Assembly: GCA_030536315.1 (NCBI GenBank) | Contig: JAUNQF010000004.1 | Location: forward strand, 14,244 to 78,243 | Reading direction: 5' to 3' | From: Coriobacteriia bacterium | Lineage (GTDB): Bacteria > Actinomycetota > Coriobacteriia > Coriobacteriales > Eggerthellaceae | Length of the DNA stretch: 64,000 bases | Shown here: in pieces, positions 1 through 64,000 of the stretch | Layout: each line of letters opens with the position of its first letter | Position numbering within the stretch: position 1 is the stretch's first letter | The notes under the pieces: generated by a model | Told to the model about the DNA's origin: nothing | What the model saw: the letters and a program-made list of their open reading frames with translations, nothing else | The model's database searches: none | Position numbers and translations under genes: made by a program

Positions 1-974
1 TCAGGCCTTTCCGCCGCTGGAGTGCCCTGCCTCTTAGAATAAGGGAAAACATGAATCTTCATAAAGCCACACTTTTTGGAAACCTCAATGCTGTCTTTAA
101 AATCAGCATCGCTCTCGCCCGGAAAGCCAACAATAATATCGGTTGAAAGCGCAATGCTTGGGATTTTCTTTTTAAGGCGGTTCACAACTTCCAAATATTC
201 ATCCGCATTATAATGTCGAGCCATTTCTTTTAGCACCTTCGAAGATCCTGACTGAAGTGGCATGTGTAAATGTCTGCAAATTTTCCCGTCCGCGCCTGCA
301 ATAATATCAATGAGATCGTCGCTAACATTATTTGGCTCAATACTTGAAATTCGAATTCGCGCGACTCTGTCTCCTATAATTTCAAGAAGGCTTTTGCACA
401 AATCTTCCAAACCAAAACCATTATCGTTGTAGGCGCCAATGTCCACACCACTTAAAACAACCTCTTTAATGCCAGCATCAAGCATGCATTTAACCTGCTC
501 TTCGACCTGTTCGTGAGGCATGCTTCAAGCACGACCACGCGCAGTGTGAACAATGCAATAAGTGCATGCGTTGTTGCATCCATCTTGAATTTTAAGCGAG
601 GCCCTACTTCTGAATTCGTCTCCAGCTAAAACCCTCAGCGCCTCTGCTTCGGCGTTTTGCATGTCAGCCTTAGGTACAATTTCGATCCGTGAGTCTATTT
701 GCTCATATACTTCTGGATCAATCGCGCTCGCGCAACCCGTTACAATAATTTTTTGCGCATTGCTGTCACGACAAACTTTTCGAACAGTCTGCCTTGTCTT
801 TTTATCTGCAACAGAAGTGACCGTGCAAGTGTTAATAATAACGAAGTCCGCATCTTGGACATCTGCCATCTTCCAGCCTTCGGCGATCATACGCGCGGAA
901 TACGAATCAACCTCTGCACGATTAACCTTACATCCCAAAGATACAACAGCAAATTTTTTCGATTTTTCTAACAT
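1..974 (-). CDS. mtaB: tRNA methylthiotransferase MtaB (radical SAM); 3' end runs off the window
   Basis: N-terminus MLEKSKKFAVVSLGCKVNRAEV (GCKVN as in MtaB) and a CNNACTYC radical-SAM box. The frame continues through the in-frame TGA at 525-527 down to nt 3 (...HVFPYSKRQGTPAAERP). Confidence 0.85.
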
Positions 975-1747
975 GACAAATTAAATTTTATTATTGCCGA
1001 AGCCACAACCCCAGCTGTTTCAGTTCGAAGAATTGAATCCCCGATGCTTACAACATGGCAATTTTTGTTGCAGCGCTCAAGTTGCTTGACTTCGTCACTC
1101 GTGATGCCACCTTCAGGACCAATTACAATTGCGATGTTTTGCTCTTCTTCCTTAACTTTTAGTTCATTGCAAACTTCAACAATTTTTTGCATGCTTTCAG
1201 CTTCTTCTCAACAAACAAACACACAATCAAAATCGCTTAGTTGATCACACAAAGTAGAAACATTTACCGAAGGACTAATTTTTGGAATTGCGAATTGCCC
1301 ACTTTGCATCGCGGCGCTCTTAGCAATTTTTTGCCAACGCTCATTTTTAGTTGCTTCCTTCTTCGCGTCAATCTTAGATACGCTTCTTGCAAAGTCAACA
1401 GGAATAAATCCATAAACGCCAATCTCTGTGCACGCGCGAATAACGTCATCCAGTTTGTTTCCCTTCGAAATGCCTGCACAAAGCCACAAACGGCAATTAC
1501 TAAAAGGAGCGTTTGTCTTCTTCGTTGAATTCTTGACAATTAAATCACTTGAAAAATCAAGGATCTCAACTTCAAAGAATTTTTGTTTTGTGTCAATAAT
1601 GCCGATGTGCTCTCCCGGCTTCAAACGAAGCACCTTGGCGTGGTGCAAGTCATCACCGCTTAAACTAAGCGTAACACTACCATCAGCCGAAGCCTCGACT
1701 TCGGAGCCAAAATCTTGATTCTCTAAAAAGAAATGCTGTAGCGACAT
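968..1747 (-). CDS. rsmE: 16S rRNA (uracil1498-N3)-methyltransferase RsmE
   Basis: Track ORFs 1208..1810 and 968..1192 are in the same frame, joined by TGA at 1208-1210 (VFVC-W-EEAE). Contains the PEGG motif (VIGPEGGITSDE). The MSLQHFF start at 1747 abuts the upstream TAA. Stop is TAG at 968. Confidence 0.8.
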
Positions 1748-1748
1748 T

Positions 1749-2663
1749 TTACGGAGTGTTGTTGTTTGGATGAGTTTGCGAATAAACACCGGCTTCAAGC
1801 TCGCCCGCATCTGCTTGATTAGCAGCTCCAGCGGTCATTTGAACCTTATCAAGATCAAGTGTCTTGCCAAGCCAGCGCTTTTCAATAGTTTCTAAAACTC
1901 CATTTTTTGACAAATTGCCAAGGATTGCCGAAACCTTATTAGTAAGATTTGTTTTAGTCTTATCAGCACCAATACAATATCCGCTTACCTTAGACAAAAG
2001 AGCAATTAGGTAGGCATCGTTATCAGAATTATTTACGCTGTAAGTTCCAATTACCGCATCGGCAGCAACATATTTGACCTCGCCTTTTTCAAGCATTTCA
2101 AACGACTCAGACAAAGTTCCGTTAAGTTTAATGTTTGCTGCGCTAAATTGTGACTGGCAAGCAATGGCACTTTGGGATGCCATTTCAGTAGCGAACTTAT
2201 CAGCTCCTCCAGCTACGGGAATGGATGCCTTTTCATCCTTTGCGAACAGGGCGCATGCGGTCTTGATGTAAACGTCCGATCTTCACATTTCTTCGACGTT
2301 AACAGCCTTCGAAACTCCCATTACAATGTCGCATTTTTTGTTAGACAAAGCTAAGTCTGACGAAGTCCCAACATCCACGAATTCAACTTCAAGCCCAAGT
2401 TCTTGAGCAATAGCCGAAGCAACATCAATGTCGATTCCAGCAGCTTTTGAAGTCTCTCCCGCAAAAGGAGGGTTACCGAAGTCAACGCCAACCTTCAACT
2501 TTCCATTTTCCAAAATATCTGGAGTCTTTAGCTGTGGGTCTTTAAGTTGAGGATCATAATTACTTGGTGCGCAACCTGCAACGGCAACACACAAAAGAAC
2601 AGCCACTGCGGCTGCAATTAATGAAACAATTAATTTATTTGAAAAACTACATTTATTTACCAT
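1749..2663 (-). CDS. Family-3 amino-acid ABC substrate-binding lipoprotein
   Basis: ORFs 2283..2663 and 1749..2183 share a frame, joined by TGA at 2283. Signal peptide with lipobox VAGC, then SBP_bac_3-like KLKVGVDFGNPPFAG. GGAGGAG RBS. Stop is TAA. Confidence 0.8.
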
Positions 2664-2959
2664 GTCTCCTCCAAACTAATATAGCTTCTTTTGCTGACCT
2701 AGTCTTTGCCCCCACACTCGCGCATTGGAACATTCGGATTATTCCTTACTGCCCTCTCGCCCTGGCCAAGCCTTAAAAGCGATGCGACTTACAACCTAGA
2801 ACGCGCCATGATAAGCTTTCGCCTTACGTGGGTCCTTTTGGCCGCGTCTGCCCTGGACTTGAAAAGAAAACTTTTCTCAACTACAGTCCAAAAGAAGCGT
2901 GAACTATTTTATCAAAAGGCTATAACTTCAAACTCTAAAATTTCAAAAAATCAAAATAA

Positions 2960-2990
2960 TTGCACGAAAACGAGCACTTTTTGTTATAGT
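2960..2990 (+). promoter_or_regulatory. Candidate rpsT promoter (TTGCAC ... extended -10 TGtTATAGT)
   Basis: TTGCAC at 2960-2965 and TG-n-TATAGT at 2982-2990, about 40 nt upstream of the AGGAGG RBS and ATG at 3033. Consensus match only. Confidence 0.35.
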
Positions 2991-3032
2991 ATGTGCTTGC
3001 GCATTTAGCGAATTTAACTTTTAGGAGGAAAA

Positions 3033-3788
3033 ATGGCAAACATTAAAAGTCAAAAAAAGCGCATTAAAACTAACGAAAAGGCACACGTCCGCAACGTTGC
3101 GATTAAGACTGAGCTCAAAACAGCTACTCGCAAGGTAAAGGACGCTGTAGATGCTAAAAAAGCTGCTGACGCTTATAAATTTGCGTTGGAAGTTTGCACT
3201 CTTTTAGACAGAGCATGTGCAAAAGGTGTCATTCACAAAAACCAAGCTGCTAACAGAAAAAGCGGCATTATGGCACTTGCAAACTCTATCGTAACTGACA
3301 AAGAGCGCAAGGAATACAAGCCTGAGCCAAAGCGCGCCCCTGAAAAGAAAGGTGGCACAAAGAAGGCTAAGGCTAAGGAAGAGCGCAAGGCTGCAATGAA
3401 GAAAGAATCCGAAGAAAAAGCCAAGCGTCGCGAAGCTACTCTAAAGCTTGAAAAGGCTGCTGCAAAGCGTAAGCCTAAAGAAGAGCCTCCAGCCGAGGAT
3501 GCCGCCGAAGCTCCAGCCGATGCTCCAGCACCTGCCGAAGGCGAAGCTGCTCCTGCCCCAGAAGCTGCTCCAGCAGAGGAAGCTCCAAAGGCTGAAGAAG
3601 CTCCTAAAGAAGAGGCTCCTAAGGAAGAACCTAAAGCAGAAGAAAAACCAGCAGAAGAACCTAAAGAAGAAAAGAAAGAAGAAGCACCAAAAGAGGAAGC
3701 TAAGGAAGAACCTAAGGAAGAAGAAAAACCTGCTGAAGAGAAAAAGGAAGACGCTCCTAAAGAAGAGGAGAAAAAAGAAGATAAATAA
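3033..3788 (+). CDS. rpsT: 30S ribosomal protein S20 with a ~165-aa K/E/P/A-rich C-terminal extension
   Basis: [21 protein letters not shown]... is canonical S20 for about the first 87 aa. It then continues as [22 protein letters not shown]...[49 protein letters not shown]... to TAA. Confidence 0.9.
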
Positions 3789-3804
3789 TCTTCATATAAA
3801 TACT

Positions 3805-3838
3805 AAAAAAAGGACGCCACTTGGCGTCCTTTTTTTTA
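3805..3838. terminator. Bidirectional rho-independent terminator between rpsT and glgA
   Basis: AAAAAA-AGGACGCC-ACTT-GGCGTCCT-TTTTTTT. Stem 3811-3818/3823-3830, with an A-run on one side and a T-run on the other. Confidence 0.8.
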
Positions 3839-5485
3839 TCAATCTTCATCAGTTGTTTGGGTGATATCTACAAATTCGTAGTTGGATGCTTCTTCGGCAA
3901 CTTTTTGAGCCATCTTAATGCTGGCTTTCGCATTCTTCTTGGCTTGAGCTGCCTGCTCTTTAGCCTTTTCAGCTGCACGCTTGGCTTGCTCGGCTTCGAA
4001 GATCTCATCAACTTTGGTAATCTTTCCATCAAGAAGCGCCCGATAAAGCACGCTATATTTACGGCCAGATTCTTTCCAGCTGAAGTCTTCCTCCATGCCG
4101 CGACGCTGCATGCGAGCCCAATTTTTCTTGTCGTTATTCCAAACATCAAAGACAACATCAAGCGCTGCATTAAATTCCTTCAAGTTGTAATTCTTAAAAA
4201 CAAAGCCATTCGAAATTAGACTCTTGGCTTTATAATCGTGAACGGTGTCGCGAAGGCCGCCAGTGCTTCGGACCAGTGGAAGCGTGCCATAATGCATCGC
4301 CATCATTTGCGCAATTCCACAAGGCTCAAATTTCGAAGGCATCAAAAGCACATCGGCACCTGCATAAACATTGTGCGGAAGCTGAGGATCAAACTTCAAG
4401 TGCATTCCAACTCTGCCTTTAAATTTCTTTTTATAATCACGAATCTTTTTCTTGTATGCATCATCGCCATCGCCAAGAAAAACAATCTGCCCGCCCTTAT
4501 TCATAATTTTTGGAACACCTTTAATAATAAGGTCAATCCCCTTTTGCTCATAAAAGCGGCAAGCTACACAAAATAGTGGAGCATCAACATCAACATCAAG
4601 CTTAAACTTCTTTTGCAAGTCAATCTTGTTGCCAAGGCGCCTGTTCATCAACTCCTTAGTAAAGTGAACACGAATATTAGTATCCCAAGCAGGGTTAAAG
4701 TCAACAGTGTCAATACCGTTCAGGATGCCCTGGGTCACATCTTTTTTCGTCCGAAGAACATTTTCAAGCCCAACGCCATATTCGCCAGTCATAATTTCCT
4801 TCGCGTAAGAAGGGCTTGGAGTGGTAACACAGTCGCTGGAAACAATTCCGCACTTCATAAGATTAACCTTGCCCTTGTGCATGACCTTCGCAACGGCGCT
4901 TCGGTTCTTCAAATTCAAAACATCTTTAACCTGTTCATATTTAAACTTGCCTTGATATTGCAAATTGTGAATTGTAAAAACGGTTTTAATCTTCAAAGCG
5001 CCAAGAGCATCTTCAAATTCCTCGTGCAAAAATAAATTAGTAAGCGCGGTATGCCAATCATTGCAATGCAAAACCTGGGGCTTAAAACCCTTCATGTGTT
5101 TAATGCTCTCCAAAATTGCGCGGCTAAAAAATGCGAAGCGCTCGATATCGTCCTTTTCACCATATGCACTTTTACGATTAAAGTAATGATCATTCTTAAT
5201 AAGATAATAAGTAACACCGCGAAGCTTAACGAAGTAAAGGCCAAACTCCCTCTCTTCGCCAGCCGAAAAAACGCTGTAATCGCCAATGTGTTTAAAGAGC
5301 ATTTGATGCTGCTTTGAGATCATGCTGAGGTAAGGAATAATTACTCGGCAATCGCAATTGTGAACATTTATCGAAGCAGGAAGCGTGCCAGCAACATCGC
5401 CAAGGCCTCCAAGCTTAATAAACGGAACGGCTTCAAACGCGGAATATAAAACTTTTACTTTTTTATTTGAACTCTTGCTTGCCAT
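3836..5485 (-). CDS. glgA: Glycogen synthase (GT5) with a charged C-terminal tail
   Basis: VLYSAFEAVPFIKLGGLGDVAGTLP motif. The track ORF ends on TGA at 3839; the frame gives one more codon (W) and then TAA at 3836. Confidence 0.9.
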
Positions 5486-5495
5486 GTCTTCGCCC

Positions 5496-6035
5496 CTAAT
5501 ATTGTATTATTCCAGCCTTTAGCAGGTCGTCTCGGACCTCACGAACAACAGCGCTTAGCGGTTTATTATTTGTGTTAACCGCAACATCGCTATATTGTTC
5601 ATAAATCTCATTTCGACGAGCAATTAAATTTTCAGCATTTTCAATATCTTTAAACATCGGCCGAGTCGAAAAATCTTCGATTCTCCTTGCCGAATTTTTA
5701 GCATCAACCTTCAACCACACACAATAACATTGCTTCAAAATGCCTCGAGAAACAGCAGATTCAATAATGCCGCCGCCAGTTGCAATGATAAGTTTTTGCT
5801 CTTCAACAAGCTCGCCCAAAACTTTTGCTTCAACACGGCGAAACTCTTCTTCGCCTTGATTGTTGATGATTTCTGAAACAGTCTGACGCGTCGCTTGAAC
5901 AACAGCACTATCGGTATCAACCGCCTTAATGCCAGTGTGTTCCTCCAAAAGCTTTGCAACACTGGTCTTTCCAGCCCCCATAAATCCAATTAATGCAACA
6001 GGCTTTCTAATTAAATATCTTTGACTTCCCCACAT
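5496..6035 (-). CDS. aroK: Shikimate kinase
   Basis: P-loop GFMGAGKTSVAKLL, 179 aa, TAG stop, directly downstream of aroC. Confidence 0.85.
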   Translation of the reverse strand: MWGSQRYLIRKPVALIGFMGAGKTSVAKLLEEHTGIKAVDTDSAVVQATRQTVSEIINNQGEEEFRRVEAKVLGELVEEQKLIIATGGGIIESAVSRGILKQCYCVWLKVDAKNSARRIEDFSTRPMFKDIENAENLIARRNEIYEQYSDVAVNTNNKPLSAVVREVRDDLLKAGIIQY

Positions 6036-6041
6036 ATAAAC

Positions 6042-7172
6042 CTACTTCATCTCTTTAATTCTATGCTTATAAGCATCAACGGCAAATTTAATATCACTAA
6101 GCGAATCTCGCCCAAACTTATCCATAAACTCATTGGCGAGGCAAAGCGCAAGCTCGCTTTCGCAAACAACAGCAACATTTGGAACAACGCAAACATCACT
6201 TCGCTTATCACTTGCCGCGCTAACACCATCCATAGTTTCAAGATCAATAGTCTTAACATGCTTTTTTATAGTCGGGCAAGGACGAACCTTCGCGCTCACA
6301 ACAAGAGGCATTCCGTTTGTCATGCCACCTTCAAGCCCGCCGGCAAAATTTGTTTCGCGAACAAAGCCACCGCTCGCATCCTTAACAATGTTATCAAGTC
6401 CAACGCTTCCAACATTTTCACTAACATAAGCCGCGCTTCCGAATTCAATTTCTTTTACCGAAGGCACCGAAGCCACAGCCGCCGCAATCTTGCTGTCGAG
6501 CCTACTGTAGCCTTGCGAATAACCACCAAGACCAGGAACTAAACCAACAGCTACAAGTCTAATGCTGCCACCAAGGCTCTCCCCGGCTTCGCGAGCACGA
6601 TCAATTTGCTTAATAATTTTCTCGCTCGCCTTAGCATCCGGACACATAACCTCGCTCATCGCAATACTACTCATATCTGGCAAGGTCCCTGGCATATTTG
6701 TTTCATCAAGCTTAATCTTAACAGCACCAATCGAAGTAACGAAGCCATAGACCTCAACTTCAAATTCAGCCAACATATTTTTAGCGATTACTCCAGCAAC
6801 AATTCGCGCAGCAGTTTCACGAGCACTTGCACGCTCGGCAACATTTTCGCAATCATCCAAATTATATTTTATGACGCCATTTAAATCTGCATGTCCTGGG
6901 CGAACAATATTGTTGTTAGATTCTGGATTATCATTAGAATTTGGGATTTCAACGCAAACCGGATTGCCCGTTGTCTTCCCATCATTAACGCCAGAAACAA
7001 TTTTGCAAGTGTTCGACTCACTGTCTTGACGGATAGATCTTCCAGGACCGCTGCTTCGGCGTTTTAGTTCAAAATTAATCTCTTTTTCAGACAAAGCAAT
7101 ACCACAAGGGACATCGTCAATAACGATGACAAGCTTTTCTCCATGGCTTTCTCCTGCTGTTAGGTATTGCAT
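6042..7172 (-). CDS. aroC: Chorismate synthase
   Basis: MQYLTAGESHGEKLV N-terminus, 376 aa, GGAG RBS. Confidence 0.9.
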   Translation of the reverse strand: MQYLTAGESHGEKLVIVIDDVPCGIALSEKEINFELKRRSSGPGRSIRQDSESNTCKIVSGVNDGKTTGNPVCVEIPNSNDNPESNNNIVRPGHADLNGVIKYNLDDCENVAERASARETAARIVAGVIAKNMLAEFEVEVYGFVTSIGAVKIKLDETNMPGTLPDMSSIAMSEVMCPDAKASEKIIKQIDRAREAGESLGGSIRLVAVGLVPGLGGYSQGYSRLDSKIAAAVASVPSVKEIEFGSAAYVSENVGSVGLDNIVKDASGGFVRETNFAGGLEGGMTNGMPLVVSAKVRPCPTIKKHVKTIDLETMDGVSAASDKRSDVCVVPNVAVVCESELALCLANEFMDKFGRDSLSDIKFAVDAYKHRIKEMK

Positions 7173-7199
7173 AATTTCTCCATCAAAAGCTTCTAAAAG

Positions 7200-7409
7200 T
7201 TATCTCCATTTTGCAGTTTTTTCTTCAATAGAGCTTGGAGTCTTTGCAACTGCAGAAAACAACTTCTTTTTTTCGGAAACTTTTTTTCGAGCATTAACAT
7301 TTTCAATAATGCTTAAAAGCAAAAGCGCAAATAAACAAGATGCCGCGCCTTTAACCGCTGTTCCGAGCAGCATAAGAAAGAGGTTATTTTTGATTCTTCG
7401 ATTTTTCAA
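7200..7409 (-). CDS. Possible small single-TM membrane protein (69 aa, TTG start)
   Basis: AGGAAG RBS 5 nt upstream of the TTG. Hydrophobic core LFLMLLGTAVKGAASCLFALLLLSII. Overlaps the 3' end of the HAD gene by 26 nt. No recognisable family. Confidence 0.3.
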   Translation of the reverse strand: MKNRRIKNNLFLMLLGTAVKGAASCLFALLLLSIIENVNARKKVSEKKKLFSAVAKTPSSIEEKTAKWR

Positions 7410-7923
7410 CTTTACTTCCTGCCTTTCGGTTTTCGGGTTTAATATTCCTTAAAAATATTTTTTCAATCTTTCGAAGCATCAATGTGTGAATTAAGTCTTT
7501 TTCTACCAATGGCTCAACCAAAATACACTTGAGTCCAACCACATGAGCCCCAAAAACATCAGTCATAAGCTGGTCTCCTATCATAATGCAATTTTGCTTA
7601 TTTGCACCAATTTTCTTTCTTGCACGATAGAAAGCACCAGGCAGGGGCTTTAGAGACTTCACCACAATTGGCAATTTTATCTCGTTTGCAAGCTCAACAA
7701 CATTTTTATGTCAATCATTAGAAATTAGACAAAACTTAAGGCCGGCTTTCCTCGCCTTCGCCAGCCATTTTTTAACATCATCGGGAACAACAGACTCATC
7801 ACGAGTCAAAATTGTATTGTCCACATCTAAAAGCACGAATTTATATCCAGCATTTAAAAGATCCTTTTGGATATCAATGTCGCTTATCCTTTTTAGGTAT
7901 CTGTCTGGGAGTGTGAAACTCAA
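7384..7923 (-). CDS. YqeG-family HAD-IIIA phosphatase
   Basis: ORFs 7711..7923 and 7384..7674 are in frame, joined by TGA at 7711. Motifs LLDVDNTIL (DxD) and IMIGDQLMTDV. Confidence 0.8.
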
Positions 7924-8979
7924 CTAAACTAACCCTAAATCAATGATGGCCTGCTGATGCTCTTCGAAGGTCACGCTAAACCTGTATTGGAGCTCGCCGT
8001 TATCATCCGTCTTAAATACGAAGTAAAGATAATTTGTCTCTTCTGGGAAACAAACCGCACGGAGAGCTTCAATCCCCGGAGAACATATTGGGGTCGGAGG
8101 CAAACCATAATTTGTATAAGTGCTATAAGGGCTTTGCGAATGGAGCTCTTCTGGTGTTGGATCATGCCCCACTTCATAGGCTGTTGTAGCATCGGAATTG
8201 ATATGCATGCCGCTACCAAGGCGGTTATAAAATACGCTTGCAACTTTGCCTTGAACACCTTGAGCAGACTCTTTTTCAACAATGGAAGCCAAAGTTACCG
8301 CTTCTCACAAAGTCAAATTTTTAGATTTTGGATAATCTACATTTAAGTCTTTTGTTTCCTCTTTGAACTGATCAAGCATTTTTCTAATTATGTCGCCCGC
8401 TGAATCTGTGCTGCTAACAGCATATGTTTTTGGATACAAAAAACCTTCTAACGAATGGTTTCCAACATCGCTTAAAAATTCATAGTCCGAAGCATAAACG
8501 CTTGCGTCACTTGCCGCGTTTATGAAATCTTGAGCTTTAATTCGAGATTTGGTTGCGTCTTGAACGGCCTCGGCAATTTTGGAAAGCCGCATTCCTTCGT
8601 GAACGATAATTTTTGGCGCATACTTATCAGGACCTTCGCATAAAATTTCAACATATTCGCGAACAGTTTTGCCGCCCTCAAATATATATGTTCCAGCCTG
8701 AAGCGAAGCCTCAGCGCCCATTTCTGTAACAGTTGCCGTAAAAACTGCAGGGTTTTCAACAACACCAGCCTTAGACATTTTATCAGCAATCGTTCAAGTC
8801 GAAGAACCCTCTTCAATCGTGACTTCAGCTGTTTGTCCTGCTGGAAGTGTTTTAGAACATCCGGGAATAGCAAAAAAGATAATTGCGATTATTGCCAGTA
8901 TAACTGCGCTTATTATTAAGATAAAAAATAACGGTTTTTTTCTTTCTTTGTGCATTTTTATCATCATATATTTTAACAT
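7924..8979 (-). CDS. mltG: Endolytic murein transglycosylase MltG (YceG-like)
   Basis: Three in-frame ORFs joined by TGA at 8794 and 8305. N-terminal TM helix, then the YceG core ...LASIVEKESAQ...YNRL...YSTYTNYGLPPTPICSPG. The start (8979, 8964 or 8955) is uncertain. Confidence 0.85.
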
Positions 8980-9061
8980 ATTTTATTTAAATTTAGTTTT
9001 GTTTAATAATCTTTACTGGGCCTTCTGCGCCAGTTTAGCGTTTCTGAGTATGATATAGAAC

Positions 9062-9775
9062 GTGAGCAAAAATGAAAAAATATCGATCGTCAAAGACGCA
9101 GTTGCCGAAACTCTATGACCAACCCGATGCGCAATTTGCGATAGGCCAGGCTATTTACTTTGTCCAAGTTGCTCAAGAAAACTTCCCTACATTGACCAAT
9201 CAAAAACATGTCAAATTTGCGGCGAGCCTTTTGGTAGCGTTCAATGTTGTGGATGCAATGGCAGCGCTTCGTTTGATAAGTGCAACAGCGCTTTCTTCCT
9301 TAATCAAGACACTGGAAAACTAATCACAACATATAAAGATTCAGGAGAACGAAGACTTTCCAAAGTTATAGCATATTTCTTGAGCAAAATAATTAATCCA
9401 GGCTGGATTTCTCCGTCAACTTTTTTAACCTACATCCCCTCCACCAAAGACGCAGTACTCAGAAGAGGTTTTGACCACGCAAAATTAACCGCCGAAGAAC
9501 TAGCCTCGCTTTTAAATGTTAAGCTTATATGCGCCTTTGCTCCTCCTTCAAACGAAGACCAAAGAAATCTTGGAAGAAACCAGCGACTTTTAAACATAAG
9601 CAACAAGTTTATGGTGACAAAAGATTTAAAAACAACTCTGGAATCTGGATTTAGAAGCGCAATTTTAATTGACGATGTGTTTACAACCGGCGCAACTTTG
9701 TATTCGGCTTCGCAAGTTTTAAAAGATGCAGGCGCTTCACACGTTTTTTGTGCAAATTTTTCACGAACTTTCTAA
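9062..9775 (+). CDS. comFC: ComF-family phosphoribosyltransferase (ComFC-like)
   Basis: The real frame is that of ORF 9380..9775, extended upstream through TGA at 9116: VSKNEKISIVKDAVAETL-W-PTRCAICDRPGYLLCPSCSRKL...CQICGEPF (zinc finger) and a PRT motif ILIDDVFTTGATL. GTG start is assumed. Confidence 0.75.
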
Positions 9776-9854
9776 AATTTATGGTTTGTTGTTTAAATAA
9801 TTTTATATAATACGAAGTCCACGCTAAAAGAAGTTCAAATGCAATATAAAGCTT

Positions 9855-9930
9855 GGGGCATTAGCTCAGCTGGGAGAGCGCATGGCTGGCAGCCATGAGG
9901 TCAGGGGTTCGATCCCCCTATGCTCCACCA
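9855..9930 (+). tRNA. tRNA-Ala (anticodon GGC), CCA encoded
   Basis: GGGGCAT acceptor with the G3:U70 identity pair, anticodon loop CTGGCAG, T-loop TTCGATC, 76 nt. Confidence 0.9.
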
Positions 9931-9951
9931 TTGATAACTTGGAGGTTAATA

Positions 9952-10512
9952 ATGTATTATCTTAGAGAAACGCTTGTAAACTTAGCTAAGGACGGCATTA
10001 AATATGCTGCTAAGTTCGCCAAAGATCAATATCCTAAAATCCTTTCGCATAAAGATAAGTTTGAAAAGAAAGTTAGCGATGCCGCAGAAGATGCAGTCCC
10101 TGCAGTTGAGAAAGCCCAAAATACTTTTTCAAAATTTGTAATGGACAAATATTCTGAGGCTGTTAATTTAACTAAAAAAGCAGAAGAAGAAAAGAAAAAG
10201 AACAAGATGAGGGCAATTCGCCACGGAATTATCGCTACAACAATTGGTTTTGGCGCAGGCGCTGCAACCGGTTATCTATTGGTAAAGAAATCTCAAATTA
10301 AAGAAAGCGATTATGTATTTAGCGACGAAGAAATTTCTGAGGATGTAACTGATCCAAAAATGACTGCTATCCCTGGAGGTAAGGTAGTTGAGGAAGAACC
10401 TCAGCCTGAATCTCCGTTTGAAAAAATTGCTCAACAAGAACAAAAAACCTACCAAGCATTTAATGATACATACCAAATCTCTACAGACGGAACAACTTTA
10501 ATTAAAAGATAA
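9952..10512 (+). CDS. Hypothetical single-TM protein
   Basis: GGAGG RBS and ATG at 9952. The track ORF start at 9895 lies inside the tRNA. One TM helix (IIATTIGFGAGAATGYLLV). No family recognised. Confidence 0.6.
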   Translation: MYYLRETLVNLAKDGIKYAAKFAKDQYPKILSHKDKFEKKVSDAAEDAVPAVEKAQNTFSKFVMDKYSEAVNLTKKAEEEKKKNKMRAIRHGIIATTIGFGAGAATGYLLVKKSQIKESDYVFSDEEISEDVTDPKMTAIPGGKVVEEEPQPESPFEKIAQQEQKTYQAFNDTYQISTDGTTLIKR

Positions 10513-12423
10513 TTATTTTAATAAAGAAACCGCAGCATCAAAAATAGACTTATAGTCAATATTGGCTGCGGTTTTTAATTTGTCTACTTCGCCATGAGCA
10601 ATAAACTTATCATCAATTCCAAGAGCTCTAAATTTTAGCCCATCGCAAAGATTCATCCTCGAAAGCTCGGCAAGAACGGCCTCTCCTGCGCCACCACTTA
10701 ATATTCCGTTTTCAACAGTAAGAATTTTGTGAGTGCATAAAGCGGCATCGGCAATTGCTTCGGTATCAAGAGGCTTAACGAAGCGCATGTCCACCACTCT
10801 GCACTTTATTCCTCTGTCTTTAAGCATTTGATATGCTTCAAGAGCATCTAAAACGCTGTCACCAAAAGCCAAAATTGCAATGTCGTTTCCCTTTTTCAAA
10901 GTTCGAGACTTGCCAATCTTAAATTTCGCAATTTCTTTTTTGGTTTGTCCTTGCAAAACTTTTCCAGTGTCGGTGATATCTTTTGCGCTTCCCTTTGGAT
11001 AACGAATCGCAAAAGGACCATCAACCGCCGCGGCAGTTTTTAAGGCGCACTTTAGTTCATGAGCGCACGAAGGAGCAATAACTGTAAAGCCAGGAATCAT
11101 CTTTGTATAAGCCATGTCAAAAATTCCATGATGAGTTGCCCCATCTGCCCCAACAAGTCCAGCTCTGTCAATACAAATTTTTACATTTAATTTTTCTAAG
11201 GCAACATTTGTGACCATCTGGTCCACTGCCCTTTGCAAAAATGCAGAATAAATTGCAACAAAAGGCTTATAGCCCGCCTTCGCAAGTCCAGCAGCAGAGC
11301 CAAGCAAATGCTCTTCGGCAATTCCAACATCTACAAATCTATCAGGATATTTTTCTGCAAATTTCTTTAGGCCGGTGCCTCCAGACATCGCAGCAGTCAT
11401 TGCAACAATCTTTTTATTTCTCGAAGCCATTGACATCAACTGCTCCGAAAAAGCATTCGTAAAAGAATAAGGCTTCTCACTAATTGGGTAACCCGTTTGA
11501 ATATTGTAAGCACCAATTCCGTGGAAGAGCTCAGGGTCCTTCGTCGCAGGCTTATAACCAGCACCTTTTTGAGTAATTGCGTGAACCAAAACTGGCCCGT
11601 CATATTCAAGAGCGTCCTTAATTGTGTTTCGAAGCGCCGTAATATCATGACCATCAACTGTTGGCAAACAAGTAATTCCAAGCTCCTCAAAAATCATAGC
11701 GTTTGGCATAATAAAATGCTTGAGAGATTCCTTCGAAGCATGGCCTCACTTAATAGCAAATTCGCCAACCGAACCAAATCGCATTAGCCCATACTTAACA
11801 GCGTTAAGAGCATCATTGTATTGCGGATGAAGACGAATCGAACGAAGATGTTTTCCAACTCCTCCAACACTTTCAGAAATAGACATTCTGTTGTCGTTTA
11901 AAATAATAACGAGAGGCAACTTTTCATGACCAATATTATTGATGGCCTCAAAAGACATGCCGCCAGCAATGGAAGCATCCCCAATCAGCGTAACAATTTT
12001 TTCATCCCCGCCAGAAAGTTTTTTAGCCTTCGCAAGACCAAGAGCAACCGAAAGACTATCCGCCGCATGCCCCGAAAAATGAACATCGTGCATGCTTTCA
12101 GTTGGGCGAGCAAAACCAGACAAACCCCCAAACTGACGAAGCGTCTTAAACGCATCACGCCTTCCGGTAATCAACTTATGCGCATAAGCCTGATGACCAA
12201 CATCAAAAATAAACTTGTCCTTTGGGCTATTTATCATGCTGTGAACCGCCAAAATAATTTCAACAGCCCCCAGCGAAGACGAAACATGTCCGCCAACTTT
12301 TGATGTTGTGTTAATTATTTCTTCACGAATCTCGCCCGCTAAAATCTCAAGCTCTTCGTCGTTTAAAGTACGAAGATCGCTCGGGCTTTCAATTAGATCA
12401 AGTATTCGAGACTGTTGGCGCAT
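10513..12423 (-). CDS. dxs: 1-deoxy-D-xylulose-5-phosphate synthase
   Basis: ORFs 11746..12423 and 10513..11709 are in frame, joined by TGA at 11746. Typical Dxs N-terminus (LDLIESPSDLRTL, GGHVSSSLGAVE) and ...DGHDI... transketolase-like domains. Confidence 0.9.
10527..10580 (+). terminator. Possible terminator of the 9952 gene, embedded in the convergent dxs 3' end
   Basis: 10-bp stem AAACCGCAGC (10527-10536) / GCTGCGGTTT (10565-10574) followed by a T-run. The loop is unusually long (28 nt). Confidence 0.3.
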
Positions 12424-12426
12424 AAA

Positions 12427-12726
12427 TTATTCTTCTGTCTCTTGATTGTCTTGTGACTCTTCCTCGGTCTCATTGTTCATGTCGACCAACACATTATTCT
12501 CAATAGTTTGCGAAGCCTTCATGCCAAGGTCAACAGCTTCTTCGTAAAGCTTTAAAGACTCATCCATGTCTAAATTTTCAGTCGTGATTGTCTGCTCGAT
12601 TTCCTTCAAGCGACTCTCAATCTTCTCGTAATCTTTAAGCTCTCGAGGAGGCTCCGGAGCTGCCTCTTCGGCACCTTCAACCTCTTCTACTTCTTCAACA
12701 TTTTCATTTTTGATTTCTTCACTCAT
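12427..12726 (-). CDS. xseB: Exodeoxyribonuclease VII small subunit with acidic N- and C-terminal tails
   Basis: Core YEKIESRLKEIEQTITTENLDMDESLKLYEEAVDLGMKASQTIENN. 99 aa. Confidence 0.75.
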   Translation of the reverse strand: MSEEIKNENVEEVEEVEGAEEAAPEPPRELKDYEKIESRLKEIEQTITTENLDMDESLKLYEEAVDLGMKASQTIENNVLVDMNNETEEESQDNQETEE

Positions 12727-12738
12727 AGTAAACCTCAG

Positions 12739-13167
12739 CTATTCTTCTTCAAGTTCCTTGGCAATCTTGCCCAAAACTCCATTTACAAATTTATGCGATT
12801 CATCATCGCCGCCAAACTCCTTCGCGAGCTCAACCGCTTCGTTAATGCTAACAGAAATTGGCACATCTTCGACATACAACATTTCATAAACACTCTGACG
12901 AAGCAAGCATCTATCCGTCGCTGGCATCCTGTCCAACGCTCAGTTCTCAGAAACGCTTACAAGCTTGCCATCAATCTCGCTCATGTTCTTAACCGTGCCT
13001 TCAATCAATCCACGAGCGTAATCGTCAATCTCGCCAATGTGCGGAAGTTGAGCCTTGCCAGCCAAGATGTCCTCAGTTTTAACACCTACAACATCATTAG
13101 CAAACAACACTTGCAAACTTACTTTTCGTGATTTCCGTCTCTGTTTTCCATCAGCCATAACGCGCAT
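12739..13167 (-). CDS. nusB: Transcription antitermination factor NusB
   Basis: ORFs 12940..13167 and 12739..12936 are joined by TGA at 12940, which sits exactly on the conserved Trp of the W-x-L-(D/E)-R motif ([18 protein letters not shown]). Also ...[27 protein letters not shown]. Confidence 0.9.
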
Positions 13168-13212
13168 ATTATACCAAATGCGCGTCAGCGCATTTAATTT
13201 TTATTTTGATTG

Positions 13213-13339
13213 TTGGGAGAGATTTCGGATATACCTTTCTCAACGGCTTCGCGGGCGGCCCATCGTGCGTTCGCCAGCAAGCACCCTGCGCTGCAGGGGT
13301 TTCGAAAGGTTATATCCGAAAGCTCTCACTTATGAGCCG
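13213..13339. repeat. 127-nt palindromic GC-rich element, copy A (MITE-like)
   Basis: Reverse complement of 14697-14823 with 3 mismatches by hand alignment. Internal terminal inverted repeats GAGAGATTTCGGATATACCTTTC / GAAAGGTTATATCCGAAAGCTCTC. Confidence 0.85.
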
Positions 13340-13357
13340 TAATCTTTATAGAGCCAA

Positions 13358-14461
13358 CTATTTGATAAACATGGCGTCGCCGAAGGACAAGAAGCGATAC
13401 TTGCTTTCAACCGCATGCGCGTAAGCGTTCATCACATTATCGTAACCGCCGAAGGCAGTCACCAACATCATTAGAGTTGACTCTGGTACGTGGAAATTTG
13501 TTATTAGCGCATCTACACACTTAAAATTGTATCCAGGAAGAATGAACAAATTAGTTGGTTCCCTGTCAACTGGCTTCAGAGAGCCAGTGCTCTCATCTCA
13601 TGCACTTTCAAGAGTACGCACGCTAGTTGTACCCACTGCGATTACTCGTCCACCCTTAGCTTTTGTTTCGTTAATACGATCAATGGTTTCTTGGGAAATG
13701 CTTCGCATTTCGGTATGCATTTGATGATCCTTCGGATCGTCCTCTGTGACAGGCTTGAAAGTATCGATGCCGACTTCTAGTTCTACGGTAGCTCAACCGA
13801 TGCCTCGCTCGCGTAAGCGAGCAATAAGTTCTTCGGTAAAATGCAAACCAGCCGTTGGCGCTGCCGCCGAAGTTTCGTTTACAGAGTAAACCGTCTGATA
13901 CATTTCCATATTTCCAGTATAACCATGTATGTATGGCGGCAGGGGCGTAGCCCCGACCTTGTGTATAGCTTTACCGATGTCGTAGACATCGCTTGATAGC
14001 TTAACAATTCTAGCTCCTTCGGAGCTACCTCAGTCAATGATTTCTGCAGAAAGAATAACTTCGTTATTATCATCAGAAAAATCAACAATCGGTCCTTTGC
14101 CTCCGCAGGAGGCAGATTTAGTTGTTCCCAGATTTTCGGCCAGAGAAGCTGGCTTTAGGCGACGCCCCGGTTTTACTAAAGCTTCCCACTGGTCGTCTCC
14201 TAAGTTTTTGAGAAGCAGAAGCTCCGCTTCACCACCTGTATCTCGTTTCACGCCAAGGAGTCTTGCAGGCAAGACTCGGGTTTCGTTCGCGACAAGCAAA
14301 TCACCAGGTTTAACGAAGTCAACTATATCATAGAAATGTTTGTCTTGAACTTCTCCGTTAGACTTATCAAGAACAAGCATCTTGCAAGCATCGCGTTTCG
14401 CACAAGGCTCTTGCGCGATAAGCTCTTTAGGAAGTATGTATCCAAAATCACTAGTTTTCAT
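13358..14461 (-). CDS. queA: S-adenosylmethionine:tRNA ribosyltransferase-isomerase
   Basis: A single frame with TGA at 14030, 13793 and 13598. Contains [19 protein letters not shown], ...APTAGLHFT..., ...[14 protein letters not shown]... and a C-terminal [10 protein letters not shown]. Confidence 0.9.
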
Positions 14462-14469
14462 TGTTGTGC

Positions 14470-14498
14470 ATTTTACTACATTATTATGTTAGATACAA
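14470..14498 (-). promoter_or_regulatory. Candidate queA promoter TTGTAT-17-TAAAAT, 8 nt from the ATG (leaderless-type)
   Basis: On the minus strand, TTGTAT (14498-14493), a 17-nt spacer and TAAAAT (14475-14470), then GCACAACA-ATG. There is no SD sequence. Confidence 0.4.
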
Positions 14499-14507
14499 AA
14501 TTTACGG

Positions 14508-14656
14508 TTTGTCTGTGTTTTTCTTTAAATATTCACTTTAAAAATTATTTTTTTGACAAAATATGCATTTAGTCTGTGTTATTTTTCTGCAAAAGTCTAC
14601 AAAATGACAAAAACATGAATTTGTCTGTGTAATTTTTCATGAAGCGCACAGACAAA
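14508..14656. promoter_or_regulatory. Array of four copies of an 11-nt motif TTTGTCTGTGT (three direct, one inverted)
   Basis: Copies at 14508-14518, 14568-14579 (TTTAGTCTGTGT), 14620-14630 and, inverted, 14646-14656. In queA orientation each direct copy sits about 7 nt upstream of a TTGTCA/TTGTAT hexamer. Confidence 0.5.
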
Positions 14657-14696
14657 CTGAAAATTTTGTCAAATTATTGGTGAAGCCTTGAGTTGT

Positions 14697-14823
14697 CGGT
14701 TCATAAGTGAGAGATTTCGGATATAACCTTTCGAAACCCCTGCAGCGCCGGGTGCTTGCTGGCGAACGCACGATGGGCCGCCCGCGAAGCCGTTGAGAAA
14801 GGTATATCCGAAATCTCTCCCAA
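14697..14823. repeat. 127-nt palindromic GC-rich element, copy B (inverted relative to copy A)
   Basis: See copy A. Lies between the rpoC terminator and the queA upstream region. Confidence 0.85.
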
Positions 14824-14827
14824 AAAC

Positions 14828-14860
14828 CTAAAAGAAAGGGCTCCTTGCGGAGCCCTTTTG
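14828..14860 (-). terminator. rpoC rho-independent terminator
   Basis: On the minus strand: TAA-TCAAAAGGGCTCC-GCAA-GGAGCCCTTTCTTTT. Confidence 0.8.
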
Positions 14861-14861
14861 A

Positions 14862-17800
14862 TTACTCTTCGTCATCCTTGAGGATGTCTTCGGCAAGCGA
14901 TTCGTCGGTGATGCTAACTCCGTCACCGAGATCTTTAAGCAAGTCATCCAAGTCATCAGATTTGGATTTCTTCTCACCCTTGACCTTACCTTCGTCATCA
15001 AGCAAGTCAGTATCATCATAGCTTTCGTCAGCGTCTTTAGCAGGTGCAGCACCTTCTTCGGAGACTGAACCATCAGGTGAAAATACCATATCAAGCAAGC
15101 TTGAAACATCATCATCAGTTGCTTCGAGGTCATCTTCAATAACATGAAGCAAGTTACGTTTCTTCAAACCAGCTTTGAGTTCATCCATAGCCTTAACACC
15201 AATACCCTCAATCTTAAGAAGGTCTTTTTCGGTGTGGCCGATGAGGTCAGCAACAGTTTCGATGCTGGCTTCGCTAAACTTGTTAGCCCAACGTTGTGAA
15301 ACCTTAAGGTCATCATATAGGTAGAGTCGAGCTTCCTCGTTAGTTAACTTCGCACGGCTTAGGTACTTCATGCTGTCGTAGTATGAGTTGTCATCAAAGC
15401 CCATGTGCAAGTAACCTTCGGAGTCAATCTTCCAAGATTCGTGCTTTGGAATCATGCCTTCCAAATTCTTGAGCTCTTCAGGAGCGCTCTCTGGAAGTTC
15501 TTCGCCTTCTGCGCCTTCGATCTTTTGACCCTTATACAAAAGGCTCATATCGCGATAGCGCTTAAGACCAGTACCAGCAGGAATGTGCTTACCAATACAT
15601 ACGTTTTCTTTTAGACCTTGAAGCGTATCAACCTTGCCAGCAATTGCAGCGTCGGTTAAAATCTTCGTTGTTTCTTGGAACGAAGCCGCAGATACCCAAG
15701 AATCAGTTGAAAGCGAAGCTTTTGTAAGACCAAGAAGTTTATCATGTCCTTCAGGAGCTTGCTTCTTATCTTTAATGCATTCCTCAACGATTCTTCTAAA
15801 TTTGTATCTGTTAATTTGCTGACCAGGAATTAAGTCAGTATCCCCACTCTTGTCAACGATAACCTTATTTAACATCTGACGAGCAATAACTTCAATGTGC
15901 TTATCGTTAATTTCTACACCTTGAGAAACGTAAACGCGCTGAACTTCGTTAACAATGTAACCCAAAGTTGTTTCGGCATCTGTAAGTTTGAGCAAATCTT
16001 TAGGGTTAATAGAACCACGAGTGATTTGCTGACCAACAGTTACAGTGTCTCCGTTCTTGAGTCCAGGAACCAATTGAGCATGGCCAGAAACTTTGTGGGT
16101 CTTCGCTTTGCTCTTGCCTTGAATTGTAATCTCTTGCTCGTCGCCCGCTTTCTTGACGGAAATCTTACCTTCAATGTCCGCTAGCAACGCAACGCCTCGA
16201 GGATTACGAGCTTCGAGCAGCTCTTGAACACGAGGCAAACCGTGAGTAATATCTTCACCAGCAACACCACCACTATGGAATGTTCTCATAGTAAGCTGTG
16301 TACCAGGCTCACCGATTGATTGAGCAGCAATAACACCAACGGTTGTTCCAACATTTACAGGACGCGAAGTTGCCAAATCCCAACCATAACATTTCTGGCA
16401 AACACCGCGTTCAGCATGACAAGTCATAACAGTGCGAACATTAACCTTCTCAACGCCAGCCTTCGAAAGTTCTTCAACTTCCTTTAAGCTTTCGATGAAT
16501 TCGTCACGCTTCTTAATAACGTTGCCCTTCTTGTCCTTAACGTCTTCGTTGAGACAACGGCCAACCAAAGAAATGTTATAACCCTTGTCTTGACCTTTAT
16601 CATCTTTGCTAATTGTTGGGTAATCAACACCATGGTGGCTACCGCAATCAATTTCGCGAACGATAACATCTTGAGCAACATCAACAAGACGCCTGGTCAA
16701 ATAACCGGAATCAGCAGTACGAAGCGCCGTATCGGCCAAACCTTTACGTGCACCGTGAGTTGAAATAAAGTATTCCAAAACGCTCAAACCTTCGCGGAAG
16801 TTAGCTTTAATTGGACGGTCAATAATCTCACCCTTTGGATCAGACATCAAACCACGCATACCAGCTAACTGACGAATCTGCTTTACGTCACCACGAGCAC
16901 CAGAGAAAGCCATCATGTAAATTGGGTTGAACTTATCGAAGTTATCAACCATGGCATCTCCAACTCGTTCGTTAGCATCATTCCAAATATCAACAGTTTG
17001 ACGATGACGTTCATCATCTTGCATCAAACCCATTTCATAATTGCTCTCAATTTCAGCAACTTTGGCATCAGCTTCCTTTAGAATTGCTTCCTTCTCTGGA
17101 GGAACAGTTGCATCAAAAACAGAAACTGTAAGACCAGCAAGAGTTGCATAGTGAAAGCCCTTCGCTTTTAAGCCGTCCAGGATGTCTGGAACTTCGCTCA
17201 TTGGGTAACGCTCAACAATATCTGTAACAAGATTTTTAATCTTGCCTTTGTTAAGTTCGTAATTTAAGTATTCATGCTCGTTTGGCAAAATACTATTAAA
17301 TATGATACGGCCAACCGAAGTTTGAATGTGTTCGCCTGGCTTCTTCTTTGTAGTAGTGAACTTGCCAGTTCCGTTACCCTTTTCATCCAAAACTTCCTCA
17401 ACAATTACACTATCACGTTTAATACGAACATCAATTGGTGCTTGAAGATCAATTCCAGCGCGAGCTTCGTAAGTATCAACCGCATCAGCGAAGTGCATAA
17501 ACTTGCGTCCCGCACCTGGGAAACCATCGCGAACAGCAGTTAAATAGTAAAGACCGATAACCATATCCTGAGTTGGAACAGTTAGCGGATTACCGTGAGC
17601 AGGAGCCTTGATATTATTTGTGGACAACATCAAAACACGAGCCTCAGCCTGTGCCTTCGCACCTAATGGAACATGAACAGCCATCTGGTCACCATCGAAG
17701 TCAGCGTTAAACGCAGTACATACAAGTGGATGCAAACGAATTGCCTTACCTTCGACAAGAACTGGCTCAAACGCTTGAATACCTAAACGGTGAAGCGTAG

Positions 17801-19319
17801 GAGCACGGTTTAGCAAAACTGGATGTTCTGCAACAACCTCTTCCAAAACATCGAAGACGTAGTCAGGACCAGTTTCAACCGCACGCTTTGCAACTTTAAT
17901 ATTTGCAACGTAGTCAAGCTCAACCAAGCGGCGCATTACAAATGGCTTGAAAAGCTCAAGCGCCATCTCGGTTGGAAGACCACATTGATGAAGTTTCAAA
18001 GTTGGTCCAACAACAATTACGCTACGACCAGAATAATCAACACGCTTACCAAGTAAGTTTTGACGGAAACGACCTTGCTTACCTTTAAGCATGTCAGAAA
18101 GCGATTTCAAAGGACGGTTGCCAGGACCTGTAATGAAACGTCCTCGGCGACCATTGTCAAACAAACTATCAACAGCCTCTTGAAGCATACGCTTTTCGTT
18201 GTTAACAATAATCTCAGGAGCACCAAGTTCTTGCAAACGACGAAGACGGTTGTTCCTGTTAATTACACGACGATACAAATCGTTTAGATCCGAAGTAGCA
18301 AAACGGCCACCATCCAACTGAACCATTGGACGCAAATCCGGTGGAATAACCGGGATACATTCCAAAATCATATCAGATGGTTTGTTAGTCTTGCTTTCAA
18401 TGAAAGCATTAACAATGCGAATTCGCTTGATAGCTTTCTCGCGCTTTGGACCTTTACCAGTTTTGATAATTTCGTCCAATTCATCGTGAAGCTCTTGCAA
18501 ATTAACCTGCTCAAGCAAGTCTTTAACAACTTCAGCACCCATGCCTCCGCGGAAGTAATCACGATAGTTTGCGCGCATTTCACGGTAAACATTCTCGTCT
18601 TCGATTAATTCCTTAGGCTTAATTTTCATAAATTCTTTATAAGCATCTTTGCGAAGTTGTTTAGCTTCAGCGAACTCTTCTTTGGTATCGATAATTTCCT
18701 GCTCAATTTCTTCAGCAGTCAAGCGCTCTTCTTCGAAAGCCTCATCAACAATTTCATCTTCTTCAGGAACATAGTCAACAGAAAGCTTTTTAGTATCTTC
18801 GATAATCTTTTCGCATTCTGCATCAAGTTCTTCCAAGTCCTCTTTGAGTTCTTCTTCGAGCTCTTCTTTGTCCTCTTCGCGAGCCTCTGTATCAACCCAT
18901 GTAATCATGTAACTGGCGAAGTACAAAACCTTCTCCAGATCCTTAGTTGTAATGTCAAGGAAGTAACCCAAGCGTGAAGGAACGCCCTTAAAATACCAAA
19001 TATGGCTTACTGGAGCAGCAAGTTCAATATGGCCCATGCGTTCACGGCGAACCTTAGAACGAGTAACCTCAACACCGCATCGCTCACAAATAATGCCCTT
19101 AAAACGAACGCGTCGATACTTACCGCAAGCACATTCCCAGTCCTTAGTAGGACCAAAAATTTTCTCGCAGAAAAGTCCGTCTTTTTCAGGCTTCAGAGTT
19201 CTGTAGTTGATTGTTTCTGGTTTCTTAACTTCGCCAGAAGTCCAACTACGAATATCATCGGCGCTAGCAAGGGAGATTTTTAATTCGTCAAAATTATTTA
19301 CATCGTATTCTGTAGCCAT
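14862..19319 (-). CDS. rpoC: RNA polymerase beta' subunit with a ~234-aa C-terminal extension (alpha-CTD-like HhH domain plus acidic tail)
   Basis: Uninterrupted 1485-aa ORF. Contains [28 protein letters not shown] and [12 protein letters not shown]. All Trp codons are TGG. Confidence 0.97.
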
Positions 19320-22300
19320 TATTTATCTCCTTTCTCTTCGCCTTTATCATCTGAGGTGTCTAAATCCTCCAAGTCAAGCGAGGCCTCAATGTCTTCGAGC
19401 TCTTTGCTCAAATCAATGTCTTCTTCTTGAGCATCCTTCTCAAGACCTTCCAGAATTGCTTCTTCGGCGGACTTGTCTTCCTTGGCTTCGTCTTTTGCTT
19501 CGCCACGAAGCTCAACATTAAGCGCCAAGGACTTCATTTCCTTAATCAAAACCTTGAACGATTCAGGAACTTCTGCCTTTGGAAGCTCTTCGCCTTTAAC
19601 AATAGCCTCGTAACTTTTTACACGACCAGATGTATCATCAGACTTGATGGTCAAAATTTCTTGCAAAACATTCGATGCACCATAAGCATATAGCGCCCAA
19701 ACTTCCATCTCTCCGAAGCGCTGGCCACCAAACTGTGCCTTACCGCCAAGAGGTTGCTGAGTGATCAAACTGTAAGGTCCAATCGAACGAGCATGAATCT
19801 TATCGTCGACCATGTGGCCCAACTTCAAAATATAAGCTTGTCCTACAGTAATTGGTTCGCGGAACTTCTCGCCCGTGCGACCATCATAAAGCCAAACCTT
19901 ACCAGTTTCACTTAGCTGTGGAACCATGCTTTCATCTGCATGTTTGCCATATTTCTTGTTATGAATCTTTACCAAGTTTTTGTTAGCTGCTTGAATAGCG
20001 AACTGAATTTCATCTTCGTTAGCACCATCAAAAACAGGAGTTGAAACATGAATTGGTCCTTCAGCAATCTTGCTATCATCTGGATTTTCGCTCCATCCTC
20101 ATTTAGCAGCCCAACCTAAGTGATTCTCAAGAAGCTGACCAACATTCATACGAGAAGGAACACCAAGTGGATTCAAAATTACATCAACTGGAGTTCCGTC
20201 AGCGAGGTATGGCATGTCTTCGACCGGCAAAACATTTGAGATAACACCCTTGTTACCATGACGACCAGAAAGCTTATCACCTTGTTGGATTTTGCGCTTT
20301 TGAGCAACGAAGACCTTTACCAACTGGTTTACTCCAGGTGGCAAATTGTCAGATTCTACCCAACCATCAGGGATATCTTTCTTATCTTTCTTGTCCTTCT
20401 TGCGAACGAACTTCAATGTTTCAATAACATATCCGCCGCCACCGTGTGGAACCTTAAGCGATGTGTCGCGAACTTCGCGAGCCTTTTCACCAAAGATAGC
20501 ACGAAGCAAACGTTCCTCGGCTGTAAGTTCTGTCTCACCTTTAGGTGTTACTTTACCAACCAAGATATCTCCCGGCTTAACTTCGGCGCCAATGCGAATA
20601 ACGCCATCTTCGTCGAGGTTTGTAATCATATAGTCAGAAACATTTGGAAGCTCACAAGTGATTTCTTCAGGAGCAAGCTTTGTAACACGAGCATCAATTT
20701 CATATTCGTTAATGTGAACAGAGGTTAGTAAGTCTTCGCTAACAACACGCTCACTTACGATGATAGCATCCTCGTAGTTATAACCTTCCCAAGGCATGTA
20801 AGCAACCATGAGGTTTTGACCAAGAGCAAGCTCGCCACCTTCGCAAGATGGACCGTCGGCCAAAACGTCTCCGACCTTAACCTTGTCGCCCTTCTTAACA
20901 ATTGGACGATGGTTAATGCATGTAGATTGATTCGAACGCTTAAACTTAGGAACCATGATGTCTTTGAAATCGCCATCATCAGTTTGAATAATGATTGCAT
21001 CGCCATCAACGTAATCTACAACACCAGAAACGTCCGAAGTCAAGATTTCGCCTGAATCAACAACAAGTCTGTGCTCAATACCAGTACCAACAAGTGGTGC
21101 GTGTGGCTTCATCAAAGGAACAGCTTGTCGCTGCATGTTAGAACCCATGAGAGCACGGTTAGCATCGTCGTGTTCCAAGAATGGAATTAGCGACGTTGCA
21201 ATTGATACCATCTGACGAGGCGAAACGTCCATGTAGTCGACATTTTTTGATTCGACTTCGCCAGGCTCACCGAACTCGCCATTAGCTGCGCGAGTACGAC
21301 ACAGAACACGGCGTGCCTTAACAAACTTGCCTTTATCGTTGAAATAACCAAACTCACCAGTCTTCTCATCAAATGGATCATTTGCCTGAGCAATGGTGAA
21401 GTTTTCTTCTTCGTCAGCTTGAAGATAGTGAACTTCGCTTGTAACTTTACCGTCAACAACCTTTCTATAAGGTGTTTCGATAAATCCATAGTGGTTTACG
21501 CGAGCATAAGCAGCCAGCGAACCAATAAGACCAATGTTTGGACCTTCAGGTGTCTCAATAGGACACATACGTCCATAGTGAGATGTGTGAACGTCTCGAA
21601 CTTCCATGCCTGCACGCTCACGGCTAAGACCACCAGGTCCCAAAGCACTCAAACGGCGCTTGTGAGTAATGCCAGATGCAGGGTTTGTTTGGTCCATAAA
21701 TTGTGAAAGCTGCGAAGATCCGAAGAACTCCTTAATTGCAGCTTCAATTGGACGAATGTTAATAAGTTTTTGAGGGATGATCTCATTTGGATCATTGATG
21801 TTCCCCATCCTGTCACGGATAATGCGCTGAGTACGTGCAAAACCCATACGGAATTGATTTTGAATTAGCTCTCCAACTGTGCGAATACGGCGATTTCCGA
21901 AGTGATCGATATCATCGGTTGCATATCCCTCTTCGCCAAGAGCAAGGTTGATAATGTATTTCATCGATTCGACGATGTCATTTTTTGTAAGAACTGGTGA
22001 CTTTTCTTCGTCAGAAAAACCAAGTTTCTTATTAATTTTATAGCGTCCAACCTCTGCCAAATTGTAACTTGGCATTGTGAAGAAGAGGCGGTCCAGCAAG
22101 CTTTTAGCACTTTCTGCTGTAGGAGGCTCGCCTGGACGATAACGCTTGAAAGTTTCCTTTAAGGCGTCTTCCTGGGTTTTTGTAGGATCTGCCTTTAAAG
22201 TATTTTGAACGAATTTGTTATTACCCAACAATTTGATAATTTCATCGTCTGTTGTTGCAATGCCAAGAGCACGCAAGAACATCGTAGCAGGTTGCTTACG

Positions 22301-22915
22301 ACGACGAGTTCTGTCGATAAATACATTTAAGCACTCGTATTTATCGGTTTCATATTCCAACCATGCACCATGATCAGGAATAATCTTTGCGCCATAAACG
22401 CGCTTGCCGCTCATCTTCTCAATTTCTGTTGAGAAATAAACGCCAGGTGAACGGACCAACTGCGAAACAACAACACGCTCAGTACCGTTAACGATAAATG
22501 TTCCGCGATCAGTCATTTGTGGGAAATCGCCCATGAATACTTCGTGTTCAGAGATTTCGCCAGTTTCAAAATTCGAATACTTAATCTGGACATACATCGA
22601 AGATTGATAAGAAACGTCCTTTTTCTTACATTCCTCAGTGTCGAACTTTGGTTCTTCGAATCTTGGTTTGCTAAACTCAATTGACATAGTGTTTGAGGTT
22701 GACACGGTTGGGTTCATGTCATTTAAAACCTGCTCTACGCCATGATTGATAAACCAATTAAAACTCTCGGTTTGAACACCAATCAAGTTTGGCATTTCCA
22801 TAACTTCTGGAATTTTTGCAAAACTTTTACGTGTTCGGATGTTGTTTTTTGAGGTTTTCTTTGGTTTAACAACCTGAGAAGCTTTTGAAGTTTTCGCTGA
22901 TTTTTTGTCTGCCAT
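19319..22915 (-). CDS. rpoB: RNA polymerase beta subunit with an acidic C-terminal tail
   Basis: ORFs 20099..22927 and 19319..19975 are in frame, joined by a single TGA at 20099 (LGWAAK-W-GWSENP). ATG at 22915 follows AAGGTGG. The TAA overlaps the rpoC ATG by 1 nt. Confidence 0.95.
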
Positions 22916-23034
22916 AAAAACAGCCACCTTTCTACTATATTGAACTCCAAATTTTATCTATCTTTACCTGCGCTTTTGCAGAGGCTTTCGTAACCGAATT
23001 TTTGCTCCCCTGCGAATTGCGCACCAAAGATGAA

Positions 23035-23063
23035 ATTAAACTACAAAAACGAACAAAAGTCAA
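23035..23063 (-). promoter_or_regulatory. Candidate rpoBC promoter TTGACT-17-TTTAAT
   Basis: On the minus strand, TTGACT (23063-23058), a 17-nt spacer and TTTAAT (23040-23035), about 120 nt upstream of the rpoB ATG. Consensus match only. Confidence 0.4.
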
Positions 23064-23302
23064 GGAAAATCTCAACTTTTTTTATTTTCTGCCCGCGGTC
23101 AGTACTCGATTGACTATGGGAAAAATTTACAAGAAAAAAATCACAAAATTTTGTGTTTTTCGCAAAGTTTTCGGCACAGTTTACACTACATTTGCTAAAA
23201 TCGGTTTTGCTATGTTAAACACTAAAATTTTATACGGAGACAATGAGTAAGGCGGCCTTTGCACAAAGCGTTGCAAACAACAGGCTCCAGTAGCCCTACA
23301 TA

Positions 23303-23331
23303 AGCACCCAAAATAGAGGGTGCTTTTTTTA
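23303..23331 (+). terminator. Intrinsic terminator hairpin inside the purE 5' leader (attenuator candidate)
   Basis: GCACCC (23304-23309), loop AAAATAGA, GGGTGC (23318-23323), then TTTTTTT. It lies immediately upstream of the AGGAGG RBS and purE ATG at 23351. Confidence 0.6.
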
Positions 23332-23350
23332 TTGTCTACAAGGAGGAAGT

Positions 23351-23833
23351 ATGAAAAAAGTTGGCATTGTTATGGGAAGTGACAGCGATCTTCCAATTGT
23401 TGAAAAGGCAACAAAAACCTTAGATGAGCTTGGAATTACCTATGAAACTCACATTTATTCGGCACACAGAACTCCTGACGAAGCCAAGGAATTTGCTGTT
23501 AACGCACGCAAAAATGACTTCGGAGTTTTAATTGGTGTAGCTGGAATGGCCGCCCACCTTGCAGGCGCGTTGGCCGCAAACACTACCCTTCCAGTTATCG
23601 GAATACCCTGTAAAGGTCCAAATTTGGACGGAATTGACGCGCTTTTATCAACAGTTCAAATGCCAAGCGGAGTCCCTGTTGCGACAGTAGCAATTGACGG
23701 AGGCAAAAATGCTGCTCTTTTGGCAGCTCAAATACTTGCTGTCGAAGACACAGACCTCGCTGCAAAATTAGACAAGATAAAAAGCGAGAACGCTAAAAAC
23801 GTCCTCGCTAAAGATAAAAAACTTTCAAATTAA
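23351..23833 (+). CDS. purE: N5-carboxyaminoimidazole ribonucleotide mutase
   Basis: [19 protein letters not shown] and GMAAHLAG motifs. 160 aa. Confidence 0.9.
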
Positions 23834-23843
23834 AGGAGAAATT

Positions 23844-24530
23844 ATGAGCGAAGAGTTAATTTATTCTGGAAAAACAAAAGACGTTTTTAAGATGGAAAAC
23901 GGCAATGTTCGTCTTAAATTCAAGGATGATTGCACTGGTAAAGATGGCAAATTTGATCCTGGCGAGAATTCAATTGGCCTTACCATCGAGGGGGTTGGAG
24001 ACGTTAATTTGCGTATGTCAATCTACTTCTTCGAAAAAATCAATGCTGCGGGTATCAAAACTCACTATGTTAGCGCCAATCTTGATGACACAACCATGGA
24101 AGTTTTGCCTGCTAAAGTATTCGGCAAAGGCCTTGAGGTAATTTGCCGCTACCGTGCTGTTGGAAGTTTCTATAAACGCTATGGCGATTACATCGAAGAA
24201 GGCGCCGAACTTCCTGCATATGTCGAGATGACTTTCAAGGACGATGACAAGGGCGATCCGCTTGTAACTAAAGACGGCTTGATTGTTCTTGGAACTATGA
24301 ATGACAAACAATACGAAGACATCAAAAAGATGACTCAAGACATCACAAAAATTGTTGCTGATGACTTGAAGGAAAAAGGCCTTGACCTTTACGATATTAA
24401 ATTTGAATTTGGCTACGATGAAAATGGCGATGTAATGCTTATCGACGAAATCGCTTCGGGCAACATGCGTGTCTACAAAGATGGCGAATACATCGAGCCA
24501 ATGAAACTTTCGGAATTGTTCTTTGCGTAA
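23844..24530 (+). CDS. purC: SAICAR synthetase
   Basis: 228 aa starting [11 protein letters not shown]... Position in the pur operon supports the call. Confidence 0.85.
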
Positions 24531-24545
24531 AGTTTAGGAGATGTA

Positions 24546-25970
24546 ATGGGTGGATTTTTTGGAATTACCTCGAGACGTGCTTGTATAGCCGACGTTTATT
24601 TTGGCGCAGACTATCACACTCACCTTGGAACTCACAGCGGCGGAATGGCTGCTTATGACAAGAAAATAGGCCTTCAGCGAAAAATTCGTCACATCGATAG
24701 CGCTCCGTTTAGAACTCAACTTGCGGACTGCCTTGAATCGATGCACGGAAATGCCGCGATTGGTTGCATTAATGACAACGAACCTCAACCTATGTTGATC
24801 CGTTCAAAACATGGAGCTTATGCCATAAGTTTTGTCGGCAAAATTATCAACAAGGAAGAGATCATTAAAAAATATTTAAGTTGCGTTGGCGGTCACTTCG
24901 ATGCGATGACAGGCGGAAACGTCAATTCATGCGAACTTGTTGCCGCGCTCATCGACCAAAAAGATGGACTTACCGAAGGTATAACTTTCGCGCAAGATTT
25001 AATCGAAGGCACGGCATCCATTCTTGTGCTAACCGACAAAGGTGCACTTTACGCAGCTCGCGATAAGCTTGGTCGTCTCCCCGTTCAAATTGGTAAGAAC
25101 GGAAAGGGCCATGCGGTCTCGCTCGAATCCTTCCCATTAGAAAAACTTGACTTTGAAATCATCAAAGAACTTGGCCCTGGAGAAATTGTAAAACTCACTC
25201 CTGGCAAAATGATTCAAATGAAAAAACCCGGAAAGACGAAGAAAATTTGCTCCTTCCTTTGAAGTTATTATGGCTATCCTACCAGCACTTACGAAGGAAC
25301 AAACGTCGAGATGATGCGTTACAAAAATGGTTCTTTGTTAGCGGATAGAGACAAAAATCAAAAGTGAATCAAGAACCTTGATTATGTTGGCGGCGTTCCA
25401 GACTCGGGCGTCCCTCATGCAATTGGATATGCTCACAAATCGAAGGCGCCTTACGCTCGTGCCTTTATTAAATATACGCCAAGTTGGTCTCGAAGCTTTA
25501 TGGGTTCAAAGCAAAGCGAGCGAAACAACGTTGCGAAGATGAAGCAAATCCCTGTTACAGAGTTAATCAAGAACAAGGAACTTCTCTTCGTTGATGATTC
25601 TATCGTTCGCGGAACTCAGCTTCAGAAGACCGTTAACTTCCTATATGAAAATGGTGCGAAGGGTGTTCACATGCGTTCTGCCTGCCCACCAATTATGTTT
25701 GGGTGCAAGTATTTGAATTTCACGCGTCAAACAAGCGATATGGAACTGCTCACAAGAAAAACAATCCTTAAGCTTGAAGGAAAGAAAGGTTTGGAACACC
25801 TCGATGAATATATCGACGGCTCAACCAAGCGAGGTAAAAAACTTCGCAAGACAATTTGCGATGACCTTGGATTCAAATCTTTGAAATTCCAATCGCTTGA
25901 CAATGTCATAAAGGCCATTGGGCTAAAGCCTTGTGACCTTTGCACGTATTGCTGAAACGGAAAGGAATAA
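24546..25970 (+). CDS. purF: Amidophosphoribosyltransferase-like protein (N-terminus MGGFFG, no Cys1 nucleophile)
   Basis: One frame with TGA at 25260, 25365 and 25953. PRT motif LLFVDDSIVRGTQ and a C-terminal Cys cluster CDLCTYC-W-NGKE, then TAA at 25968. Confidence 0.8.
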
Positions 25971-25971
25971 A

Positions 25972-27015
25972 GTGGTTGCTAATTCTAAAAGCGATGCTTA
26001 CGCAAGCGCTGGTGTAGATATTACCGCAGGTTATAAGGCTGTTGAGCTCATGAAACAGCACATTGCGAAAACCATGACTCCTGGCGCCCTGTCTGATATT
26101 GGGGGCTTCGGAGGTCTTTTCGAGCTTGACCTAAATGGAATCGAAAAGCCTGTCTTGGTCTCTGGAACAGACGGCGTTGGAACTAAACTCAAGCTTGCTT
26201 TTTTGCTTGACAAGCACAACACAATTGGAATTGACTGCGTTGCGATGTGCGTCAATGACATTATTTGTTGTGGCGCTCGCCCACTTTATTTTTTGGATTA
26301 CATCGCATGCGGCAAAAATGTTCCTGAGAAAATTGCTCAAATTGTCGAAGGCGTAGCAGAGGGCTGCGTCCAATCCGGTGCTGCTCTAATTGGTGGCGAG
26401 ACAGCCGAGATGCCTGGTTTTTACAGCGAAGATGAATACGACCTTGCTGGATATTCAACAGGCGTAGTTGACAAAAATAAAATCATCGATCCAAATAAAA
26501 TGTTTGAGGGCGATGTTATCATCGCTCTCCCATCAAGCGGAGTTCATTCAAACGGCTTTAGTTTAGTTAGAAAAGTTTTCGATGTTGAAAACGAAGACAT
26601 AACTTCGGCCGTTTCAGAACTTGACGGAAAATCAATTGGAGAAACTCTTTTGACTCCAACAAAAATTTATGTCAAACCTGTTTTGAAGCTCATTGAAAAT
26701 GTTAGCGTTAAGGCCATATCTCACATTACTGGCGGAGGCTTTTACGAAAACATTCCACGAAGCATCCCCGATGGCTTCGGTGCAAAAATTGATAAGAGCG
26801 CTGTTAAAGTTCTCCCAATTTTTGACTTAATTGCAAAACGAGGAAATATTTCTGAACACGATATGTTTAACACATTTAATATGGGCGTTGGCATGAGCAT
26901 TGTTGTTCCTGCTAGCGAACAAGATAAAGCGCTTGACATTTTGAAGGCAAACAGCGAAGACGCTTATGTCATTGGCGAAATTGTAAAGTCAGATGAAAAG
27001 ATTGAAATATGTTAG
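25972..27015 (+). CDS. purM: AIR synthetase
   Basis: YASAGVDITAGYKAVELMK...GGFGGLF...VSGTDGVGTK. GTG start after AAAGGAA is assumed. Confidence 0.85.
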   Translation: MVANSKSDAYASAGVDITAGYKAVELMKQHIAKTMTPGALSDIGGFGGLFELDLNGIEKPVLVSGTDGVGTKLKLAFLLDKHNTIGIDCVAMCVNDIICCGARPLYFLDYIACGKNVPEKIAQIVEGVAEGCVQSGAALIGGETAEMPGFYSEDEYDLAGYSTGVVDKNKIIDPNKMFEGDVIIALPSSGVHSNGFSLVRKVFDVENEDITSAVSELDGKSIGETLLTPTKIYVKPVLKLIENVSVKAISHITGGGFYENIPRSIPDGFGAKIDKSAVKVLPIFDLIAKRGNISEHDMFNTFNMGVGMSIVVPASEQDKALDILKANSEDAYVIGEIVKSDEKIEIC

Positions 27016-27599
27016 ATAAACAAGCAAACATAGGAGTATTGGTTTCAGGTGGCGGCACAAATTTGCAAGCCCTAATTGACGCACAAAATTCTGGCATTAT
27101 TAAAAGCGGGAAAATTAGCCTCGTTGTTTCAAATAATCCAGATGCCTATGCCTTAGAGCGCGCCGCAAAAGCTGGAATCAAAACAGCCATTATGGAAAAT
27201 GAAGACCAACTTATTAAGTTGCTTGATGAAGCCAATATCGACCTTATTGTGTTGGCTGGCTTTTTGGCAATCCTGTCAAAAAATTTCACGGATCATTTCA
27301 AAGACAGAATCATTAACGTCCACCCGGCACTCATCCCTTCGTTTTGTGGCGAAGGTTTCTACGGACTCAAGGTTCACGAAGCCGCACTCGCAAAGGGCGT
27401 CAAAGTTAGTGGCGCGACGGTTCACTTCGTTAACGAAATTCCGGACGGCGGACGCATCATTGCTCAAAAAGCTGTTAACGTCGAAGACGGAGATACCCCT
27501 GAAACACTTCAAAAACGCATTATGGAACAAGCTGAATGAATAATACTTCCGCAGGCAACTGAAAAAGTTTGCAACGAGATTATTAGGGGGCAATCATAA
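27009..27599 (+). CDS. purN: GAR formyltransferase
   Basis: IGVLVSGGGTNLQALID, INVHPALIP and SGATVHFV. Reads through TGA at 27537 for 19 more codons to TAA at 27597. Confidence 0.85.
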
Positions 27600-28798
27600 A
27601 TATTACAAGAAGAAATTTTATTTTTGGTGGAGCAGCTACGCTTAGCGCAATCGCCGCTTCGCCAACTCTATCTTCTTGTTCAAGTAACACAATTACTAAG
27701 TCGGGACTGAAAATCGCAAACTTCGAAAGCGATGGTACGGCAGCATTTAATACCGGACTTCAAAACACATACACATCGAATGTTCCAACAACTTTATGTG
27801 TTCTTACAAACAAAAACGGCATGGAGGCATGCATCACAAATCTTGGTGCAAGACTTGTATCGCTAATGGTTCCGGATAAAAATGGAGACTTCAAAGATGT
27901 TTGCTTAGGCTTCGACAACATTGCTGATTACGCAAACATTGACAAGCAAAACAACGTAATGGGTGCCGAAGTTGGTCGAACCATTAACAGAATCGCTAAT
28001 GCAAAATTCACTTATGACGGAATTGAATATCAACTTGAGAAAAATTATCGCGACAAACACAACATTCATGGTGGAAAATTTGGTTTTCACTATCAAACAT
28101 GAAACATCGAAAAGCTAACTTCAGATTCGGTCACACTAAGACTTATTTCGCCAGACGGAGACGGCGGGTTCCCAGGAGAAATGAATGTTGCTGTAACCTA
28201 TACGCTAGGCCCAGAAAATGATTTATGAATCGATGTAATGGCTAAAACTACAAAAGCAAGTCCTTTCAACGTTGCAAATCATACATACTTTAACCTTGAA
28301 GGCGACCCAACAAGAGATTGCTACGACTATCAAATTCAAATATTTTCAAACAAATATATTCCTGCCGGAGAAGATGTAATTCCGCAAAACGAAATCCTCA
28401 TTATACCTGAAGGCGACGTGCTTGATTTTTACTCAAAACCTAAAAGCATGTCCAAAAGCATCGATACTTCGCAAGGAATTTTTCAACACACGAAAGGCTA
28501 TGACTTCCCTTTTATTCTTGAAGCCAACAGAACAATTAATGCTACTGCATATAGTCCTAAATCTGGAATTAAAATGGAAGTTATAACGGACAGGCCAATA
28601 ATAAACTTTTATGATGCGCACGATCTTGATGGAACTATGATCGGAAAAAATAACATTCCATATAACACAATGTGTGCGATTTGCTTAGAAACTCAAGACA
28701 TATCTGATGGCGCTAATAAAAACGACTTTGCGAATACAATTTTAAAACCGGGGCAATGGTATACCTCCTCGGTCGAATATAAATTTTCAGTTGAATAA
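27596..28798 (+). CDS. Aldose 1-epimerase (mutarotase) with a Tat signal and lipobox; non-ATG start
   Basis: The frame is open from 27587. Signal I(N)ITRRNFIFGGAATLSAIAASPTLSSC, then a GalM core (NIHGGKFGFHYQT-W-, FNVANHTYFNLEG). TGA at 28100 and 28226. There is no ATG, GTG or TTG before the conserved core, so ATA at 27596 or ATT at 27602, after the GGGGG SD, is the likely initiator. Confidence 0.7.
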
Positions 28799-28813
28799 TT
28801 TTAGGAGGCATTT

Positions 28814-29536
28814 ATGGAAGACATTTACAAAATTAACAACATCGAAGATTTACTCAGCAACAACACTTATCCGGGACGCGGCTTAATTGTTGGTAAAACT
28901 CCGGACGGAACAAAATCTGTTGCTGCATATTTTATTATGGGACGAAGTGAAAACAGCCGCAACCGTATCTTCGTTGATAAAAACGATGCGGTTTTCACCG
29001 AGCCATTCGACCCAAGTAAAGTTGAAGACCCAAGCCTAATTATTTATGCTGCCGTTAGACATTATGAGCAAAATCTTATTGTTACGAATGGTGACCAGAC
29101 CGACACAATTTACGACGGACTTAAAGCTGGCAAAACTTTTGCTGAAAGTCTTGAGAGCCGTGACTTCGAACCTGATGGTCCAAATTGGACTCCAAGAATT
29201 TCGGCACTTCTAACTTACACTAATGAAGATTTTGATTATCAGATGAACATTTTAAAGAGCATTGACGCCGAAGGAAGTGCAACCGCTCGTCACACTTACC
29301 ACTTCCCAAGCGTTGCTGGACTTGGACATTTCTTACACACTTATGTATGCGACGGAAATCCAATTCCAACTTTCCAAGGTGAACCAGAGCGCATCGCAAT
29401 TGATGATGACATCGAAACTTTTACTAACAAAGTTTGGAATTCGCTTAACGAAGATAACAAAATTTCGCTTTGGGTTATGTACGCCGACTTAAAAACTGGC
29501 GAAACCCAGAAAAAAATTATCAACAAATATTTATAA
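28814..29536 (+). CDS. IMP cyclohydrolase (PurO-like, non-PurH type)
   Basis: YPGRGLIVGKTPDGTKSVAAYFIMGRSENSRNR. 240 aa. Sits directly upstream of a stand-alone AICARFT gene. Confidence 0.75.
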   Translation: MEDIYKINNIEDLLSNNTYPGRGLIVGKTPDGTKSVAAYFIMGRSENSRNRIFVDKNDAVFTEPFDPSKVEDPSLIIYAAVRHYEQNLIVTNGDQTDTIYDGLKAGKTFAESLESRDFEPDGPNWTPRISALLTYTNEDFDYQMNILKSIDAEGSATARHTYHFPSVAGLGHFLHTYVCDGNPIPTFQGEPERIAIDDDIETFTNKVWNSLNEDNKISLWVMYADLKTGETQKKIINKYL

Positions 29537-29545
29537 GGAGGCACG

Positions 29546-30730
29546 ATGAAAGAACTTGAACTCAAATACGGATGTAATCCAAATCAGAAGCCTTCAAAAA
29601 TTTTCATGCATGATGACTCTGAATTGCCAATTGAAATCATGAATGGCAAACCTGGTTACATCAATTTCTTGGATGCTTTTAACAGTTGGCAACTTGTCAA
29701 GGAACTTAAAAATATTTTAGGACTGCCTGCCGCAACTTCATTTAAGCACGTAAGTCCAACTTCAGCAGCTGTTGCTGTTCCTTTAAGCGATGACCTAAAG
29801 AAGGCTTACTTTGTAGATGATATCGAAGGTTTGGATGACTCTCCTATTGGCATGGCTTATGCTCGTGCCCGAGGAACTGACAGACTTTGTTCTTTTGGAG
29901 ACTTCATTGCGCTTAGCGATACATGCGACGAAGTTACAGCCAGCATGATTGCTCGCGAAGTTAGCGACGGAATCATCGCTCCGGATTACACTCCTGAGGC
30001 TCTTGAAATTTTAAAGAGCAAACGCAAAGGTGGATACAATGTTGTAAAAATTGATCCAAATTACGTCCCTGCCGAAAAAGAATACAAACAAGTTTTTGGA
30101 ATCACTTTCGAACAAGGTCGCAATAACTTCGTAATTGACGAAGAGCTTCTTAGCGATATTGTTACAGAAAACAAAGACCTCCCGGACGCCGCAAAGCGTG
30201 ACATGATTTTGTCTTTAATTACACTTAAATATACGCAATCAAATTCGGTTTGCTTTGCAGTGGATGGTCAAGCAATCGGCGTTGGCGCTGGTCAACAAAG
30301 CCGTATTCATTGCACTCGTCTTGCTGGTAGCAAGGCTGACACTTGGTGGTTACGCCAGCACGAAAAAGTGCTGGCGCTTCCTTTCAAAGAAGACATCGGC
30401 CGTCCTGAGCGTGATAATGCAGTGGACGCTTACATTAATAAGAACGAAGAAGACATCTTGGCTGACGGAGTTTGGGAGCGTTACTTCACAGAAAAACCTG
30501 CAGAGTTTACTGACGAAGAAAAGCGCCAATACTTAGACAGCGTTGATGGTGTAAGTCTTGGAAGCGATGCGTTCTTCCCCTTCGGAGACAGCATTGAGCG
30601 CGGAAAGAAATCTGGCGTTAAATATGTTGCCGAACCGGGCGGATCAATTCGAGACGACCAAGTTATTGAGACTTGCAATAAGTACAACATGGTAATGGCG
30701 TTCACAAAGATGCGCCTCTTCCATCACTAA
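29546..30730 (+). CDS. purH: AICAR formyltransferase (PurH C-terminal-domain-only type)
   Basis: MKELELKYGCNPNQKP..., 394 aa. It lacks the MGS-like IMP cyclohydrolase domain. Confidence 0.8.
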   Translation: MKELELKYGCNPNQKPSKIFMHDDSELPIEIMNGKPGYINFLDAFNSWQLVKELKNILGLPAATSFKHVSPTSAAVAVPLSDDLKKAYFVDDIEGLDDSPIGMAYARARGTDRLCSFGDFIALSDTCDEVTASMIAREVSDGIIAPDYTPEALEILKSKRKGGYNVVKIDPNYVPAEKEYKQVFGITFEQGRNNFVIDEELLSDIVTENKDLPDAAKRDMILSLITLKYTQSNSVCFAVDGQAIGVGAGQQSRIHCTRLAGSKADTWWLRQHEKVLALPFKEDIGRPERDNAVDAYINKNEEDILADGVWERYFTEKPAEFTDEEKRQYLDSVDGVSLGSDAFFPFGDSIERGKKSGVKYVAEPGGSIRDDQVIETCNKYNMVMAFTKMRLFHH

Positions 30731-30740
30731 AGGAGACTTT

Positions 30741-32000
30741 ATGAAATTAATGGTTATAGGTTCAGGAGGTCGCGAACACGCCATCATCAAATCGCTCCGA
30801 AAGAGCGCGGGCGTTGACGAGATTTATTGTCTGCCGGGTAATGGAGGGATTGCTCAAGATGCGACTTGTGTTGACATCGGTGCAACTGATATTGATAACG
30901 TCGTAAAATTTGCTGTTGAAGAAAAGATTGATTATGCTGTGGTTGCCCCAGATGATCCTCTAGTCTTAGGAGCTGTAGATGCGCTAAATGCGCAAGGCAT
31001 TCCATGCTTCGGCCCAACTGCTAACGCAGCAATCATTGAAGGCTCTAAAGTTTTTAGTAAAAACCTAATGAAAAAATATGGTATTCCTACCGCAAAATAC
31101 GAGGTTTTCGATGAACCTGCAAAGGCACTCGAATATGTTGAGGAAGCTCCGCTTCCAACAGTCATAAAGGCCGACGGCTTAGCGCTAGGCAAAGGTGTAA
31201 TAATTGCCGAAGACAGAGATGCTGCGCGTCAAGCAATTCGAGAAATAATGGAGAACAAAAAGTTTGGTGACAGTGGAAACCAAATTGTTATTGAGGAATT
31301 CCTCGAAGGTCCCGAAGTATCTGTGCTTTCATTCACAGACGGTAAAACCGTCAAGCCAATGGTTTCGTCTATGGATCATAAACGTGCTAAAGATAATGAC
31401 GAAGGTTTAAATACCGGAGGCATGGGCACCGTTGCTCCAAATCCTTATTACACCGATGCGATAGCATCGCAATGCATGGAACAAATCTTTATTCCTACAA
31501 TTGAAGCAATGAATGACGAAGGCAGAACCTTCAAAGGTTGCTTATATTTTGGTCTAATGATTACAAAAGATGGTCCTAAAGTTATTGAATATAACTGCCG
31601 CTTCGGCGATCCCGAAACTCAAGTTGTCCTTCCTTTACTTGAAGGAGACTTGCTAAAAATTATGCAAGCTTGCACTAATGAAACTCTTGAAAATGTAGAT
31701 GTAAAATTCGCTGATAAGCATGCATGTTGCGTAATTGCCGCAAGCGATGGTTATCCAGAATCTTACGAAAAAGGATTCGAACTTACAATTCCAGAGGAAA
31801 TTGAAGACAACGTTTACGTAGCCGGCGCGAAAGCCGAAGACGGCAAATTGCTAACTAACGGAGGAAGAGTTCTTGGATGCACAGCAATTGCAGATTCGCT
31901 TCAAGAAGCAATCGATAAAGCTTATGAGATGGTTGAAAAGGTAGAATTTGAGAACAAATTCTACCGAACAGATATTGGAAAGAGAGCGTTAAAAGCATAA
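30741..32000 (+). CDS. purD: Phosphoribosylamine-glycine ligase
   Basis: MKLMVIGSGGREHAI...CLPGNGG. 419 aa. The TAA overlaps the purL ATG. Confidence 0.9.
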   Translation: MKLMVIGSGGREHAIIKSLRKSAGVDEIYCLPGNGGIAQDATCVDIGATDIDNVVKFAVEEKIDYAVVAPDDPLVLGAVDALNAQGIPCFGPTANAAIIEGSKVFSKNLMKKYGIPTAKYEVFDEPAKALEYVEEAPLPTVIKADGLALGKGVIIAEDRDAARQAIREIMENKKFGDSGNQIVIEEFLEGPEVSVLSFTDGKTVKPMVSSMDHKRAKDNDEGLNTGGMGTVAPNPYYTDAIASQCMEQIFIPTIEAMNDEGRTFKGCLYFGLMITKDGPKVIEYNCRFGDPETQVVLPLLEGDLLKIMQACTNETLENVDVKFADKHACCVIAASDGYPESYEKGFELTIPEEIEDNVYVAGAKAEDGKLLTNGGRVLGCTAIADSLQEAIDKAYEMVEKVEFENKFYRTDIGKRALKA

Positions 32001-35000
32001 TGGTTTATAGAGTTTATGTTGAGAAAAAACCAGAATTCGCACATGAGGCAAAAGCCTTATTAAAAGATGCAAAAGAATTGTTAGGCGTCAAAGGATTGGA
32101 AGACGTCCGTATCTTCAATAGATACGATGCCGAAAATCTAAGTGAACCAGATTTCGAAAAAGCAATACTTAATGTCTTTAGCGAACCACAAGTTGACAAC
32201 GTTTATAGAACGGTTGACGAAGGCGACGCCGAAGTCTTCGGCATTGAGTTTTTGCCAGGACAGTTCGACCAACGTGCCGATAGCGCTGCTCAATGCATTC
32301 AGATTATGAGCCAGGGTGAGCGCCCTATTGTTAAAAGTGCGAAGGTTATTGCGCTTTATGGAAAACTTACAGAAGACGACCTCGCTAAAATTAAAAAGCA
32401 TATGATCAATCCGGTGGAGGCACGCGAAGCTTCGTTGGAATTGCCCGACACCTTGAAAATTGAATATGAAATACCTACCGAGGTTGAAATCTTGAATGGC
32501 TTTAACGAAAAGTCCGAAGAAGAACTCCAAAACTTTATTAAAGATAAAGGATTGGCGATGGACTTCGGAGACATTAAATTTGTGCAAGATTATTTTAAGA
32601 GCATTGATCGCGACCCAACAATTACTGAAATTAAAGTTATTGACACTTATTGGTCGGATCACTGCCGTCACACAACTTTTAACACAATTATAGATAGCAT
32701 AAAGTTCGAGGATGAACTTTTAGAAAAAACTTATAACGAATATTTAAAAACTCGCGAAGAGCTTGGCCGCACAAAACCAATCACCCTTATGGATATTGGA
32801 ACGATTGCAGCAAAGTATCTTCGTAAAAATGGAAAGTTAGACAAGCTAGATGAAAGCGAAGAGATCAACGCATGCACAGTTAAGATGGATGTTGAAGTTG
32901 ATGGTAAAGTCGAACCTTGGCTTTTGCTTTTCAAAAACGAAACTCACAACCACCCTACTGAAATTGAACCATTTGGTGGTGCCGCAACTTGCATTGGCGG
33001 GGCTATTCGCGACCCCCTTTCTGGAAGAAGTTATGTCTATGGCGCTATGAGATTAACTGGCGCTTCGGACCCAACAGTTCCAATAAGCGATACTCTGCCA
33101 GGCAAGTTGCCCCAAAGAACGATAGTTACAACAGCAGCCGATGGATATTCTTCTTACGGCAACCAGATTGGTTTAGCCACTGGAATCGTAGATGAATTGT
33201 ACCACCCAGGCTATGTCGCCAAAAGAATGGAAATCGGCGCTGTTGTTGCTGCAGCTCCGGCAAAAAATGTCCGACGCGAACGTCCAGCCGCTGGAGATGT
33301 TGTAATACTTCTTGGCGGAGCTACTGGCCGTGACGGAATTGGAGGCGCGACTGGGTCTTCGAAAGCTCACGACTCACATAGTGTTGAGACTTGCGGAGCC
33401 GAAGTCCAAAAAGGCAATGCTCCTGAAGAACGAAAGCTTCAAAGACTTTTCAGAAATGCTGAAGCTAGCAAACTTATTAAGCGATGCAATGACTTTGGCG
33501 CTGGCGGCGTTAGCGTTGCAATTGGCGAACTTGCCGATGGCCTTAACATCGACTTAAATAAGGTTCCTAAAAAATACGAAGGCCTTGACGGAACCGAGCT
33601 TGCAATCAGCGAATCTCAAGAGCGCATGGCCGTTGTTGTGGCTGCCGAAGACGAAAACCGTTTCTTGGAGCTTGCCAAAAGTGAAAACTTAAACGCTATT
33701 GCAGTTGCTACAGTAACTGAAGAACCTCAGCTTGTTCTCAATTGGAACGGTAAGAAAATTGTGGATATAAGCAGAGAGTTTTTGGACACCAATGGTGCTC
33801 CAAAACACATCGATATTGAAACTGAGAAAACCGTTAAGCCAAACAAAAAAGTTGAAGGTAGCTTCGTTGAGCTTTATAAAAATCTTGCCGATGATTTAAA
33901 TGTTTGTAGTAAACGAGGCTTGGCAGAACGCTTCGACTCTACCATCGGAGCCGGGACCGTGCTCATGCCTTTTGGTGGCAAGAAACAACTCACACCAATT
34001 CAAGCAATGGTTCAAAAAGTTTCTGTCGAGAAAAAACACACGGACAATTGCTCGGTTATGTCTTGGGGTTATAACCCTTACATTACCGAGGCGAGCCCTT
34101 ATCATGGCGCGTACTTAGCAGTTGTTGAATCAGTTTGCAAATTAATTGCAACAGGCGCGAAGTTCGAAGATGTGTACTTGAGCTTCCAGGAATATTTTGA
34201 GAGGCTTGACCGTGAATCAAACCGTTGAGGCAAACCTCTTTCAGCTTTGCTTGGCGCATATAAAGCTCAAGTTGAATTAGAGGTTGCTGCAATTGGCGGA
34301 AAAGATAGCATGAGCGGGTCTTTCGAAGACATTCACGTTCCCCCGACGCTTGTGTCCTTCGCTGTCACAACTGACAAAGTTAAAAACATTGTAAGTCCGG
34401 AATTCAAAACAGCGGGCAATAAAGTTGTTGTTCTAAAACCCGAATATGACGAAAACGGTCTTCCAAAAATTGATAGCTTAAAGAAAAATTTCGAAACCGT
34501 CACAAAACTTATGCGCGAAGGCAAAGTTGTTTCTTGTTGGACTCCAGGCTTCGGAGGAATCGCCGAAGCAATCTTAAAGATGTCTCTTGGAAATGATTTT
34601 GGATTTTCTTTTGATGAAAATCTTTCAACGGATGAGCTTTTCGATTATTCCTACGGATCATTTGTTATGGAAACAACGGCAGATATCAAAGACGCAAAAC
34701 TTGTTGGAACAATTACAGATGATAAAACTTTCAATCTTGGAAAAGATGCAATTAAAACTTCGGAGCTTTTTGAAATTTACGAAAACAAACTCGAAGACAT
34801 TTATTCGTGCAACATTAAACACAGCAAAAATAATATCGAAGATTTCACATATGAAGCGAAGGAATGGCCAAAGCCTGCAATTAAAGTTGCGAAGCCACGC
34901 GTTTTAATTCCTGCCTTCCCTGGAACTAATTGCGAATACGACACCGCAAAAGCTATGGAAGATGCAGGTTGCGAAGCTAAAATTTTCATCGTAAATAATT

Positions 35001-35689
35001 TGAATCAAGACTCGCTAAAAAAGAGCATCGAAGATTTTGCCGCTGAAACAAATAAATCGCAAATCATTTTTATTCCTGGCGGATTCTCTGGCGGCGATGA
35101 ACCTGACGGAAGCGCGAAGTTCATCACTTCGTTTTTCAGAAACGCCGAAGTTAAAGACGCCGTGACTGAATTGCTAGATGCTCGCGAAGGTCTTATGGCT
35201 GGAGTTTGCAACGGCTTTCAAGCACTAATTAAACTTGGTCTTGTTCCTTACGGAAAAATTGTTGAGCCAAGCGAAGACGCGCCAACGCTCACCTACAACG
35301 AAATTCACAGGCATCAGTCTCGTGTAGTTCACACGCGAATTGCTTCGAATAAATCTCCTTGGCTTGCCAACCTTAATGCCGGAGACATTATTAACGTAGT
35401 AGTTTCAAACGGCGAAGGCCGCTTCATCGCAAACGAAAAAGATATTCAGGAACTTGCAAAGAATGGTCAAATTGCAACTCAATATGTTGATCTAAATGGC
35501 AAGGCAACTGCCGATATTCACTTCAACCTAAACAATTCGATGTGCGCTATTGAAGGAATTACAAGTCCGGATGGCCGCGTCTTCGGCAAGATGGGCCACG
35601 CAGAACGCTACGCTCCTGGACTTTACAAAAACGTTCCAGGAAACTTCGACTATAAAATGTTCGAAGCCGCTGTGAAGTATTTCAACTAG
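32000..35689 (+). CDS. purL: Single-chain FGAM synthase (large PurL, about 1229 aa)
   Basis: ORFs 32000..34228 and 34247..35689 are in frame, joined by TGA at 34226 (RESNR-W-GKPLSALLGAYKAQ). The C-terminal glutaminase domain has GVCNGFQALI. Confidence 0.9.
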
Positions 35690-35761
35690 TAAGTTTTAGA
35701 CATCTGGTATCCGTGGCATCGCACGTGCTCAAAACGCTTCTAAAATAACAAACCTAAAATT

Positions 35762-38700
35762 TTAGTAATGCGCATAATCTCCATTATCCGAAGATTTACA
35801 CGAGTTATATTTAGCTAAAATTTTTTCTTCAAAGTCGTAAACATTTCTTAGCTCTGGCCCCTGATTAGATTTTATGGTTGGCTTTTTCTTTCTACGAACA
35901 ACAAAGAAAATAACTAAACCTAGAACAACACAGATGCATAAAACAAGAATCAAAATTCAGACCCAGTTATTATTTGCAGGAGTATTGCTAGCCTTATCTA
36001 TTTCATTTAAAGTTGAAAGACCGGTTTCGTAAATTTCTTCCGCATTTCCGGTAATTTTAATTTCAGAATTTCTCTTTAGTGTATCTTTAATCTCTTTTAA
36101 CTTTACTTTTGTAGCATCTCGAGTATTTTCATTATTGATGTCATTCTTAACAGCATCAACATTGACTCATGTATTAATTATTTCAGATTCTAAAGCTCGT
36201 TCTTCTTCGCTTTTCCCAGTATTTACTCTTAAAACAAAAGATTTAGTATCTTGATAATCGTTTTTATTCTGAAGCTTAACTTCATATAATGTGTCACTAT
36301 AATCATATCCTACAGCTTCAACAGATTCAATTCCATATTTAGTATCTTCTTTAAAGTTTAAATTAAACTGTTCCTTTTTAAGACCATGTTTTAAAAACGA
36401 AACAGAAGCGCCATGCTTAGTTTCAGCACCTTTAATAAAATTTAATACATCCAAATTTTTAGTTTTAACTTTATTTTCTTTGTCCTTTACAAAAAGTGAA
36501 ATTCTATTATCTGAATTTGTACAATTTCTCATCAGGCAACATGACAAAGGATCCTGGAAATAATTATCTGATAAATAGTAAACCCAACCTGAACGGGCAC
36601 CCTCATTCCCATTCTTATCAATTGGCGCAACAGAAAACTGATAAATTGGAAGGTCATCAATATCCATCTCCTGTGCTAAGTTCAAAATTGTTTCCTTTGC
36701 TTTTGATGGATAGAAGACAAATTCATTTGCAGTAACAGGCTCACCAACAGGCAAAATTACTCCGTTAATTGAAGTATATACTTGATATTTTACATTCTCA
36801 GCTCCATCAGGCACTTCCCATTTTATCTTGAAAGCTTTATCGTTGTTTGTGTCAGCATAAGCTTTATCAACAATTCATCCAGTTGCCGTATCTTGTTGTT
36901 GAATATCCTTACTTTCTTTAGGTGCCACCCCATTAGTATCTTGTTGAGAATTATTAACATCCGATTGGGTGTCGGTAGGGTTATTCGCAATCTCATTGGT
37001 AACTGTTAAATTGTAACAAGCCATAGTGAGTGGTTGTATAACATTGTACGTTATGTATCCAATAACCGGAGCAAATCTATCTTTTTCATCTGGATTATTT
37101 TTTACTAATGGAATATTAGAATCCCATATTGCATCACCTCATTGATAATTGTATTTGCCATCATATTCCTCATCAATTTTTCCCACATTTCAATATAGGT
37201 TTAAATCCTTAGCATTAGTAGTAGCATCTGTATTATTGTGCAAGCCTGTTATATCTCCATTAAGCGCAAATCTTAACGAACTTTTCTTTTCTTCTGTAGG
37301 CGAAGAGCCAACTGTAAAACCAGCTTTAAAATTAACCCCATGACTAAACCTCTCGGCATCAGTTTCCGAATGGCTAATCTCAGCATTTCTCTTCTTTTTC
37401 TCATCCCCGTATCCAACGGTTTCTAAATCTGCATAAAATCTTTTAAATCCACTAAGATTATTATTGCTAGCGATATCAGCATTTGTGTTTCCTTCGCCAT
37501 TTGGATACATCGCGGGAGAGCCCAAGTTGTCAGAAAGAAAATTTCCATCTAGCTTGGTAAGTAAGTAAGATGCGTCAACATTAGGATCTTTTTTCTTAAG
37601 ATCCGAGTTAAATTCATCAACTAACTTATTGTATTTTGAAATTGAATAAGTATCAATTATTGGAGCGTGTTCAACCCCAATCATTCCTCCATATGGATCT
37701 CATGCACCACTTTCAACATTGTATGTATCGTAATAATATTCCGCTAAAGGAATAAACGAAACCACGACATCATTTTCGCATCCGGTTGAATATGTAGTTG
37801 TTAATTTTACTGTGTCTGTAGTAGTAAAGGACTCTGCCCAATCCATTGAAAGACCAGCAGTTATATTTCATGAATAATATGATCCTGTCTTAAAAGCACC
37901 TAAAGAAAAACCAGAAGATACAGTTGTCCCCGAAGTGTTAGAAATTGCAACACTTTTTCCAAAGGAAATTTCTGTTAAAGGCTTCTCCTGAGCTGAAGAA
38001 TTAACGAGTTTGTCGAAATAAGGGCCAGCCTGTAAAACAACCTCAACAGAAGGATCTGAATAATCATAATCACATTCATTGTATTTTGCTAAAAGACCGT
38101 CTTGATCATTATCGACAGCGCACATTGTCAGTGCCAAAGCTTTACCAGGTCTTGCGTTTTTGTCTTCTCATTCATAAGAATCTTGTTTGGATCTTTCAGT
38201 GCAATAAAACGCATTATTTAAGTCTGAAATTAGTCCGCTTTCAGGATCATGTGAACTATATTTTGTGCCAATAATAACTGTTGATAAAGACACATCATGA
38301 TTATGACTTGCATTCTGCTTACGTTCAATTGTGTATACTATCTGCTCAAAACCTTTATCATTTCCATCAAAATTCCCAACTGCTGTACCACTTCTAACAA
38401 TATAGTTCCTATGCACAAGATCAGCACCAACATACTGATCGTTATCATTTAAGCGACTGTTGTCAAATAACAATATAGGATAAGTATCACTATCATTTCA
38501 TTGATAAATGTCTCCGTCCATGCAGAAATAAACAGTATTGCCTTTCCCGTTCATATGAATGGCTTCCAATGGAGGTGGATTTTGAATGTTGTAGTCAGCT
38601 TCAATTTGATTTTGTCGTAAGACGTTGGTGGCGCCAACTGTATTTGCATAATATTCAGTATTGTTTAACTTATCTACCGTAGAATTAGATTTATTAAAGG

Positions 38701-40018
38701 AATATTTATATGCACCATAAAAGTATCTTGAGTAGTCATCATGAAATTCATTCCTGCTAGTGAGATTTTTAGAAGTTGCATCATATTTGCATTGAAGCTT
38801 AAATCCAAGAAGAACAATACTGTTAGATACTTTAGGCGAATCACATGTTAAGCCATCATCAGTTTTAGCAACAACAACAGTTGGTCTTTTAACAGAAAGA
38901 CAAACATTGTCAGAGTCTGAATCATAAACATACTTACTTTCAACATTGTTTTTGTTAAAAATATTATACGAATCAGTGTTGCCATTCGTATCAGCACCAT
39001 AACTAACAGACATATATGGGATAAAAGCTTTATAGTTATAGCCAGAGCTCGAATCAGGAATATCGCAAGAAGAAATAACGACCAAATCATCGACGGTATC
39101 AGCATTTACATCTCCTACAGCTAAACTGGCAAATATACAACCTTTACCAGTCTCCTTTTTGCTTCCAATACCATCATAAATAGATTTGCTGTTCTTCGTA
39201 TATTCAGGATTTAATAATGGGTGCGACATGTCCTCTATATTTTTTTCACTTATTGATATATTTCCAAATGCATTAGTTACCTGTAACTCTTGAAGATGAA
39301 AATCCTCGTAAGCACCATAAAACGTCACAAGTGTGTCTTTATGATCTTTATCAAAATCTCCTGCTACAATAGATAAATACGGCTCAGCCTCACAAAAATC
39401 AGTTACCGGATTATCTCCATTATTAACCCATGTCATTTTGCCAATCTCAATAGGGTTAGATCAAGTTTTACTTGTAGCATCCATAGCAATAACAACAACA
39501 CTTTTATTATATGTATTTCCATTATATGTACCTTCAAGAACAAAACCAATTACTGCAACATGATCATGCCTTCCTGTACCGTTAGGGTCAAAAGATACAG
39601 CATGGGTATAATCCATATGTAAAACAATGTCGGGAACACTAACTTTCTTTTCCTCAGATCCTGAATTTTTAAAGCTATCAGTTATTTTAGTATTAGTATT
39701 ACTTTCGGTAGAATTTAAAGTGTCATAAATAGAAGTATACGAAGCCTCACCAGCATTTTTTTGCTTTAATAAAAACAATTCGTCATTCTCAAGCATTGTA
39801 AAAGGCGTGCCAACACCAAAGCCATACGGATCATTATCCTTGTTGCTTGTATACCACGACGGTTTATTTTTCTCTTTAAAACTTTCATAAGTGTAAGTTT
39901 CGTCATTTTCAGCAGCAAAAGCTTTTTTTATTGGCGTAAACGAAACCACCATTAAAACAGAAACAATAACAGCAAGACATTTTTTAAATATGTCAGATTT
40001 ATATGTTGATTTATTCAT
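35762..40018 (-). CDS. 1418-aa type-I membrane-anchored surface protein with FG-GAP/integrin-alpha-like repeats
   Basis: Seven track ORFs plus four gaps form one frame, interrupted only by TGA at 39461, 38498, 38168, 37868, 37700, 37190, 37139, 36875, 36167 and 35957. All gaps were hand-translated with no TAA or TAG. AAAGGAG RBS. Signal peptide ...FTPIKKAFA-AEND. Repeats AGDFDKDHKDTLV, AVGDVNADTVDDLVV, AVGNFDGNDKGF and AVDNDQDGLL. FN3-like KAFKIKWEVPDGAENVKYQVY. C-terminal TM helix ILILVLCICVVLGLVIFFVV-RRKKK. Stop is TAA. Confidence 0.8.
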
Positions 40019-40087
40019 GATAGCTCCTTTCAAAGCCTTATAGAAATTATACACCTTTTTTATGTTTGAAAAGAGCCTTAAAAAAAA

Positions 40088-41188
40088 TTAGTATTCGATT
40101 TGGCGGTAGTAACGACGCATGTTTAATGGATGCTCAAGGAATAATTCCATATAAGCATCTACCCTGTTGTTAACTGCACGCAAAATATGATGACTTATGC
40201 TACCGCGATATTTCTCGTCGATGCCAGGCATATCGTAATCCTTCGTGTCTATTACAAAATGATTGTCATTAACCTTATCCAAGAATTTAACAACACGCTC
40301 AGATAAAACTCTCTGTTCGTCTTCGCCGACAAAAACTGTGACTGGAGTGTCTTCGTCAATAACTTCTAGCATGCCGTGAAAGAATTCTGGAGCCGTGATT
40401 GACTTCGTTCGAATTCACATTTGCTCTTCTCAATAACACATCGCATACGAATAAGTTGCTCCGTAATGATTCCCTGCACCTACAAAATATCTTGGATATG
40501 CAGGGTTTTTCTTAATACGCTCAACTTCGGACTTAGCAAAATTGAAGCCAAGTTCATCCGCAGCTTCTTCGACGTTTGCAAGGCCTTCGGCAAGCGATGC
40601 TTCCATTTGTTTGTTATACTCATCGTAATCTGGAAAATCGCCGTTTTTAAACATTAGATAATTACCAACCATATAAAACTTAAGCTGCTCATTTTCAGGA
40701 TAGCAAATTAAATAATCTTGATATTCGGGCTTTGTAAGTTCTGTGTCTGGAGTGTCTACAAAAGCAAAAATGCGAGTGCCTTGAGCTTTTACTGCCTTAC
40801 AAAATTCAATCATCTCAGCTGTTGTTCCGGAAACCGTTGAATAAATAACCAGAGATTTATCCGTCAGCTTTTTGTTGCCCGTGGTCAAATACTCTGCAGC
40901 ATTTTCAACGTAAACAGGAACATTAGATTTCCCACGCATATAAACTTCCAACTGCATAGAACTTGCTCAAGTGCCTCCAATTCCAACAAAGAAAATGTTA
41001 TCGAAACCAGCCTCCCAAACTTCGTCGATAATTTTTTCAATCTGCGGACGAAGCGCCAGTGCACCATTTATGCTATCAATCTTTTTTTGCCTATCAAAAT
41101 TACGAAGCGAAGGGCTCTCCTTCGACTCTGCCTTTAGAGCTTCGATTTTTTGTTTTGATTCTTCTGAACTTGGATGATTCTTATCCAT
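40088..41188 (-). CDS. SIS-domain sugar-amine isomerase/deglycase (FrlB-like)
   Basis: Three in-frame ORFs joined by TGA at 40967, 40430 and 40415. Contains FFVGIGGT-W-ASS and ...APEFFHGMLEV. AAGGAGG RBS. Confidence 0.7.
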
Positions 41189-41197
41189 AACTCCTCC

Positions 41198-41992
41198 TTA
41201 TCATGCCCCAAAATATTGGATGGTTTCTGTGGCGGTTAAAGCGCCAATTTTCATAGCTTCTTCAATTAGGGCGCCTTCGCCAATTGCAGACAAAAAGCCT
41301 GCTATATAGCTATCTCCAGCACCCATTGTATCAACAACATTGTCACATTTAACAATGCCAAATTCGTGAAATTCCTTGCCGTCGAAGCAAAGACTACCAT
41401 TCTCTCCACGCATAGCAATAACAAGTTGAGGGCCTTTACTATGCAAGTCTTTCATTTGCGACTTTAATTCTTCAGTGGAATTATCATCATTAGAGAAAAA
41501 TAAATAGTCTGTATGAGGAATTGCAACTTTGCAAGCATCGTCACCTGGATCAGTCGCGCAATCAAAAGCAGTTTTAATTCCCCTGTTATGCAAGGTTTCA
41601 ATTTGATCTTCAACTTTTCCTCATAGATCGCAAACTACAACATCGTGCTGGCAAATAAAATCAATGTCATCATCGCTCAAGCGATAATTAGCCAAAACGC
41701 CTTCGTCGTAATCACCGAGGATGCGCTCGCCGTTGTCAAGCTTAACTTGAGTGACGGCAGTCTTTCCTGGCATAACATGCAAGTGCGAAATATCTACACC
41801 TCGCTCGGCAATTGATGCTTTCATTAAATCGCCGAACTTATCGTTACCGACATGGCCAATATAAGAACTTTCATGACCAAGGCGCTCAACATATACAGCC
41901 ATGTTTACGGGACCACCACCAGGATAGGCACGACCACCTTCGATATCTGCATAATAATCTATGCAATTACTGCCAATTGCTGCAAGCTTCAT
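41198..41992 (-). CDS. PfkB-family sugar(amine) kinase (FrlD-like)
   Basis: ORFs joined by TGA at 41621. Contains VDTMGAGDSYIAGF. Ends ...YFGA-W then TAA at 41198. The ATG overlaps the upstream TAA (TAATG). Confidence 0.7.
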
Positions 41993-43407
41993 TATTTAGA
42001 CACTTTCTTCTTTGGGTTGTTCTTCCTATCCCAGAAATAAAACGCTGGAAGTCCAGTTCCTACAGTAACTGCCGAAGCTATAATACCAGCAACAGGTGCT
42101 CATGCAAATGTCGAAATAATCAAAGTAAGTGTCATAACCATTGCAATTACAGGCATTGTGTAGCCTAAAGGCGCCCTATACGAAGGATCGTATTCGCTCT
42201 TCGGCTTTCTTCGAAGAACAAAAATTGTTCCAAAAGTTCCAAAATTTCGAAGCAATGCAACAATTGTAAAATAACCCAAAATATCATTTAAATTGCTTGC
42301 AAAAATCAAGAAAATCGAAAGCGCACTGTGCATCATAATTGCAACATATGGAGTTTTGAAGCTCTTGTGAACCTTTCCAAAAATCTTGAAGAACAAGCCA
42401 TCCTTTGCCATTGCGTATTCAATACGAGGTTGACACATAATGCAGCTTGAAACTGAGCCCAAGATAACAAGAATGATCATAACAGCAACAATGTTTTCTG
42501 CATAAGGTCCGATAACTGGCAACTTACCAGCTAAAAGAGCAATTGGAGCAGTGCTTTCGGCAAGCTCGTCGATTGAAAGCAAGCCGGTTGAAACTGTTGT
42601 AAGAACAGCATATAAAGACAAAACAATAATTGCGGTAATAATTAAAGCCCTGGGGATTGTCTTCTTCGGGTTTTTAATTTCGCCCGACATATAACAAGCA
42701 GCCGCCATGCCATCGTAACTTCAAGTGGTTGCCGAAACTCCAGCAAGCAACGCAACAATTCCAAGGTTACCAGTTGCAACAGCACTATCAAGAGGCTGAG
42801 GCGACAAGAATAATTCTTGATTAATGTAAAATGCGCCAAATCCTACAATGAATAAAAATGGAAGGATCTTAACAGCGGTCAAAATTGTGTTAATGATACC
42901 GCCACCCTTAACGCTGCGAAGATGAATGCACATAAATGTAACATCAATAGCGGCAGCAAGAAATCTTTGACCTAAATCTGGAAGCGGGCAAAATACCAGT
43001 ACATGGTTAACAATTGCAAGTTCCATTACAGCTACCGAAGGCGGGTCAATCGCCCAGTAACTCATCCATCCGCACAAAAAGGCCAATGGACGTGAGCCTG
43101 CTTCGCGGAAATAAATGTAGTGAGCACCATCTTCTGGATAAGCACTTGCAAGCTCGGCATAACACAGGTTTGACGGAATTTGTAAAAGACCGCCAATTAC
43201 AAATGCCAAAACCAAAAATAATGCACTGCCAGATGCCAGCGCCACTTCTTGAAGCGAAGAAAAAATACCGGACCCAACCGTTGCTCCAATACCCAGAGCA
43301 ACAACAGGTATCAAGGTTAGCCTTCGTCCTAATTCTGGATTTTGAGCAGCAGCCTGCTTCCCCATCTCCTTAGCTTGTTCTTTAGAAATCTTCTTTTTCT
43401 GAGACAT
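41992..43407 (-). CDS. APC-family amino-acid/fructosamine permease (FrlA-like)
   Basis: One frame with TGA at 42721 and 42100. About 12 hydrophobic segments. GGAGGG RBS before MSQKKK. Confidence 0.7.
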
Positions 43408-43485
43408 GAACCCTCCTTGTGGTTTAATCAACCCTAATATCTTAACACAAAAATGTGTCTCTGAGGCCAGACATCAAAACACCTT

Positions 43486-44988
43486 TTATTTGGAAATGTT
43501 TTTATTCTTTTGGATTACGTCGTGTGCTCCGCCTTCGCGAATGCTAGTTGAAGAAACAAGAGTAATAACAGCATTCTTCTGAAGTTGCGGAATAGTAAGC
43601 GAACCACAATTACACATGGTTGACTTAACCTTGGCAAGCGAAGCACGAACATTATCCTGCAAAGCACCAGCATATGGAACATAAGAATCAACGCCTTCCT
43701 CAAAAGACAGACCCTTTTTGCCACCCATGTCATAACGTTGCCAATTTCTGGCACGAGCCGAGCCTTCGCCCCAATACTCTTTGTAATATGTTCCTCCAAT
43801 GTTAACACGCTCGGAAGGACTCTCGTCAAACCTGGCGAAGTAACGTCCCAACATGACGAAGTCCGCGCCCATTGCAAGAGCAAGTGTAATATGATGATCA
43901 TAAACAATACCGCCATCAGAACAGATAGGAACATAAATGCCAGTCTTTTTAAAATATTTATCGCGTTCTTTAGCAACTTCAATCAATGACGTTGCCTGAC
44001 CACGTCCAATACCTTTTGTCTCGCGCGTGATACAAATAGATCCGCCACCAATGCCAACCTTTACAAAATCGGCGCCACATTTAACAAGAAAACGGAAACC
44101 TTCGGCACTTACTACATTACCAGCACCAATCTTAACTTTATTCTTGTATTTTTTACGAGTCCATTCGATTGTTTTCTTTTGCCAGTCAGAATACCCTTCA
44201 GAAGAATCTATACATAAAATATCAACCCCAGCATCAACCAAAGCTGGAATTCTCTCTTCGTAATCTCTGGAATTAATGCCGGCACCAACAATATAACGCT
44301 TTGTGTCATCTAAAAGCTCATCAGGATGTTCCTTGTGGCTTTCATAATCCTTACGAAAAACCATGCCAACCAAACGTCCCTTTTTATCAAGAATTGGGAG
44401 CGAATTAAGTTTATGATCTCAAATAATATCGTTGCATTCAGAAAGAGTTGCACCTTCATTAGCATAAATAAGCTTAGATTTTGGAGTCATAAATTCCTTA
44501 ACCTTTAAGCTGGGCTTCATTCTGCTGATTCTATAATCTCGACCCGTAACAATTCCAAGCAACTTTCCTGCCGAAGTCCCATCTTCTGTAACTGCAACTG
44601 TAGAATGACCAGTTTTTTCTTTTAGTTCTAAAACATCGGCAAGTGTATCTTCGGGCTTTAAGTTCGAATCGCTATCAACAAAACCTGCTTTAACACGTTT
44701 TGCACGATAAACCATCTCGGCCTGCTTTTCAATAGGCTGAGAACCATAAATAAAGGAAACACCACCCTCTTTAGCAAGGGCAACAGCCAATTTGTCACCA
44801 GAAACAGCCTGCATAACAGCAGATACCATTGGGATATTCATTGACAAGGCAGGTTTAGTACCCTTCTTATATTTAACAAGAGGGGTTTTTAAGCTCACTC
44901 TATCCGGTGTACACTTTTCGCTAGTATGACGTGGAATTAAAAGATACTCGTCAAAAGTATGAGACGTGCCGTCAACAAATTTGGCCAT
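43486..44988 (-). CDS. guaB: IMP dehydrogenase
   Basis: FDEYLLIP, a CBS pair, and the catalytic loop [13 protein letters not shown]. ORFs joined by TGA at 44419. The second ATG follows AAGGAGG. Confidence 0.85.
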
Positions 44989-45058
44989 TATTTCCTCCTT
45001 CATTTCAGCTAATAATTAGCCGCTAGTCTACCACAATAAACCAGCATTAAACCAAAAA

Positions 45059-45535
45059 TTACTTATGAACTCCACATTCAGAGCAGTAGTAGTAATCTGT
45101 GTAGGGCTGTTCTTCGTAAATCGGTTCATAGTGCCCATATTCTTCGCCGTTATTTACTCCGTCAACAACGAATTTTGAACCAACCTCAACCAAATGCGTA
45201 GTTCGATGTGCCTCTCAAACATGAGTATGAGGCTCATTTCCGTTTGCATCGCGAACTACATAAGCAACATATTCACCCTTTTCATTTAGCTGAAGAACAA
45301 CAATATTACCTTCGCGATCTTCAATTTCTTCACCTAAAACAATTTCGCCTGAACGTTTAATTTCGTCCATCTCATCAGCAGTTATATAACCTTTAAGTGC
45401 ATATTGACAGGCCAAAGCTGTTGCTCGATACTTAAAATAGTAAACACAATAGAGTAAAATGCCAATTACAATCACAAAAATTAGAATTGCCGTTAGCGCA
45501 TAGAGTCATTTATGTTTTTGAAATACACTCTTCAT
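45059..45535 (-). CDS. Hypothetical membrane-anchored protein (158 aa)
   Basis: GGAGG RBS. MKSVFQKHK-W-LYALTAILIFVIVIGILLY (TM helix). TGA at 45506 and 45215. TAA at 45059. No family recognised. Confidence 0.55.
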
Positions 45536-45558
45536 TGTTCCTCCATTATAACAAATTC

Positions 45559-46590
45559 CTACATTATCAAGTAATCAACCTGCCGAAGTCCTCAAGCCTG
45601 ACACGTCTGAAAGCCAAAAGCCTTAAAAACTCCAGGTTGCAAATCTAAACTTCTACTACCTCCGCCCATGCCTCCGCAATCATTAATTTTTGCTAGAACT
45701 GTCATTCCGTTTCAAGAAATTTGAACTGTATGATGAAAGTAAGATCTAAAATTTGGCCAGGCCATAGGAATAGCAACGCCCGTTGACCAATCATCGCAAA
45801 CTTCTCCAGTTGCAGTAGTTCCAGGATTTGGAGTATATGGGTCCGAAGATCCACCATACGCGCTTGCAAGCCCACTGGACCAGCCTGGTGTTGGAGGGTC
45901 TGGAGAAGGGCCTGGTTGTGGTCCCGGAGGTGTTGGCCCAGGCGTTGGAGTGTCTCCGCCGCCGCCTCCTCCTCCGATGTCGGATATCTCTCCTTCGAGT
46001 TCAGCAAGTTCTTCGGGGGTTAACTTAGCGCGAATACCTTGCAAGACAGTTTCAGCTTCGGCTAACTTCTCCGAAGCAGAAGCCAAGCATGCGTTTTGAG
46101 CAGCATTTTGAGAGTTTAAATTTTGAAGCGTGCTGTCAAAAGCATCCTTCTTTTCTTTGTTCTCTTTTGAAACATTTAAAAGATAATTCATTGCAGAATT
46201 TGCATAATCAATGTTTTTGGAAAAGTCATCAAGGCTTGTAGAACATGCAACCATAATAAAAATTGAAAAGATAGTCGAATTTTCGTATTGGTATTTAAGC
46301 AACGAATTTAGCTGAAGCTGAGACTCGGTCATTGCCCTTTGAGCCTCGAAAGCTTTTTGAGTTGTCGCTTCAATCTGGTTATATATTGACTTCGCTTCCG
46401 ACATAATTGCATTGTATTCGCTACGAACGCCGGAAAGATACGACTTCGCTTCGATATAATTGCTAACAGTCGAAGGGTCAGCATTAGCGGTTTTATGATT
46501 TCTGGAAATAAATAAAGAAGACAAAGCAAGCGTGAGAACAACCACGCATGCAATTGCTACTTTCATGCTACGTTTAAGCTTCATTTTCAT
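45559..46590 (-). CDS. Secreted cell-wall protein: PcsB-like coiled coil, Gly/Pro linker and RlpA-like DPBB domain
   Basis: Signal peptide, a long coiled coil, GGGGGGGDTPTPGPTPPGPQPGP, then ASAYGG...GTTATGE...VAIP...ISWNGMTVLAKINDCGGMGGGSRSLDLQPGVFKAFG. TGA at 45712 and 45592. TAG at 45559. Confidence 0.65.
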
Positions 46591-46598
46591 ACACGCGT

Positions 46599-46607
46599 AT
46601 TATACCA
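46599..46607 (-). promoter_or_regulatory. Extended -10 (TGGTATAAT) 8 nt upstream of the hydrolase ATG (leaderless-type)
   Basis: On the minus strand: TGG-TATAAT-ACGCGTGT-ATG. No SD sequence. Confidence 0.4.
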
Positions 46608-46677
46608 CAAAAGGTGTAATTATTGCCAGGCATGAAATGCATCAAAAGGTGTAATTATTGCCTGGCATGAAATACAT
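46608..46677. repeat. Tandem 35-bp direct repeat (2 copies, 2 mismatches)
   Basis: CAAAAGGTGTAATTATTGCC(A/T)GGCATGAAAT(G/A)CAT at 46608-46642 and 46643-46677. Each copy contains the palindrome TGCCWGGCA. Confidence 0.85.
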
Positions 46678-46680
46678 CTT

Positions 46681-49023
46681 TTATACGAATTTTGATTGAT
46701 ATTTATTGTACCAAATGTCTACGATCTTATAAAAAACGAAGAAAAGCCCGCACCCCACAGCGCAAGTTATGGCATGGAACAAGGCCATTTCTGTTGTGTA
46801 TTCTGCGATATTAAACAAATTGCCGAAGAAGACGCAACCCAAAATTGTGCCACCAACAATAACAATAATCAACCCGATGCGAATTGGCGTAAACGGAATC
46901 GATAGACGAATTACCAACATAAATCCAATAATAGACATCGTAAGCACGCACATTGTTGAAATTTGATCGTAATCAAAATTGAAAACGTTGTAGCCAATAA
47001 TATTTATAAACAAAATTGCAATCACTATCACGACCGCCGACGGGATAGACCTCACAATAACATTGGTCAAAAAATGCCCTTTAATCCTGTCGTGATTTGG
47101 CTCCAAGGCCAGTACGAATGATGGCACGCCAATAGTAAATGCCGAAATCAGCGTCATTTGAATTGGTTGGAATGGGTAACCTCAAGGCATGAATAAGAAA
47201 ATTAAGGCCAAAGACATCGAAAGTAAGGTCTTAACTAAAAATAACGAAGCCGAGCGCTGCAGGTTGTTTATGCTTCGCCTGCCTTCGGCAACAACATTTG
47301 TCATTGTTGCAAAATCATTCTCAAGCAAAACCAAGTGAGCAACATTTCTTGCAGCAGCACTCCCCGATGCCATTGCGATGCTACAATCCGCTTGCTTCAA
47401 ACTCAAAACATCGTTAACACCATCGCCAGTCATAGCAACTGTGTGGCCAAATTTTTGAAGCGCAACAACAAAGGCTTTCTTCTGTTCGGGCTTCACCCTT
47501 CCAAAAACAGCGAAGTTCTGGACCGCTTCGGCAATTTCTTCGTCAGTTTTAAGAGTAGTTGCGTCAACATATTTTTCAGCATTTGCAACACCAACCGTCT
47601 TCGCAATTCCAGAAACCGTGCGAGGGTCATCGCCAGAAATTACCTTGACGGTTACGCCTTCGTCCTGGAAAAACTTAATGGTGTCAGCAGCAGTTTCGCG
47701 AATTTCATCCTTAATGCAAATAAATCCAAGCGGTTTAGGCGTTCCCTTAATGTTGCCTTTATCGTCAAAGCCATCAACCTTTGCAACAAGCAAAACGCGC
47801 GAATCAACAGCCAAATCTTGAGCTTGCTTAACAACCGCGCCTTCGCTTGCGTTTAAAATAAACTGTGTTGCACCTTGAACATAGCAGCCTTCGCTAAATT
47901 CTGCACCACTTCATTTTTTATCCGAGGAAAAAGGGATGACCTTCTTCAAACTCAACTTGTCAGTCTTGTTGTCCTTAAAATAATTTTCAATTGCAAGCGC
48001 GGTCTCATTTTTGTCATCATCGGCATCGTTGATATTTTTGATGGCTCGGATAAGCTCGTCTTCGCTATCCTTCTTTATAGGAACAATTTTATCCAACAGC
48101 ATTTTCCCCGAAGTAATAGTCCCAGTTTTATCCGCACAAAAAACATCAACACGAGCCAACGTTTCAATGCAATAAAGTTGTTGAACTAAAACCTTGTGCT
48201 TCGCCAACCGCACAACCGCAACCGCTAAAACTGTTGACGTCAGCAAAATAAGTCCCTCAGGGATCATACCTATCATTGCCGAAACCGTTGTAAGAATAGA
48301 CTGGATTAGATCGATTCCGTTGAAGAAATAAGCCTTCGCAAAAAGCAGTGCACCCAGCGGAAATATGATGATAGAGATAATGCGAATAAGTCCGTTCATG
48401 GTTTCCATAATTTGAGAATTAACCATCTTATGGACCTTGGCTTCGGCAGTAATTTTATTAGCATAACTTGCAGCTCCAACATGCGTTACCTTTGCATAAA
48501 CTTTTCCACTATTGATAAAAGATCCACTCATGAGCTTACTGTCTTTTTGCTTCGCGATAAGATCGCTCTCGCCAGTAAGCAAGCTTTCGTTGCAATCACA
48601 AAAACCTTCAACAACAATACAATCCGCCGGAACTTGATCCCCGCGCCCAAGCTCAATAATATCGTCTTCAACAATTTCGTCACTATTAATCTCGAGAGTC
48701 TTCCCATCACGAAGCGCCTTAACCTTTGCTTTTGCAACAATGGTTAACTTGTCAGTTGTCTTCTTGCTTCGAATTTCCTGGATGATACCAATTGCTGTAT
48801 TGCAAACAATAACGCCCATGAAAAGCATGTTTTTGAAGCTACCTGTAAGTGCGACAATAATTGCAAGGATCACGTTGACAGCGTTAAACAAAGTGAAAAT
48901 ATTGTCGTAACAAATTCGTTTAACCGAACGAGTTTTCAAGCCTGCATCGGTATTAACCTTGCCAGCCTTAACTCTCTCCTCAACCTCAACGGAACTTAAA
49001 CCTGTTATTTTGCCTTCGCTCAA
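46681..49023 (-). CDS. Cation-transporting P-type ATPase (about 780 aa)
   Basis: One frame with TGA at 47911 and 47182. Motifs TGES, CADKTGTIT and MTGDGVNDVLSLKQAD. TTG start after AGGAG. Confidence 0.85.
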
Positions 49024-51797
49024 TTTTCTCCTGTCGCAATATCCACAACTAGCGGAACATCTAACTTGACTGCGTTTTCCATATCAGTCTTTACCAACTC
49101 GGTTACAGTATCAATTTCAGATTTATCTACCGACAAATCCAATTCATCGTGAACTTGCAACATAAGTTTCGATTTTAAACTTTGCTTACGCATAGATTCA
49201 CTAACGCGAATCATGGCAATCTTAATAATGTCGGCGGCGCTGCCCTGCATTGGATGATTCATTGCAGTTCTTTCTCCGAAGCCACGGAAGCGCTTGTTCG
49301 TTGCAGTCAACTCTGGAATGTAACGGCGTCGGCCGAACATCGTTTCAGCATAACCTTTGAGCGTTGCGTCTTCGACTACCCTATCTAAATACTTACGAAC
49401 TTGAGGATAACTATTAAAATAACTATCGATCATCTGCTTCGCTTCGCCCATACTAATCTTTAAACTTTGCGAAAGCCCAAACGCCTGCTGTCCATAAACA
49501 ATTCCGAAGTTTACCGCCTTCGCTTTACGGCGCATGTCTGGTGTAACTTTATCTACACTAACACCAAAAACGTTTGCAGCTGTGTGAGCGTGAAAATCAT
49601 TACCACTTGTAAATGCCTCAATTAATCCTTTGTCTTGAGATAAATGAGCAAGAACACGCAATTCTATCTGGCTATAATCTGCCGTTAGAAAGACTTCGTC
49701 TTTTTTAAGAGGCAGGAAGCATTCACGAATTTGATTTCCAAACTCACTTCGAGTTGGAATGTTTTGAATATTAGGATCACTTGAAGACAAGCGACCGGTT
49801 GTTGTTACCTTTTGATTGTAAGTTGTGTGAACTATATCATTCTTGTCTGCCAATGCTGGAAGTGCATCTATATAGGTTGATTTTAATTTTGCGTATTCGC
49901 GGTATTCAATAATCTTAGCCGGCAATGGATGGATGGCCGATAAATCAGCCAAGACTTCAGCGTCGGTCGAATAACCAGTTTTGGTTTTCTTCTTCGCTGG
50001 CAAGCCCAAAACTTCAAAGAGGATATGGCTTAACTGTTTTGGCGAATCGATGTTGAATTCTTCGCCCGCAAGCTCAAGAATTTCAGATTTCAAATGTTCC
50101 AAAAGTTTAGCTGTCTTGACACTTAACTTATCGAGCATAGCTCGGTCGATCTTTGTGCCAACAACTTGCATTTGAACAAGAACTTTTGTAAGCGGAATTT
50201 CAATGTCCTTATAAATTTTATCCGCGTTGTCTTCACTTAATCTCTTGTCTAAAAACTCTCTCAACGCAAACGAAGCAGCCGCACGGCGAGCAAGACGAAG
50301 TTGCAGAATCTTATTCTTTTTATCTATGAAAGATTGTTCAGTTTTCTTTTCGCCTTCCTCAGGTTCAATATCTAAAGTCGGAAGTAAACTTCCGAAGACT
50401 TGTTGCCATGCATCAACAGCACTATATTCACTCTTCGATGAATTTAGTAAATACGCAGCAAGACTAACATCATAAAAATTTAATTTATAAAAATTATCTG
50501 CGCTAATAAACTCGTCGAAAAGGACCTCAAAAATTGCTTTAGCATTTTCAGCAATCACTTCATGATTGGATTTTGCAATCTCAACTAAAATTTCAATAGC
50601 AGAGTCGCCTTCAAGGATTGCTGTCTCTTTATTGTTTGAGATTCCCAATAATAAATTCTTGAACTCAGGATATTCTGAAGCAATTTCCTCATCAAAAAGC
50701 GAAGTCTGAACAGGTGCTTCTTGCTTATGAGAAATTGCAATGGCAAAATCACCTTTAATTAATTTCTTGGAAAGAGCAAGTGCATCTTCGCCTTCGACAA
50801 AATTTTCAAAGACGAGTTTAGATTCTTTAAGCACAACTTTTTCTTCTTTTTTGATTGCAGGACTTGGTTGCGAAGGTTCCGCCTTCGAATCTTCAGGCAA
50901 AGATTCTTCCGGGACAACTCCAATCAATTTTAAAACTCCGCTCAAGGCAGAACGCATGCGGAACTTTAAAAAAGTTTCACTTACTGTGTCTTGATCGAAG
51001 TTAGGAAACGCGATGTTCTCCAAATCAATATCAATTGGAACATCCTTAGAAATTGTTGCAGCAGTACGACTAACATAAGCTGCTTCTTTATTATCACGAA
51101 TGTTTTCTTGCTGCTTGCCTTTAAGCTCATCAATATGTTCATAAAGCCCTTCAAGGCTTTCATATTTTTGCAAAAGCGCAGAGGCACTTTTTGGGCCAAT
51201 TCCAGGAACACCAGGAATGTTATCCGAAGAATCCCCCATTAGTGCAAGGTAATCAATGAATTGCTCAACGCTAACACCATATTTTTCCTTGACTTCAGCA
51301 GGACCTAGGATGGCAACATCGCTAACACCTTTTTTCATATTAACAATTTTGGTCAAATCAGTCGCAAGTTGGTTGGCATCCTTATCACCAGTCACGAGCA
51401 AAGTTTCAAAGCCAAGTTTTTCACACTTATCAGCAATGCTGCCTAAGACATCGTCGCCTTCCCAGCCTTCAACTTTAACAACTGGAATCCCCATGCTCTC
51501 AAGCATCTCTTCAATGATTGGAAATTGCAAACGAAGTTCATTATCCATAGGCTTTCGCTGAGCCTTATATTGCTCAACCGCCTCTAATCGAAATTGCGGA
51601 ATACCAGCATCAAATGCACAAATTACAGCATCTGGCTGAGCCTTTTCATAAAAGCTAAGAAACATATTCATAAATCCATGAACCGCATTCGTCGGCGTGC
51701 CATCAGCCAACTTCATCACAGGAGGCACCGCATGATACGCACGATGCGTTCACGAATTCCCGTCAATCACCGCTATTTTTTTTGTGCTTTTAGTCAT
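49005..51797 (-). CDS. polA: DNA polymerase I
   Basis: MTKSTKKIAVIDGNS-W(51750)-THRAYHA..., 5' nuclease and polymerase domains (QVHDELD). The track stop at 49020 is a TGA on the conserved C-terminal ...GENW...; the true TAA is at 49005. Confidence 0.92.
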
Positions 51798-52186
51798 GTC
51801 TCCAAAAAGAGCGAAGCCGCAACGCTGTCAACCTTGCCTCGCATTTCTTTCTCACTCAAACCTTGCTCGCGAAGAATCGCCTTCGCTTCGACAGAGCTCA
51901 AGCGCTCATCAACAAACTCAACCGGCAAGCCATAAAGGAGCGAAATCTCATCCGCAATATCTTTCACATGAGCAGCCTGAACGTTCTCTTCGCCGTCCAT
52001 CGACTTTGGCAAGCCAATAACAAACTTCTCAGGCAAATAGTCTTGCAAAATAAGTTGAAAATCTTTGGACTTATTCATTATATCGTCCAAGCTTAGAACT
52101 TTTAAGGGCGTAGCAATTTGACTGCTATCGTTACCCGAGGCGATACCAACTCGAGCATCCCCTATGTCAAGCGCTAAAACATTCAT
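51773..52186 (-). CDS. ruvX: Holliday-junction-resolvase-like YqgF/RuvX
   Basis: MNVLALDIGDARVGIA... Reads through TGA at 51794 (LFLET-W-LKAQKK) to TAG at 51773. Overlaps the polA start. Confidence 0.8.
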
Positions 52187-52189
52187 GAT

Positions 52190-54832
52190 TTATTTGAGCA
52201 AATCTTTCGCGATTTTCAAGGCTTCGGCGACACCTTCGGCTTTTGTGCCTCCAGCTTGAGCCATTCTATCTTGGCCACCGCCGCCACCATTAATGCAAGG
52301 CGAAATTTTCTTGATAATATCAACAGCGTTAAATCCTGCCTTAACAGCCTTCGAAGTTCCAGCCGCAAGCAGCAACACTTTCTCACCCTTCGTTCCTGCC
52401 AAAACAGCAGCACAATTATCACCGCAGTGATCAACAATTGCATCTCAATATTCTTTAAAGTCATAATTACGAATGTCTCCGCAATCAAGAACAAGACAGT
52501 CAAAACCCATACTCGACTTTTCCAAATCATCAAAAACTTCTTTGCGAATCATCGTCGATTGCTTGCTGTGAGAAAACTCAAGCTCCTTCTTCAGCTCTTT
52601 AACATTGGCAAGCATCTTTGAAACATTTTGAGTAAGCTGAGTCTTGTTGCCCTTCAAAAGCGAAGCAGCCTTATCCATTTCCGCAATCAAACCGGAAGTG
52701 TAATTATAAGCATCGTAGCTGGTGCAAGCCTCAATTCTGCGAGCATTCGCACCAACTGAACTTTCATTAATAATCTTAACGAAGCCAATCTCGCCGGTGT
52801 TTTTAACGTGACAACCACCGCAAAGCTCTTCGCTGAAATTACCAACATTAACAACGCGAACTTCTTCGCCGTATTTCTCGCCGAAAAGAGCAGTAACGCC
52901 CTTCGACCTTGCTTCCTTTAGACTTGTGTTATAAGTCTCAACATCAAAGGCACGCATAATTTGATCGTTCGCGAGTTTCTCAACCTCGGCAATTTGATCA
53001 GCGTTTAGCGCTTCAAAATGTGTAAAGTCAAAACGAAGACGATCCGGTGCAACATGCGAACCAGCTTGATTAACATGATCACCCAAGACCTCGCGAAGCG
53101 CCCAATGCAAAATGTGAGTTGCCGTATGGTTCCTAGTAATTCTTGCACGACGAAGCGCATCAACCTCAAGGTCAACTTTATCGCCAAGCTTAAAACTTCC
53201 ACCAACAACTTTAACACTGTGAGCAGTAAGTCCAGGTTCAGGAACAACAGTATCCACTACTTCAGCTTCGTTCTTTTCAGTATTACTAATGTATCCAGTG
53301 TCACCTACTTGGCCACCCATCTCCCCATAAAATGGAGTCTTTTCAACAACGATGCTTCCCTGGTCGCCTTTCTTTAAAGTTTTAACACGCTTGCCATCTT
53401 TTATAAGCGCAATAATTTTCGAAGAACATTCAAGCTCATCATAACCAACAAATTTTGTCGGTCCGTTTTCAGCGAGGATCTCGCCAGCAACACTTGCTTT
53501 AAGCTCCCAAGCAGCTTCCGCGTCTTCGGCATTTGCAGCACGAGCACGCTCAACTTGCTCTTTCATGCATTTTTCAAAGCCCTTTTCATCAAGCTTAAAT
53601 CCCTGCTCTTCGATAATTTCTTTAGTAACATCAATCGGGAAACCATAAGTATCATGAAGCTTAAAAGCTTGCTCCCCTGAAAGTTTCTTTGTTTTGTCGG
53701 CAGACTTTAGAAAGTCATCCAAAAACTGAGTGCCTTGATTCAAAGTTTGACCAAAGCGCTCCTCTTCAGAAAGAACAACTCGTTTGATTAGCTTTTCATT
53801 ATCAACAACTTCTGGGTAAGTTTCACCCATAAGCTTAATTACTTCGTCAATAAACTTGCTTAAGAACGGACCTTCAAACCCAAGCAAATAGGCCTTCATG
53901 ACAGATCGCCTTAGCAAGCGGCGGAGCACGTATTCGCGGCCTTCGTTACCAGGCAAAATACCGTCAGCAATCATAAAAGTAATCGCACGCGAATGATCCG
54001 CAATAATGCGCAAACTCAAATCGCTCTTTTTATCCGCGCCATATTTAACGCCGAAGAGCTTCTCGCCAACTGCAATAAGGCTCTTCATAATATCAGTTTC
54101 ATAATTCGAAGACACACCTTGCATGATTGCAGCCATGCGCTCAAGACCCAAGCCAGTGTCAATATTTTTCTTGGGAAGAGGCTTTAACGTTCCGTCTTCT
54201 TGTCCATCATATTGAGTAAAAACCAAATTCCAGTATTCTAAGAATCTATCACAATCACAACCTGGTGCACAGTCCTTTTTACCGCAACCAAATTCTTCGC
54301 CTTGATCATAATAAAGTTCAGAACAAGGGCCACAAGGACCAGTTGGACCAGCACGCCAGAAATTATCTTCGTCACCAAGTTTAACTATATGGCTATCGTC
54401 AACTCCAAGCTTCTTTCAAATTTCGATGCATTCATCATCGTCTTTATAAACGCTGAAATAAAGCTTTTCAAACGGAAGCCCCAAAACGTCCAACGAAAAT
54501 TCAAGCGCCCACTGACACATTTCCTTTTTGAAATACTGACCAAAGCTAAAATTACCAAGCATCTCAAAAAATGTTAAATGCCTGCCTGTGGTACCAATAA
54601 TGTCAATATCATTTGTGCGAACACACTTTTGAACAGTTGCAGTCCCGATAAATTCCTTCGGCAATTTCTTTTGTTGCAAAAAGTATGGCTTGAACTGAAC
54701 CATTCCAGCACTTGTCAAAAGAAGCGATGGATCATCAGGAATCAGCGAAGACGAAGGCATCACCTTCGAACCTTTATCTTCGAAAAACTTTAAAAACTTA
54801 GAACGTATTTCAGCAGTGGTCATAAACTTCAT
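52190..54832 (-). CDS. alaS: Alanyl-tRNA synthetase
   Basis: Three in-frame ORFs joined by TGA at 54416 (on the conserved ...EIW...) and 52445. Contains FFEMLGNFSFG and GPCGPCSE, plus a C-terminal DHHA1 domain. Confidence 0.95.
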
Positions 54833-54847
54833 GCTACCCCTACTGGT

Positions 54848-56119
54848 TTACTTTTTTGCTGCTTTTTTAGTAGTCTTCTTGGCAGCTTTTGCTGTGTTGG
54901 CATTTCTGCCTTCAACTTTATATTCTTCTCCAGGTTTGATTTCCAAAGCATCATAAAGCGGAATAACCTTTTTAGTGCTGTAAGGAACACCCTGGAACAA
55001 AAATCCATCTTCGGCAACAAGTTGCTTGCCTGTGTTCTTTTCGTAATAATAAACAAAAAGCGATTTAAACAATGCAACAAAAGGAATGGCCAAAAGCATA
55101 CCAACTAATGAACCAATAACTCCACTCATAGCTCCACCAATTGCACCACCTGCTGTCAAGCATAACAATGTTAAAACTGGATGAATGCTGCATGACGAAG
55201 ACATGATCTTTGGAGAAATGAAAGTATAAACAAGGCCTTGGAAAGCAGAAACAATAATAAGCGCTAAAATTGCAATCCAAACGCTGTTAAATATGCCTCC
55301 TACAAAAGCAATGATAGAAGCCAAAATTGGACCAAAAATTGGAATGATATTTAAAACACCAACAATGCATCCAAAAGCGCCAGAGTTTGGCATACCCATA
55401 ATCCAAAAAGCAAGACCCGAAGCAACACCAATAATTAAACATTGCAAAAATGTTCCTCTAATGAATCCTGCCATAACATGAGTACAAGAAACATGCCACA
55501 TTTTTGAATCTTCTTTAAAGCGCTTAGGAATTAATTTTGTTGTCTCTCTACCGATAGCTGGAAGTTCAATAAGAATCCAAAAAGCAATTACAAGAGCAAT
55601 ACCCAAAGCCATAAATGTGCTACCGATTGCGCCTCCAACAGCAAGGATTCCATTAGCGCTAACTGTTGCGATGTCACCACCCATAGCACTTAAACTTGCA
55701 GCAGCATCGTTAATTCACTTTTGAACGTTTTGGTCTTTAAGGAAATGTCCATATTGAGAATACATACCCTTAGCTCATTCAACAACAATTCCAACATATT
55801 TAGGAATGTCATCGATTATATTTCTAATTTGCTCGAAAAATCCAAAAGCAGGAGAAAACATAAACAGCAAAACCAAAGCTACAACAAGAAACATCACAAC
55901 GTAGGCAATGATTGTTCCAAAAGCTCTGTTAATTCCCTTTTCTTCACATTTATTAACAATACCACGAAGCAAAAATACGAAGATTGTTGTTCAAATTAAT
56001 ATAGAAACAGGTGTGGAAAGAACACCAAAAAGAAGTGTAAGTAGGAAAATTATTGCACAAACACCTAATATAGTTGCGCAAATTAATGCTCTCTTACCCC
56101 ATATTTTTGTTTTGTCCAT
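54848..56119 (-). CDS. AI-2E family transporter (PerM/UPF0118)
   Basis: One frame with TGA at 55991, 55775 and 55715. Multi-pass membrane protein. GGAGGG RBS. Confidence 0.7.
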
Positions 56120-56133
56120 AAAACCCTCCGATA

Positions 56134-56724
56134 TTAGTTAAATGAAACATATGGATTAGACGATGCATTGTTAACGTTTTGAGGAATGGTAGCAGTTTGA
56201 CCAGCTGACGTGTCATTCTTTACAACTTTGCGACCAAATTTTCTACCTTGACTTCTTGATTGATTAACAATTTGATCGATGTTGTCGCCTTCTTCGAGTT
56301 GACCTATATATTCACTTTTTTTGCCGCCACCAAAAAGACCAACAATTTTATTGCTTGCCTTATTCAACAAATCTGCTGGAGCATTAACTAAGTTTCCAAC
56401 AGAATTAGTAGCCTTTGCAGCATTTTCAGAAATCTGGTTAACATTTTCCATGATTTGATCAACACGCATAAGCTCAAGGTTAGCAGCATCAATCGAAAGA
56501 GAAACCCTCTCAATAAGCGGGTCAACCCTATCAATGGCAGGTTGGATCTTCGTTGTGATTTGCTCAATATTTTCAATAGTAGGTGTTAGTTGAGCGTGAA
56601 CTTCGTCGATTTTTTTACGTGATTTACGAAGCGTAATTACAAGCTCGACCAAAAATCAAGCAAGAGCAATACCAACGCAAACTCCAACAAAAATTAGCAC
56701 TGCGTAAAAAATTCCCATATTCAT
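56134..56724 (-). CDS. DUF948-like membrane-anchored coiled-coil protein
   Basis: AGGAGG RBS. MNMGIFYAVLIFVGVCVGIALA-W(56656)-FLVELVITLRKSRKKIDE... followed by helical repeats. Confidence 0.6.
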
Positions 56725-56748
56725 GTTCTTTCCTCCTAAAATTCATCT

Positions 56749-56833
56749 TGGTACGGGCGAAAGGACTTGAACCTTCACGAGTTGCCTCAACGGCACCTAA
56801 AACCGTCGCGTCTGCCAATTCCGCCACGCCCGC
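56749..56833 (-). tRNA. tRNA-Leu (anticodon UAG), long variable arm, CCA encoded
   Basis: On the minus strand: GCGGGCGTGGCGGAATTGGCAGACGCGACGGT-TTTAGGT-GCCGT...GGTTCAAGTCC...CCA. The G1:U72 pair is slightly unusual. Confidence 0.85.
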
Positions 56834-56892
56834 ACGACATTTTATTATAACGAAATAATTCCCTATTGCACCTTAAAGATTTTATAAAAAGA

Positions 56893-56970
56893 TGGGGTGG
56901 GTGACGAGATTTGAACTCGCGATCTCAAGAGCCACAATCTTGCGCCTTAGCCAACTAGGCCACACCCACC
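56893..56970 (-). tRNA. tRNA-His (anticodon GUG) with encoded G-1 and CCA
   Basis: On the minus strand: G-GTGGGTG...CAAGA-TTGTGGC-TCTTG...GTTCAAATC...CACCCAC-C-CCA. Confidence 0.9.
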
Positions 56971-57024
56971 ATTGCAAGCGAGCATTATACTATTTATCTC
57001 GCCAACCGCAAGAACAAATAAAAA

Positions 57025-58293
57025 TTATTCATATAACGGATGCTTGGCGAGAAGTTCTTTTGCAACCTCAGAGGCGTGAGCAATCACCGCTTCGTCGTTT
57101 ATATTGAATGCAACTTTTGCAATCTCCGAAGCAACAGCCTTGCACTCCTCGGCATTAAATCCCCTGGCAGTAACAGGTGCAGCTCCAATTCGAATACCAC
57201 TGCAAACTTTTGGTGGAAGCTTATCAAAAGGAATTCCGTTCTTGTTAAAAGTGATATTAGCCTTCGCACATGCAGCCTCAACTTCGGTGCCAGTAGCCTT
57301 TGCAGGCTGGCAGTCAATAAGACAAATATGGTTTTCAGTCCCACCAGTTACAAGGCGAAGTCCACCTTCGACGATCGCCTCGCCCATCGCCGAAGTGTTT
57401 TTAACCACATTATGAGCATAAGTTTTGAATTCATCAGTCATTGCTTTCTTGAAACAAACTGCTTTAGCCGCAATAATATGCATAAGCGGACCACCTTGAC
57501 AACCTGGGAAAACACCCTTGTCAACCTTTTTAGCAATCTCTTCATTGTTGCTAAGGATAATGCCAGATCGAGGCCCCCGAAGCGTTTTATGTGTTGTTGC
57601 GCTAACAACATCAGCATATGGCAAGGGAGACGGATGTGCTCCACCAGCAATAAGTCCTGCAATATGAGCAGCATCAACCATAAGGTATGCCCCTACTTCG
57701 TCAGCAATTTCACGAAACTTCGCAAAATCAATCTGACGAGGATAAGTCGAATAACCAGTTACAATTAACTTCGGTTTGACCTCTTTGGCTTGCTCCATAA
57801 TCTTGTCATAGTTAAGCATTTCAGTTTCAGGATCAAGCGTGTAGCTAACAGAATTGTAATATTTACCGCTGAAGCTTACAGGCGCACCATGTGTCAAGTG
57901 GCCGCCATTGTCCAAGGTCATACCCATAATTGTATCCCCTGGTTCACAAAGCGCATTATAAACAGCGAAGTTCGCGCTGCTACCGCTATGAGGCTGAACG
58001 TTCGCAAAGTTGCAGCCAAAAAGCTTGCAAGCGCGATCAATTGCAACTCTCTCAATTTCGTCAATAACTTCACAACCTCCATAATACCTTGCCCCAGGAT
58101 ACCCTTCAGCGTACTTATTAGTTAAAATACTTCCAGCAACTTCCATTACTTCAGGATAAGTAAAGTTCTCCGAAGCAATAAGCTCGACGCTCTCTTTTTG
58201 ACGCGTTAGCTCCTTGTTTGTTAACTCATAGATTTCTGGATCGTTAGATTTGAGGGCAATTAAAGTCTCGTCGAAATTAATTTTTTGTTCCAA
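57025..58293 (-). CDS. glyA: Serine hydroxymethyltransferase
   Basis: 422 aa. Contains IASENF and TTHKTLRGPRSG. TTG start after GGGAGG. Confidence 0.92.
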   Translation of the reverse strand: MEQKINFDETLIALKSNDPEIYELTNKELTRQKESVELIASENFTYPEVMEVAGSILTNKYAEGYPGARYYGGCEVIDEIERVAIDRACKLFGCNFANVQPHSGSSANFAVYNALCEPGDTIMGMTLDNGGHLTHGAPVSFSGKYYNSVSYTLDPETEMLNYDKIMEQAKEVKPKLIVTGYSTYPRQIDFAKFREIADEVGAYLMVDAAHIAGLIAGGAHPSPLPYADVVSATTHKTLRGPRSGIILSNNEEIAKKVDKGVFPGCQGGPLMHIIAAKAVCFKKAMTDEFKTYAHNVVKNTSAMGEAIVEGGLRLVTGGTENHICLIDCQPAKATGTEVEAACAKANITFNKNGIPFDKLPPKVCSGIRIGAAPVTARGFNAEECKAVASEIAKVAFNINDEAVIAHASEVAKELLAKHPLYE

Positions 58294-58387
58294 TTTGGCC
58301 TCCCGCTTGAGAATTTTTTGCGATGAGCCTATTATACATATTTGAAAATTATTGCACCAACAAATTACAACTAATCGTAAATAATTC

Positions 58388-58415
58388 TTGCAAAATTAAA
58401 ACCCTTGGCTATAAT
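58388..58415 (+). promoter_or_regulatory. Candidate tRNA-Lys promoter TTGCAA-16-TATAAT
   Basis: TTGCAA at 58388-58393 and TATAAT at 58410-58415, 18 nt upstream of the tRNA. Confidence 0.45.
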
Positions 58416-58433
58416 ATCACTTGCTCTTTTCAC

Positions 58434-58509
58434 GGACCGGTAGCTCAGCTGGCAGAGCAGCGGACTCTTAATCCGAAGGTCCGGGGTTCGAAACCCCGCC
58501 GGTCCACCA
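58434..58509 (+). tRNA. tRNA-Lys (anticodon CUU), CCA encoded; island insertion site
   Basis: GGACCGGTAGCTCAGCTGGCAGAGCAGCGGA-CTCTTAA-TCCGA...GGTTCGAAACC...CCA. Confidence 0.9.
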
Positions 58510-58791
58510 CTAAAAAACCTGCTACAACTCCATTTTTTGCACATTAAAAATTATAAAAATTGTTATAGTGTGTAATAAAATGTAAGATGAATTTTTTTTG
58601 AGGATTTTTTAATCCTATAATTTGTATTTATTGGTAATTTGATATTTCTATATATACATATATACAGAATCATCATTAATAAAATAAAATAGAGGATTAA
58701 CATAAAATTGATTTATACAATTGGCTTTTCATTTGCATAAAAGACTCTAGCCTTTTTTGCTCAAGTAGCACTTTTTTTTCAAGCAGCATAA

Positions 58792-59403
58792 AAAAGACTA
58801 TACAACAAAGAGGAGCTAAAAGAAGTCTTATTAAAAATAAAAGATACAGAGTGAGCCCTTCCTGTACTACTAGAATGCGTTTGTGGGTTAAGACATGAGG
58901 AGTTCTGTGGATTAAATAAAAGAGATGTTATGTTTGAAAATAATTGTGCGTATGTTGAAATTACTCAAGCACTCACTGAAGTTGATGGGCGTAAAGTACT
59001 AAAAGAACCAAAAACAGAAACAAGTGCGCGTACAGTAGTCCTTACAGAAGACTTTTTAGATTATTTAATTGAACAATATCCGCGAATAAGAAATAAACGC
59101 ACATTAGATGAGTATGCCTATCCTATTAGCCTAACAAAACGCTGAAGAACATATTGCAGAAACAACGAATTGCCTTATGTCACATTTGGAAATATGAGAT
59201 CAGTATATGCAACACTATGCTCTGAAGCTGGATGTTTAGATAGTCTTGTCTGTAAAACAATGGGTCATACTGGTCAAACAATTAAAGAAAGAAATTATCA
59301 ATCTTCAACATTGAAAGCTCTAAAAGTTAATGCTGAAATACTTGCAGAGTATATTGGTTTTAAATACAACTCCCCTAATGTTATATCTTTAAATGAAATC
59401 TAA
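58792..59403 (+). pseudogene. Tyrosine recombinase (phage-type integrase) remnant, catalytic domain only
   Basis: The frame is open only from the TAA at 58789: ...EELKEVLLKIKDTE-W-ALPVLLECVCGLRHEEFCGL...RSVYATL...MGHTGQTIKERNYQ (R...R...H...Y). Two in-frame TGA at 58852 and 59143. There is no N-terminal core-binding domain and no start codon before 58930. The upstream 280 nt are AT-rich with stops in every frame. Confidence 0.6.
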
Positions 59404-59472
59404 TTAAATCAATTAACTCAAAGAAAAAATTATAACTAAACAAACCAGTATCAAATTTACTCATGCCGAAAA

Positions 59473-60657
59473 TCAAGAACTTCTACATATAGAAATAATA
59501 AATCGCTGATTATTATTTAATCCATATGTAAGCCAAACTCTCCTTGTTGACAAAACGCCAATAAAAATACTTATTGTAATAAATACAATACAAAGAAAAT
59601 ATATAATAAAATCTTCACCGTTAGAAAATTTGGTTGTTAAGGCAGCCTTGTTAATAAATAAAATCACATTAAAAATAACAGAAGTTAAAATAGACGAAAA
59701 AATTCCGGCAAGTTTAATTAATATATTTTTTCAATTCTTTTTTTTCGAATTATCTGAACTATTATTAGTGGAATTATTGGCATCATAGATTCCTTTATAA
59801 ACATTTTCTCTGTCAAGATTAATATGATGATCTAATAAAAACGCCTCATAAGCTAAAAAAGCACCATAATCAGATTGTTTTCGGGAAAGAGCTTCTTTGG
59901 CGATTTCTGCAATAAATCCATCTGAATCTTGATATATACCAGCAAGTCGCAATGCGTTTTTTACATACTCTGGAGCTCTTGGATTATCGGCAAAAACTCT
60001 TGTTCCGTGAGTTTTTTTATAAACAGATTGAAACGTTGATTCGTTAAAAACTTTAGGTTTAATATAGCTACTATAATGATATGCAACTCAAGCAAGAATA
60101 AGTGAAATTGGAGGGCATACTGGACATATAATTGATGTAAATAATCCCAGCAAAGAAGAAAGCGTAAACGCCATGCCGTCTTTAATAGTTGATAAAGGTA
60201 AACAGCCAATAATATAGCCAATAGAAATTCCACCTATAAGTGAAAATAACAAAGTCCCGTAAGTGCAAGACCAAAATTGACTATTAACAAAAAGGTCTGA
60301 TGATAGATTGGATGAAAAAGCCAACAGTATTAACAAAACAGCTCCGACAATAGAAAATATTGTTGACCATTTTGTACATGTCTTAACTCTATTATGCTTT
60401 TCTATTCTAATTTGATTAATGTAGCGTCTATACTCATTATTATAACTAATTTGTTTTTCAACTTCTTCTATATGAGCTTGCGGAATAGCAGCTTTCAACA
60501 AAGCAGAAGCAACTATAAAAGTCCCAAGTTCAGAATCTTCTGCAGTTCTAATTCTCGATTTCAGTACAGGAACCCAGGTTTCATATTCATTGGAAATAAC
60601 ACAATAACTTAATGCTCTTTCTTTTCAATTTTCTATATTAATTAAACTTAAGTCCAT
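59473..60657 (-). CDS. Hypothetical multi-pass membrane protein (394 aa), last gene of the kinase operon
   Basis: ATG at 60657, 9 nt after the kinase TAA. One frame through TGA at 60625, 60088 and 59731. A soluble N-terminus of about 95 aa, then hydrophobic segments (WSTIFSIVGAVLLILLAF, TLLFSLIGGISIGYIIG, FTLSSLLGLFTSIICPV...), a soluble loop of about 130 aa, and 2-3 C-terminal TM helices. Confidence 0.6.
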
Positions 60658-60666
60658 AACAACCTT

Positions 60667-62397
60667 TTATTGTTCATACGCCTTAATAAATAGTTCAGGA
60701 AGAGCATCCTTGAATGCCTTGTCAGCAATTTTTTGTTTCTCTTTTGGAACAAGTTTTTTTACATTCTCACTCTGAAGATATCAAGTCTTTAATTGAACAC
60801 CAACACTACCAGCTAATTTATCTTCCTTATAACTCCCATACAGAATTAAGCCATCACATTTAACTAGACCATACAACCATTGCTTTGCATCCTCATCACC
60901 GTTATATGCTTTAGTAATTTGTTCTTGAATTGTGTTTTGATCTAATCTATAAGAAGCATATATCGGATTATTTTCTTTATCAATCATAAGCTGAAATTCC
61001 AATAGTTTCTTTTCTGGTGATTTATTACTATTTAACAATTCTATAGCTGGAGCTGCATCGTGAAAATTAGATAAAAATTCTTTAATGTCTCCAGCAACTC
61101 TACCAATCAATCCCTTTTTTGCCTCATCCCAATTTTCTCCAAAAGACCAGGCAAGGTGCAAAGGTGTTGCAATTAAATCCTCTTCTCAAGGAGCAAAAAA
61201 ACAATCTTCAGGAGAAAAGCCTGCTACTCCTCCCTTAGCGACAACCCAGTATATATCGGGATTTTCCCCACGCAATCACTTTTCTATTTCTTCAAAGCCT
61301 CAACGATGTTCCTTTTCGTAAGTAACCAATCCTTTAATTAAATTTCTTCATCGTTCAGCAGGGATATTATCTTCGTTAACATTTTTGTAATACAATCCAC
61401 GATCACAATTTCTTTGAGCCTGTATATCTGTTGGTTTAGGATTTCTTTTATCGCCCAATAATTTACGATTGGTAAATAGTTCAAAAATAATAGCACCTAA
61501 AGCAAACCAATCTGATTTTGCAGTAATATGATACTCGTATACTTCAGGCGCAGTATACGTTTTTGTTCCAGCAAAATGTTTTGTACGCGAAGTGATATCT
61601 TGTTTATCCCGAGCTATACCAAAATCCGTTAAAACAAGATCCAGTGGTTCAATCGAACGAATAAGTATGTTTGAAGGTTTGATATCTCGATGAGCGATAG
61701 TACCTTTTACTTGATGTATATTATGGATTGCCTTGCTTACCTCAACCAGAAAATCTTTAATAAATTTTTCTTCATACGGACCCTTATTATTATTCGCTCA
61801 TTCTCCTCAAGAAATTGAACCTAGGGGACAATACTCATGAATTTCTCAAGCTCTCTCTCGTTTATTCCCCACACTAAAATCAATAATTTCAACAACATCA
61901 TTCCTGCTGCACTTGTTCTGTATTAAGCTCAATACACTACCATCAGGCTGAATACCTTTGTGATACAATTTGAAAAAATAATTCCTTCCTGTATCGCGTC
62001 GCCTTATAATAAATACATCAGATTCACCACCAGGGTACTCAAGCTCTTCAACAATTTCATAATCACGATTTAAACTAGCAGGCAGATTATCGTAATGCTG
62101 AAAAGGTCTTCAGGCTCTACGAGGGTTATCGTTTTCAATCACGGTAGAAGGATTTTCATTATAAGTTGAATCGTTATAATCGTTATTCTCATCATCTTCC
62201 ACAAATGTTATCTCATTATCTTCGCGAAGTGTATTATTAGTCTCTCTTTCTGTTAAAGACGCATTTCCTGAAACTGAATTCGATTGATTTTCCTCAGATT
62301 CTCTAAATGTTCCATCTTCTCGTAAAGTAAATTGTTCTTCTTGCTCACGAACTGTATTATCAAAATTAGCATTTTCTCTTTCTGTTCTACCGCTCAT
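60667..62397 (-). CDS. Hanks-type Ser/Thr protein kinase (576 aa): TxRE-repeat N-terminal tail and an unknown soluble C-terminal domain
   Basis: One frame with 9 TGA (62110, 61846, 61807, 61798, 61348, 61300, 61276, 61186, 60781), which is why the track shows almost nothing between 61162 and 62109. Motifs GGESDVF, FFKLY, HRDIKPSNIL, DFGIA, TYTAPE and ...HRWGFEEIEKWLRG. AGAGGA RBS. TAA at 60667. Confidence 0.85.
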
Positions 62398-62409
62398 TTT
62401 AAATCCTCT

Positions 62410-63153
62410 CTAAAGACGTTCAACCTTTATTAAAATTGCAGAACAATTATCCGAAGCATTATTTTCGACACACAACTTCATTAAGTGTTCTATAGCTTCA
62501 TTAACGTTAGAAAAGTTTGCAATAGTATCACATATCAAATCTTCACCTAATGTTCCTCATACACCATCTGAGCATAATAGAAATTTTTCATATTCATATA
62601 AATTATCAGAAAACCAATGTATGTCTAAATCTTCTTCTCTAAAACCCAATGATTGAGTTATTCCTCCGTTTCCGTTTTTCAAGCGATCATCAATAGACAA
62701 TTGAGTGATAAATTCATCATTGTCATCATAACGATATATTCTGCAATCACCAATATTAGCAATGATAAATTTTTCTCTATTTAAAGTAATCATAGAAAAA
62801 GCAGCGCCCATTTTTGGAGTATCTCAAGCTATTCCAGCTTTTAAAATTTTATTAGACAAATCTTCAAAATATAGTTTATCTGCATCTTCATATTCATTAC
62901 TAAGATTATATTTAGAAATCGAAGAAGAGGCTATACATGCCGCATCAGAGCCTCCATCATACCCTCCCATACCGTCAATTACAGCATAGGAAACAGGTAT
63001 ATTAGCATCGTTTACTGTATCATATAATAAAAATGACCTTTGAGTACATTTACCATTTATAACGATTGCATCCTGGTTTTCTGATCGATTCGGTCCGCAT
63101 ATTGTCATGCCTGCTACTTTTATGCTGCTGCTTGTATTATCGTTTTCCACCAT
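62410..63153 (-). CDS. PP2C-family Ser/Thr phosphatase (247 aa)
   Basis: NQDAIV, VIDGMGGYDGGSDAA, IIANIGDCRIYR and LLCSDGV-W-G. TGA at 62824 and 62557. AAGGAG RBS. TAG at 62410. Confidence 0.85.
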
Positions 63154-63164
63154 GAAAGCTCTCC

Positions 63165-63785
63165 TTAGATTCTAACTTCTAACTTAACACGCATACTTGG
63201 CTTATGTCCTAATCAAATATTTATCGGCAATGGGTATGTTTGCCCATTTATTACTTTTGTTTCTCCATCACCAATATAAGTTCCATTAGTTGAGCCATTG
63301 TCATTAATCGTAATAGAACAACTAGAATAATCTATTCTAATATAGCAATGCTCACGAGAAACATTATTACGTTCACCTAAAGCATTTTTAATTTCTGACA
63401 CATCACTTTCCCTGCCAATTAAATAATCTTTTCCGCTTTCTAACCTTAAATCTAATCCATTTGGTAAAACTAAAAACGCTGCATCTATTGAAACATTTTG
63501 AGAAGAAGTACACAACGATTCATTGGGTATTATTTTTCCGCACTGAATGCATTCCTCACCAGGTTGCCCAGGGGCACCACAATTTGTACACCGAGCTTCT
63601 GATGTGCTTAATTCCGAATAGTCACTAGAAGAATCCTCGCAGCAAGAATCCTCTAAAACCTGTTCTTCTTCTATATTTTCTTCAATATTTTCTTCTTTTA
63701 CAGGTTTAAAAGTATTGCAACAATGACTGCAATAATAATTTTCATCAAGAGCTCTTTCGCACTGTGGACAAATTAATTCTGCCAT
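63165..63785 (-). CDS. Double zinc-ribbon plus FHA-domain protein
   Basis: CPQC...CSHC and CTNC...CIQC, then an FHA core YLIGRESDV...VSREHCYIRID...ITINDNGSTNGTYIGD. Reads through TGA at 63213 for 15 more codons to TAA at 63165, just before the PP2C RBS. Confidence 0.85.
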
Positions 63786-64000
63786 GTTTTTCCTCCTAAT
63801 ACAATTCCTTTACTCCTTAACTTTTTATCAATGATATCAAGATCTCCAGAATTTGGCATTCCAGCAAAAGTAATACCTGAAGAATCTAGCTTAAACTGTA
63901 TTGGTACATCATTTTTTGCTAAATACTCATCATAAATATCTTCAAATTGTTTGTCTATTATCACAAGCTCTTGATTATCACTAGAAACCAAACAATTAGT
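63773..64000 (-). CDS. Unknown protein, 3' end only (5' part outside the window); first visible gene of the operon
   Basis: The frame is open to the window edge (...TNCLVSSDNQELVIIDKQFEDIYDEYLAKNDVPIQFKLDSSGITFAGMPNSGDLDIIDKK...TWQN-TAA). Its end overlaps the FHA gene ATG by 13 nt. Confidence 0.5.
   Translation of the reverse strand, partial: TNCLVSSDNQELVIIDKQFEDIYDEYLAKNDVPIQFKLDSSGITFAGMPNSGDLDIIDKKLRSKGIVLGGKTWQN

Follow-up and report, generated by a model that had tools for sequence, protein, structure and literature searches.

On the evidence of sequence comparison, UGA is a tryptophan codon, not a glycine codon, in a 64,000-nucleotide stretch of DNA (hereafter 'the window', numbered from its first nucleotide) from the Coriobacteriia bacterium assembly GCA_030536315.1. 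A preliminary description of this DNA had proposed that TGA is a sense codon for Trp throughout, and this proposal is strongly supported by the corresponding columns of homologous proteins and by the exchange of TGA with TGG in relatives. The finding is correct, but recoding in the lineage had already been published in 2025-2026: Parks, Chaumeil, Chuvochina and Hugenholtz described UGA recoding in Equivita and Gorillivita, both genera of the Eggerthellaceae (Microb Genom 2026, PMC13462651; preprint bioRxiv Dec 2025, 10.64898/2025.12.01.691617). The window almost certainly derives from this mammalian-gut Equivita/Gorillivita clade of low-GC, reduced-genome Eggerthellaceae, which uses code 4 and terminates translation only at UAA and UAG.

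Reading frames and gene ends

Comparison of the two codes bears out the use of TGA as a sense codon. Under table 11 the window is tiled by 92 non-overlapping stop-to-stop ORFs (mean 219 aa), whereas reading TGA as sense yields 55 ORFs with a mean of 372 aa; no comparable tiling gain results in the 64-kb window when TAG or TAA is treated as sense instead. The curated gene table holds 47 genes at a coding density of 0.95, of which 33 carry a total of 73 in-frame TGAs. The preliminary description had the same number of genes, but had counted 71 TGAs. Its statement that in-frame TAA and TAG do not occur holds (0 of each across the curated genes, whose ORFs are defined as running to TAA or TAG). 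Pfam and NCBIfam domain matches are continuous across TGA positions, and no frameshifts were found in the 33 TGA-bearing genes, which include the essential genes rpoB, alaS, polA and nusB.

TGG is still used, as had been described, with 89 codons in the curated genes, and RpoC (14862..19319, minus strand) has 9 TGG and 0 TGA. TGA accounts for 45% of Trp codons overall and for 62% in the lowest-GC genes. Counting TGA, the Trp content is 0.80%; without it, the value would be an abnormally low 0.44%. The GC content of the window, which includes rpoBC, is 0.34-0.44 locally and ~0.41 overall.

From the window start to RpoB, single TGAs on the minus strand are present in a MtaB/MiaB-like radical SAM methylthiotransferase that is truncated at the window start (3..974; TGA 525-527; Pfam Radical_SAM/UPF0004, TIGR01579), RsmE (968..1747; 1208-1210; Pfam Methyltrans_RNA), an SBP_bac_3 lipoprotein (1749..2663; 2283-2285), Dxs (10513..12423; 11746-11748), NusB (12739..13167; 12940-12942; Pfam NusB) and RpoB (19319..22915; 20099-20101). 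A HAD phosphatase (one TGA) and MltG/YceG (two), both recognized by domain matches, occupy 7384..8955 on this strand, and QueA (13358..14461) carries three. Plus-strand examples are a ComF-like protein (9062..9775; one TGA, 9116-9118) and a divergent PurF-like amidophosphoribosyltransferase (24546..25970; three TGAs).

The stop codon of each of the 46 complete genes is TAA (35, or 76%) or TAG (11), in agreement with the gene ends first described. The extension of GlgA, PurN, FrlD, PolA, RuvX and FHA beyond a TGA was likewise confirmed, with offsets of 0-19 codons: the last TGA is separated from TAA or TAG by 0 codons in GlgA and FrlD, 4 in PurF and PolA, 6 in RuvX, 15 in FHA and 19 in PurN. 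GlgA (3836..5485, minus strand) has just one TGA, as its final sense codon (3839-3841), with TAA directly after it and then a terminator hairpin. FrlD is a fructoselysine 6-kinase with two TGAs, located with an FrlB-like SIS protein (three TGAs) and an amino-acid permease (two) at 40088..43407 on the minus strand; its TGA-TAA end is conserved in relative L092. Such ends occur in 2 of the 46 complete genes (GlgA and FrlD) versus 0.17 expected (Poisson p = 0.012), and five genes have a TGA within their last 7 codons versus ~1.2 expected (p = 0.007).

These excesses, the conserved FrlD end, and the possible ambiguous ancestral state discussed by Parks et al. (PMC13462651) would fit a UGA that is mostly Trp but serves as a terminator in some contexts, for example at the ends of GlgA and FrlD. 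We regard such ambiguity as very unlikely, because the same pattern is equally expected from fossil ancestral TGA stops that now specify one extra Trp, because prfB is reported absent from 34/34 code-4 clade genomes (PMC13462651), and because the terminal TGA of PolA corresponds to a conserved Trp.

Tryptophan at TGA positions

Columns aligned with standard-code homologues cover ~11 of the 73 TGAs, and about half of these columns are variable rather than Trp-conserved. The TGA of IMPDH (43486..44988, minus strand; TGA 44419-44421) coincides with a column in which W is present in 120/120 homologues (~116 standard-code proteins and 4 clade relatives). The preliminary description had placed TGAs on conserved Trp residues of NusB, AlaRS, Pol I and a mutarotase, and these assignments are upheld at exactly the coordinates it gave. 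The AlaRS column (54416-54418) is W in 5/5 PDB homologues, and the C-terminal Pol I column (49020-49022) is W in Taq and Bst, within a GE(D/N)W motif. The NusB column (12940-12942, W-x-L-D-R) is W in the M. tuberculosis and T. maritima structures and L in E. coli, and the mutarotase column (28100-28102) is W in 3/4 PDB mutarotases. Among the variable columns are the second TGA of aldose 1-epimerase (GalM; 28226), the three TGAs of QueA (I/F/L; A/A/Y; gap), and the TGA of RpoB, where W is found 7 times and G 0 times among ~70 homologues.

Relatives with 77-95% nucleotide identity to the window, from at least 7 independent assemblies of different samples and with locus GC contents of 0.31-0.43, permit comparison at 26 of the 73 window TGA positions. 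At these positions the relatives' codons are TGA 53 times, TGG 35 times, TAT once and GGN never (n = 89). At window TGG positions, relatives have TGG 111, TGA 23 and TTA 3 times, and the only window residues opposite their own in-frame TGAs are Trp (23) and Arg (2). As judged from these alignments, UGA is synonymous with UGG across the relatives.

For example, on the plus strand the TGAs of PurN (27009..27599; one TGA, 27537) and of aldose 1-epimerase at 28100 (27602..28798) are TGG in relative L090, and the single TGA of PurL (FGAM synthase; 32000..35689; 34226) is also TGA in L090 and L092. On the minus strand, the TGAs of a small membrane protein and a PcsB/LytM-like protein (45059..46590; two each) are kept as TGA in relatives, and the two of a P-type ATPase (46681..48999) are matched by TGA, TGG or TAT. 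The second TGA of PolA (49005..51797; 51750-51752) is TGG in 7/7 relatives, that of AlaS (52190..54832; 52445-52447) is TGG in three, and the single TGA of RuvX (51773..52186), six codons from the stop, is TGA or TGG. At 54848..56724, the TGAs of an AI-2E transporter (three) and a DUF948 protein (one) also exchange with TGG.

A glycine reading of TGA (code 25), the one used by Gracilibacteria and Absconditabacteria, would explain the unbroken frames equally well. Those bacteria resemble the window in having UGA as a sense codon with many in-frame TGAs, and columns such as those of QueA and the second GalM site are not Trp-conserved. However, the glycine reading is effectively refuted. The preliminary description had set Gly or gaps at TGA columns against its own proposal, but Gly occupies none of the columns checked in standard-code homologues, none of which is Gly-rich, and five are conserved Trp. 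The relatives likewise have no Gly codon among their 89, and the lineage belongs to Actinomycetota rather than to the CPR.

MAG-derived sequence can carry errors, and the relatives are annotated by NCBI under code 11, which fragments their genes, but there is next to no chance of the TGAs being lesions of pseudogenes, mistakes of sequencing or assembly, or rare sites of programmed read-through or selenocysteine insertion in a standard-code genome, given that 73 of them accompany no other in-frame stop and no frameshift in 33 genes including essential ones, that identical positions recur as TGA or appear as TGG in assemblies obtained independently from different samples, that they align to Trp rather than to Cys or Sec, and that the clade is without tRNA-Sec and has selB in only 1/34 genomes (PMC13462651).

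Lineage and proposed mechanism

Among the matches listed for RpoC, the protein used for placement, pairwise identity is 69% with an Eggerthella MAG, 55% with Collinsella and 52-58% with other Actinomycetota. The best named standard-code match of the serine hydroxymethyltransferase (SHMT) is from an 'Eggerthellaceae bacterium', and the window SHMT equals MDO5426663.1, encoded on an 89,717-bp contig of a 'Coriobacteriia bacterium' MAG, at 410/411 residues, differing only in the called start residue. By these sequence identities the organism is a member of the Eggerthellaceae (Coriobacteriia, Actinomycetota), and neither a mollicute nor a CPR bacterium.

The preliminary description was therefore right to call the genome non-Mycoplasma-like. 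In contrast, 'metabolically complete' was an overstatement: a 64-kb window cannot show completeness, and the clade genomes are reduced. The purine pathway is almost fully represented in the window, but the shikimate pathway just by aroK and aroC and the DXP pathway just by dxs. The view that this genome is unlike the reduced lineages using code 4 also gave way, because the genomes of the clade measure 0.8-1.9 Mb (mean 1.28 Mb) and no longer encode many of the pathways for amino acids, vitamins, fatty acids and the TCA cycle, and dependence on a host is inferred for the organisms (PMC13462651). The window lineage thus adds a further reduced, low-GC case to those that classically use code 4, now in a new phylum.

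Parks et al. source GCA_030536315.1 to their reference 9, PRJNA983076, and report for code-4 Eggerthellaceae a GC content of 31-40% (maximum 39.9%) and UAA at 65-80% of stops (75.9%) (PMC13462651). The window resembles Equivita and Gorillivita (GTDB JAUNQF01 code-4 clade, CAVGFB01) in UGA to Trp reassignment, low GC (~40%), UAA at ~76% of stops, and the mixture of TGA and TGG at conserved Trp columns. The phylum is the same, the family is most likely the same, and the source material overlaps; the tie to a named Equivita genome is based on the identical SHMT and neighbouring accessions rather than on a direct contig match. MDO5426663.1 shares an accession range with MDO5441935.1 of GCA_030536235.1 (JAUNQK01), whose number is close to that of GCA_030536315.1, and a MAG of this neighbouring block carries clade contigs. 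Nothing substantive sets the window apart, although its GC of 0.41 is slightly above the published maximum.

The window encodes four tRNAs, Ala-GGC, Leu-TAG, His-GTG and Lys-CTT, and the secA locus is not within its 64 kb. Because neither a tRNA-Trp(UCA) nor the prfB locus was found in the window or in the 13 relatives' loci, a result uninformative on the whole genome, the mechanism is borrowed from the clade-level paper, in which tRNA-Trp(UCA) is present in 32/34 MAGs and prfB in none (PMC13462651). Following that clade and established code-4 biology, a tRNA-Trp with anticodon UCA would read both UGA and UGG, release factor 2 (prfB) would have been lost, and AT-biased mutation would turn TGG into TGA. 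Loss of prfB would, we propose, put an end to termination at UGA.

Mycoplasmatales and Entomoplasmatales share UGA as Trp via tRNA-Trp(UCA), loss of RF2, low GC and a small host-associated genome, but the window lineage has retained cell-envelope genes and the synthesis of purines de novo, and its gene repertoire is larger. Its code 4 is of independent origin, since it belongs to Actinomycetota and they to Bacillota. The insect and protist endosymbionts Hodgkinia, Nasuia, Zinderia, Stammera and Pinguicoccus also combine UGA as Trp with genome reduction and RF2 loss. In contrast to the window lineage (~1-1.9 Mb, mammalian gut lumen), these are intracellular, with genomes of 0.1-0.3 Mb.

Accessory genes and possible fossil stops

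A 1418-aa secreted or wall-anchored protein (35762..40018, minus strand) has low GC and 10 TGAs; it yields no Pfam match and is absent from relatives L090 and L092. A low-GC variable block beyond tRNA-Lys (58792..63785, mixed strands) contains an integrase fragment (plus strand, two TGAs) and, on the minus strand, a 414-aa membrane protein (five), a Ser/Thr kinase (nine), a PP2C phosphatase (two) and an FHA protein (one). For the accessory set (the wall protein together with the integrase-flanked kinase/PP2C/FHA/membrane-protein block), TGA:TGG is 29:18, versus 44:71 elsewhere in the window (Fisher p = 0.009).

Tentatively, and with the odds against it, the accessory genes might be deeply adapted to code 4 and the TGA-TAA ends of GlgA and FrlD might be fossils of ancestral UGA stops. 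Beyond the main text of the published paper, the window adds these terminal TGA-TAA candidates, TGA-richer variable islands, and an IMPDH that probably originated in Bacillota. If the tentative reading is true, a pool of mobile genes, or a phage community, restricted to code 4 would circulate within Equivita-like bacteria of the equid or other mammalian gut, and TGA-TAA fossils could serve to place the two proposed independent reassignments in time and in order.

Reading frames across the window

The GC content of the window is approximately 41% overall and varies locally between 0.33 and 0.44. Non-overlapping stop-to-stop open reading frames (ORFs) were used to tile it, and several genetic codes were compared. 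Under the standard bacterial code (table 11), tiling yields 92 ORFs with a mean length of 219 amino acids, whereas treating TGA as a sense codon yields 55 ORFs with a mean of 372 amino acids, in agreement with a preliminary description that took TGA to be a sense codon from the sequence alone. The same tiling of the window with TAG or TAA as sense gives no comparable gain. Translations that carry X at each TGA produce Pfam and NCBIfam matches that run uninterrupted across the TGA positions in QueA, Dxs, a PurF-like protein, PurL, GalM, a FrlB-like protein, FrlD, a permease, IMPDH, PolA, AlaS, an AI-2E transporter, a Ser/Thr kinase, PP2C, FHA, NusB, RuvX, PurN, RsmE and MtaB.

The curated table comprises 47 genes at a coding density of 0.95. 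At least one in-frame TGA is present in 33 of these genes (73 in total), and none of the 47 carries an in-frame TAA or TAG; their stops are TAA (35) and TAG (11). These counts confirm the earlier attribution of the gene breaks to frame-keeping TGAs (71 in 33 genes), and the TGA coordinates proposed at that time for NusB, AlaRS, Pol I and mutarotase proved exact. TGG codons remain in use (89 in the curated genes), and rpoC contains nine TGG codons and no TGA. Tryptophan accounts for 0.80% of residues when TGA is counted, and for 0.44% without it. Antisense ORFs that greedy tiling placed over PurD, PurN, NusB, RsmE and a P-type ATPase were rejected as mis-calls, as was the designation of the P-type ATPase as a pseudogene, since it has an intact 772-aa frame on the minus strand.

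Several other features were observed in this DNA. Ribosomal protein S20 (3033–3788) has a C-terminal tail of approximately 165 amino acids rich in Lys, Glu, Pro and Ala, and RpoC (14862–19319) has an acidic C-terminal extension of approximately 200 amino acids that is matched in Collinsella loci too. A full-length raiA motif RNA (2685–2897, minus strand; Rfam RF03072, 131.7 bits, over the gathering score) lies directly upstream of an SBP_bac_3 lipoprotein gene.

Tryptophan as the meaning of TGA

Two independent lines of comparative evidence, from standard-code homologues and from close relatives, indicate that TGA is tryptophan. Among the homologues, the TGA of IMPDH (44419–44421) aligns with W in every one of 120 database proteins, approximately 116 of which are ordinary Clostridia proteins of 76–77% identity. 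The AlaRS TGA corresponds to W in all five PDB AlaRS proteins displayed, including those of E. coli and Aquifex, and in Taq and Bst the C-terminal TGA of Pol I is matched by the tryptophan of the GE(D/N)W motif. Where the window NusB has TGA, the M. tuberculosis and T. maritima proteins have W and that of E. coli has L, and the first TGA of mutarotase (GalM) aligns with W in three of four structures. The three QueA TGAs, the second one of GalM, and those of rpoB and of PolA residue 16 occupy variable, mostly hydrophobic or aromatic columns. A PDB search with a PurL segment found no homologue, the FrlD TGA columns lie outside the PDB alignments obtained, and eight TGA-containing proteins joined into a 3106-aa homology query gave no match.

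Relatives were found by searching with SHMT, which is free of TGA, and a search with IMPDH gave further ones. The SHMT matches are graded from 96, 95, 94 and 91% identity down to 65%, followed by ordinary Eggerthellaceae at approximately 61%. Thirteen relatives' loci, which come from assemblies of separate samples in ENA, Logan and NCBI, are 77–95% identical to the window at the nucleotide level, and their gene calls are broken up in the same way. When compared codon by codon, the relatives carry TGA 53 times, TGG 35 times and TAT once at 26 window TGA positions, and TGG 111 times, TGA 23 times and TTA three times at 39 window TGG positions. Where the relatives' in-frame TGAs face a window codon other than TGA, the window residue is Trp in 23 cases and Arg in two. 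This exchange implies that TGA and TGG are synonymous codons.

The possibility that the TGAs are pseudogene lesions, errors or selenocysteine sites is excluded because other lesions are absent, the TGA positions are conserved across assemblies and the TGAs fall on Trp columns, with assembly error further excluded by the TGA/TGG exchange in independent assemblies. The assignment of TGA to glycine (code 25) is likewise excluded, given that the relatives have no GGN codon at the window TGA positions and that no Gly-rich column exists among the TGA columns examined in standard-code homologues. The initial assignment to tryptophan was therefore right, as judged by conserved Trp columns and TGG exchange in relatives. 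At the level of sequence, UGA is shown to be decoded as Trp and never to act as a gene's terminator in the window.

Gene ends, variable blocks and IMPDH

TGA is enriched near gene ends. Two of 46 genes end with TGA followed directly by TAA (0.17 expected, p = 0.012), and five genes carry a TGA within the last seven codons (approximately 1.2 expected, p = 0.007). The TGA-TAA end of GlgA (3836–3844) precedes a terminator hairpin, and that of FrlD (41198–41206) precedes the GGAGG ribosome-binding site and ATG of the next gene. The FrlD end is kept in a relative's locus, L092 (13768–13776), which has approximately 82% nucleotide identity to that stretch of the window. These two ends lend some support to a context-dependent dual use of UGA, which we consider a residual possibility. 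With UGA decoded as tryptophan, the terminal TGAs look like fossils of ancestral TGA stops that now specify Trp, with the genes reaching one or a few codons further. These putative fossil stops are a small lead and not an established result.

Gene content differs among relatives at several places. A 7.8-kb block (35689–43486) is strain-variable content: it encodes a 1418-aa wall or surface protein with no Pfam match, a FrlB-like protein, FrlD and an amino-acid permease. On L090, the closest relative contig, the block is missing and IMPDH adjoins PurL. In the more distant L092, the frl genes are present and the wall protein is missing. An integrase fragment lies beyond tRNA-Lys(CTT) in the region 58434–64000, followed by a block of low GC (0.33) whose genes encode a 414-aa membrane protein, a Ser/Thr kinase, PP2C and FHA. 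Contigs of four relatives break at this tRNA, and another relative's locus (L086) continues with other genes (RelB, GmrSD-like). TGA constitutes 62% of Trp codons in the genes beyond tRNA-Lys plus the wall protein, versus 38% elsewhere (Fisher p = 0.009), and this heavier TGA use in variable islands is also a small lead, not yet an established result. Three loci of the closest relatives (L081, L085 and L086) have, between tRNA-His and tRNA-Leu, a broken-up Peptidase_M29 gene of approximately 1.4 kb. This gene is absent from the window, where the two tRNAs are only 60 bp apart (56749–56969).

IMPDH (43486–44988) is 76–77% identical to Clostridia/Oscillospiraceae proteins, far above the 61% identity of the window SHMT to that of other Eggerthellaceae, which suggests acquisition from Bacillota. 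This probable origin is again a small lead and not an established result. It may be the reason why a clade contig was binned into the "Bacillota bacterium" MAG GCA_030536235.1. That contig, JAUNQK010000084.1, encodes an IMPDH 95% identical to that of the window and keeps its IMPDH-permease-FrlD order; a further clade contig is in GCA_045641605.1.

Lineage, metabolism and public annotation

A GTDB scan with RpoC via the universal NADFDGD motif returned one Eggerthellaceae relative among the matches listed, where the RpoC identity of an uncultured Eggerthella MAG is 69%, that of Collinsella 55% and that of other Actinomycetota 52–58%. The first named standard-code SHMT match is "Eggerthellaceae bacterium", and the top SHMT cluster includes NCBI MDO5426663.1, which shares 410 of 411 residues with the window SHMT, the called start being the sole difference; the GenBank MAG that encodes it is thus almost certainly the source of the window. 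The earlier statement that this is not a Mycoplasma is right.

Both the phenomenon and the lineage are already published. Parks et al. (Microb Genom, August 2026, PMC13462651; preprint December 2025) reported that UGA encodes Trp in 34 MAGs of Eggerthellaceae recovered from the stool of mammals and assigned to the GTDB genera JAUNQF01 and CAVGFB01 (now Equivita and Gorillivita), with 31–40% GC, genomes of 0.8–1.9 Mb, 75.9% UAA stops, prfB absent in 34 of 34 MAGs and tRNA-Trp(UCA) in 32 of 34. The window very likely belongs to this clade, whose GC, taxonomy and stop usage (76% UAA in the window) all fit. Its genome has very probably been published as well. It is probably GCA_030536315.1, one of the two GenBank JAUNQF01 genomes of that paper (code 4, 39.2% GC, 1.09 Mb, 42 contigs), credited to Schmartz et al. 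2024, PRJNA983076 (PMC13462651); the accession and WGS prefix of this genome lie close to those of the JAUNQK01 MAG.

From the clade paper and established code-4 biology, we infer that tRNA-Trp(UCA) would read both UGA and UGG, that RF2 would have been lost with RF1 handling UAA and UAG, and that AT pressure would turn TGG into TGA. The only tRNAs in the 64-kb window are Ala(GGC), Leu(TAG), His(GTG) and Lys(CTT); the window holds no release-factor gene and the relatives' loci hold no tRNA-Trp.

The preliminary description also took the genome to be metabolically complete and set it apart from the reduced lineages in which code 4 is classically found. Neither view is supported: of the shikimate genes the window has aroK and aroC alone, of the DXP genes it has dxs alone, and Parks et al. 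describe the clade as having reduced genomes and depending on a host, with amino-acid, vitamin, fatty-acid and TCA pathways partly lost (PMC13462651). The purine genes of the window are purF-like, purD, purN, purL, purM, purE, purC, guaB and those for AICAR formyltransferase and a PurO-like IMP cyclohydrolase. The latter two (28814–30730) place purine steps 9 and 10 on separate genes rather than on a bifunctional PurH, the formyltransferase being stand-alone (NF005492, 681 bits). The PurF-like protein (24546–25970) begins MGGFFG, without the N-terminal catalytic Cys after Met, and scores 159 bits against a TIGR01134 purF cut-off of 350. Such a protein may represent an amidophosphoribosyltransferase that has diverged or does not depend on glutamine.

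Reassignment of UGA to Trp is rare beyond Mollicutes and tiny endosymbionts. The Eggerthellaceae of Actinomycetota bring the number of bacterial phylum-level cases to four and are useful for research on how codes change, with code-11 sister lineages persisting within the same clade, and this significance has already been argued in print. The rare genetic code of the window is thus a correct and well-observed finding that was already known, and its practical value here is narrower, residing in mis-annotated public records. The window's genome and several MAG contigs ("Bacillota bacterium" or "Coriobacteriia bacterium") were annotated with code 11, and their genes are fragmented for that reason. 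Broken-up calls occur in JAUNQK010000084.1, JAZUHG010000057.1 (GCA_045641605.1) and ENA ERZ272470xx–ERZ272471xx, with AlaRS and the AI-2E transporter each in two to three pieces, and at least one clade contig has been placed in a MAG that bears the name of a different phylum. These mis-called annotations are a small lead and not an established result. Re-annotation with table 4 is needed ahead of any metabolic inference.

What the first reader, a model, noticed from the sequence alone, without database searches (positions are those of the whole stretch)
58510..64000. AT-rich island at tRNA-Lys carrying an FHA / PP2C / Ser-Thr kinase / membrane-protein operon: candidate undescribed accessory (defence-like) system
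**Setting.** The sequence directly 3' of tRNA-Lys(CUU) becomes visibly AT-richer; rough hand counts give about 30-33% GC on sampled 60-nt lines. About 280 nt from the tRNA lies a decayed tyrosine-recombinase gene. This is the classic tRNA-integrated island layout.

**The operon.** The rest of the window is one minus-strand operon with translational-coupling distances:
- An unknown gene overlaps the FHA gene by 13 nt.
- FHA to PP2C: 11-nt gap.
- PP2C to kinase: 12-nt gap.
- Kinase to a 394-aa multi-pass membrane protein: 9-nt gap.

**Why it looks accessory.** The kinase has no TM segment or PASTA repeats, so it is not a PrkC/PknB-type growth kinase. It carries about 180 aa of an unrecognised soluble C-terminal domain.

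**Precedent.** Reversible pThr switches of this kind (kinase, PP2C and an FHA reader) gate the P. aeruginosa T6SS (PpkA/PppA/Fha1). A stand-alone eukaryotic-like kinase (staphylococcal Stk2) mediates abortive phage infection.

**Interpretation.** A mobile-island copy ending in a membrane protein is a plausible sensor-switch-effector module that I cannot assign to a named system. The upstream end of the operon lies outside the window.
Basis: partly seen in the sequence, partly recalled or inferred. Interest (0 to 1): 0.75.

Follow-up and report, generated by a model that had tools for sequence, protein, structure and literature searches.

The report
Partial kinase-switch cluster beside tRNA-Lys
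The end of this window holds the last four and a half genes of a rare accessory cluster of about twelve genes (a kinase with its separate membrane partner, a phosphatase, a phosphothreonine reader, and upstream a radical-SAM enzyme and an unfolding ATPase), sitting in a foreign-looking island next to a tRNA gene in a gut actinobacterium that reads TGA as tryptophan; its function is untested, but it looks like a threat-sensing relay rather than housekeeping.

Summary
**Observation: confirmed.**
- tRNA-Lys(CUU) lies at 58434-58509, followed by a drop in GC (0.33 against 0.41; GC3 about 0.20 against about 0.36).
- A truncated tyrosine-recombinase gene follows the tRNA.
- Read with TGA = Trp, there is an intact minus-strand FHA / PP2C / Ser-Thr kinase / membrane-protein operon.

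**Host.** It is an Actinomycetota using genetic code 4, most likely an Equivita/Gorillivita-type Eggerthellaceae.

**The operon is not a four-gene module.**
- It is the 3' end of a conserved cluster of 12-13 genes seen in relatives.
- Its core is an SGPK coiled-coil protein, a ClpB-type AAA+, an NrdG-like radical SAM enzyme, ZnF-FHA, PP2C and a kinase. This core recurs in Gordonia and other Actinomycetota.
- The truncated first gene in the window is the radical-SAM gene.

**The membrane protein.** In one relative the kinase carries a matching segment followed by membrane helices, and most family members are long enough to hold such a part. It is therefore more likely the kinase's own membrane module than an effector.

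**The kinase.** Its N-terminal tail carries six T-x-R-[E/D] repeats, which are plausible FHA docking sites.

**Classification.** Nothing matches a named defence system. The kinase and phosphatase are not PknB/Stp1 orthologues.

**Closest known logic.** Esr, TerY-P and vWA-AAA+ conflict modules. Function is inferred, not shown.

The parts
58434..58509 (+). tRNA-Lys(CUU), the putative integration site and left border of the AT-rich segment
   Evidence: - ARAGORN and Rfam tRNA at 67 bits.
- Two public contigs that are 100% identical to the window both stop at 58490, inside this gene.
- No second copy of the tRNA 3' end exists in the window.
58510..58791 (.). AT-rich spacer between the tRNA and the recombinase remnant, with no convincing ORF
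   Evidence: - Sequence read directly.
- GC of 58510-59412 is 0.296.
58792..59403 (+). Truncated tyrosine recombinase (catalytic domain only; two TGA = Trp codons; no start codon, N-terminal domain missing)
   Evidence: - Pfam Phage_integrase, E = 2.4e-6, protein residues 25-170 on profile positions 28-166 of 172.
- tblastn finds about 27% identity to temperate-phage integrases, E about 1e-10.
- GC3 is 0.197, the same as the cluster genes.
59413..60657 (-). g12: a 414-aa multi-pass membrane protein with two soluble helical segments and about 6-7 TM helices. It is probably the membrane part of the kinase, encoded separately.
   Evidence: - Hydropathy peaks at about residues 93-122, 134-158, 162-194, 311-341, 344-376 and 392-414.
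- No Pfam, PADLOC or NCBIfam hit.
- Only 3 homologue clusters in the large protein database.
- An HMM of g12 hits residues 552-616 of the 889-aa kinase of L089.
- It is split into two genes in L085.
- The AlphaFold model is unusable (pLDDT 44).
60667..62397 (-). g11: a 576-aa Hanks-type Ser/Thr kinase with three parts: an acidic N-terminal tail with six T-x-R-[E/D] repeats (about residues 1-105), a kinase domain (about 110-375) and an all-alpha C-terminal domain (about 380-576)
   Evidence: - Pkinase, E = 3.3e-30.
- K143, HRD, DFG and APE are invariant among 11 orthologues.
- Nine TGA codons, six of them on Trp columns that are invariant or at least 90% conserved.
- T-x-R-[E/D] counts: 6 in the tail and 0 in the rest of the protein; 3-9 in seven of the ten closest homologues.
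- C-terminal domain model: pLDDT 87.3, with no PDB fold match (best E = 2.6).
- The C-terminal domain family has 1037 representatives.
62410..63153 (-). g10: a 247-aa PP2C-type Ser/Thr phosphatase
   Evidence: - PP2C_2, E = 5.8e-8, and PP2C, E = 2.6e-7.
- The motifs N-x-D, DGMGG, N-x-GD, DG and DN are invariant across 8 orthologues.
- It scores 96.7 bits against the Stp1 equivalog cut-off of 230, so it is not an orthologue.
63165..63785 (-). g9: a 206-aa adaptor with two CxxC...CxxC zinc ribbons, an acidic linker and an FHA domain
   Evidence: - FHA, E = 3.6e-8.
- The phosphothreonine-binding residues GR, S-R-x-H and S-x-N-x-T are invariant.
- The orthologue in L089 is fused to the radical-SAM protein.
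63773..64000 (-). g8: the C-terminal 75 codons of an NrdG-like radical-SAM protein, cut by the window end. It overlaps the FHA start by 13 nt.
   Evidence: - It aligns to the C-terminus of the Fer4_12 proteins of L001, L084, L085, L002, L096 and L097, with invariant S..NQ, GD, G and W.
- The full-length orthologue scores Fer4_12 at 7e-27 and NrdG TIGR02491 at 88.6 bits, and has the CxxxCxxC motif.

Best explanation
**What it is (shown)**
- The window ends inside an accessory gene cluster carried on a compositionally foreign segment next to tRNA-Lys.
- The host is an Eggerthellaceae-type actinobacterium that reads TGA as Trp.
- The four complete genes and the truncated fifth are the downstream part of a conserved cluster.
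- The cluster's core is: an 'SGPK' coiled-coil protein, a two-tier AAA+ ATPase (degenerate first tier, ClpB-D2-like second tier), an NrdG-like radical-SAM enzyme, a zinc-ribbon-FHA adaptor, a PP2C phosphatase and a receptor-type Hanks kinase.
- In this lineage the kinase is separate from the membrane part that it carries in at least one relative (g11 + g12).

**How it most likely works (inferred)**
1. The membrane module g12, docked to the kinase's all-alpha C-terminal domain, reports a disturbance at the envelope, such as an invader or surface damage.
2. The kinase phosphorylates the threonines of the T-x-R-E repeats in its own N-terminal tail.
3. The FHA adaptor docks on these pT-x-x-E sites.
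4. This brings or releases the radical-SAM enzyme and the AAA+/SGPK pair, which produce the still unknown output.
5. PP2C erases the signal.

In Eggerthellaceae an upstream block is added: a membrane protein, a peptidoglycan-binding OmpA-like protein (a lipoprotein by its N-terminal sequence), coiled-coil proteins, a membrane pseudokinase and a vWA protein. The overall role is most likely conflict or threat sensing rather than growth control.
For: **Anatomy**
- The same gene order occurs in three loci of 40%, 45% and 59% GC, and in Adlercreutzia aquisgranensis.
- The core recurs in Gordonia sp. and in two other lineages.

**Functional coupling, from gene fusions**
- The radical-SAM and FHA proteins are one 368-aa protein in L089.
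- The 889-aa kinase of L089 matches a g12 HMM at residues 552-616, E = 1.9e-5 in a 128-sequence search.
- Most of the 1037 relatives of the kinase C-terminal domain are 800-950 aa. Nine of the 15 I read show the same order by eye: kinase, C-terminal domain, a D-D-D-L-G-x-L motif and hydrophobic stretches.

**Catalytic competence**
- The kinase, PP2C and FHA motifs are invariant.

**Docking sites**
- The window kinase has 6 T-x-R-[E/D] in its first 105 residues and 0 in the other 471. Seven of the ten closest homologues have 3-9.
- An acidic residue at pT+3 is a classical FHA preference (Rad53 FHA1; established knowledge).

**Accessory or conflict character**
- The compositional shift and the integrase remnant.
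- Rarity in the databases.
- A decayed deletion derivative exists.
- A STAND NTPase replaces the upstream block in L089.
- PDC-S01 defence candidates flank the cluster in L001 and L002.
- The cluster has different neighbours in every locus, and none of the 11 relatives' loci has a tRNA.

**Not housekeeping**
- NCBIfam scores are far below the PknB and Stp1 cut-offs.

**Precedent**
- The Esr pathway of Actinomycetes couples vWA + AAA+ + kinase + PP2C to an FHA output protein that is phosphorylated on threonine when an epibiont attacks (PMC13622651).
Against: - No experiment bears on this cluster, and every step of the mechanism is inference.
- The upstream genes are seen only in relatives. Whether this genome has them is unknown, because the window ends at 64000 and the contig could not be extended.
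- No effector of a recognisable kind (nuclease, pore, NADase) was found. No glycyl-radical motif is present for an NrdG-like activase to act on.
- No gene of the cluster matches a PADLOC or NCBIfam system model, apart from generic kinase and ClpB-type ATPase domain hits.
- The deletion derivative keeps the kinase, g12 and the upstream block but loses FHA, PP2C, the radical-SAM enzyme and the AAA+. The two halves might therefore work independently.
- The kinase-g12 fusion rests on one weak HMM hit in one locus plus a reading by eye of other long family members; six of the 15 long proteins read do not show the layout, and none of the long kinases P0011-P0016 was hit by the g12 HMM.
- The g12 model failed (pLDDT 44), and its internal repeat is not statistically supported.
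- The defence-gene neighbourhood evidence rests on three loci.
Confidence: 0.4

Rival explanations
1. A phospho-switch that gates an envelope-spanning machine, as the PpkA/PppA/Fha1/ClpV pathway gates the type VI secretion system. In this reading the upstream Eggerthellaceae genes (membrane protein, OmpA-like protein, coiled-coil proteins, membrane pseudokinase, vWA) build a surface or secretion apparatus. The AAA+ remodels it, and the kinase, FHA and PP2C decide when it assembles.
For: - The OmpA-like protein has a peptidoglycan-binding domain, and its N-terminal sequence in L088 reads like a lipoprotein signal (sequence read).
- Other parts fit: the multi-TM g0, the long coiled coils and the TM pseudokinase.
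- The AAA+ scores 212 bits on the ClpV1 model and 227 on ClpB.
- PpkA itself combines a kinase with a vWA domain (established knowledge).
Against: - No sheath, tube, spike or any known secretion component is detectable in the clusters.
- The upstream block is absent from the Gordonia, L089 and L097 versions, which keep the core.
- Type VI systems are not known in monoderm Actinomycetota.
- The radical-SAM enzyme has no place in this picture.
Confidence: 0.2
2. One reading: a self-contained abortive-infection cassette. The soluble kinase senses phage, and the terminal membrane protein is the toxic effector that kills the cell.
For: - Stand-alone kinases do mediate abortive infection (Stk2, PD-T4-6). 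The kinase domain hits PD-T4-6 and mad6 models.
- The membrane protein has no known family.
- The segment looks like an island.
Against: - The PADLOC hits cover only the generic kinase domain.
- The cassette is the end of a much larger conserved operon.
- In L089 the kinase itself carries a segment matching the membrane protein, and most family members are long enough to do the same. This is the layout of a receptor kinase, not of a toxin kept apart from its regulator.
Confidence: 0.12
3. A lineage-specific housekeeping regulator of growth, division or wall synthesis, comparable to the FhaA/FhaB-PstP-PknA/PknB operon. It would merely lie next to a dead integrase.
For: - Actinobacteria use kinase, PP2C and FHA sets for wall and division control (established knowledge).
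- The FHA orthologue weakly matches FhaB/FipA (36 bits).
- The OmpA-like wall-binding protein in the cluster fits this role.
Against: - Scores are far below the orthologue cut-offs.
- There are no PASTA repeats, and no rodA or pbpA neighbours.
- The family has about 10 clusters with 1-5 member sequences each among 5.8 billion proteins, while Eggerthellaceae genomes are numerous.
- A natural deletion derivative occurs in 8 contigs; the four shown come from four samples.
- GC3 is 0.20 against 0.36 for core genes.
Confidence: 0.1
4. A decaying remnant with no current function. A once-mobile element lost its integrase and is eroding in a reduced genome.
For: - The integrase is truncated.
- Relatives show erosion: the L092-95 deletion, the AAA+ gene split into three called pieces in L089, and no vWA gene called in the 611-nt gap at the expected place in L088.
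- The host lineage is undergoing genome reduction (PMC13462651).
Against: - All four complete genes are intact under code 4, keep every catalytic or binding motif, and retain coupling distances of 9-13 nt.
- The kinase of a second code-4 organism is 73% identical in protein sequence and full length, and the neighbouring PP2C gene is also called complete on that contig.
Confidence: 0.08

Closest known systems
Esr (epibiont sensing and response) pathway of Actinomycetes (Wang et al. 2026, bioRxiv, PMC13622651)
   Same: - It is an actinobacterial gene cluster that combines a vWA protein, an AAA+ ATPase, a Ser/Thr kinase, a PP2C phosphatase and an FHA-domain output protein. The FHA protein often carries zinc-finger domains.
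- Output runs through threonine phosphorylation.
- It is linked to biological conflict.
   Different: - Esr uses a MoxR-type AAA+. Here the ATPase is ClpB-D2-like (AAA_2) with a degenerate first tier.
- Esr has a secreted beta-propeller/Ig sensor (EsrA) and a transglutaminase (EsrD). Neither was found here.
- Esr has no radical-SAM gene or SGPK protein.
- Esr is reported as confined to the class Actinomycetes, whereas this host is Coriobacteriia-type.
TerY-P triad (vWA TerY + PP2C + Ser/Thr kinase; Anantharaman et al. 2012; anti-phage in Gao et al. 2020, as summarised in PMC11090510)
   Same: - A vWA protein, a PP2C and a Hanks kinase share one operon.
- It is proposed to act as a phosphorylation switch, and is sometimes extended by inserted ATPases.
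   Different: - The TerY-P kinase carries a C-terminal zinc ribbon or OB fold. Here the C-terminal domain is a new all-alpha fold, and the zinc ribbons sit on the FHA protein.
- The vWA gene is five genes away from the PP2C and is absent from the Gordonia, L089 and L097 versions.
- No PADLOC TerY-P model was listed for the PP2C or vWA proteins.
Threonine-phosphorylation pathway of the P. aeruginosa H1 type VI secretion system (PpkA / PppA / Fha1 with ClpV1)
   Same: - A membrane kinase, a PP2C, an FHA protein and a ClpB-family AAA+ in one locus.
- The kinase is associated with a vWA domain and with peptidoglycan-binding partners.
   Different: - No type VI structural genes are present.
- The host is a monoderm.
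- A radical-SAM enzyme is present.
- The AAA+ has only one active tier.
vWA-MoxR ternary and GAP1-N2 conflict systems of Kaur, Burroughs, Iyer and Aravind 2020 (PMC7159879)
   Same: - NTPase + vWA cores with kinase, FHA and PP2C accessories, found in Actinobacteria.
- One actinobacterial theme links an active kinase (zinc ribbon or TM), a PP2C and a stand-alone vWA.
   Different: - The defining MoxR or GAP1-N2 NTPases, the VMAP component and the effector-associated domains are absent here.
- The radical SAM domain named in that paper belongs to FtsH ternary systems, not to this architecture.

Membership tests
Housekeeping PknB/PrkC-type kinase with Stp1/PrpC/PstP phosphatase | The kinase reaches the equivalog score and has a TM segment plus extracellular PASTA repeats | tested here: not met
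   - NF033483 PknB_PASTA_kin scores 61.9 bits against a cut-off of 450.
- No PASTA hit in Pfam.
- No TM segment in the kinase.
Housekeeping PknB/PrkC-type kinase with Stp1/PrpC/PstP phosphatase | The phosphatase reaches the Stp1/IreP equivalog score | tested here: not met
   NF033484 scores 96.7 bits against a cut-off of 230.
TerY-P triad | A TerY-like vWA protein with a MIDAS motif in the same operon as the PP2C and the kinase | tested here: inconclusive
   - A small vWA protein (DxSxS in 2 of 3 loci; Pfam VWA only E = 0.014) lies five genes upstream of the PP2C in L001, L084, L085 and L092.
- It is absent from L089, L096 and L097.
- That part of this genome lies outside the window.
TerY-P triad | The kinase has a C-terminal zinc ribbon or OB fold, and the proteins match TerY-P models | tested here: not met
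   - The C-terminal domain is all-alpha with no PDB match.
- No TerY-P model is listed for the PP2C or vWA proteins in PADLOC.
- Only the best 25 of 34 kinase-domain hits were shown, so a weak TerY-P kinase hit cannot be excluded.
Esr pathway | A kinase, a PP2C and an FHA-domain output protein in one cluster | tested here: met
Esr pathway | A MoxR-family AAA+ paired with vWA | tested here: not met
   The ATPase in relatives is AAA_2 / ClpB-D2-like (Pfam E = 2e-43; TIGR03346 at 227 bits), not MoxR.
Esr pathway | A surface sensor EsrA (beta-propeller plus Ig repeats) and a transglutaminase EsrD | tested here: not met
   No such domains appear in any gene of the clusters in L001, L084, L085, L088 or L092.
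Type VI secretion threonine-phosphorylation pathway | Adjacent type VI structural genes (TssB/C, Hcp, VgrG, baseplate, TssM) | tested here: not met
   No Pfam or NCBIfam hit of that kind in the clusters.
tRNA-integrated genomic island | Lies directly 3' of a tRNA gene, has an integrase gene next to it, and has deviant composition | tested here: met
   -.
- The integrase remnant shares the low GC3 of the cluster (0.197).
tRNA-integrated genomic island | A direct repeat of the tRNA 3' end at the far border | not testable with these tools
   - No repeat exists within the window, and the far end lies beyond 64000.
- The contig could not be extended.
tRNA-integrated genomic island | Present in some strains of the lineage and absent from others | tested here: inconclusive
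   - Two contigs from other samples match the core side at 100% and both end at 58490, inside the tRNA. No identical island protein is in the database.
- A second code-4 organism carries the cluster at 74% nucleotide identity.
- No genomes of close relatives could be fetched.
Named anti-phage defence systems (PADLOC-DB v2) | System-specific models hit on more than the generic kinase or ATPase domain | tested here: not met
   Only kinase-domain hits (mad6, MkoA, PD-T4-6) and ClpB-like hits (PDC-M37B, DolB) were found. Nothing was found for FHA, PP2C, g12, the radical-SAM protein, vWA or g0-g6.

The most novel reading that the evidence does not exclude
The six-gene core is a widespread, uncatalogued threat-sensing or immune pathway of Actinomycetota. 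The core comprises the SGPK coiled-coil protein, a ClpB-type AAA+ with a dead first tier, an NrdG-like radical-SAM enzyme, a zinc-ribbon-FHA adaptor, a PP2C and a receptor kinase with a new all-alpha domain. In this reading, phosphothreonine docking on the kinase's T-x-R-E repeats licenses a radical-SAM/AAA+ reaction as the output. That kind of output is not known for any Hanks-kinase pathway or any defence system.
Probability: 0.3. Interest if true: 0.8.

Novelty: new variant of a known kind. Interest (0 to 1): 0.55.

Why it matters
**If the inferred mechanism holds**
- It would link bacterial Hanks-kinase, PP2C and FHA signalling to a radical-SAM enzyme and an unfoldase. No characterised pathway has that pairing.
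- It would add a second actinobacterial 'threat relay' family beside the newly described Esr pathway.

**What the work provides now**
- It defines a sizeable uncharacterised domain family: the kinase C-terminal domain, with about 1000 representative sequences, no Pfam model and no structural neighbour.
- It gives directly testable predictions: the T-x-R-E phospho-sites, FHA docking, and kinase-g12 pairing.

**Significance in this host**
- The cluster sits in a reduced, recoded (TGA = Trp) gut symbiont and is itself written in that code.
- So accessory islands do circulate among code-4 Eggerthellaceae despite the barrier that the code poses to exchange with code-11 neighbours.

Tried and rejected
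**Attempts to extend the contig or find close relatives**
Its table-11 fragment is not on record.
- The single genome-contig scan, run with a full-length kinase alignment, was swamped by generic kinases. It returned neither the source genome nor Adlercreutzia. A scan with the C-terminal domain alone was rejected for lack of a conserved stretch.
- Both JGI metagenome scans and one IMG/VR scan found no relative.

**Searches for a known fold or motif**
- No glycyl-radical motif R-[VIT]-[CSAT]-G-[YFW] occurs in the genes of five clusters; the only six-frame match lies out of frame with the called gene. A classical glycyl-radical partner for the NrdG-like enzyme is therefore unlikely.
- PDB profile searches with the SGPK protein, the AAA+ N-terminal tier and the kinase C-terminal domain gave only chance-level hits.
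- The AlphaFold model of the membrane protein was too poor to search (pLDDT 44).

**Tests that were not informative**
- An internal duplication in g12 is not supported by pairwise alignment (score 38 against shuffles of 33 +/- 5).
- Promoter and terminator scans showed no enrichment.
- TGA makes up a larger share of Trp codons in the island (17/27 against 61/146), but only at p = 0.057.

**Ideas dropped**
- My initial recollection that vWA + PP2C + kinase is the 'ternary system' of Kaur et al. was wrong. That name belongs to vWA-MoxR-VMAP. The right precedent is the TerY-P triad.
- Code 25 (TGA = Gly) was rejected because TGA aligns with conserved Trp: PolA 'GENW', AlaRS 'EIW', and kinase columns that are invariant or at least 90% conserved.

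Full report
**1. What is in the sequence**

ARAGORN and Rfam place tRNA-Lys(CUU) at 58434-58509 on the + strand. GC per kilobase is 0.37-0.47 over most of the window and 0.30-0.36 from 58 kb to the end.

Table-11 ORF calling breaks the region into fragments. The whole window, however, uses TGA as a sense codon:
- ORF coverage rises from 18,080 to 28,551 codons when TGA is read through.
- Housekeeping genes carry in-frame TGA at conserved Trp positions (PolA '...GENW', AlaRS '...EIW').

Read this way, the minus strand from 64000 down to 59413 holds one tight operon:

| Gene | Coordinates | Product | Junction with the next gene |
|---|---|---|---|
| g8 | 63773-64000 | partial gene, cut by the window end | overlaps the g9 start by 13 nt |
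| g9 | 63165-63785 | zinc-ribbon-FHA protein | 11-nt gap |
| g10 | 62410-63153 | PP2C | 12-nt gap |
| g11 | 60667-62397 | 576-aa kinase | 9-nt gap |
| g12 | 59413-60657 | 414-aa membrane protein | last gene |

- Pfam confirms FHA (3.6e-8), PP2C (about 1e-7) and Pkinase (3.3e-30).
- Nine TGA codons lie in the kinase. Six fall on Trp columns that are invariant or at least 90% conserved among homologues. The island genes are therefore themselves written in code 4.
- Between the tRNA and the operon lies a + strand ORF (58792-59403) that matches only the catalytic half of a tyrosine recombinase.

**2. Host**

- RpoC matches Streptomyces and Mycobacterium beta' in a single stretch over residues 7-1260. 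Firmicute enzymes match only from residue 237 onwards, or in separate pieces. This suggests that the N-terminal region is of the actinobacterial type.
- A raiA RNA is present.
- An actinobacterium that reads TGA as Trp fits the recently described Eggerthellaceae genera Equivita and Gorillivita. These come from mammalian stool and have genomes of 0.8-1.9 Mb and 31-40% GC (PMC13462651).
- The assignment is an inference. The window's core GC (0.41) lies just above the published range.

**3. Is it an island?**

*For:*
- It lies directly next to the tRNA.
- The recombinase remnant has the same GC3 (0.197) as the cluster genes (0.18-0.215). The other ORFs are at 0.24-0.57.
- Two public contigs from other samples are 100% identical to the core side (glyA and flank). 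Both end at 58490, inside the tRNA. No identical island protein is in the 5.8-billion-protein collection.

*Limits:*
- No repeat of the tRNA 3' end lies in the window, and the far border is beyond 64000.
- Assembly breaks at tRNA genes can have other causes.
- I could not obtain genomes of close relatives.
- A second code-4 organism carries the same genes at 74% nucleotide identity and 33% GC (L083). The cluster therefore circulates, or is inherited, within code-4 lineages.
- In more distant relatives the cluster has different neighbours each time, and none of 11 loci has a tRNA.

**4. The operon is the tail of a much larger conserved cluster**

Full-length relatives of the kinase are few (P0001-P0010). 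Their contigs show one gene order in genomes of 40%, 45% and 59% GC (L084, L001, L085):

| Gene | Product | Notes |
|---|---|---|
| g1 | OmpA-like protein | peptidoglycan-binding domain; N-terminus in L088 reads like a lipoprotein signal |
| g2 | about 250-aa protein | no known family |
| g3 | coiled-coil protein | |
| g4 | pseudokinase with C-terminal TM helices | only weak kinase-model hits |
| g5 | small vWA protein | DxSxS motif in 2 of 3 loci |
| g6 | coiled-coil protein | invariant N-terminal S-G-P-K and a conserved C-terminal domain |
| g7 | AAA+ ATPase | first tier lacks a Walker A motif; second tier is ClpB-D2-like |
| g8 | NrdG-like radical-SAM protein | CxxxCxxC; Fer4_12 at 7e-27 |
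| g9-g12 | FHA, PP2C, kinase, membrane protein | the genes in the window |

- A further membrane protein, g0, precedes g1 in Adlercreutzia aquisgranensis and in L092.
- The window's truncated first gene aligns to the last 75 residues of g8.

**5. Core, variants and fusions**

- The block g6-g7-g8-g9-(g10)-g11 recurs without g0-g5 in Gordonia sp. (L096), in L097 and in a 68% GC lineage (L089-L091).
- In L089 a STAND NTPase (DUF4062 + AAA_16/NACHT) takes the place of the upstream block.
- In L089 the radical-SAM and FHA proteins are one 368-aa polypeptide.
- In L089 the kinase is 889 aa. An HMM of g12 hits its residues 552-616, and by eye hydrophobic, membrane-like stretches follow.
- A profile of the kinase C-terminal domain finds 1037 representative proteins (307 at E <= 1e-10). 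Most are 800-950 aa. Of the 15 I read, nine show the same order by eye:
  1. a Thr-rich repeat tail;
  2. the kinase domain;
  3. the C-terminal domain;
  4. a D-D-D-L-G-x-L-V-V-A motif of the kind found at the N-terminus of g12;
  5. an R/E-rich coiled coil;
  6. long hydrophobic stretches.
- The single-chain, receptor-like form may thus be the common one, with the Eggerthellaceae g11 + g12 pair a split version. This rests on one HMM hit and on reading by eye. It argues against g12 being a separate toxic effector.
- L085 splits g12 further into two genes.
- L092-L095 are a deletion derivative. They retain g0-g5, the kinase and g12, but only a 26-aa FHA remnant and a 61-aa PP2C remnant. The cluster is therefore dispensable and can erode.

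**6. Competence of the switch**

- The kinase keeps K143, HRD, DFG and APE.
- The PP2C keeps N-x-D, DGMGG, N-x-GD, DG and DN. The FHA domain keeps GR, S-R-x-H and S-x-N-x-T.
- The kinase tail holds six T-x-R-[E/D] motifs in 105 residues and none in the remaining 471. Seven of the ten closest homologues hold 3-9, and more distant ones carry T-R-R-E or T-T-L-E-G-R repeats.
- FHA domains read pT together with the +3 residue. An acidic +3 is the classical Rad53-FHA1 preference (established knowledge). The tail is therefore a plausible multivalent docking site for g9. This step is inferred, not shown.

**7. The unknown parts**

- *Kinase C-terminal domain:* modelled from P0001, which is 77% identical to the window over this domain, with nine homologues. 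It folds confidently (pLDDT 87.3) into an all-alpha domain with no structural neighbour in the PDB (best E = 2.6) and no sequence match.
- *g12:* the model failed (pLDDT 44). Hydropathy gives about 6-7 TM helices in two groups, each preceded by a soluble helical segment.
- *g6 and the first tier of g7:* no PDB sequence relatives.
- *Radical-SAM partner:* no glycyl-radical motif is present in the cluster genes.

**8. Comparison with known systems**

- Neither PADLOC nor NCBIfam assigns any system. Only generic kinase-domain and ClpB-like hits appear.
- The kinase and PP2C are far below the PknB and Stp1 equivalog cut-offs.
- The closest logic is found in:
  - the Esr pathway (vWA + MoxR + kinase + PP2C with an FHA output, responding to epibionts; PMC13622651);
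  - the TerY-P triad (PMC11090510);
  - the actinobacterial kinase/PP2C/vWA theme of Kaur et al. (PMC7159879);
  - the type VI PpkA/PppA/Fha1/ClpV pathway (established knowledge).
- In each case at least one defining component was tested and not met (see the membership table). The cluster works like these systems but is not a member of any of them.
- Literature searches for the combination radical SAM + FHA + PP2C + kinase + AAA+ found no description.

**9. Conflict context**

- PDC-S01 defence-candidate genes flank the cluster in L001 (283 bits) and L002 (183 bits).
- A type I methyltransferase fragment lies in L001.
- A PDC-S33-like RelA/SpoT protein lies near the L089 cluster, and a HerA/mad8-like ATPase lies in L096.
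- This evidence is suggestive, but it rests on few loci.

**10. Verdict**

- The most likely role is a membrane-anchored threat-sensing or envelope-sensing phospho-relay, whose FHA adaptor couples to a radical-SAM enzyme and an AAA+ unfoldase. My confidence in this mechanism is about 0.4; my confidence in the anatomy is high.
- The cluster is an undescribed variant of the kinase/PP2C/FHA (+ vWA/AAA+) conflict-signalling theme.

Noticed in passing
whole window (for example 49005-52070 polA, 52190-54847 alaS, 60667-62397 kinase): The genome reads TGA as Trp (code 4), yet its RpoC is actinobacterial. This fits the Eggerthellaceae genera Equivita and Gorillivita described in 2025-26 (PMC13462651). 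The window's core GC (0.41) is slightly above their published range of 31-40%.
   Followed up: partly
window 2685-2897 (-): A raiA RNA motif (RF03072) scores 131.7 bits against a gathering score of 101.3. It is a complete match.
   Followed up: no
window 35762-40087 (-), with 40088-41197 (-): This is a second AT-rich patch (GC 0.32-0.35, GC3 0.237). It encodes a 1441-aa protein with 10 TGA codons, an N-terminal signal-like segment and a C-terminal TM anchor. It may be a fast-evolving or acquired surface protein. It is not adjacent to the kinase cluster.
   Followed up: no
window 14862-19322 (-): RpoC is 1486 aa long. The PDB actinobacterial beta' subunits align only up to residue about 1260, which leaves a C-terminal extension of about 225 aa with no match.
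   Followed up: no
window 58490 (inside tRNA-Lys); loci L086 and L087: Two Logan contigs from different runs (SRR24915801, SRR24915793) are 100% identical to the glyA side, and both stop at exactly 58490, 19 nt before the tRNA 3' end. This would fit a repeated or variable attachment core starting near 58460. It could also be an assembly effect of conserved tRNA sequence.
   Followed up: partly
L089 12061-13167 and 13994-16663 (also L090 and L091): Gene fusions occur in a 68% GC relative. The radical-SAM and ZnF-FHA proteins form one protein, and the kinase carries a g12-like segment at its C-terminal end. The AAA+ gene there is called as three pieces, which suggests frameshifts.
   Followed up: yes
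L092-L095 (for example L092 6619-7100): This is a natural deletion derivative of the cluster, carried by 8 contigs (the four shown come from four samples). Genes g6-g8 are gone, and only a 26-aa FHA remnant and a 61-aa PP2C remnant remain between the vWA gene and the kinase.
   Followed up: yes
g6 orthologues: L001 4672-5970, L084 4543-5832, L085 4691-5905, L088 8805-10001, L089 8850-10004, L096 5720-6889, L097 4128-5345: The N-terminus S-G-P-K is invariant in all seven sequences, directly after the initiator Met in six of them. It is followed by a variable coiled coil and a conserved C-terminal domain with an invariant Cys. No family or structure matches it. It could be the substrate or partner of the AAA+ or the radical-SAM enzyme.
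   Followed up: partly
protein P0145: This 1027-aa protein joins two zinc ribbons, of the type found on the FHA adaptor, directly to the kinase C-terminal domain without any kinase. This hints that the zinc ribbons and the C-terminal domain belong to one interaction network.
   Followed up: no

Follow-up and report, generated by a model that had tools for sequence, protein, structure and literature searches.

A stretch that looks free of open reading frames, within a 64,000-nucleotide window of the Coriobacteriia bacterium genome GCA_030536315.1, very probably holds an intact Hanks-type Ser/Thr kinase gene, whose host reads UGA as tryptophan and which forms part of the cargo of a tRNA-Lys island with a long stay in UGA=Trp hosts. 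The stretch seems empty only because UGA is a tryptophan codon in this organism, an Eggerthellaceae MAG from the gut. The recoding itself is not new: UGA-to-Trp reassignment in the Eggerthellaceae 'Equivita' and 'Gorillivita' clades was published by Parks, Chaumeil, Chuvochina and Hugenholtz (2026, Microb Genom, PMC13462651), and GCA_030536315.1 is listed there as code 4, genus JAUNQF01, in the 'Equivita' clade. Since both the recoding and the kinase family were already known, the masked gene is mostly the correct reading of an ordinary consequence; the additions made here are a tRNA-Lys island adapted to code 4, the standard-code relatives of that island and an analysis of codon shares.

A kinase gene masked by nine in-frame TGA codons

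Translation with table 4 yields a single open frame on the minus strand from 60667 to 62397, 576 residues long and ended by TAA, without any internal TAA, TAG or frameshift, the defects that a preliminary description of this DNA had named beforehand as fatal to its claim of a complete kinase gene. At the local base composition, the probability of 576 codons free of TAA and TAG by chance is about 4e-16, and the sequence AGAGGA lies 6 nt upstream of the ATG. The tryptophan codons of the gene comprise nine TGA and five TGG (TGA 64%, 9/14), in agreement with the earlier count of nine against about five, and the TGA codons correspond to residues 96, 184, 197, 200, 350, 366, 374, 404 and 539. Under table 11 the only minus-strand ORFs of the region are 60781-61161 and 62110-62397, a re-scan again found no minus-strand ORF of at least 60 aa between these two pieces, and translation in the standard code would stop at codon 96, the first TGA. 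The peptide motifs quoted in the preliminary description were all found in the translation, which matches the Pfam Pkinase model (PF00069) strongly, with 105.8 bits against a cut-off of 31.7 (E = 3e-30, residues 124-371), bearing out the claim of a complete 576-aa kinase hidden by nine TGA codons. Neighboring genes are close, with intergenic gaps of 11 nt between the FHA and PP2C genes, 12 nt between the PP2C and kinase genes and 9 nt between the kinase and the membrane protein gene (Table 1). The full-length kinase was missing from a large protein collection, in which the best match was a relative with 73% identity. Annotation of this MAG with table 11 conceals whole genes.

Table 1 Features of the island, with positions counted from the first letter of the window.
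Feature	Position	Strand	Remarks
tRNA-Lys(CTT)	58434..58509	+	3' 49 nt (58461-58509) = attL
Tyrosine-recombinase remnant	58792..59403	+	203-aa stop-to-stop frame, 2 TGA, catalytic domain only
Last operon gene, 414 aa	59413..60657	-	six predicted TM segments, 5 TGA, no family match
Ser/Thr protein kinase CDS, complete	60667..62397	-	ATG start, 576 codons + TAA stop
C-terminal all-alpha domain, residues 385-576	60670..61245	-	model; no family or fold match
Nine in-frame TGA (Trp)	60781..62112 (span)	-	62110-62112, 61846-61848, 61807-61809, 61798-61800, 61348-61350, 61300-61302, 61276-61278, 61186-61188, 60781-60783
Hanks-type kinase domain, residues 104-376	61270..62088	-	Pfam, alignment, AlphaFold model, Foldseek
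Disordered N-terminal tail, residues 1-103	62089..62397	-	six T-x-R-E motifs; alignment, pLDDT <50
PP2C phosphatase gene, 247 aa	62410..63153	-	2 TGA
FHA protein gene, 206 aa	63165..63785	-	Cys-rich (zinc-ribbon-like) N-terminus, 1 TGA
NrdG-like radical-SAM gene, 3' part	63773..64000	-	gene and eight further operon genes run past the window (L084 to ~18701)
attR, identical 49-bp copy	G000:C14:89579-89627		beyond the window; exact repeat of the tRNA-Lys 3' end

UGA is read as tryptophan in island and core genes

Six of the nine TGA residues of the kinase (184, 350, 366, 374, 404 and 539) align with a tryptophan that is invariant in all ten homologues. These ten include the standard-code sequences P0004 (GCA_963661535.1) and P0011 (Adlercreutzia aquisgranensis), whose kinase genes under table 11 contain no TGA and 12 TGG, and the standard-code homologues have 12-13 TGG and no in-frame TGA in the kinase. 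For all island proteins taken together, 131 of the 179 cells aligned to TGA hold Trp; Arg comes next with 7, and Gly occurs in 3. The same holds beyond the island. Reading TGA as sense gives far more long ORFs in the genome (1,089,702 bp, 31 contigs, 39% GC, about 75% complete), and 1666 TGA stand beside 2029 TGG (TGA share 45%) in 832 ORFs, a greedy longest-ORF set covering 95% of the genome that does not come from a trained gene caller. The core gene rpoB also carries in-frame TGA. The AlaRS encoded in this genome shares 61-67% identity with named proteins of Coriobacteriia/Eggerthellaceae.

Beside tRNA-Trp(CCA), the genome encodes a tRNA whose anticodon is UCA. Its gene (G000:C4:4024-4119) is 96 nt long, has a tRNA-Trp-like core and an Rfam tRNA score of 58 bits, and contains an unusual 23-nt insertion in the variable region; its sequence is identical in the congener G001. 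One class-I release-factor gene (RF-1-domain) was found in the ~75% complete genome, and prfB is absent from all 34 code-4 MAGs (PMC13462651). The genome resembles the published Equivita recoding in having TGA on conserved Trp positions and a UCA-anticodon tRNA, and in that only one release-factor gene was found. The present analysis adds the TGA/TGG share of each gene, the long-arm tRNA and the adaptation of the tRNA-Lys island to code 4. A term search of the text of PMC13462651 returned no islands, kinases or long tRNA variable arm, and 'codon usage' for stop codons only.

That TGA might instead stand for glycine (code 25) or selenocysteine can hardly be entertained. Under the standard code, aragorn does label the 96-nt tRNA(UCA) as SeC for its long extra arm, but the core, the anticodon arm and G73 resemble those of the genome's own tRNA-Trp(CCA), the acceptor stem has 7 bp and the general tRNA model matches. 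Moreover, the residues aligned to TGA are Trp, with glycine confined to the three cells mentioned, 1666 in-frame TGA are too many to be selenocysteine, and for the code-4 MAGs no tRNA-SeC was reported and selB was found in only 1 of 34 (PMC13462651).

The TGA load follows base composition

Genome-wide, the TGA share of tryptophan codons climbs from 27% to 67% as GC3 drops (rho -0.37), being 27% at a GC3 of 0.45-0.5, 55% at 0.2-0.25 and 67% below 0.2. The kinase gene, with a GC3 of 0.215 and a TGA share of 64%, conforms to this trend (binomial p 0.3-0.6) and ranks 22nd in TGA density among the 655 ORFs of at least 200 aa in the genome; it is not an outlier, and for a gene of this composition its TGA load is ordinary. 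The preliminary description had assigned it the highest TGA density in the window, which is correct among genes of at least 200 aa but not overall, as a 181-aa ORF at 45062-45604 reaches 16.6 TGA per 1000 codons compared with 15.6 for the kinase. A 1430-aa ORF (35762-40054) contains 10 TGA, an absolute number above that of the kinase. A contrast had also been drawn between the island and rpoC, said to lack TGA over its 1485 codons. The counts hold (0 TGA, 9 TGG), but the contrast is not specific to the island, given that the TGA share falls smoothly with rising GC3 throughout the genome. rpoC (0/9 TGA) and rpoB (1/9) lie under expectation even at their GC3 (together p ~0.003 or less). The nine TGA of the kinase gene would be the product of AT pressure, which after the reassignment turned TGG into its synonym TGA.

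The turnover of these codons was followed in a comparison with the congener, based on 171 reciprocal-best pairs between this genome (G000) and about 280 kb of G001 with a median identity of 81%. The 546 conserved tryptophan sites divide into 127 TGA/TGA, 105 TGA/TGG, 73 TGG/TGA and 241 TGG/TGG. Codons differ between the two congeners at 33% of the Trp sites, at 38% for Lys, 32% for Glu and 26% for Gln, and phi is 0.32 for Trp and 0.24-0.33 for the other three. The TGA share of the conserved Trp sites is 0.37-0.42 in both species. Since codon turnover is as fast as for Lys, Glu and Gln and yet the TGA share is steady, the comparison points to a stable TGG preference in core genes rather than to a lag since reassignment; a time lag as the cause of the low core TGA share is disfavored by the fast turnover and by the share being stable in both species.

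An island at tRNA-Lys

The kinase operon is located in a region bounded by an exact 49-bp repeat, one copy of which is the 3' end of the tRNA-Lys gene (Table 1). The two copies are separated by 16,826 bp (16,875 bp including attR), so that the island measures 16.9 kb. Its GC content is 32.4% compared with 41.7% for the rest of contig C14, and GC stays low from a point shortly after tRNA-Lys almost to the contig end. The congeneric genome G001 is homologous across glyA and the tRNA, but not beyond a point just past the tRNA 3' end, the G001 contig itself ending 489 nt further on. A tyrosine-recombinase remnant starts 283 nt from attL; it corresponds to residues 140-315 of the Tn1549 Int, scores 27.9 bits with PF00589 (cut-off 27.1) and is missing the N-terminal ~130 aa. 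With the catalytic domain alone present, no functional integrase was found on the island, and no excisionase or transfer genes were seen there. No orthologue of the kinase was found in 40 relatives, including the 87% complete G001, and only 3 of 300 sampled family genomes yielded one, all of them without in-frame stops.

These features recall tRNA-integrated islands with tyrosine integrases of the Tn916/Tn1549-Int-like kind, namely the repeat of the tRNA 3' half, the integrase next to attL, the deviant GC and the patchy distribution. They differ from such islands in that the integrase here lacks its N-terminal DNA-binding part and all genes need UGA=Trp decoding. Judged by the repeats and the distribution, the island was probably mobile. 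The preliminary description had suggested a recoded mobile element or phage, of which the mobile element is the best reading in view of the 49-bp att repeats, whereas no phage genes were found.

Codon usage within the island, the nearest relative of the kinase and its phylogeny bear on how long the island has been in recoded hosts. The per-gene TGA/TGG check, core against island, which had been proposed earlier, gave 44 TGA and 16 TGG in island genes (0.73) compared with 45% genome-wide. In the island the TGA share thus equals the share of A-ending Lys, Glu and Gln codons (0.74), while in the rest of the genome the two values are 0.45 and 0.67. Elsewhere in the genome, four further runs of low-GC3 genes behave as the island does. 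The nearest kinase, P0002, is 73% identical, is encoded on a contig with 33% GC and also needs TGA=Trp, with 10 TGA. Seven TGA sites are common to both genes, but this was rejected as proof of ancestral conversion, being about what chance gives for two sequences at ~70% TGA. The two code-4 kinases, the only two copies found, form a clade with 100/100 support in a maximum-likelihood tree, nested among standard-code sequences, with a stem of 0.94 substitutions per site and tips of 0.16-0.19; both code-4 rows were flagged for compositional bias, so the stem length may be inflated.

The alignment of TGA with Trp, the TGA-coded sister copy, the code-4 clade and the TGA in the integrase remnant together exclude a recent import from a standard-code donor, as the preliminary description had concluded, and its inference that the island genes had long evolved under the recoded code is supported by the same evidence. 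Taken with the exact att repeats, the data favor an element of old divergence from its standard-code relatives that evolved while in UGA=Trp hosts and reached this genome only once its lineage and that of G001 had separated.

Alternative histories of the island

A quite different account would have the cluster inherited vertically from a standard-code Eggerthellaceae ancestor, its island-like look being due to weakly constrained, weakly expressed genes that drifted to low GC and high TGA. Homologous clusters do exist in standard-code Eggerthellaceae, e.g. Adlercreutzia, the integrase is a remnant only, and other low-GC3 gene runs have an equally high TGA share. This account is nonetheless improbable, since the 49-bp repeat is still exact although conserved Trp, Lys, Glu and Gln codons have diverged at 26-38% of sites between the congeners, congener synteny ends at the tRNA, and the kinase was not found in the 87% complete congener and was found in just 3 of 300 family genomes. 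Very improbable is also a phage or element with its own recoding, unlike that of the host and marked by a high TGA density. The TGA share of the island (73%) does exceed that of GC3-matched native genes (56%; GC3 <=0.25, Fisher p 0.009), but the host core likewise uses TGA for Trp, in 45% of its Trp codons, and TGA means tryptophan in island and core alike; the four other low-GC3 runs are similar, and PHROGs matches of island proteins are limited to the integrase, a nuclease, weak OmpA-domain hits and one marginal baseplate-wedge hit (E 0.0055).

Least tenable of these histories is a recent import from a standard-code donor in which the TGA codons are disabling stops and the kinase is a pseudogene. 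Table 11 splits the gene into pieces, and the closest full-length relatives outside the code-4 pair are standard-code. Against this, the interruptions are all TGA with no TAA or TAG, six of them fall on invariant Trp, the aligned cells of the island as a whole are mostly Trp (131/179), core genes such as rpoB have in-frame TGA too, and the genome is a published code-4 MAG (PMC13462651). A long stay of the island in UGA=Trp hosts remains the reading that we prefer.

The kinase has a conserved catalytic domain and a C-terminal domain of no assigned family

The AlphaFold model of the kinase is three-part, with a disordered tail (residues 1-103), a confidently predicted kinase fold and a confidently predicted helical C-terminal domain. 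Over residues 104-376 the AF2 model has the bilobal kinase fold, with pLDDT mostly 70-96 and a low-confidence activation loop (261-276). A Foldseek search with it gave E values of ~1e-12 and TM scores of ~0.7-0.8 when normalized to DAPK3, CaMKII and PknB, the values for DAPK3 and other CAMK-type kinases being about 0.8, and a profile of 11 homologues matches the kinase domains of Rad53, ULK1, CDPK and PknB in the PDB. Invariant in the 11 aligned sequences are K143, H236-R237-D238, N243, D258-F259-G260, A283-P284-E285 and R365. The alignment stretch expected to hold the alpha-C Glu that pairs with the beta3 Lys has no conserved Glu in the 11 sequences, and this residue was not placed. The protein is a member of the Hanks-type family and, judging from its sequence, a probable phosphotransfer enzyme. 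It has no TM-like segment and no PASTA match, the features of PknB-type receptor kinases.

The T-x-R-E motif, present six times in the tail of this kinase, occurs 3-11 times in the close homologues P0002-P0008. The C-terminal domain modeled alone reaches a pLDDT of 92 and has no neighbor in the PDB by Foldseek (best E 1.5). A profile of this domain found 183 representative clusters among 1.84 billion proteins, and in 8 of 10 sampled proteins a Pkinase domain stands N-terminal to it, usually with the C-terminal domain following directly. A scan of genome contigs with active-site peptides of the kinase returned only generic kinases from many phyla, and a metagenome-contig scan with the kinase gave one unrelated match at 23%.

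A kinase, FHA and PP2C operon with an AAA+ and a radical-SAM protein

The 13 cargo genes are tightly packed and all on the minus strand. The operon begins with a 4-TM protein, followed by an OmpA-like peptidoglycan-binding protein, a pair of unknown proteins, a membrane-anchored pseudokinase (8 TGA, lacking HRD and DFG) and another two unknown proteins, and ends with a ClpB-D2-like AAA+ protein (688 aa), the NrdG-like radical-SAM protein, the FHA protein, the PP2C phosphatase, the kinase and the 6-TM protein. For twelve of these genes, homologues are arranged in the same order on standard-code contigs with 40-60% GC (loci L081, L083, L092, L095 and L096), and the standard-code homologues of the 12-gene operon contain no in-frame TGA. 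The FHA/PP2C/kinase trio, adjacent and co-oriented, recurs in six homologous loci, and homologues of the last gene follow the kinase in L081, L092, L093, L095 and L099.

Searches with PADLOC, PHROGs, NCBIfam and Pfam yielded single domains and no named defense or secretion system for the operon. Compared by PADLOC with MADS Mad6, Mokosh MkoA, PD-T4-6 and BREX PglW, the kinase gave kinase-domain matches only (for mad6, positions 44-310 of 659), and no partner genes of these systems were present. A literature search on a cassette of kinase, FHA, PP2C, AAA+ and radical-SAM genes returned one general paper and no description.

The kinase and its FHA and PP2C partners are encoded in one operon, in which the kinase may act as the writer, the FHA protein as the reader and the PP2C phosphatase as the eraser of a phospho-threonine switch. 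The kinase would phosphorylate threonines, the TxRE repeats of its own tail being the prime candidate sites, the FHA protein could dock on the phosphorylated TxRE, and PP2C would remove the marks. Such a switch might control the AAA+, radical-SAM and envelope proteins encoded upstream, with a role in defense, stress response or envelope function.

With its kinase, PP2C and FHA genes side by side, the operon resembles modules of the PknB/PstP/FhaA type and of the PpkA/PppA/Fha1 type (T6SS threonine phosphorylation), a likeness furthered by a ClpB/ClpV-like AAA+ protein and an OmpA-like peptidoglycan-binding protein in the same operon. In contrast to the kinases of those modules, the present one is without a TM segment, PASTA or vWA domain, and carries instead the TxRE repeats and an alpha domain of no assigned family. 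The host here is a Gram-positive actinobacterium. Unlike in the T6SS pathway, Pfam and NCBIfam detect no T6SS structural families, the AAA+ and OmpA-like proteins matching the ClpV/TssH and TssL models below cut-off.

Implications for mobile DNA in a recoded lineage

Since the first TGA of the kinase falls at codon 96, island proteins would be truncated in a standard-code host. It is conceivable, though we hold it to be rather doubtful, that the island is a code-locked mobile element, a copy of a so far undescribed kinase-gated unfoldase/radical-SAM conflict system that has long moved only among UGA=Trp Eggerthellaceae. Linked to this reading, and equally tentative as the two are considered jointly, is selection against UGA in expressed genes, with TGA making up ~40% of core Trp codons despite fast turnover; such selection may have to do with the long-arm tRNA-Trp(UCA), which is unusual and perfectly conserved.

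The operon adds a code-4 copy to a kinase/FHA/PP2C/AAA+/radical-SAM cassette that recurs in six loci, and it indicates that in a recoded actinobacterial lineage, described only recently, accessory DNA is fully adapted to the altered code. Evidence of this kind is what it takes to ask whether the mobile elements of a lineage become isolated when its code changes. If the element is indeed code-locked, the recoded lineage would possess a mobile gene pool of its own, out of reach of its standard-code relatives.

Features with in-frame TGA codons, and the tRNA with anticodon UCA (G000, source genome; C, contigs of G000; L084 and L091, loci of G000).
Feature	Size	Coordinates	Strand	Location
Degenerate kinase-like gene	484 aa	L084:12694-14148 = G000:C14:82694-84148	-	outside window, kinase operon
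Staphylococcal-nuclease-like gene	161 aa	L084:18894-19379 = G000:C14:88894-89379	+	island, attR end
Truncated tyrosine integrase	 	window 58792-59403	+	adjoins tRNA-Lys attL
ORF	1430 aa	window 35762-40054	-	second low-GC stretch
Giant ORF	6511 codons	G000 C1 (2172-21704)	 	 
Giant ORF	5400 codons	G000 C13 (5325-21524)	 	 
Giant ORF	3978 codons	G000 C9 (79372-91305)	 	 
Giant ORF	3801 codons	G000 C21 (35932-47334)	 	 
tRNA, anticodon UCA	96 nt	G000:C4:4024-4119	-	outside window (L091)

Genes with in-frame TGA in the island and elsewhere

The operon of the 576-aa kinase encodes a second, kinase-like protein, in which both the HRD and the DFG motif are absent and three transmembrane segments lie at the C-terminal end. 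Its gene contains 8 TGA codons versus 1 TGG, and its TGA density, 16.5 per 1000 codons, is slightly higher than that of the 576-aa kinase gene. The staphylococcal-nuclease-like gene, encoded on the strand opposite to the operon, carries four TGA codons, and its product matched PADLOC C3a212 ('SNc+LTD', 2e-11) as well as a PHROGs nuclease family. Two further TGA codons occur in the tyrosine integrase remnant, of which only the catalytic domain is left.

TGA codons were also observed in large ORFs outside the island. The 1430-aa ORF, situated in a stretch of 34% GC with a GC3 of 0.24, contains ten, and its sole Pfam match was a weak one to Orf78, under the cut-off. Moreover, the genome, of approximately 1.1 Mb, harbours four giant ORFs with 17-31 in-frame TGA codons each.

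The UCA tRNA and Trp codon choice

The tRNA with anticodon UCA was labelled SeC by aragorn under the standard code. Its core is tRNA-Trp-like (anticodon arm CCGGUCUUCAAAACCGG, G73), and its variable region has a 23-nt insertion able to fold as a short hairpin; a term search of the text of Parks et al. 2026 (PMC13462651) on the recoded 'Equivita' clade returned no mention of a variable arm. Between G000 and the same-genus genome G001 this tRNA is 100% identical (96/96 nt), while GlyA identity is only 77%.

In a comparison of the whole of G000 with its congener G001, TGA accounted for approximately 40% of the Trp codons in core genes of both, even though the codon differs at one third of the conserved Trp sites. 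Lys AAG is likewise preferred in core genes, a preference not found in the island. The steady TGA share despite turnover of Trp codons, together with the core preference for AAG, suggests that TGG and AAG are under selection in native genes.
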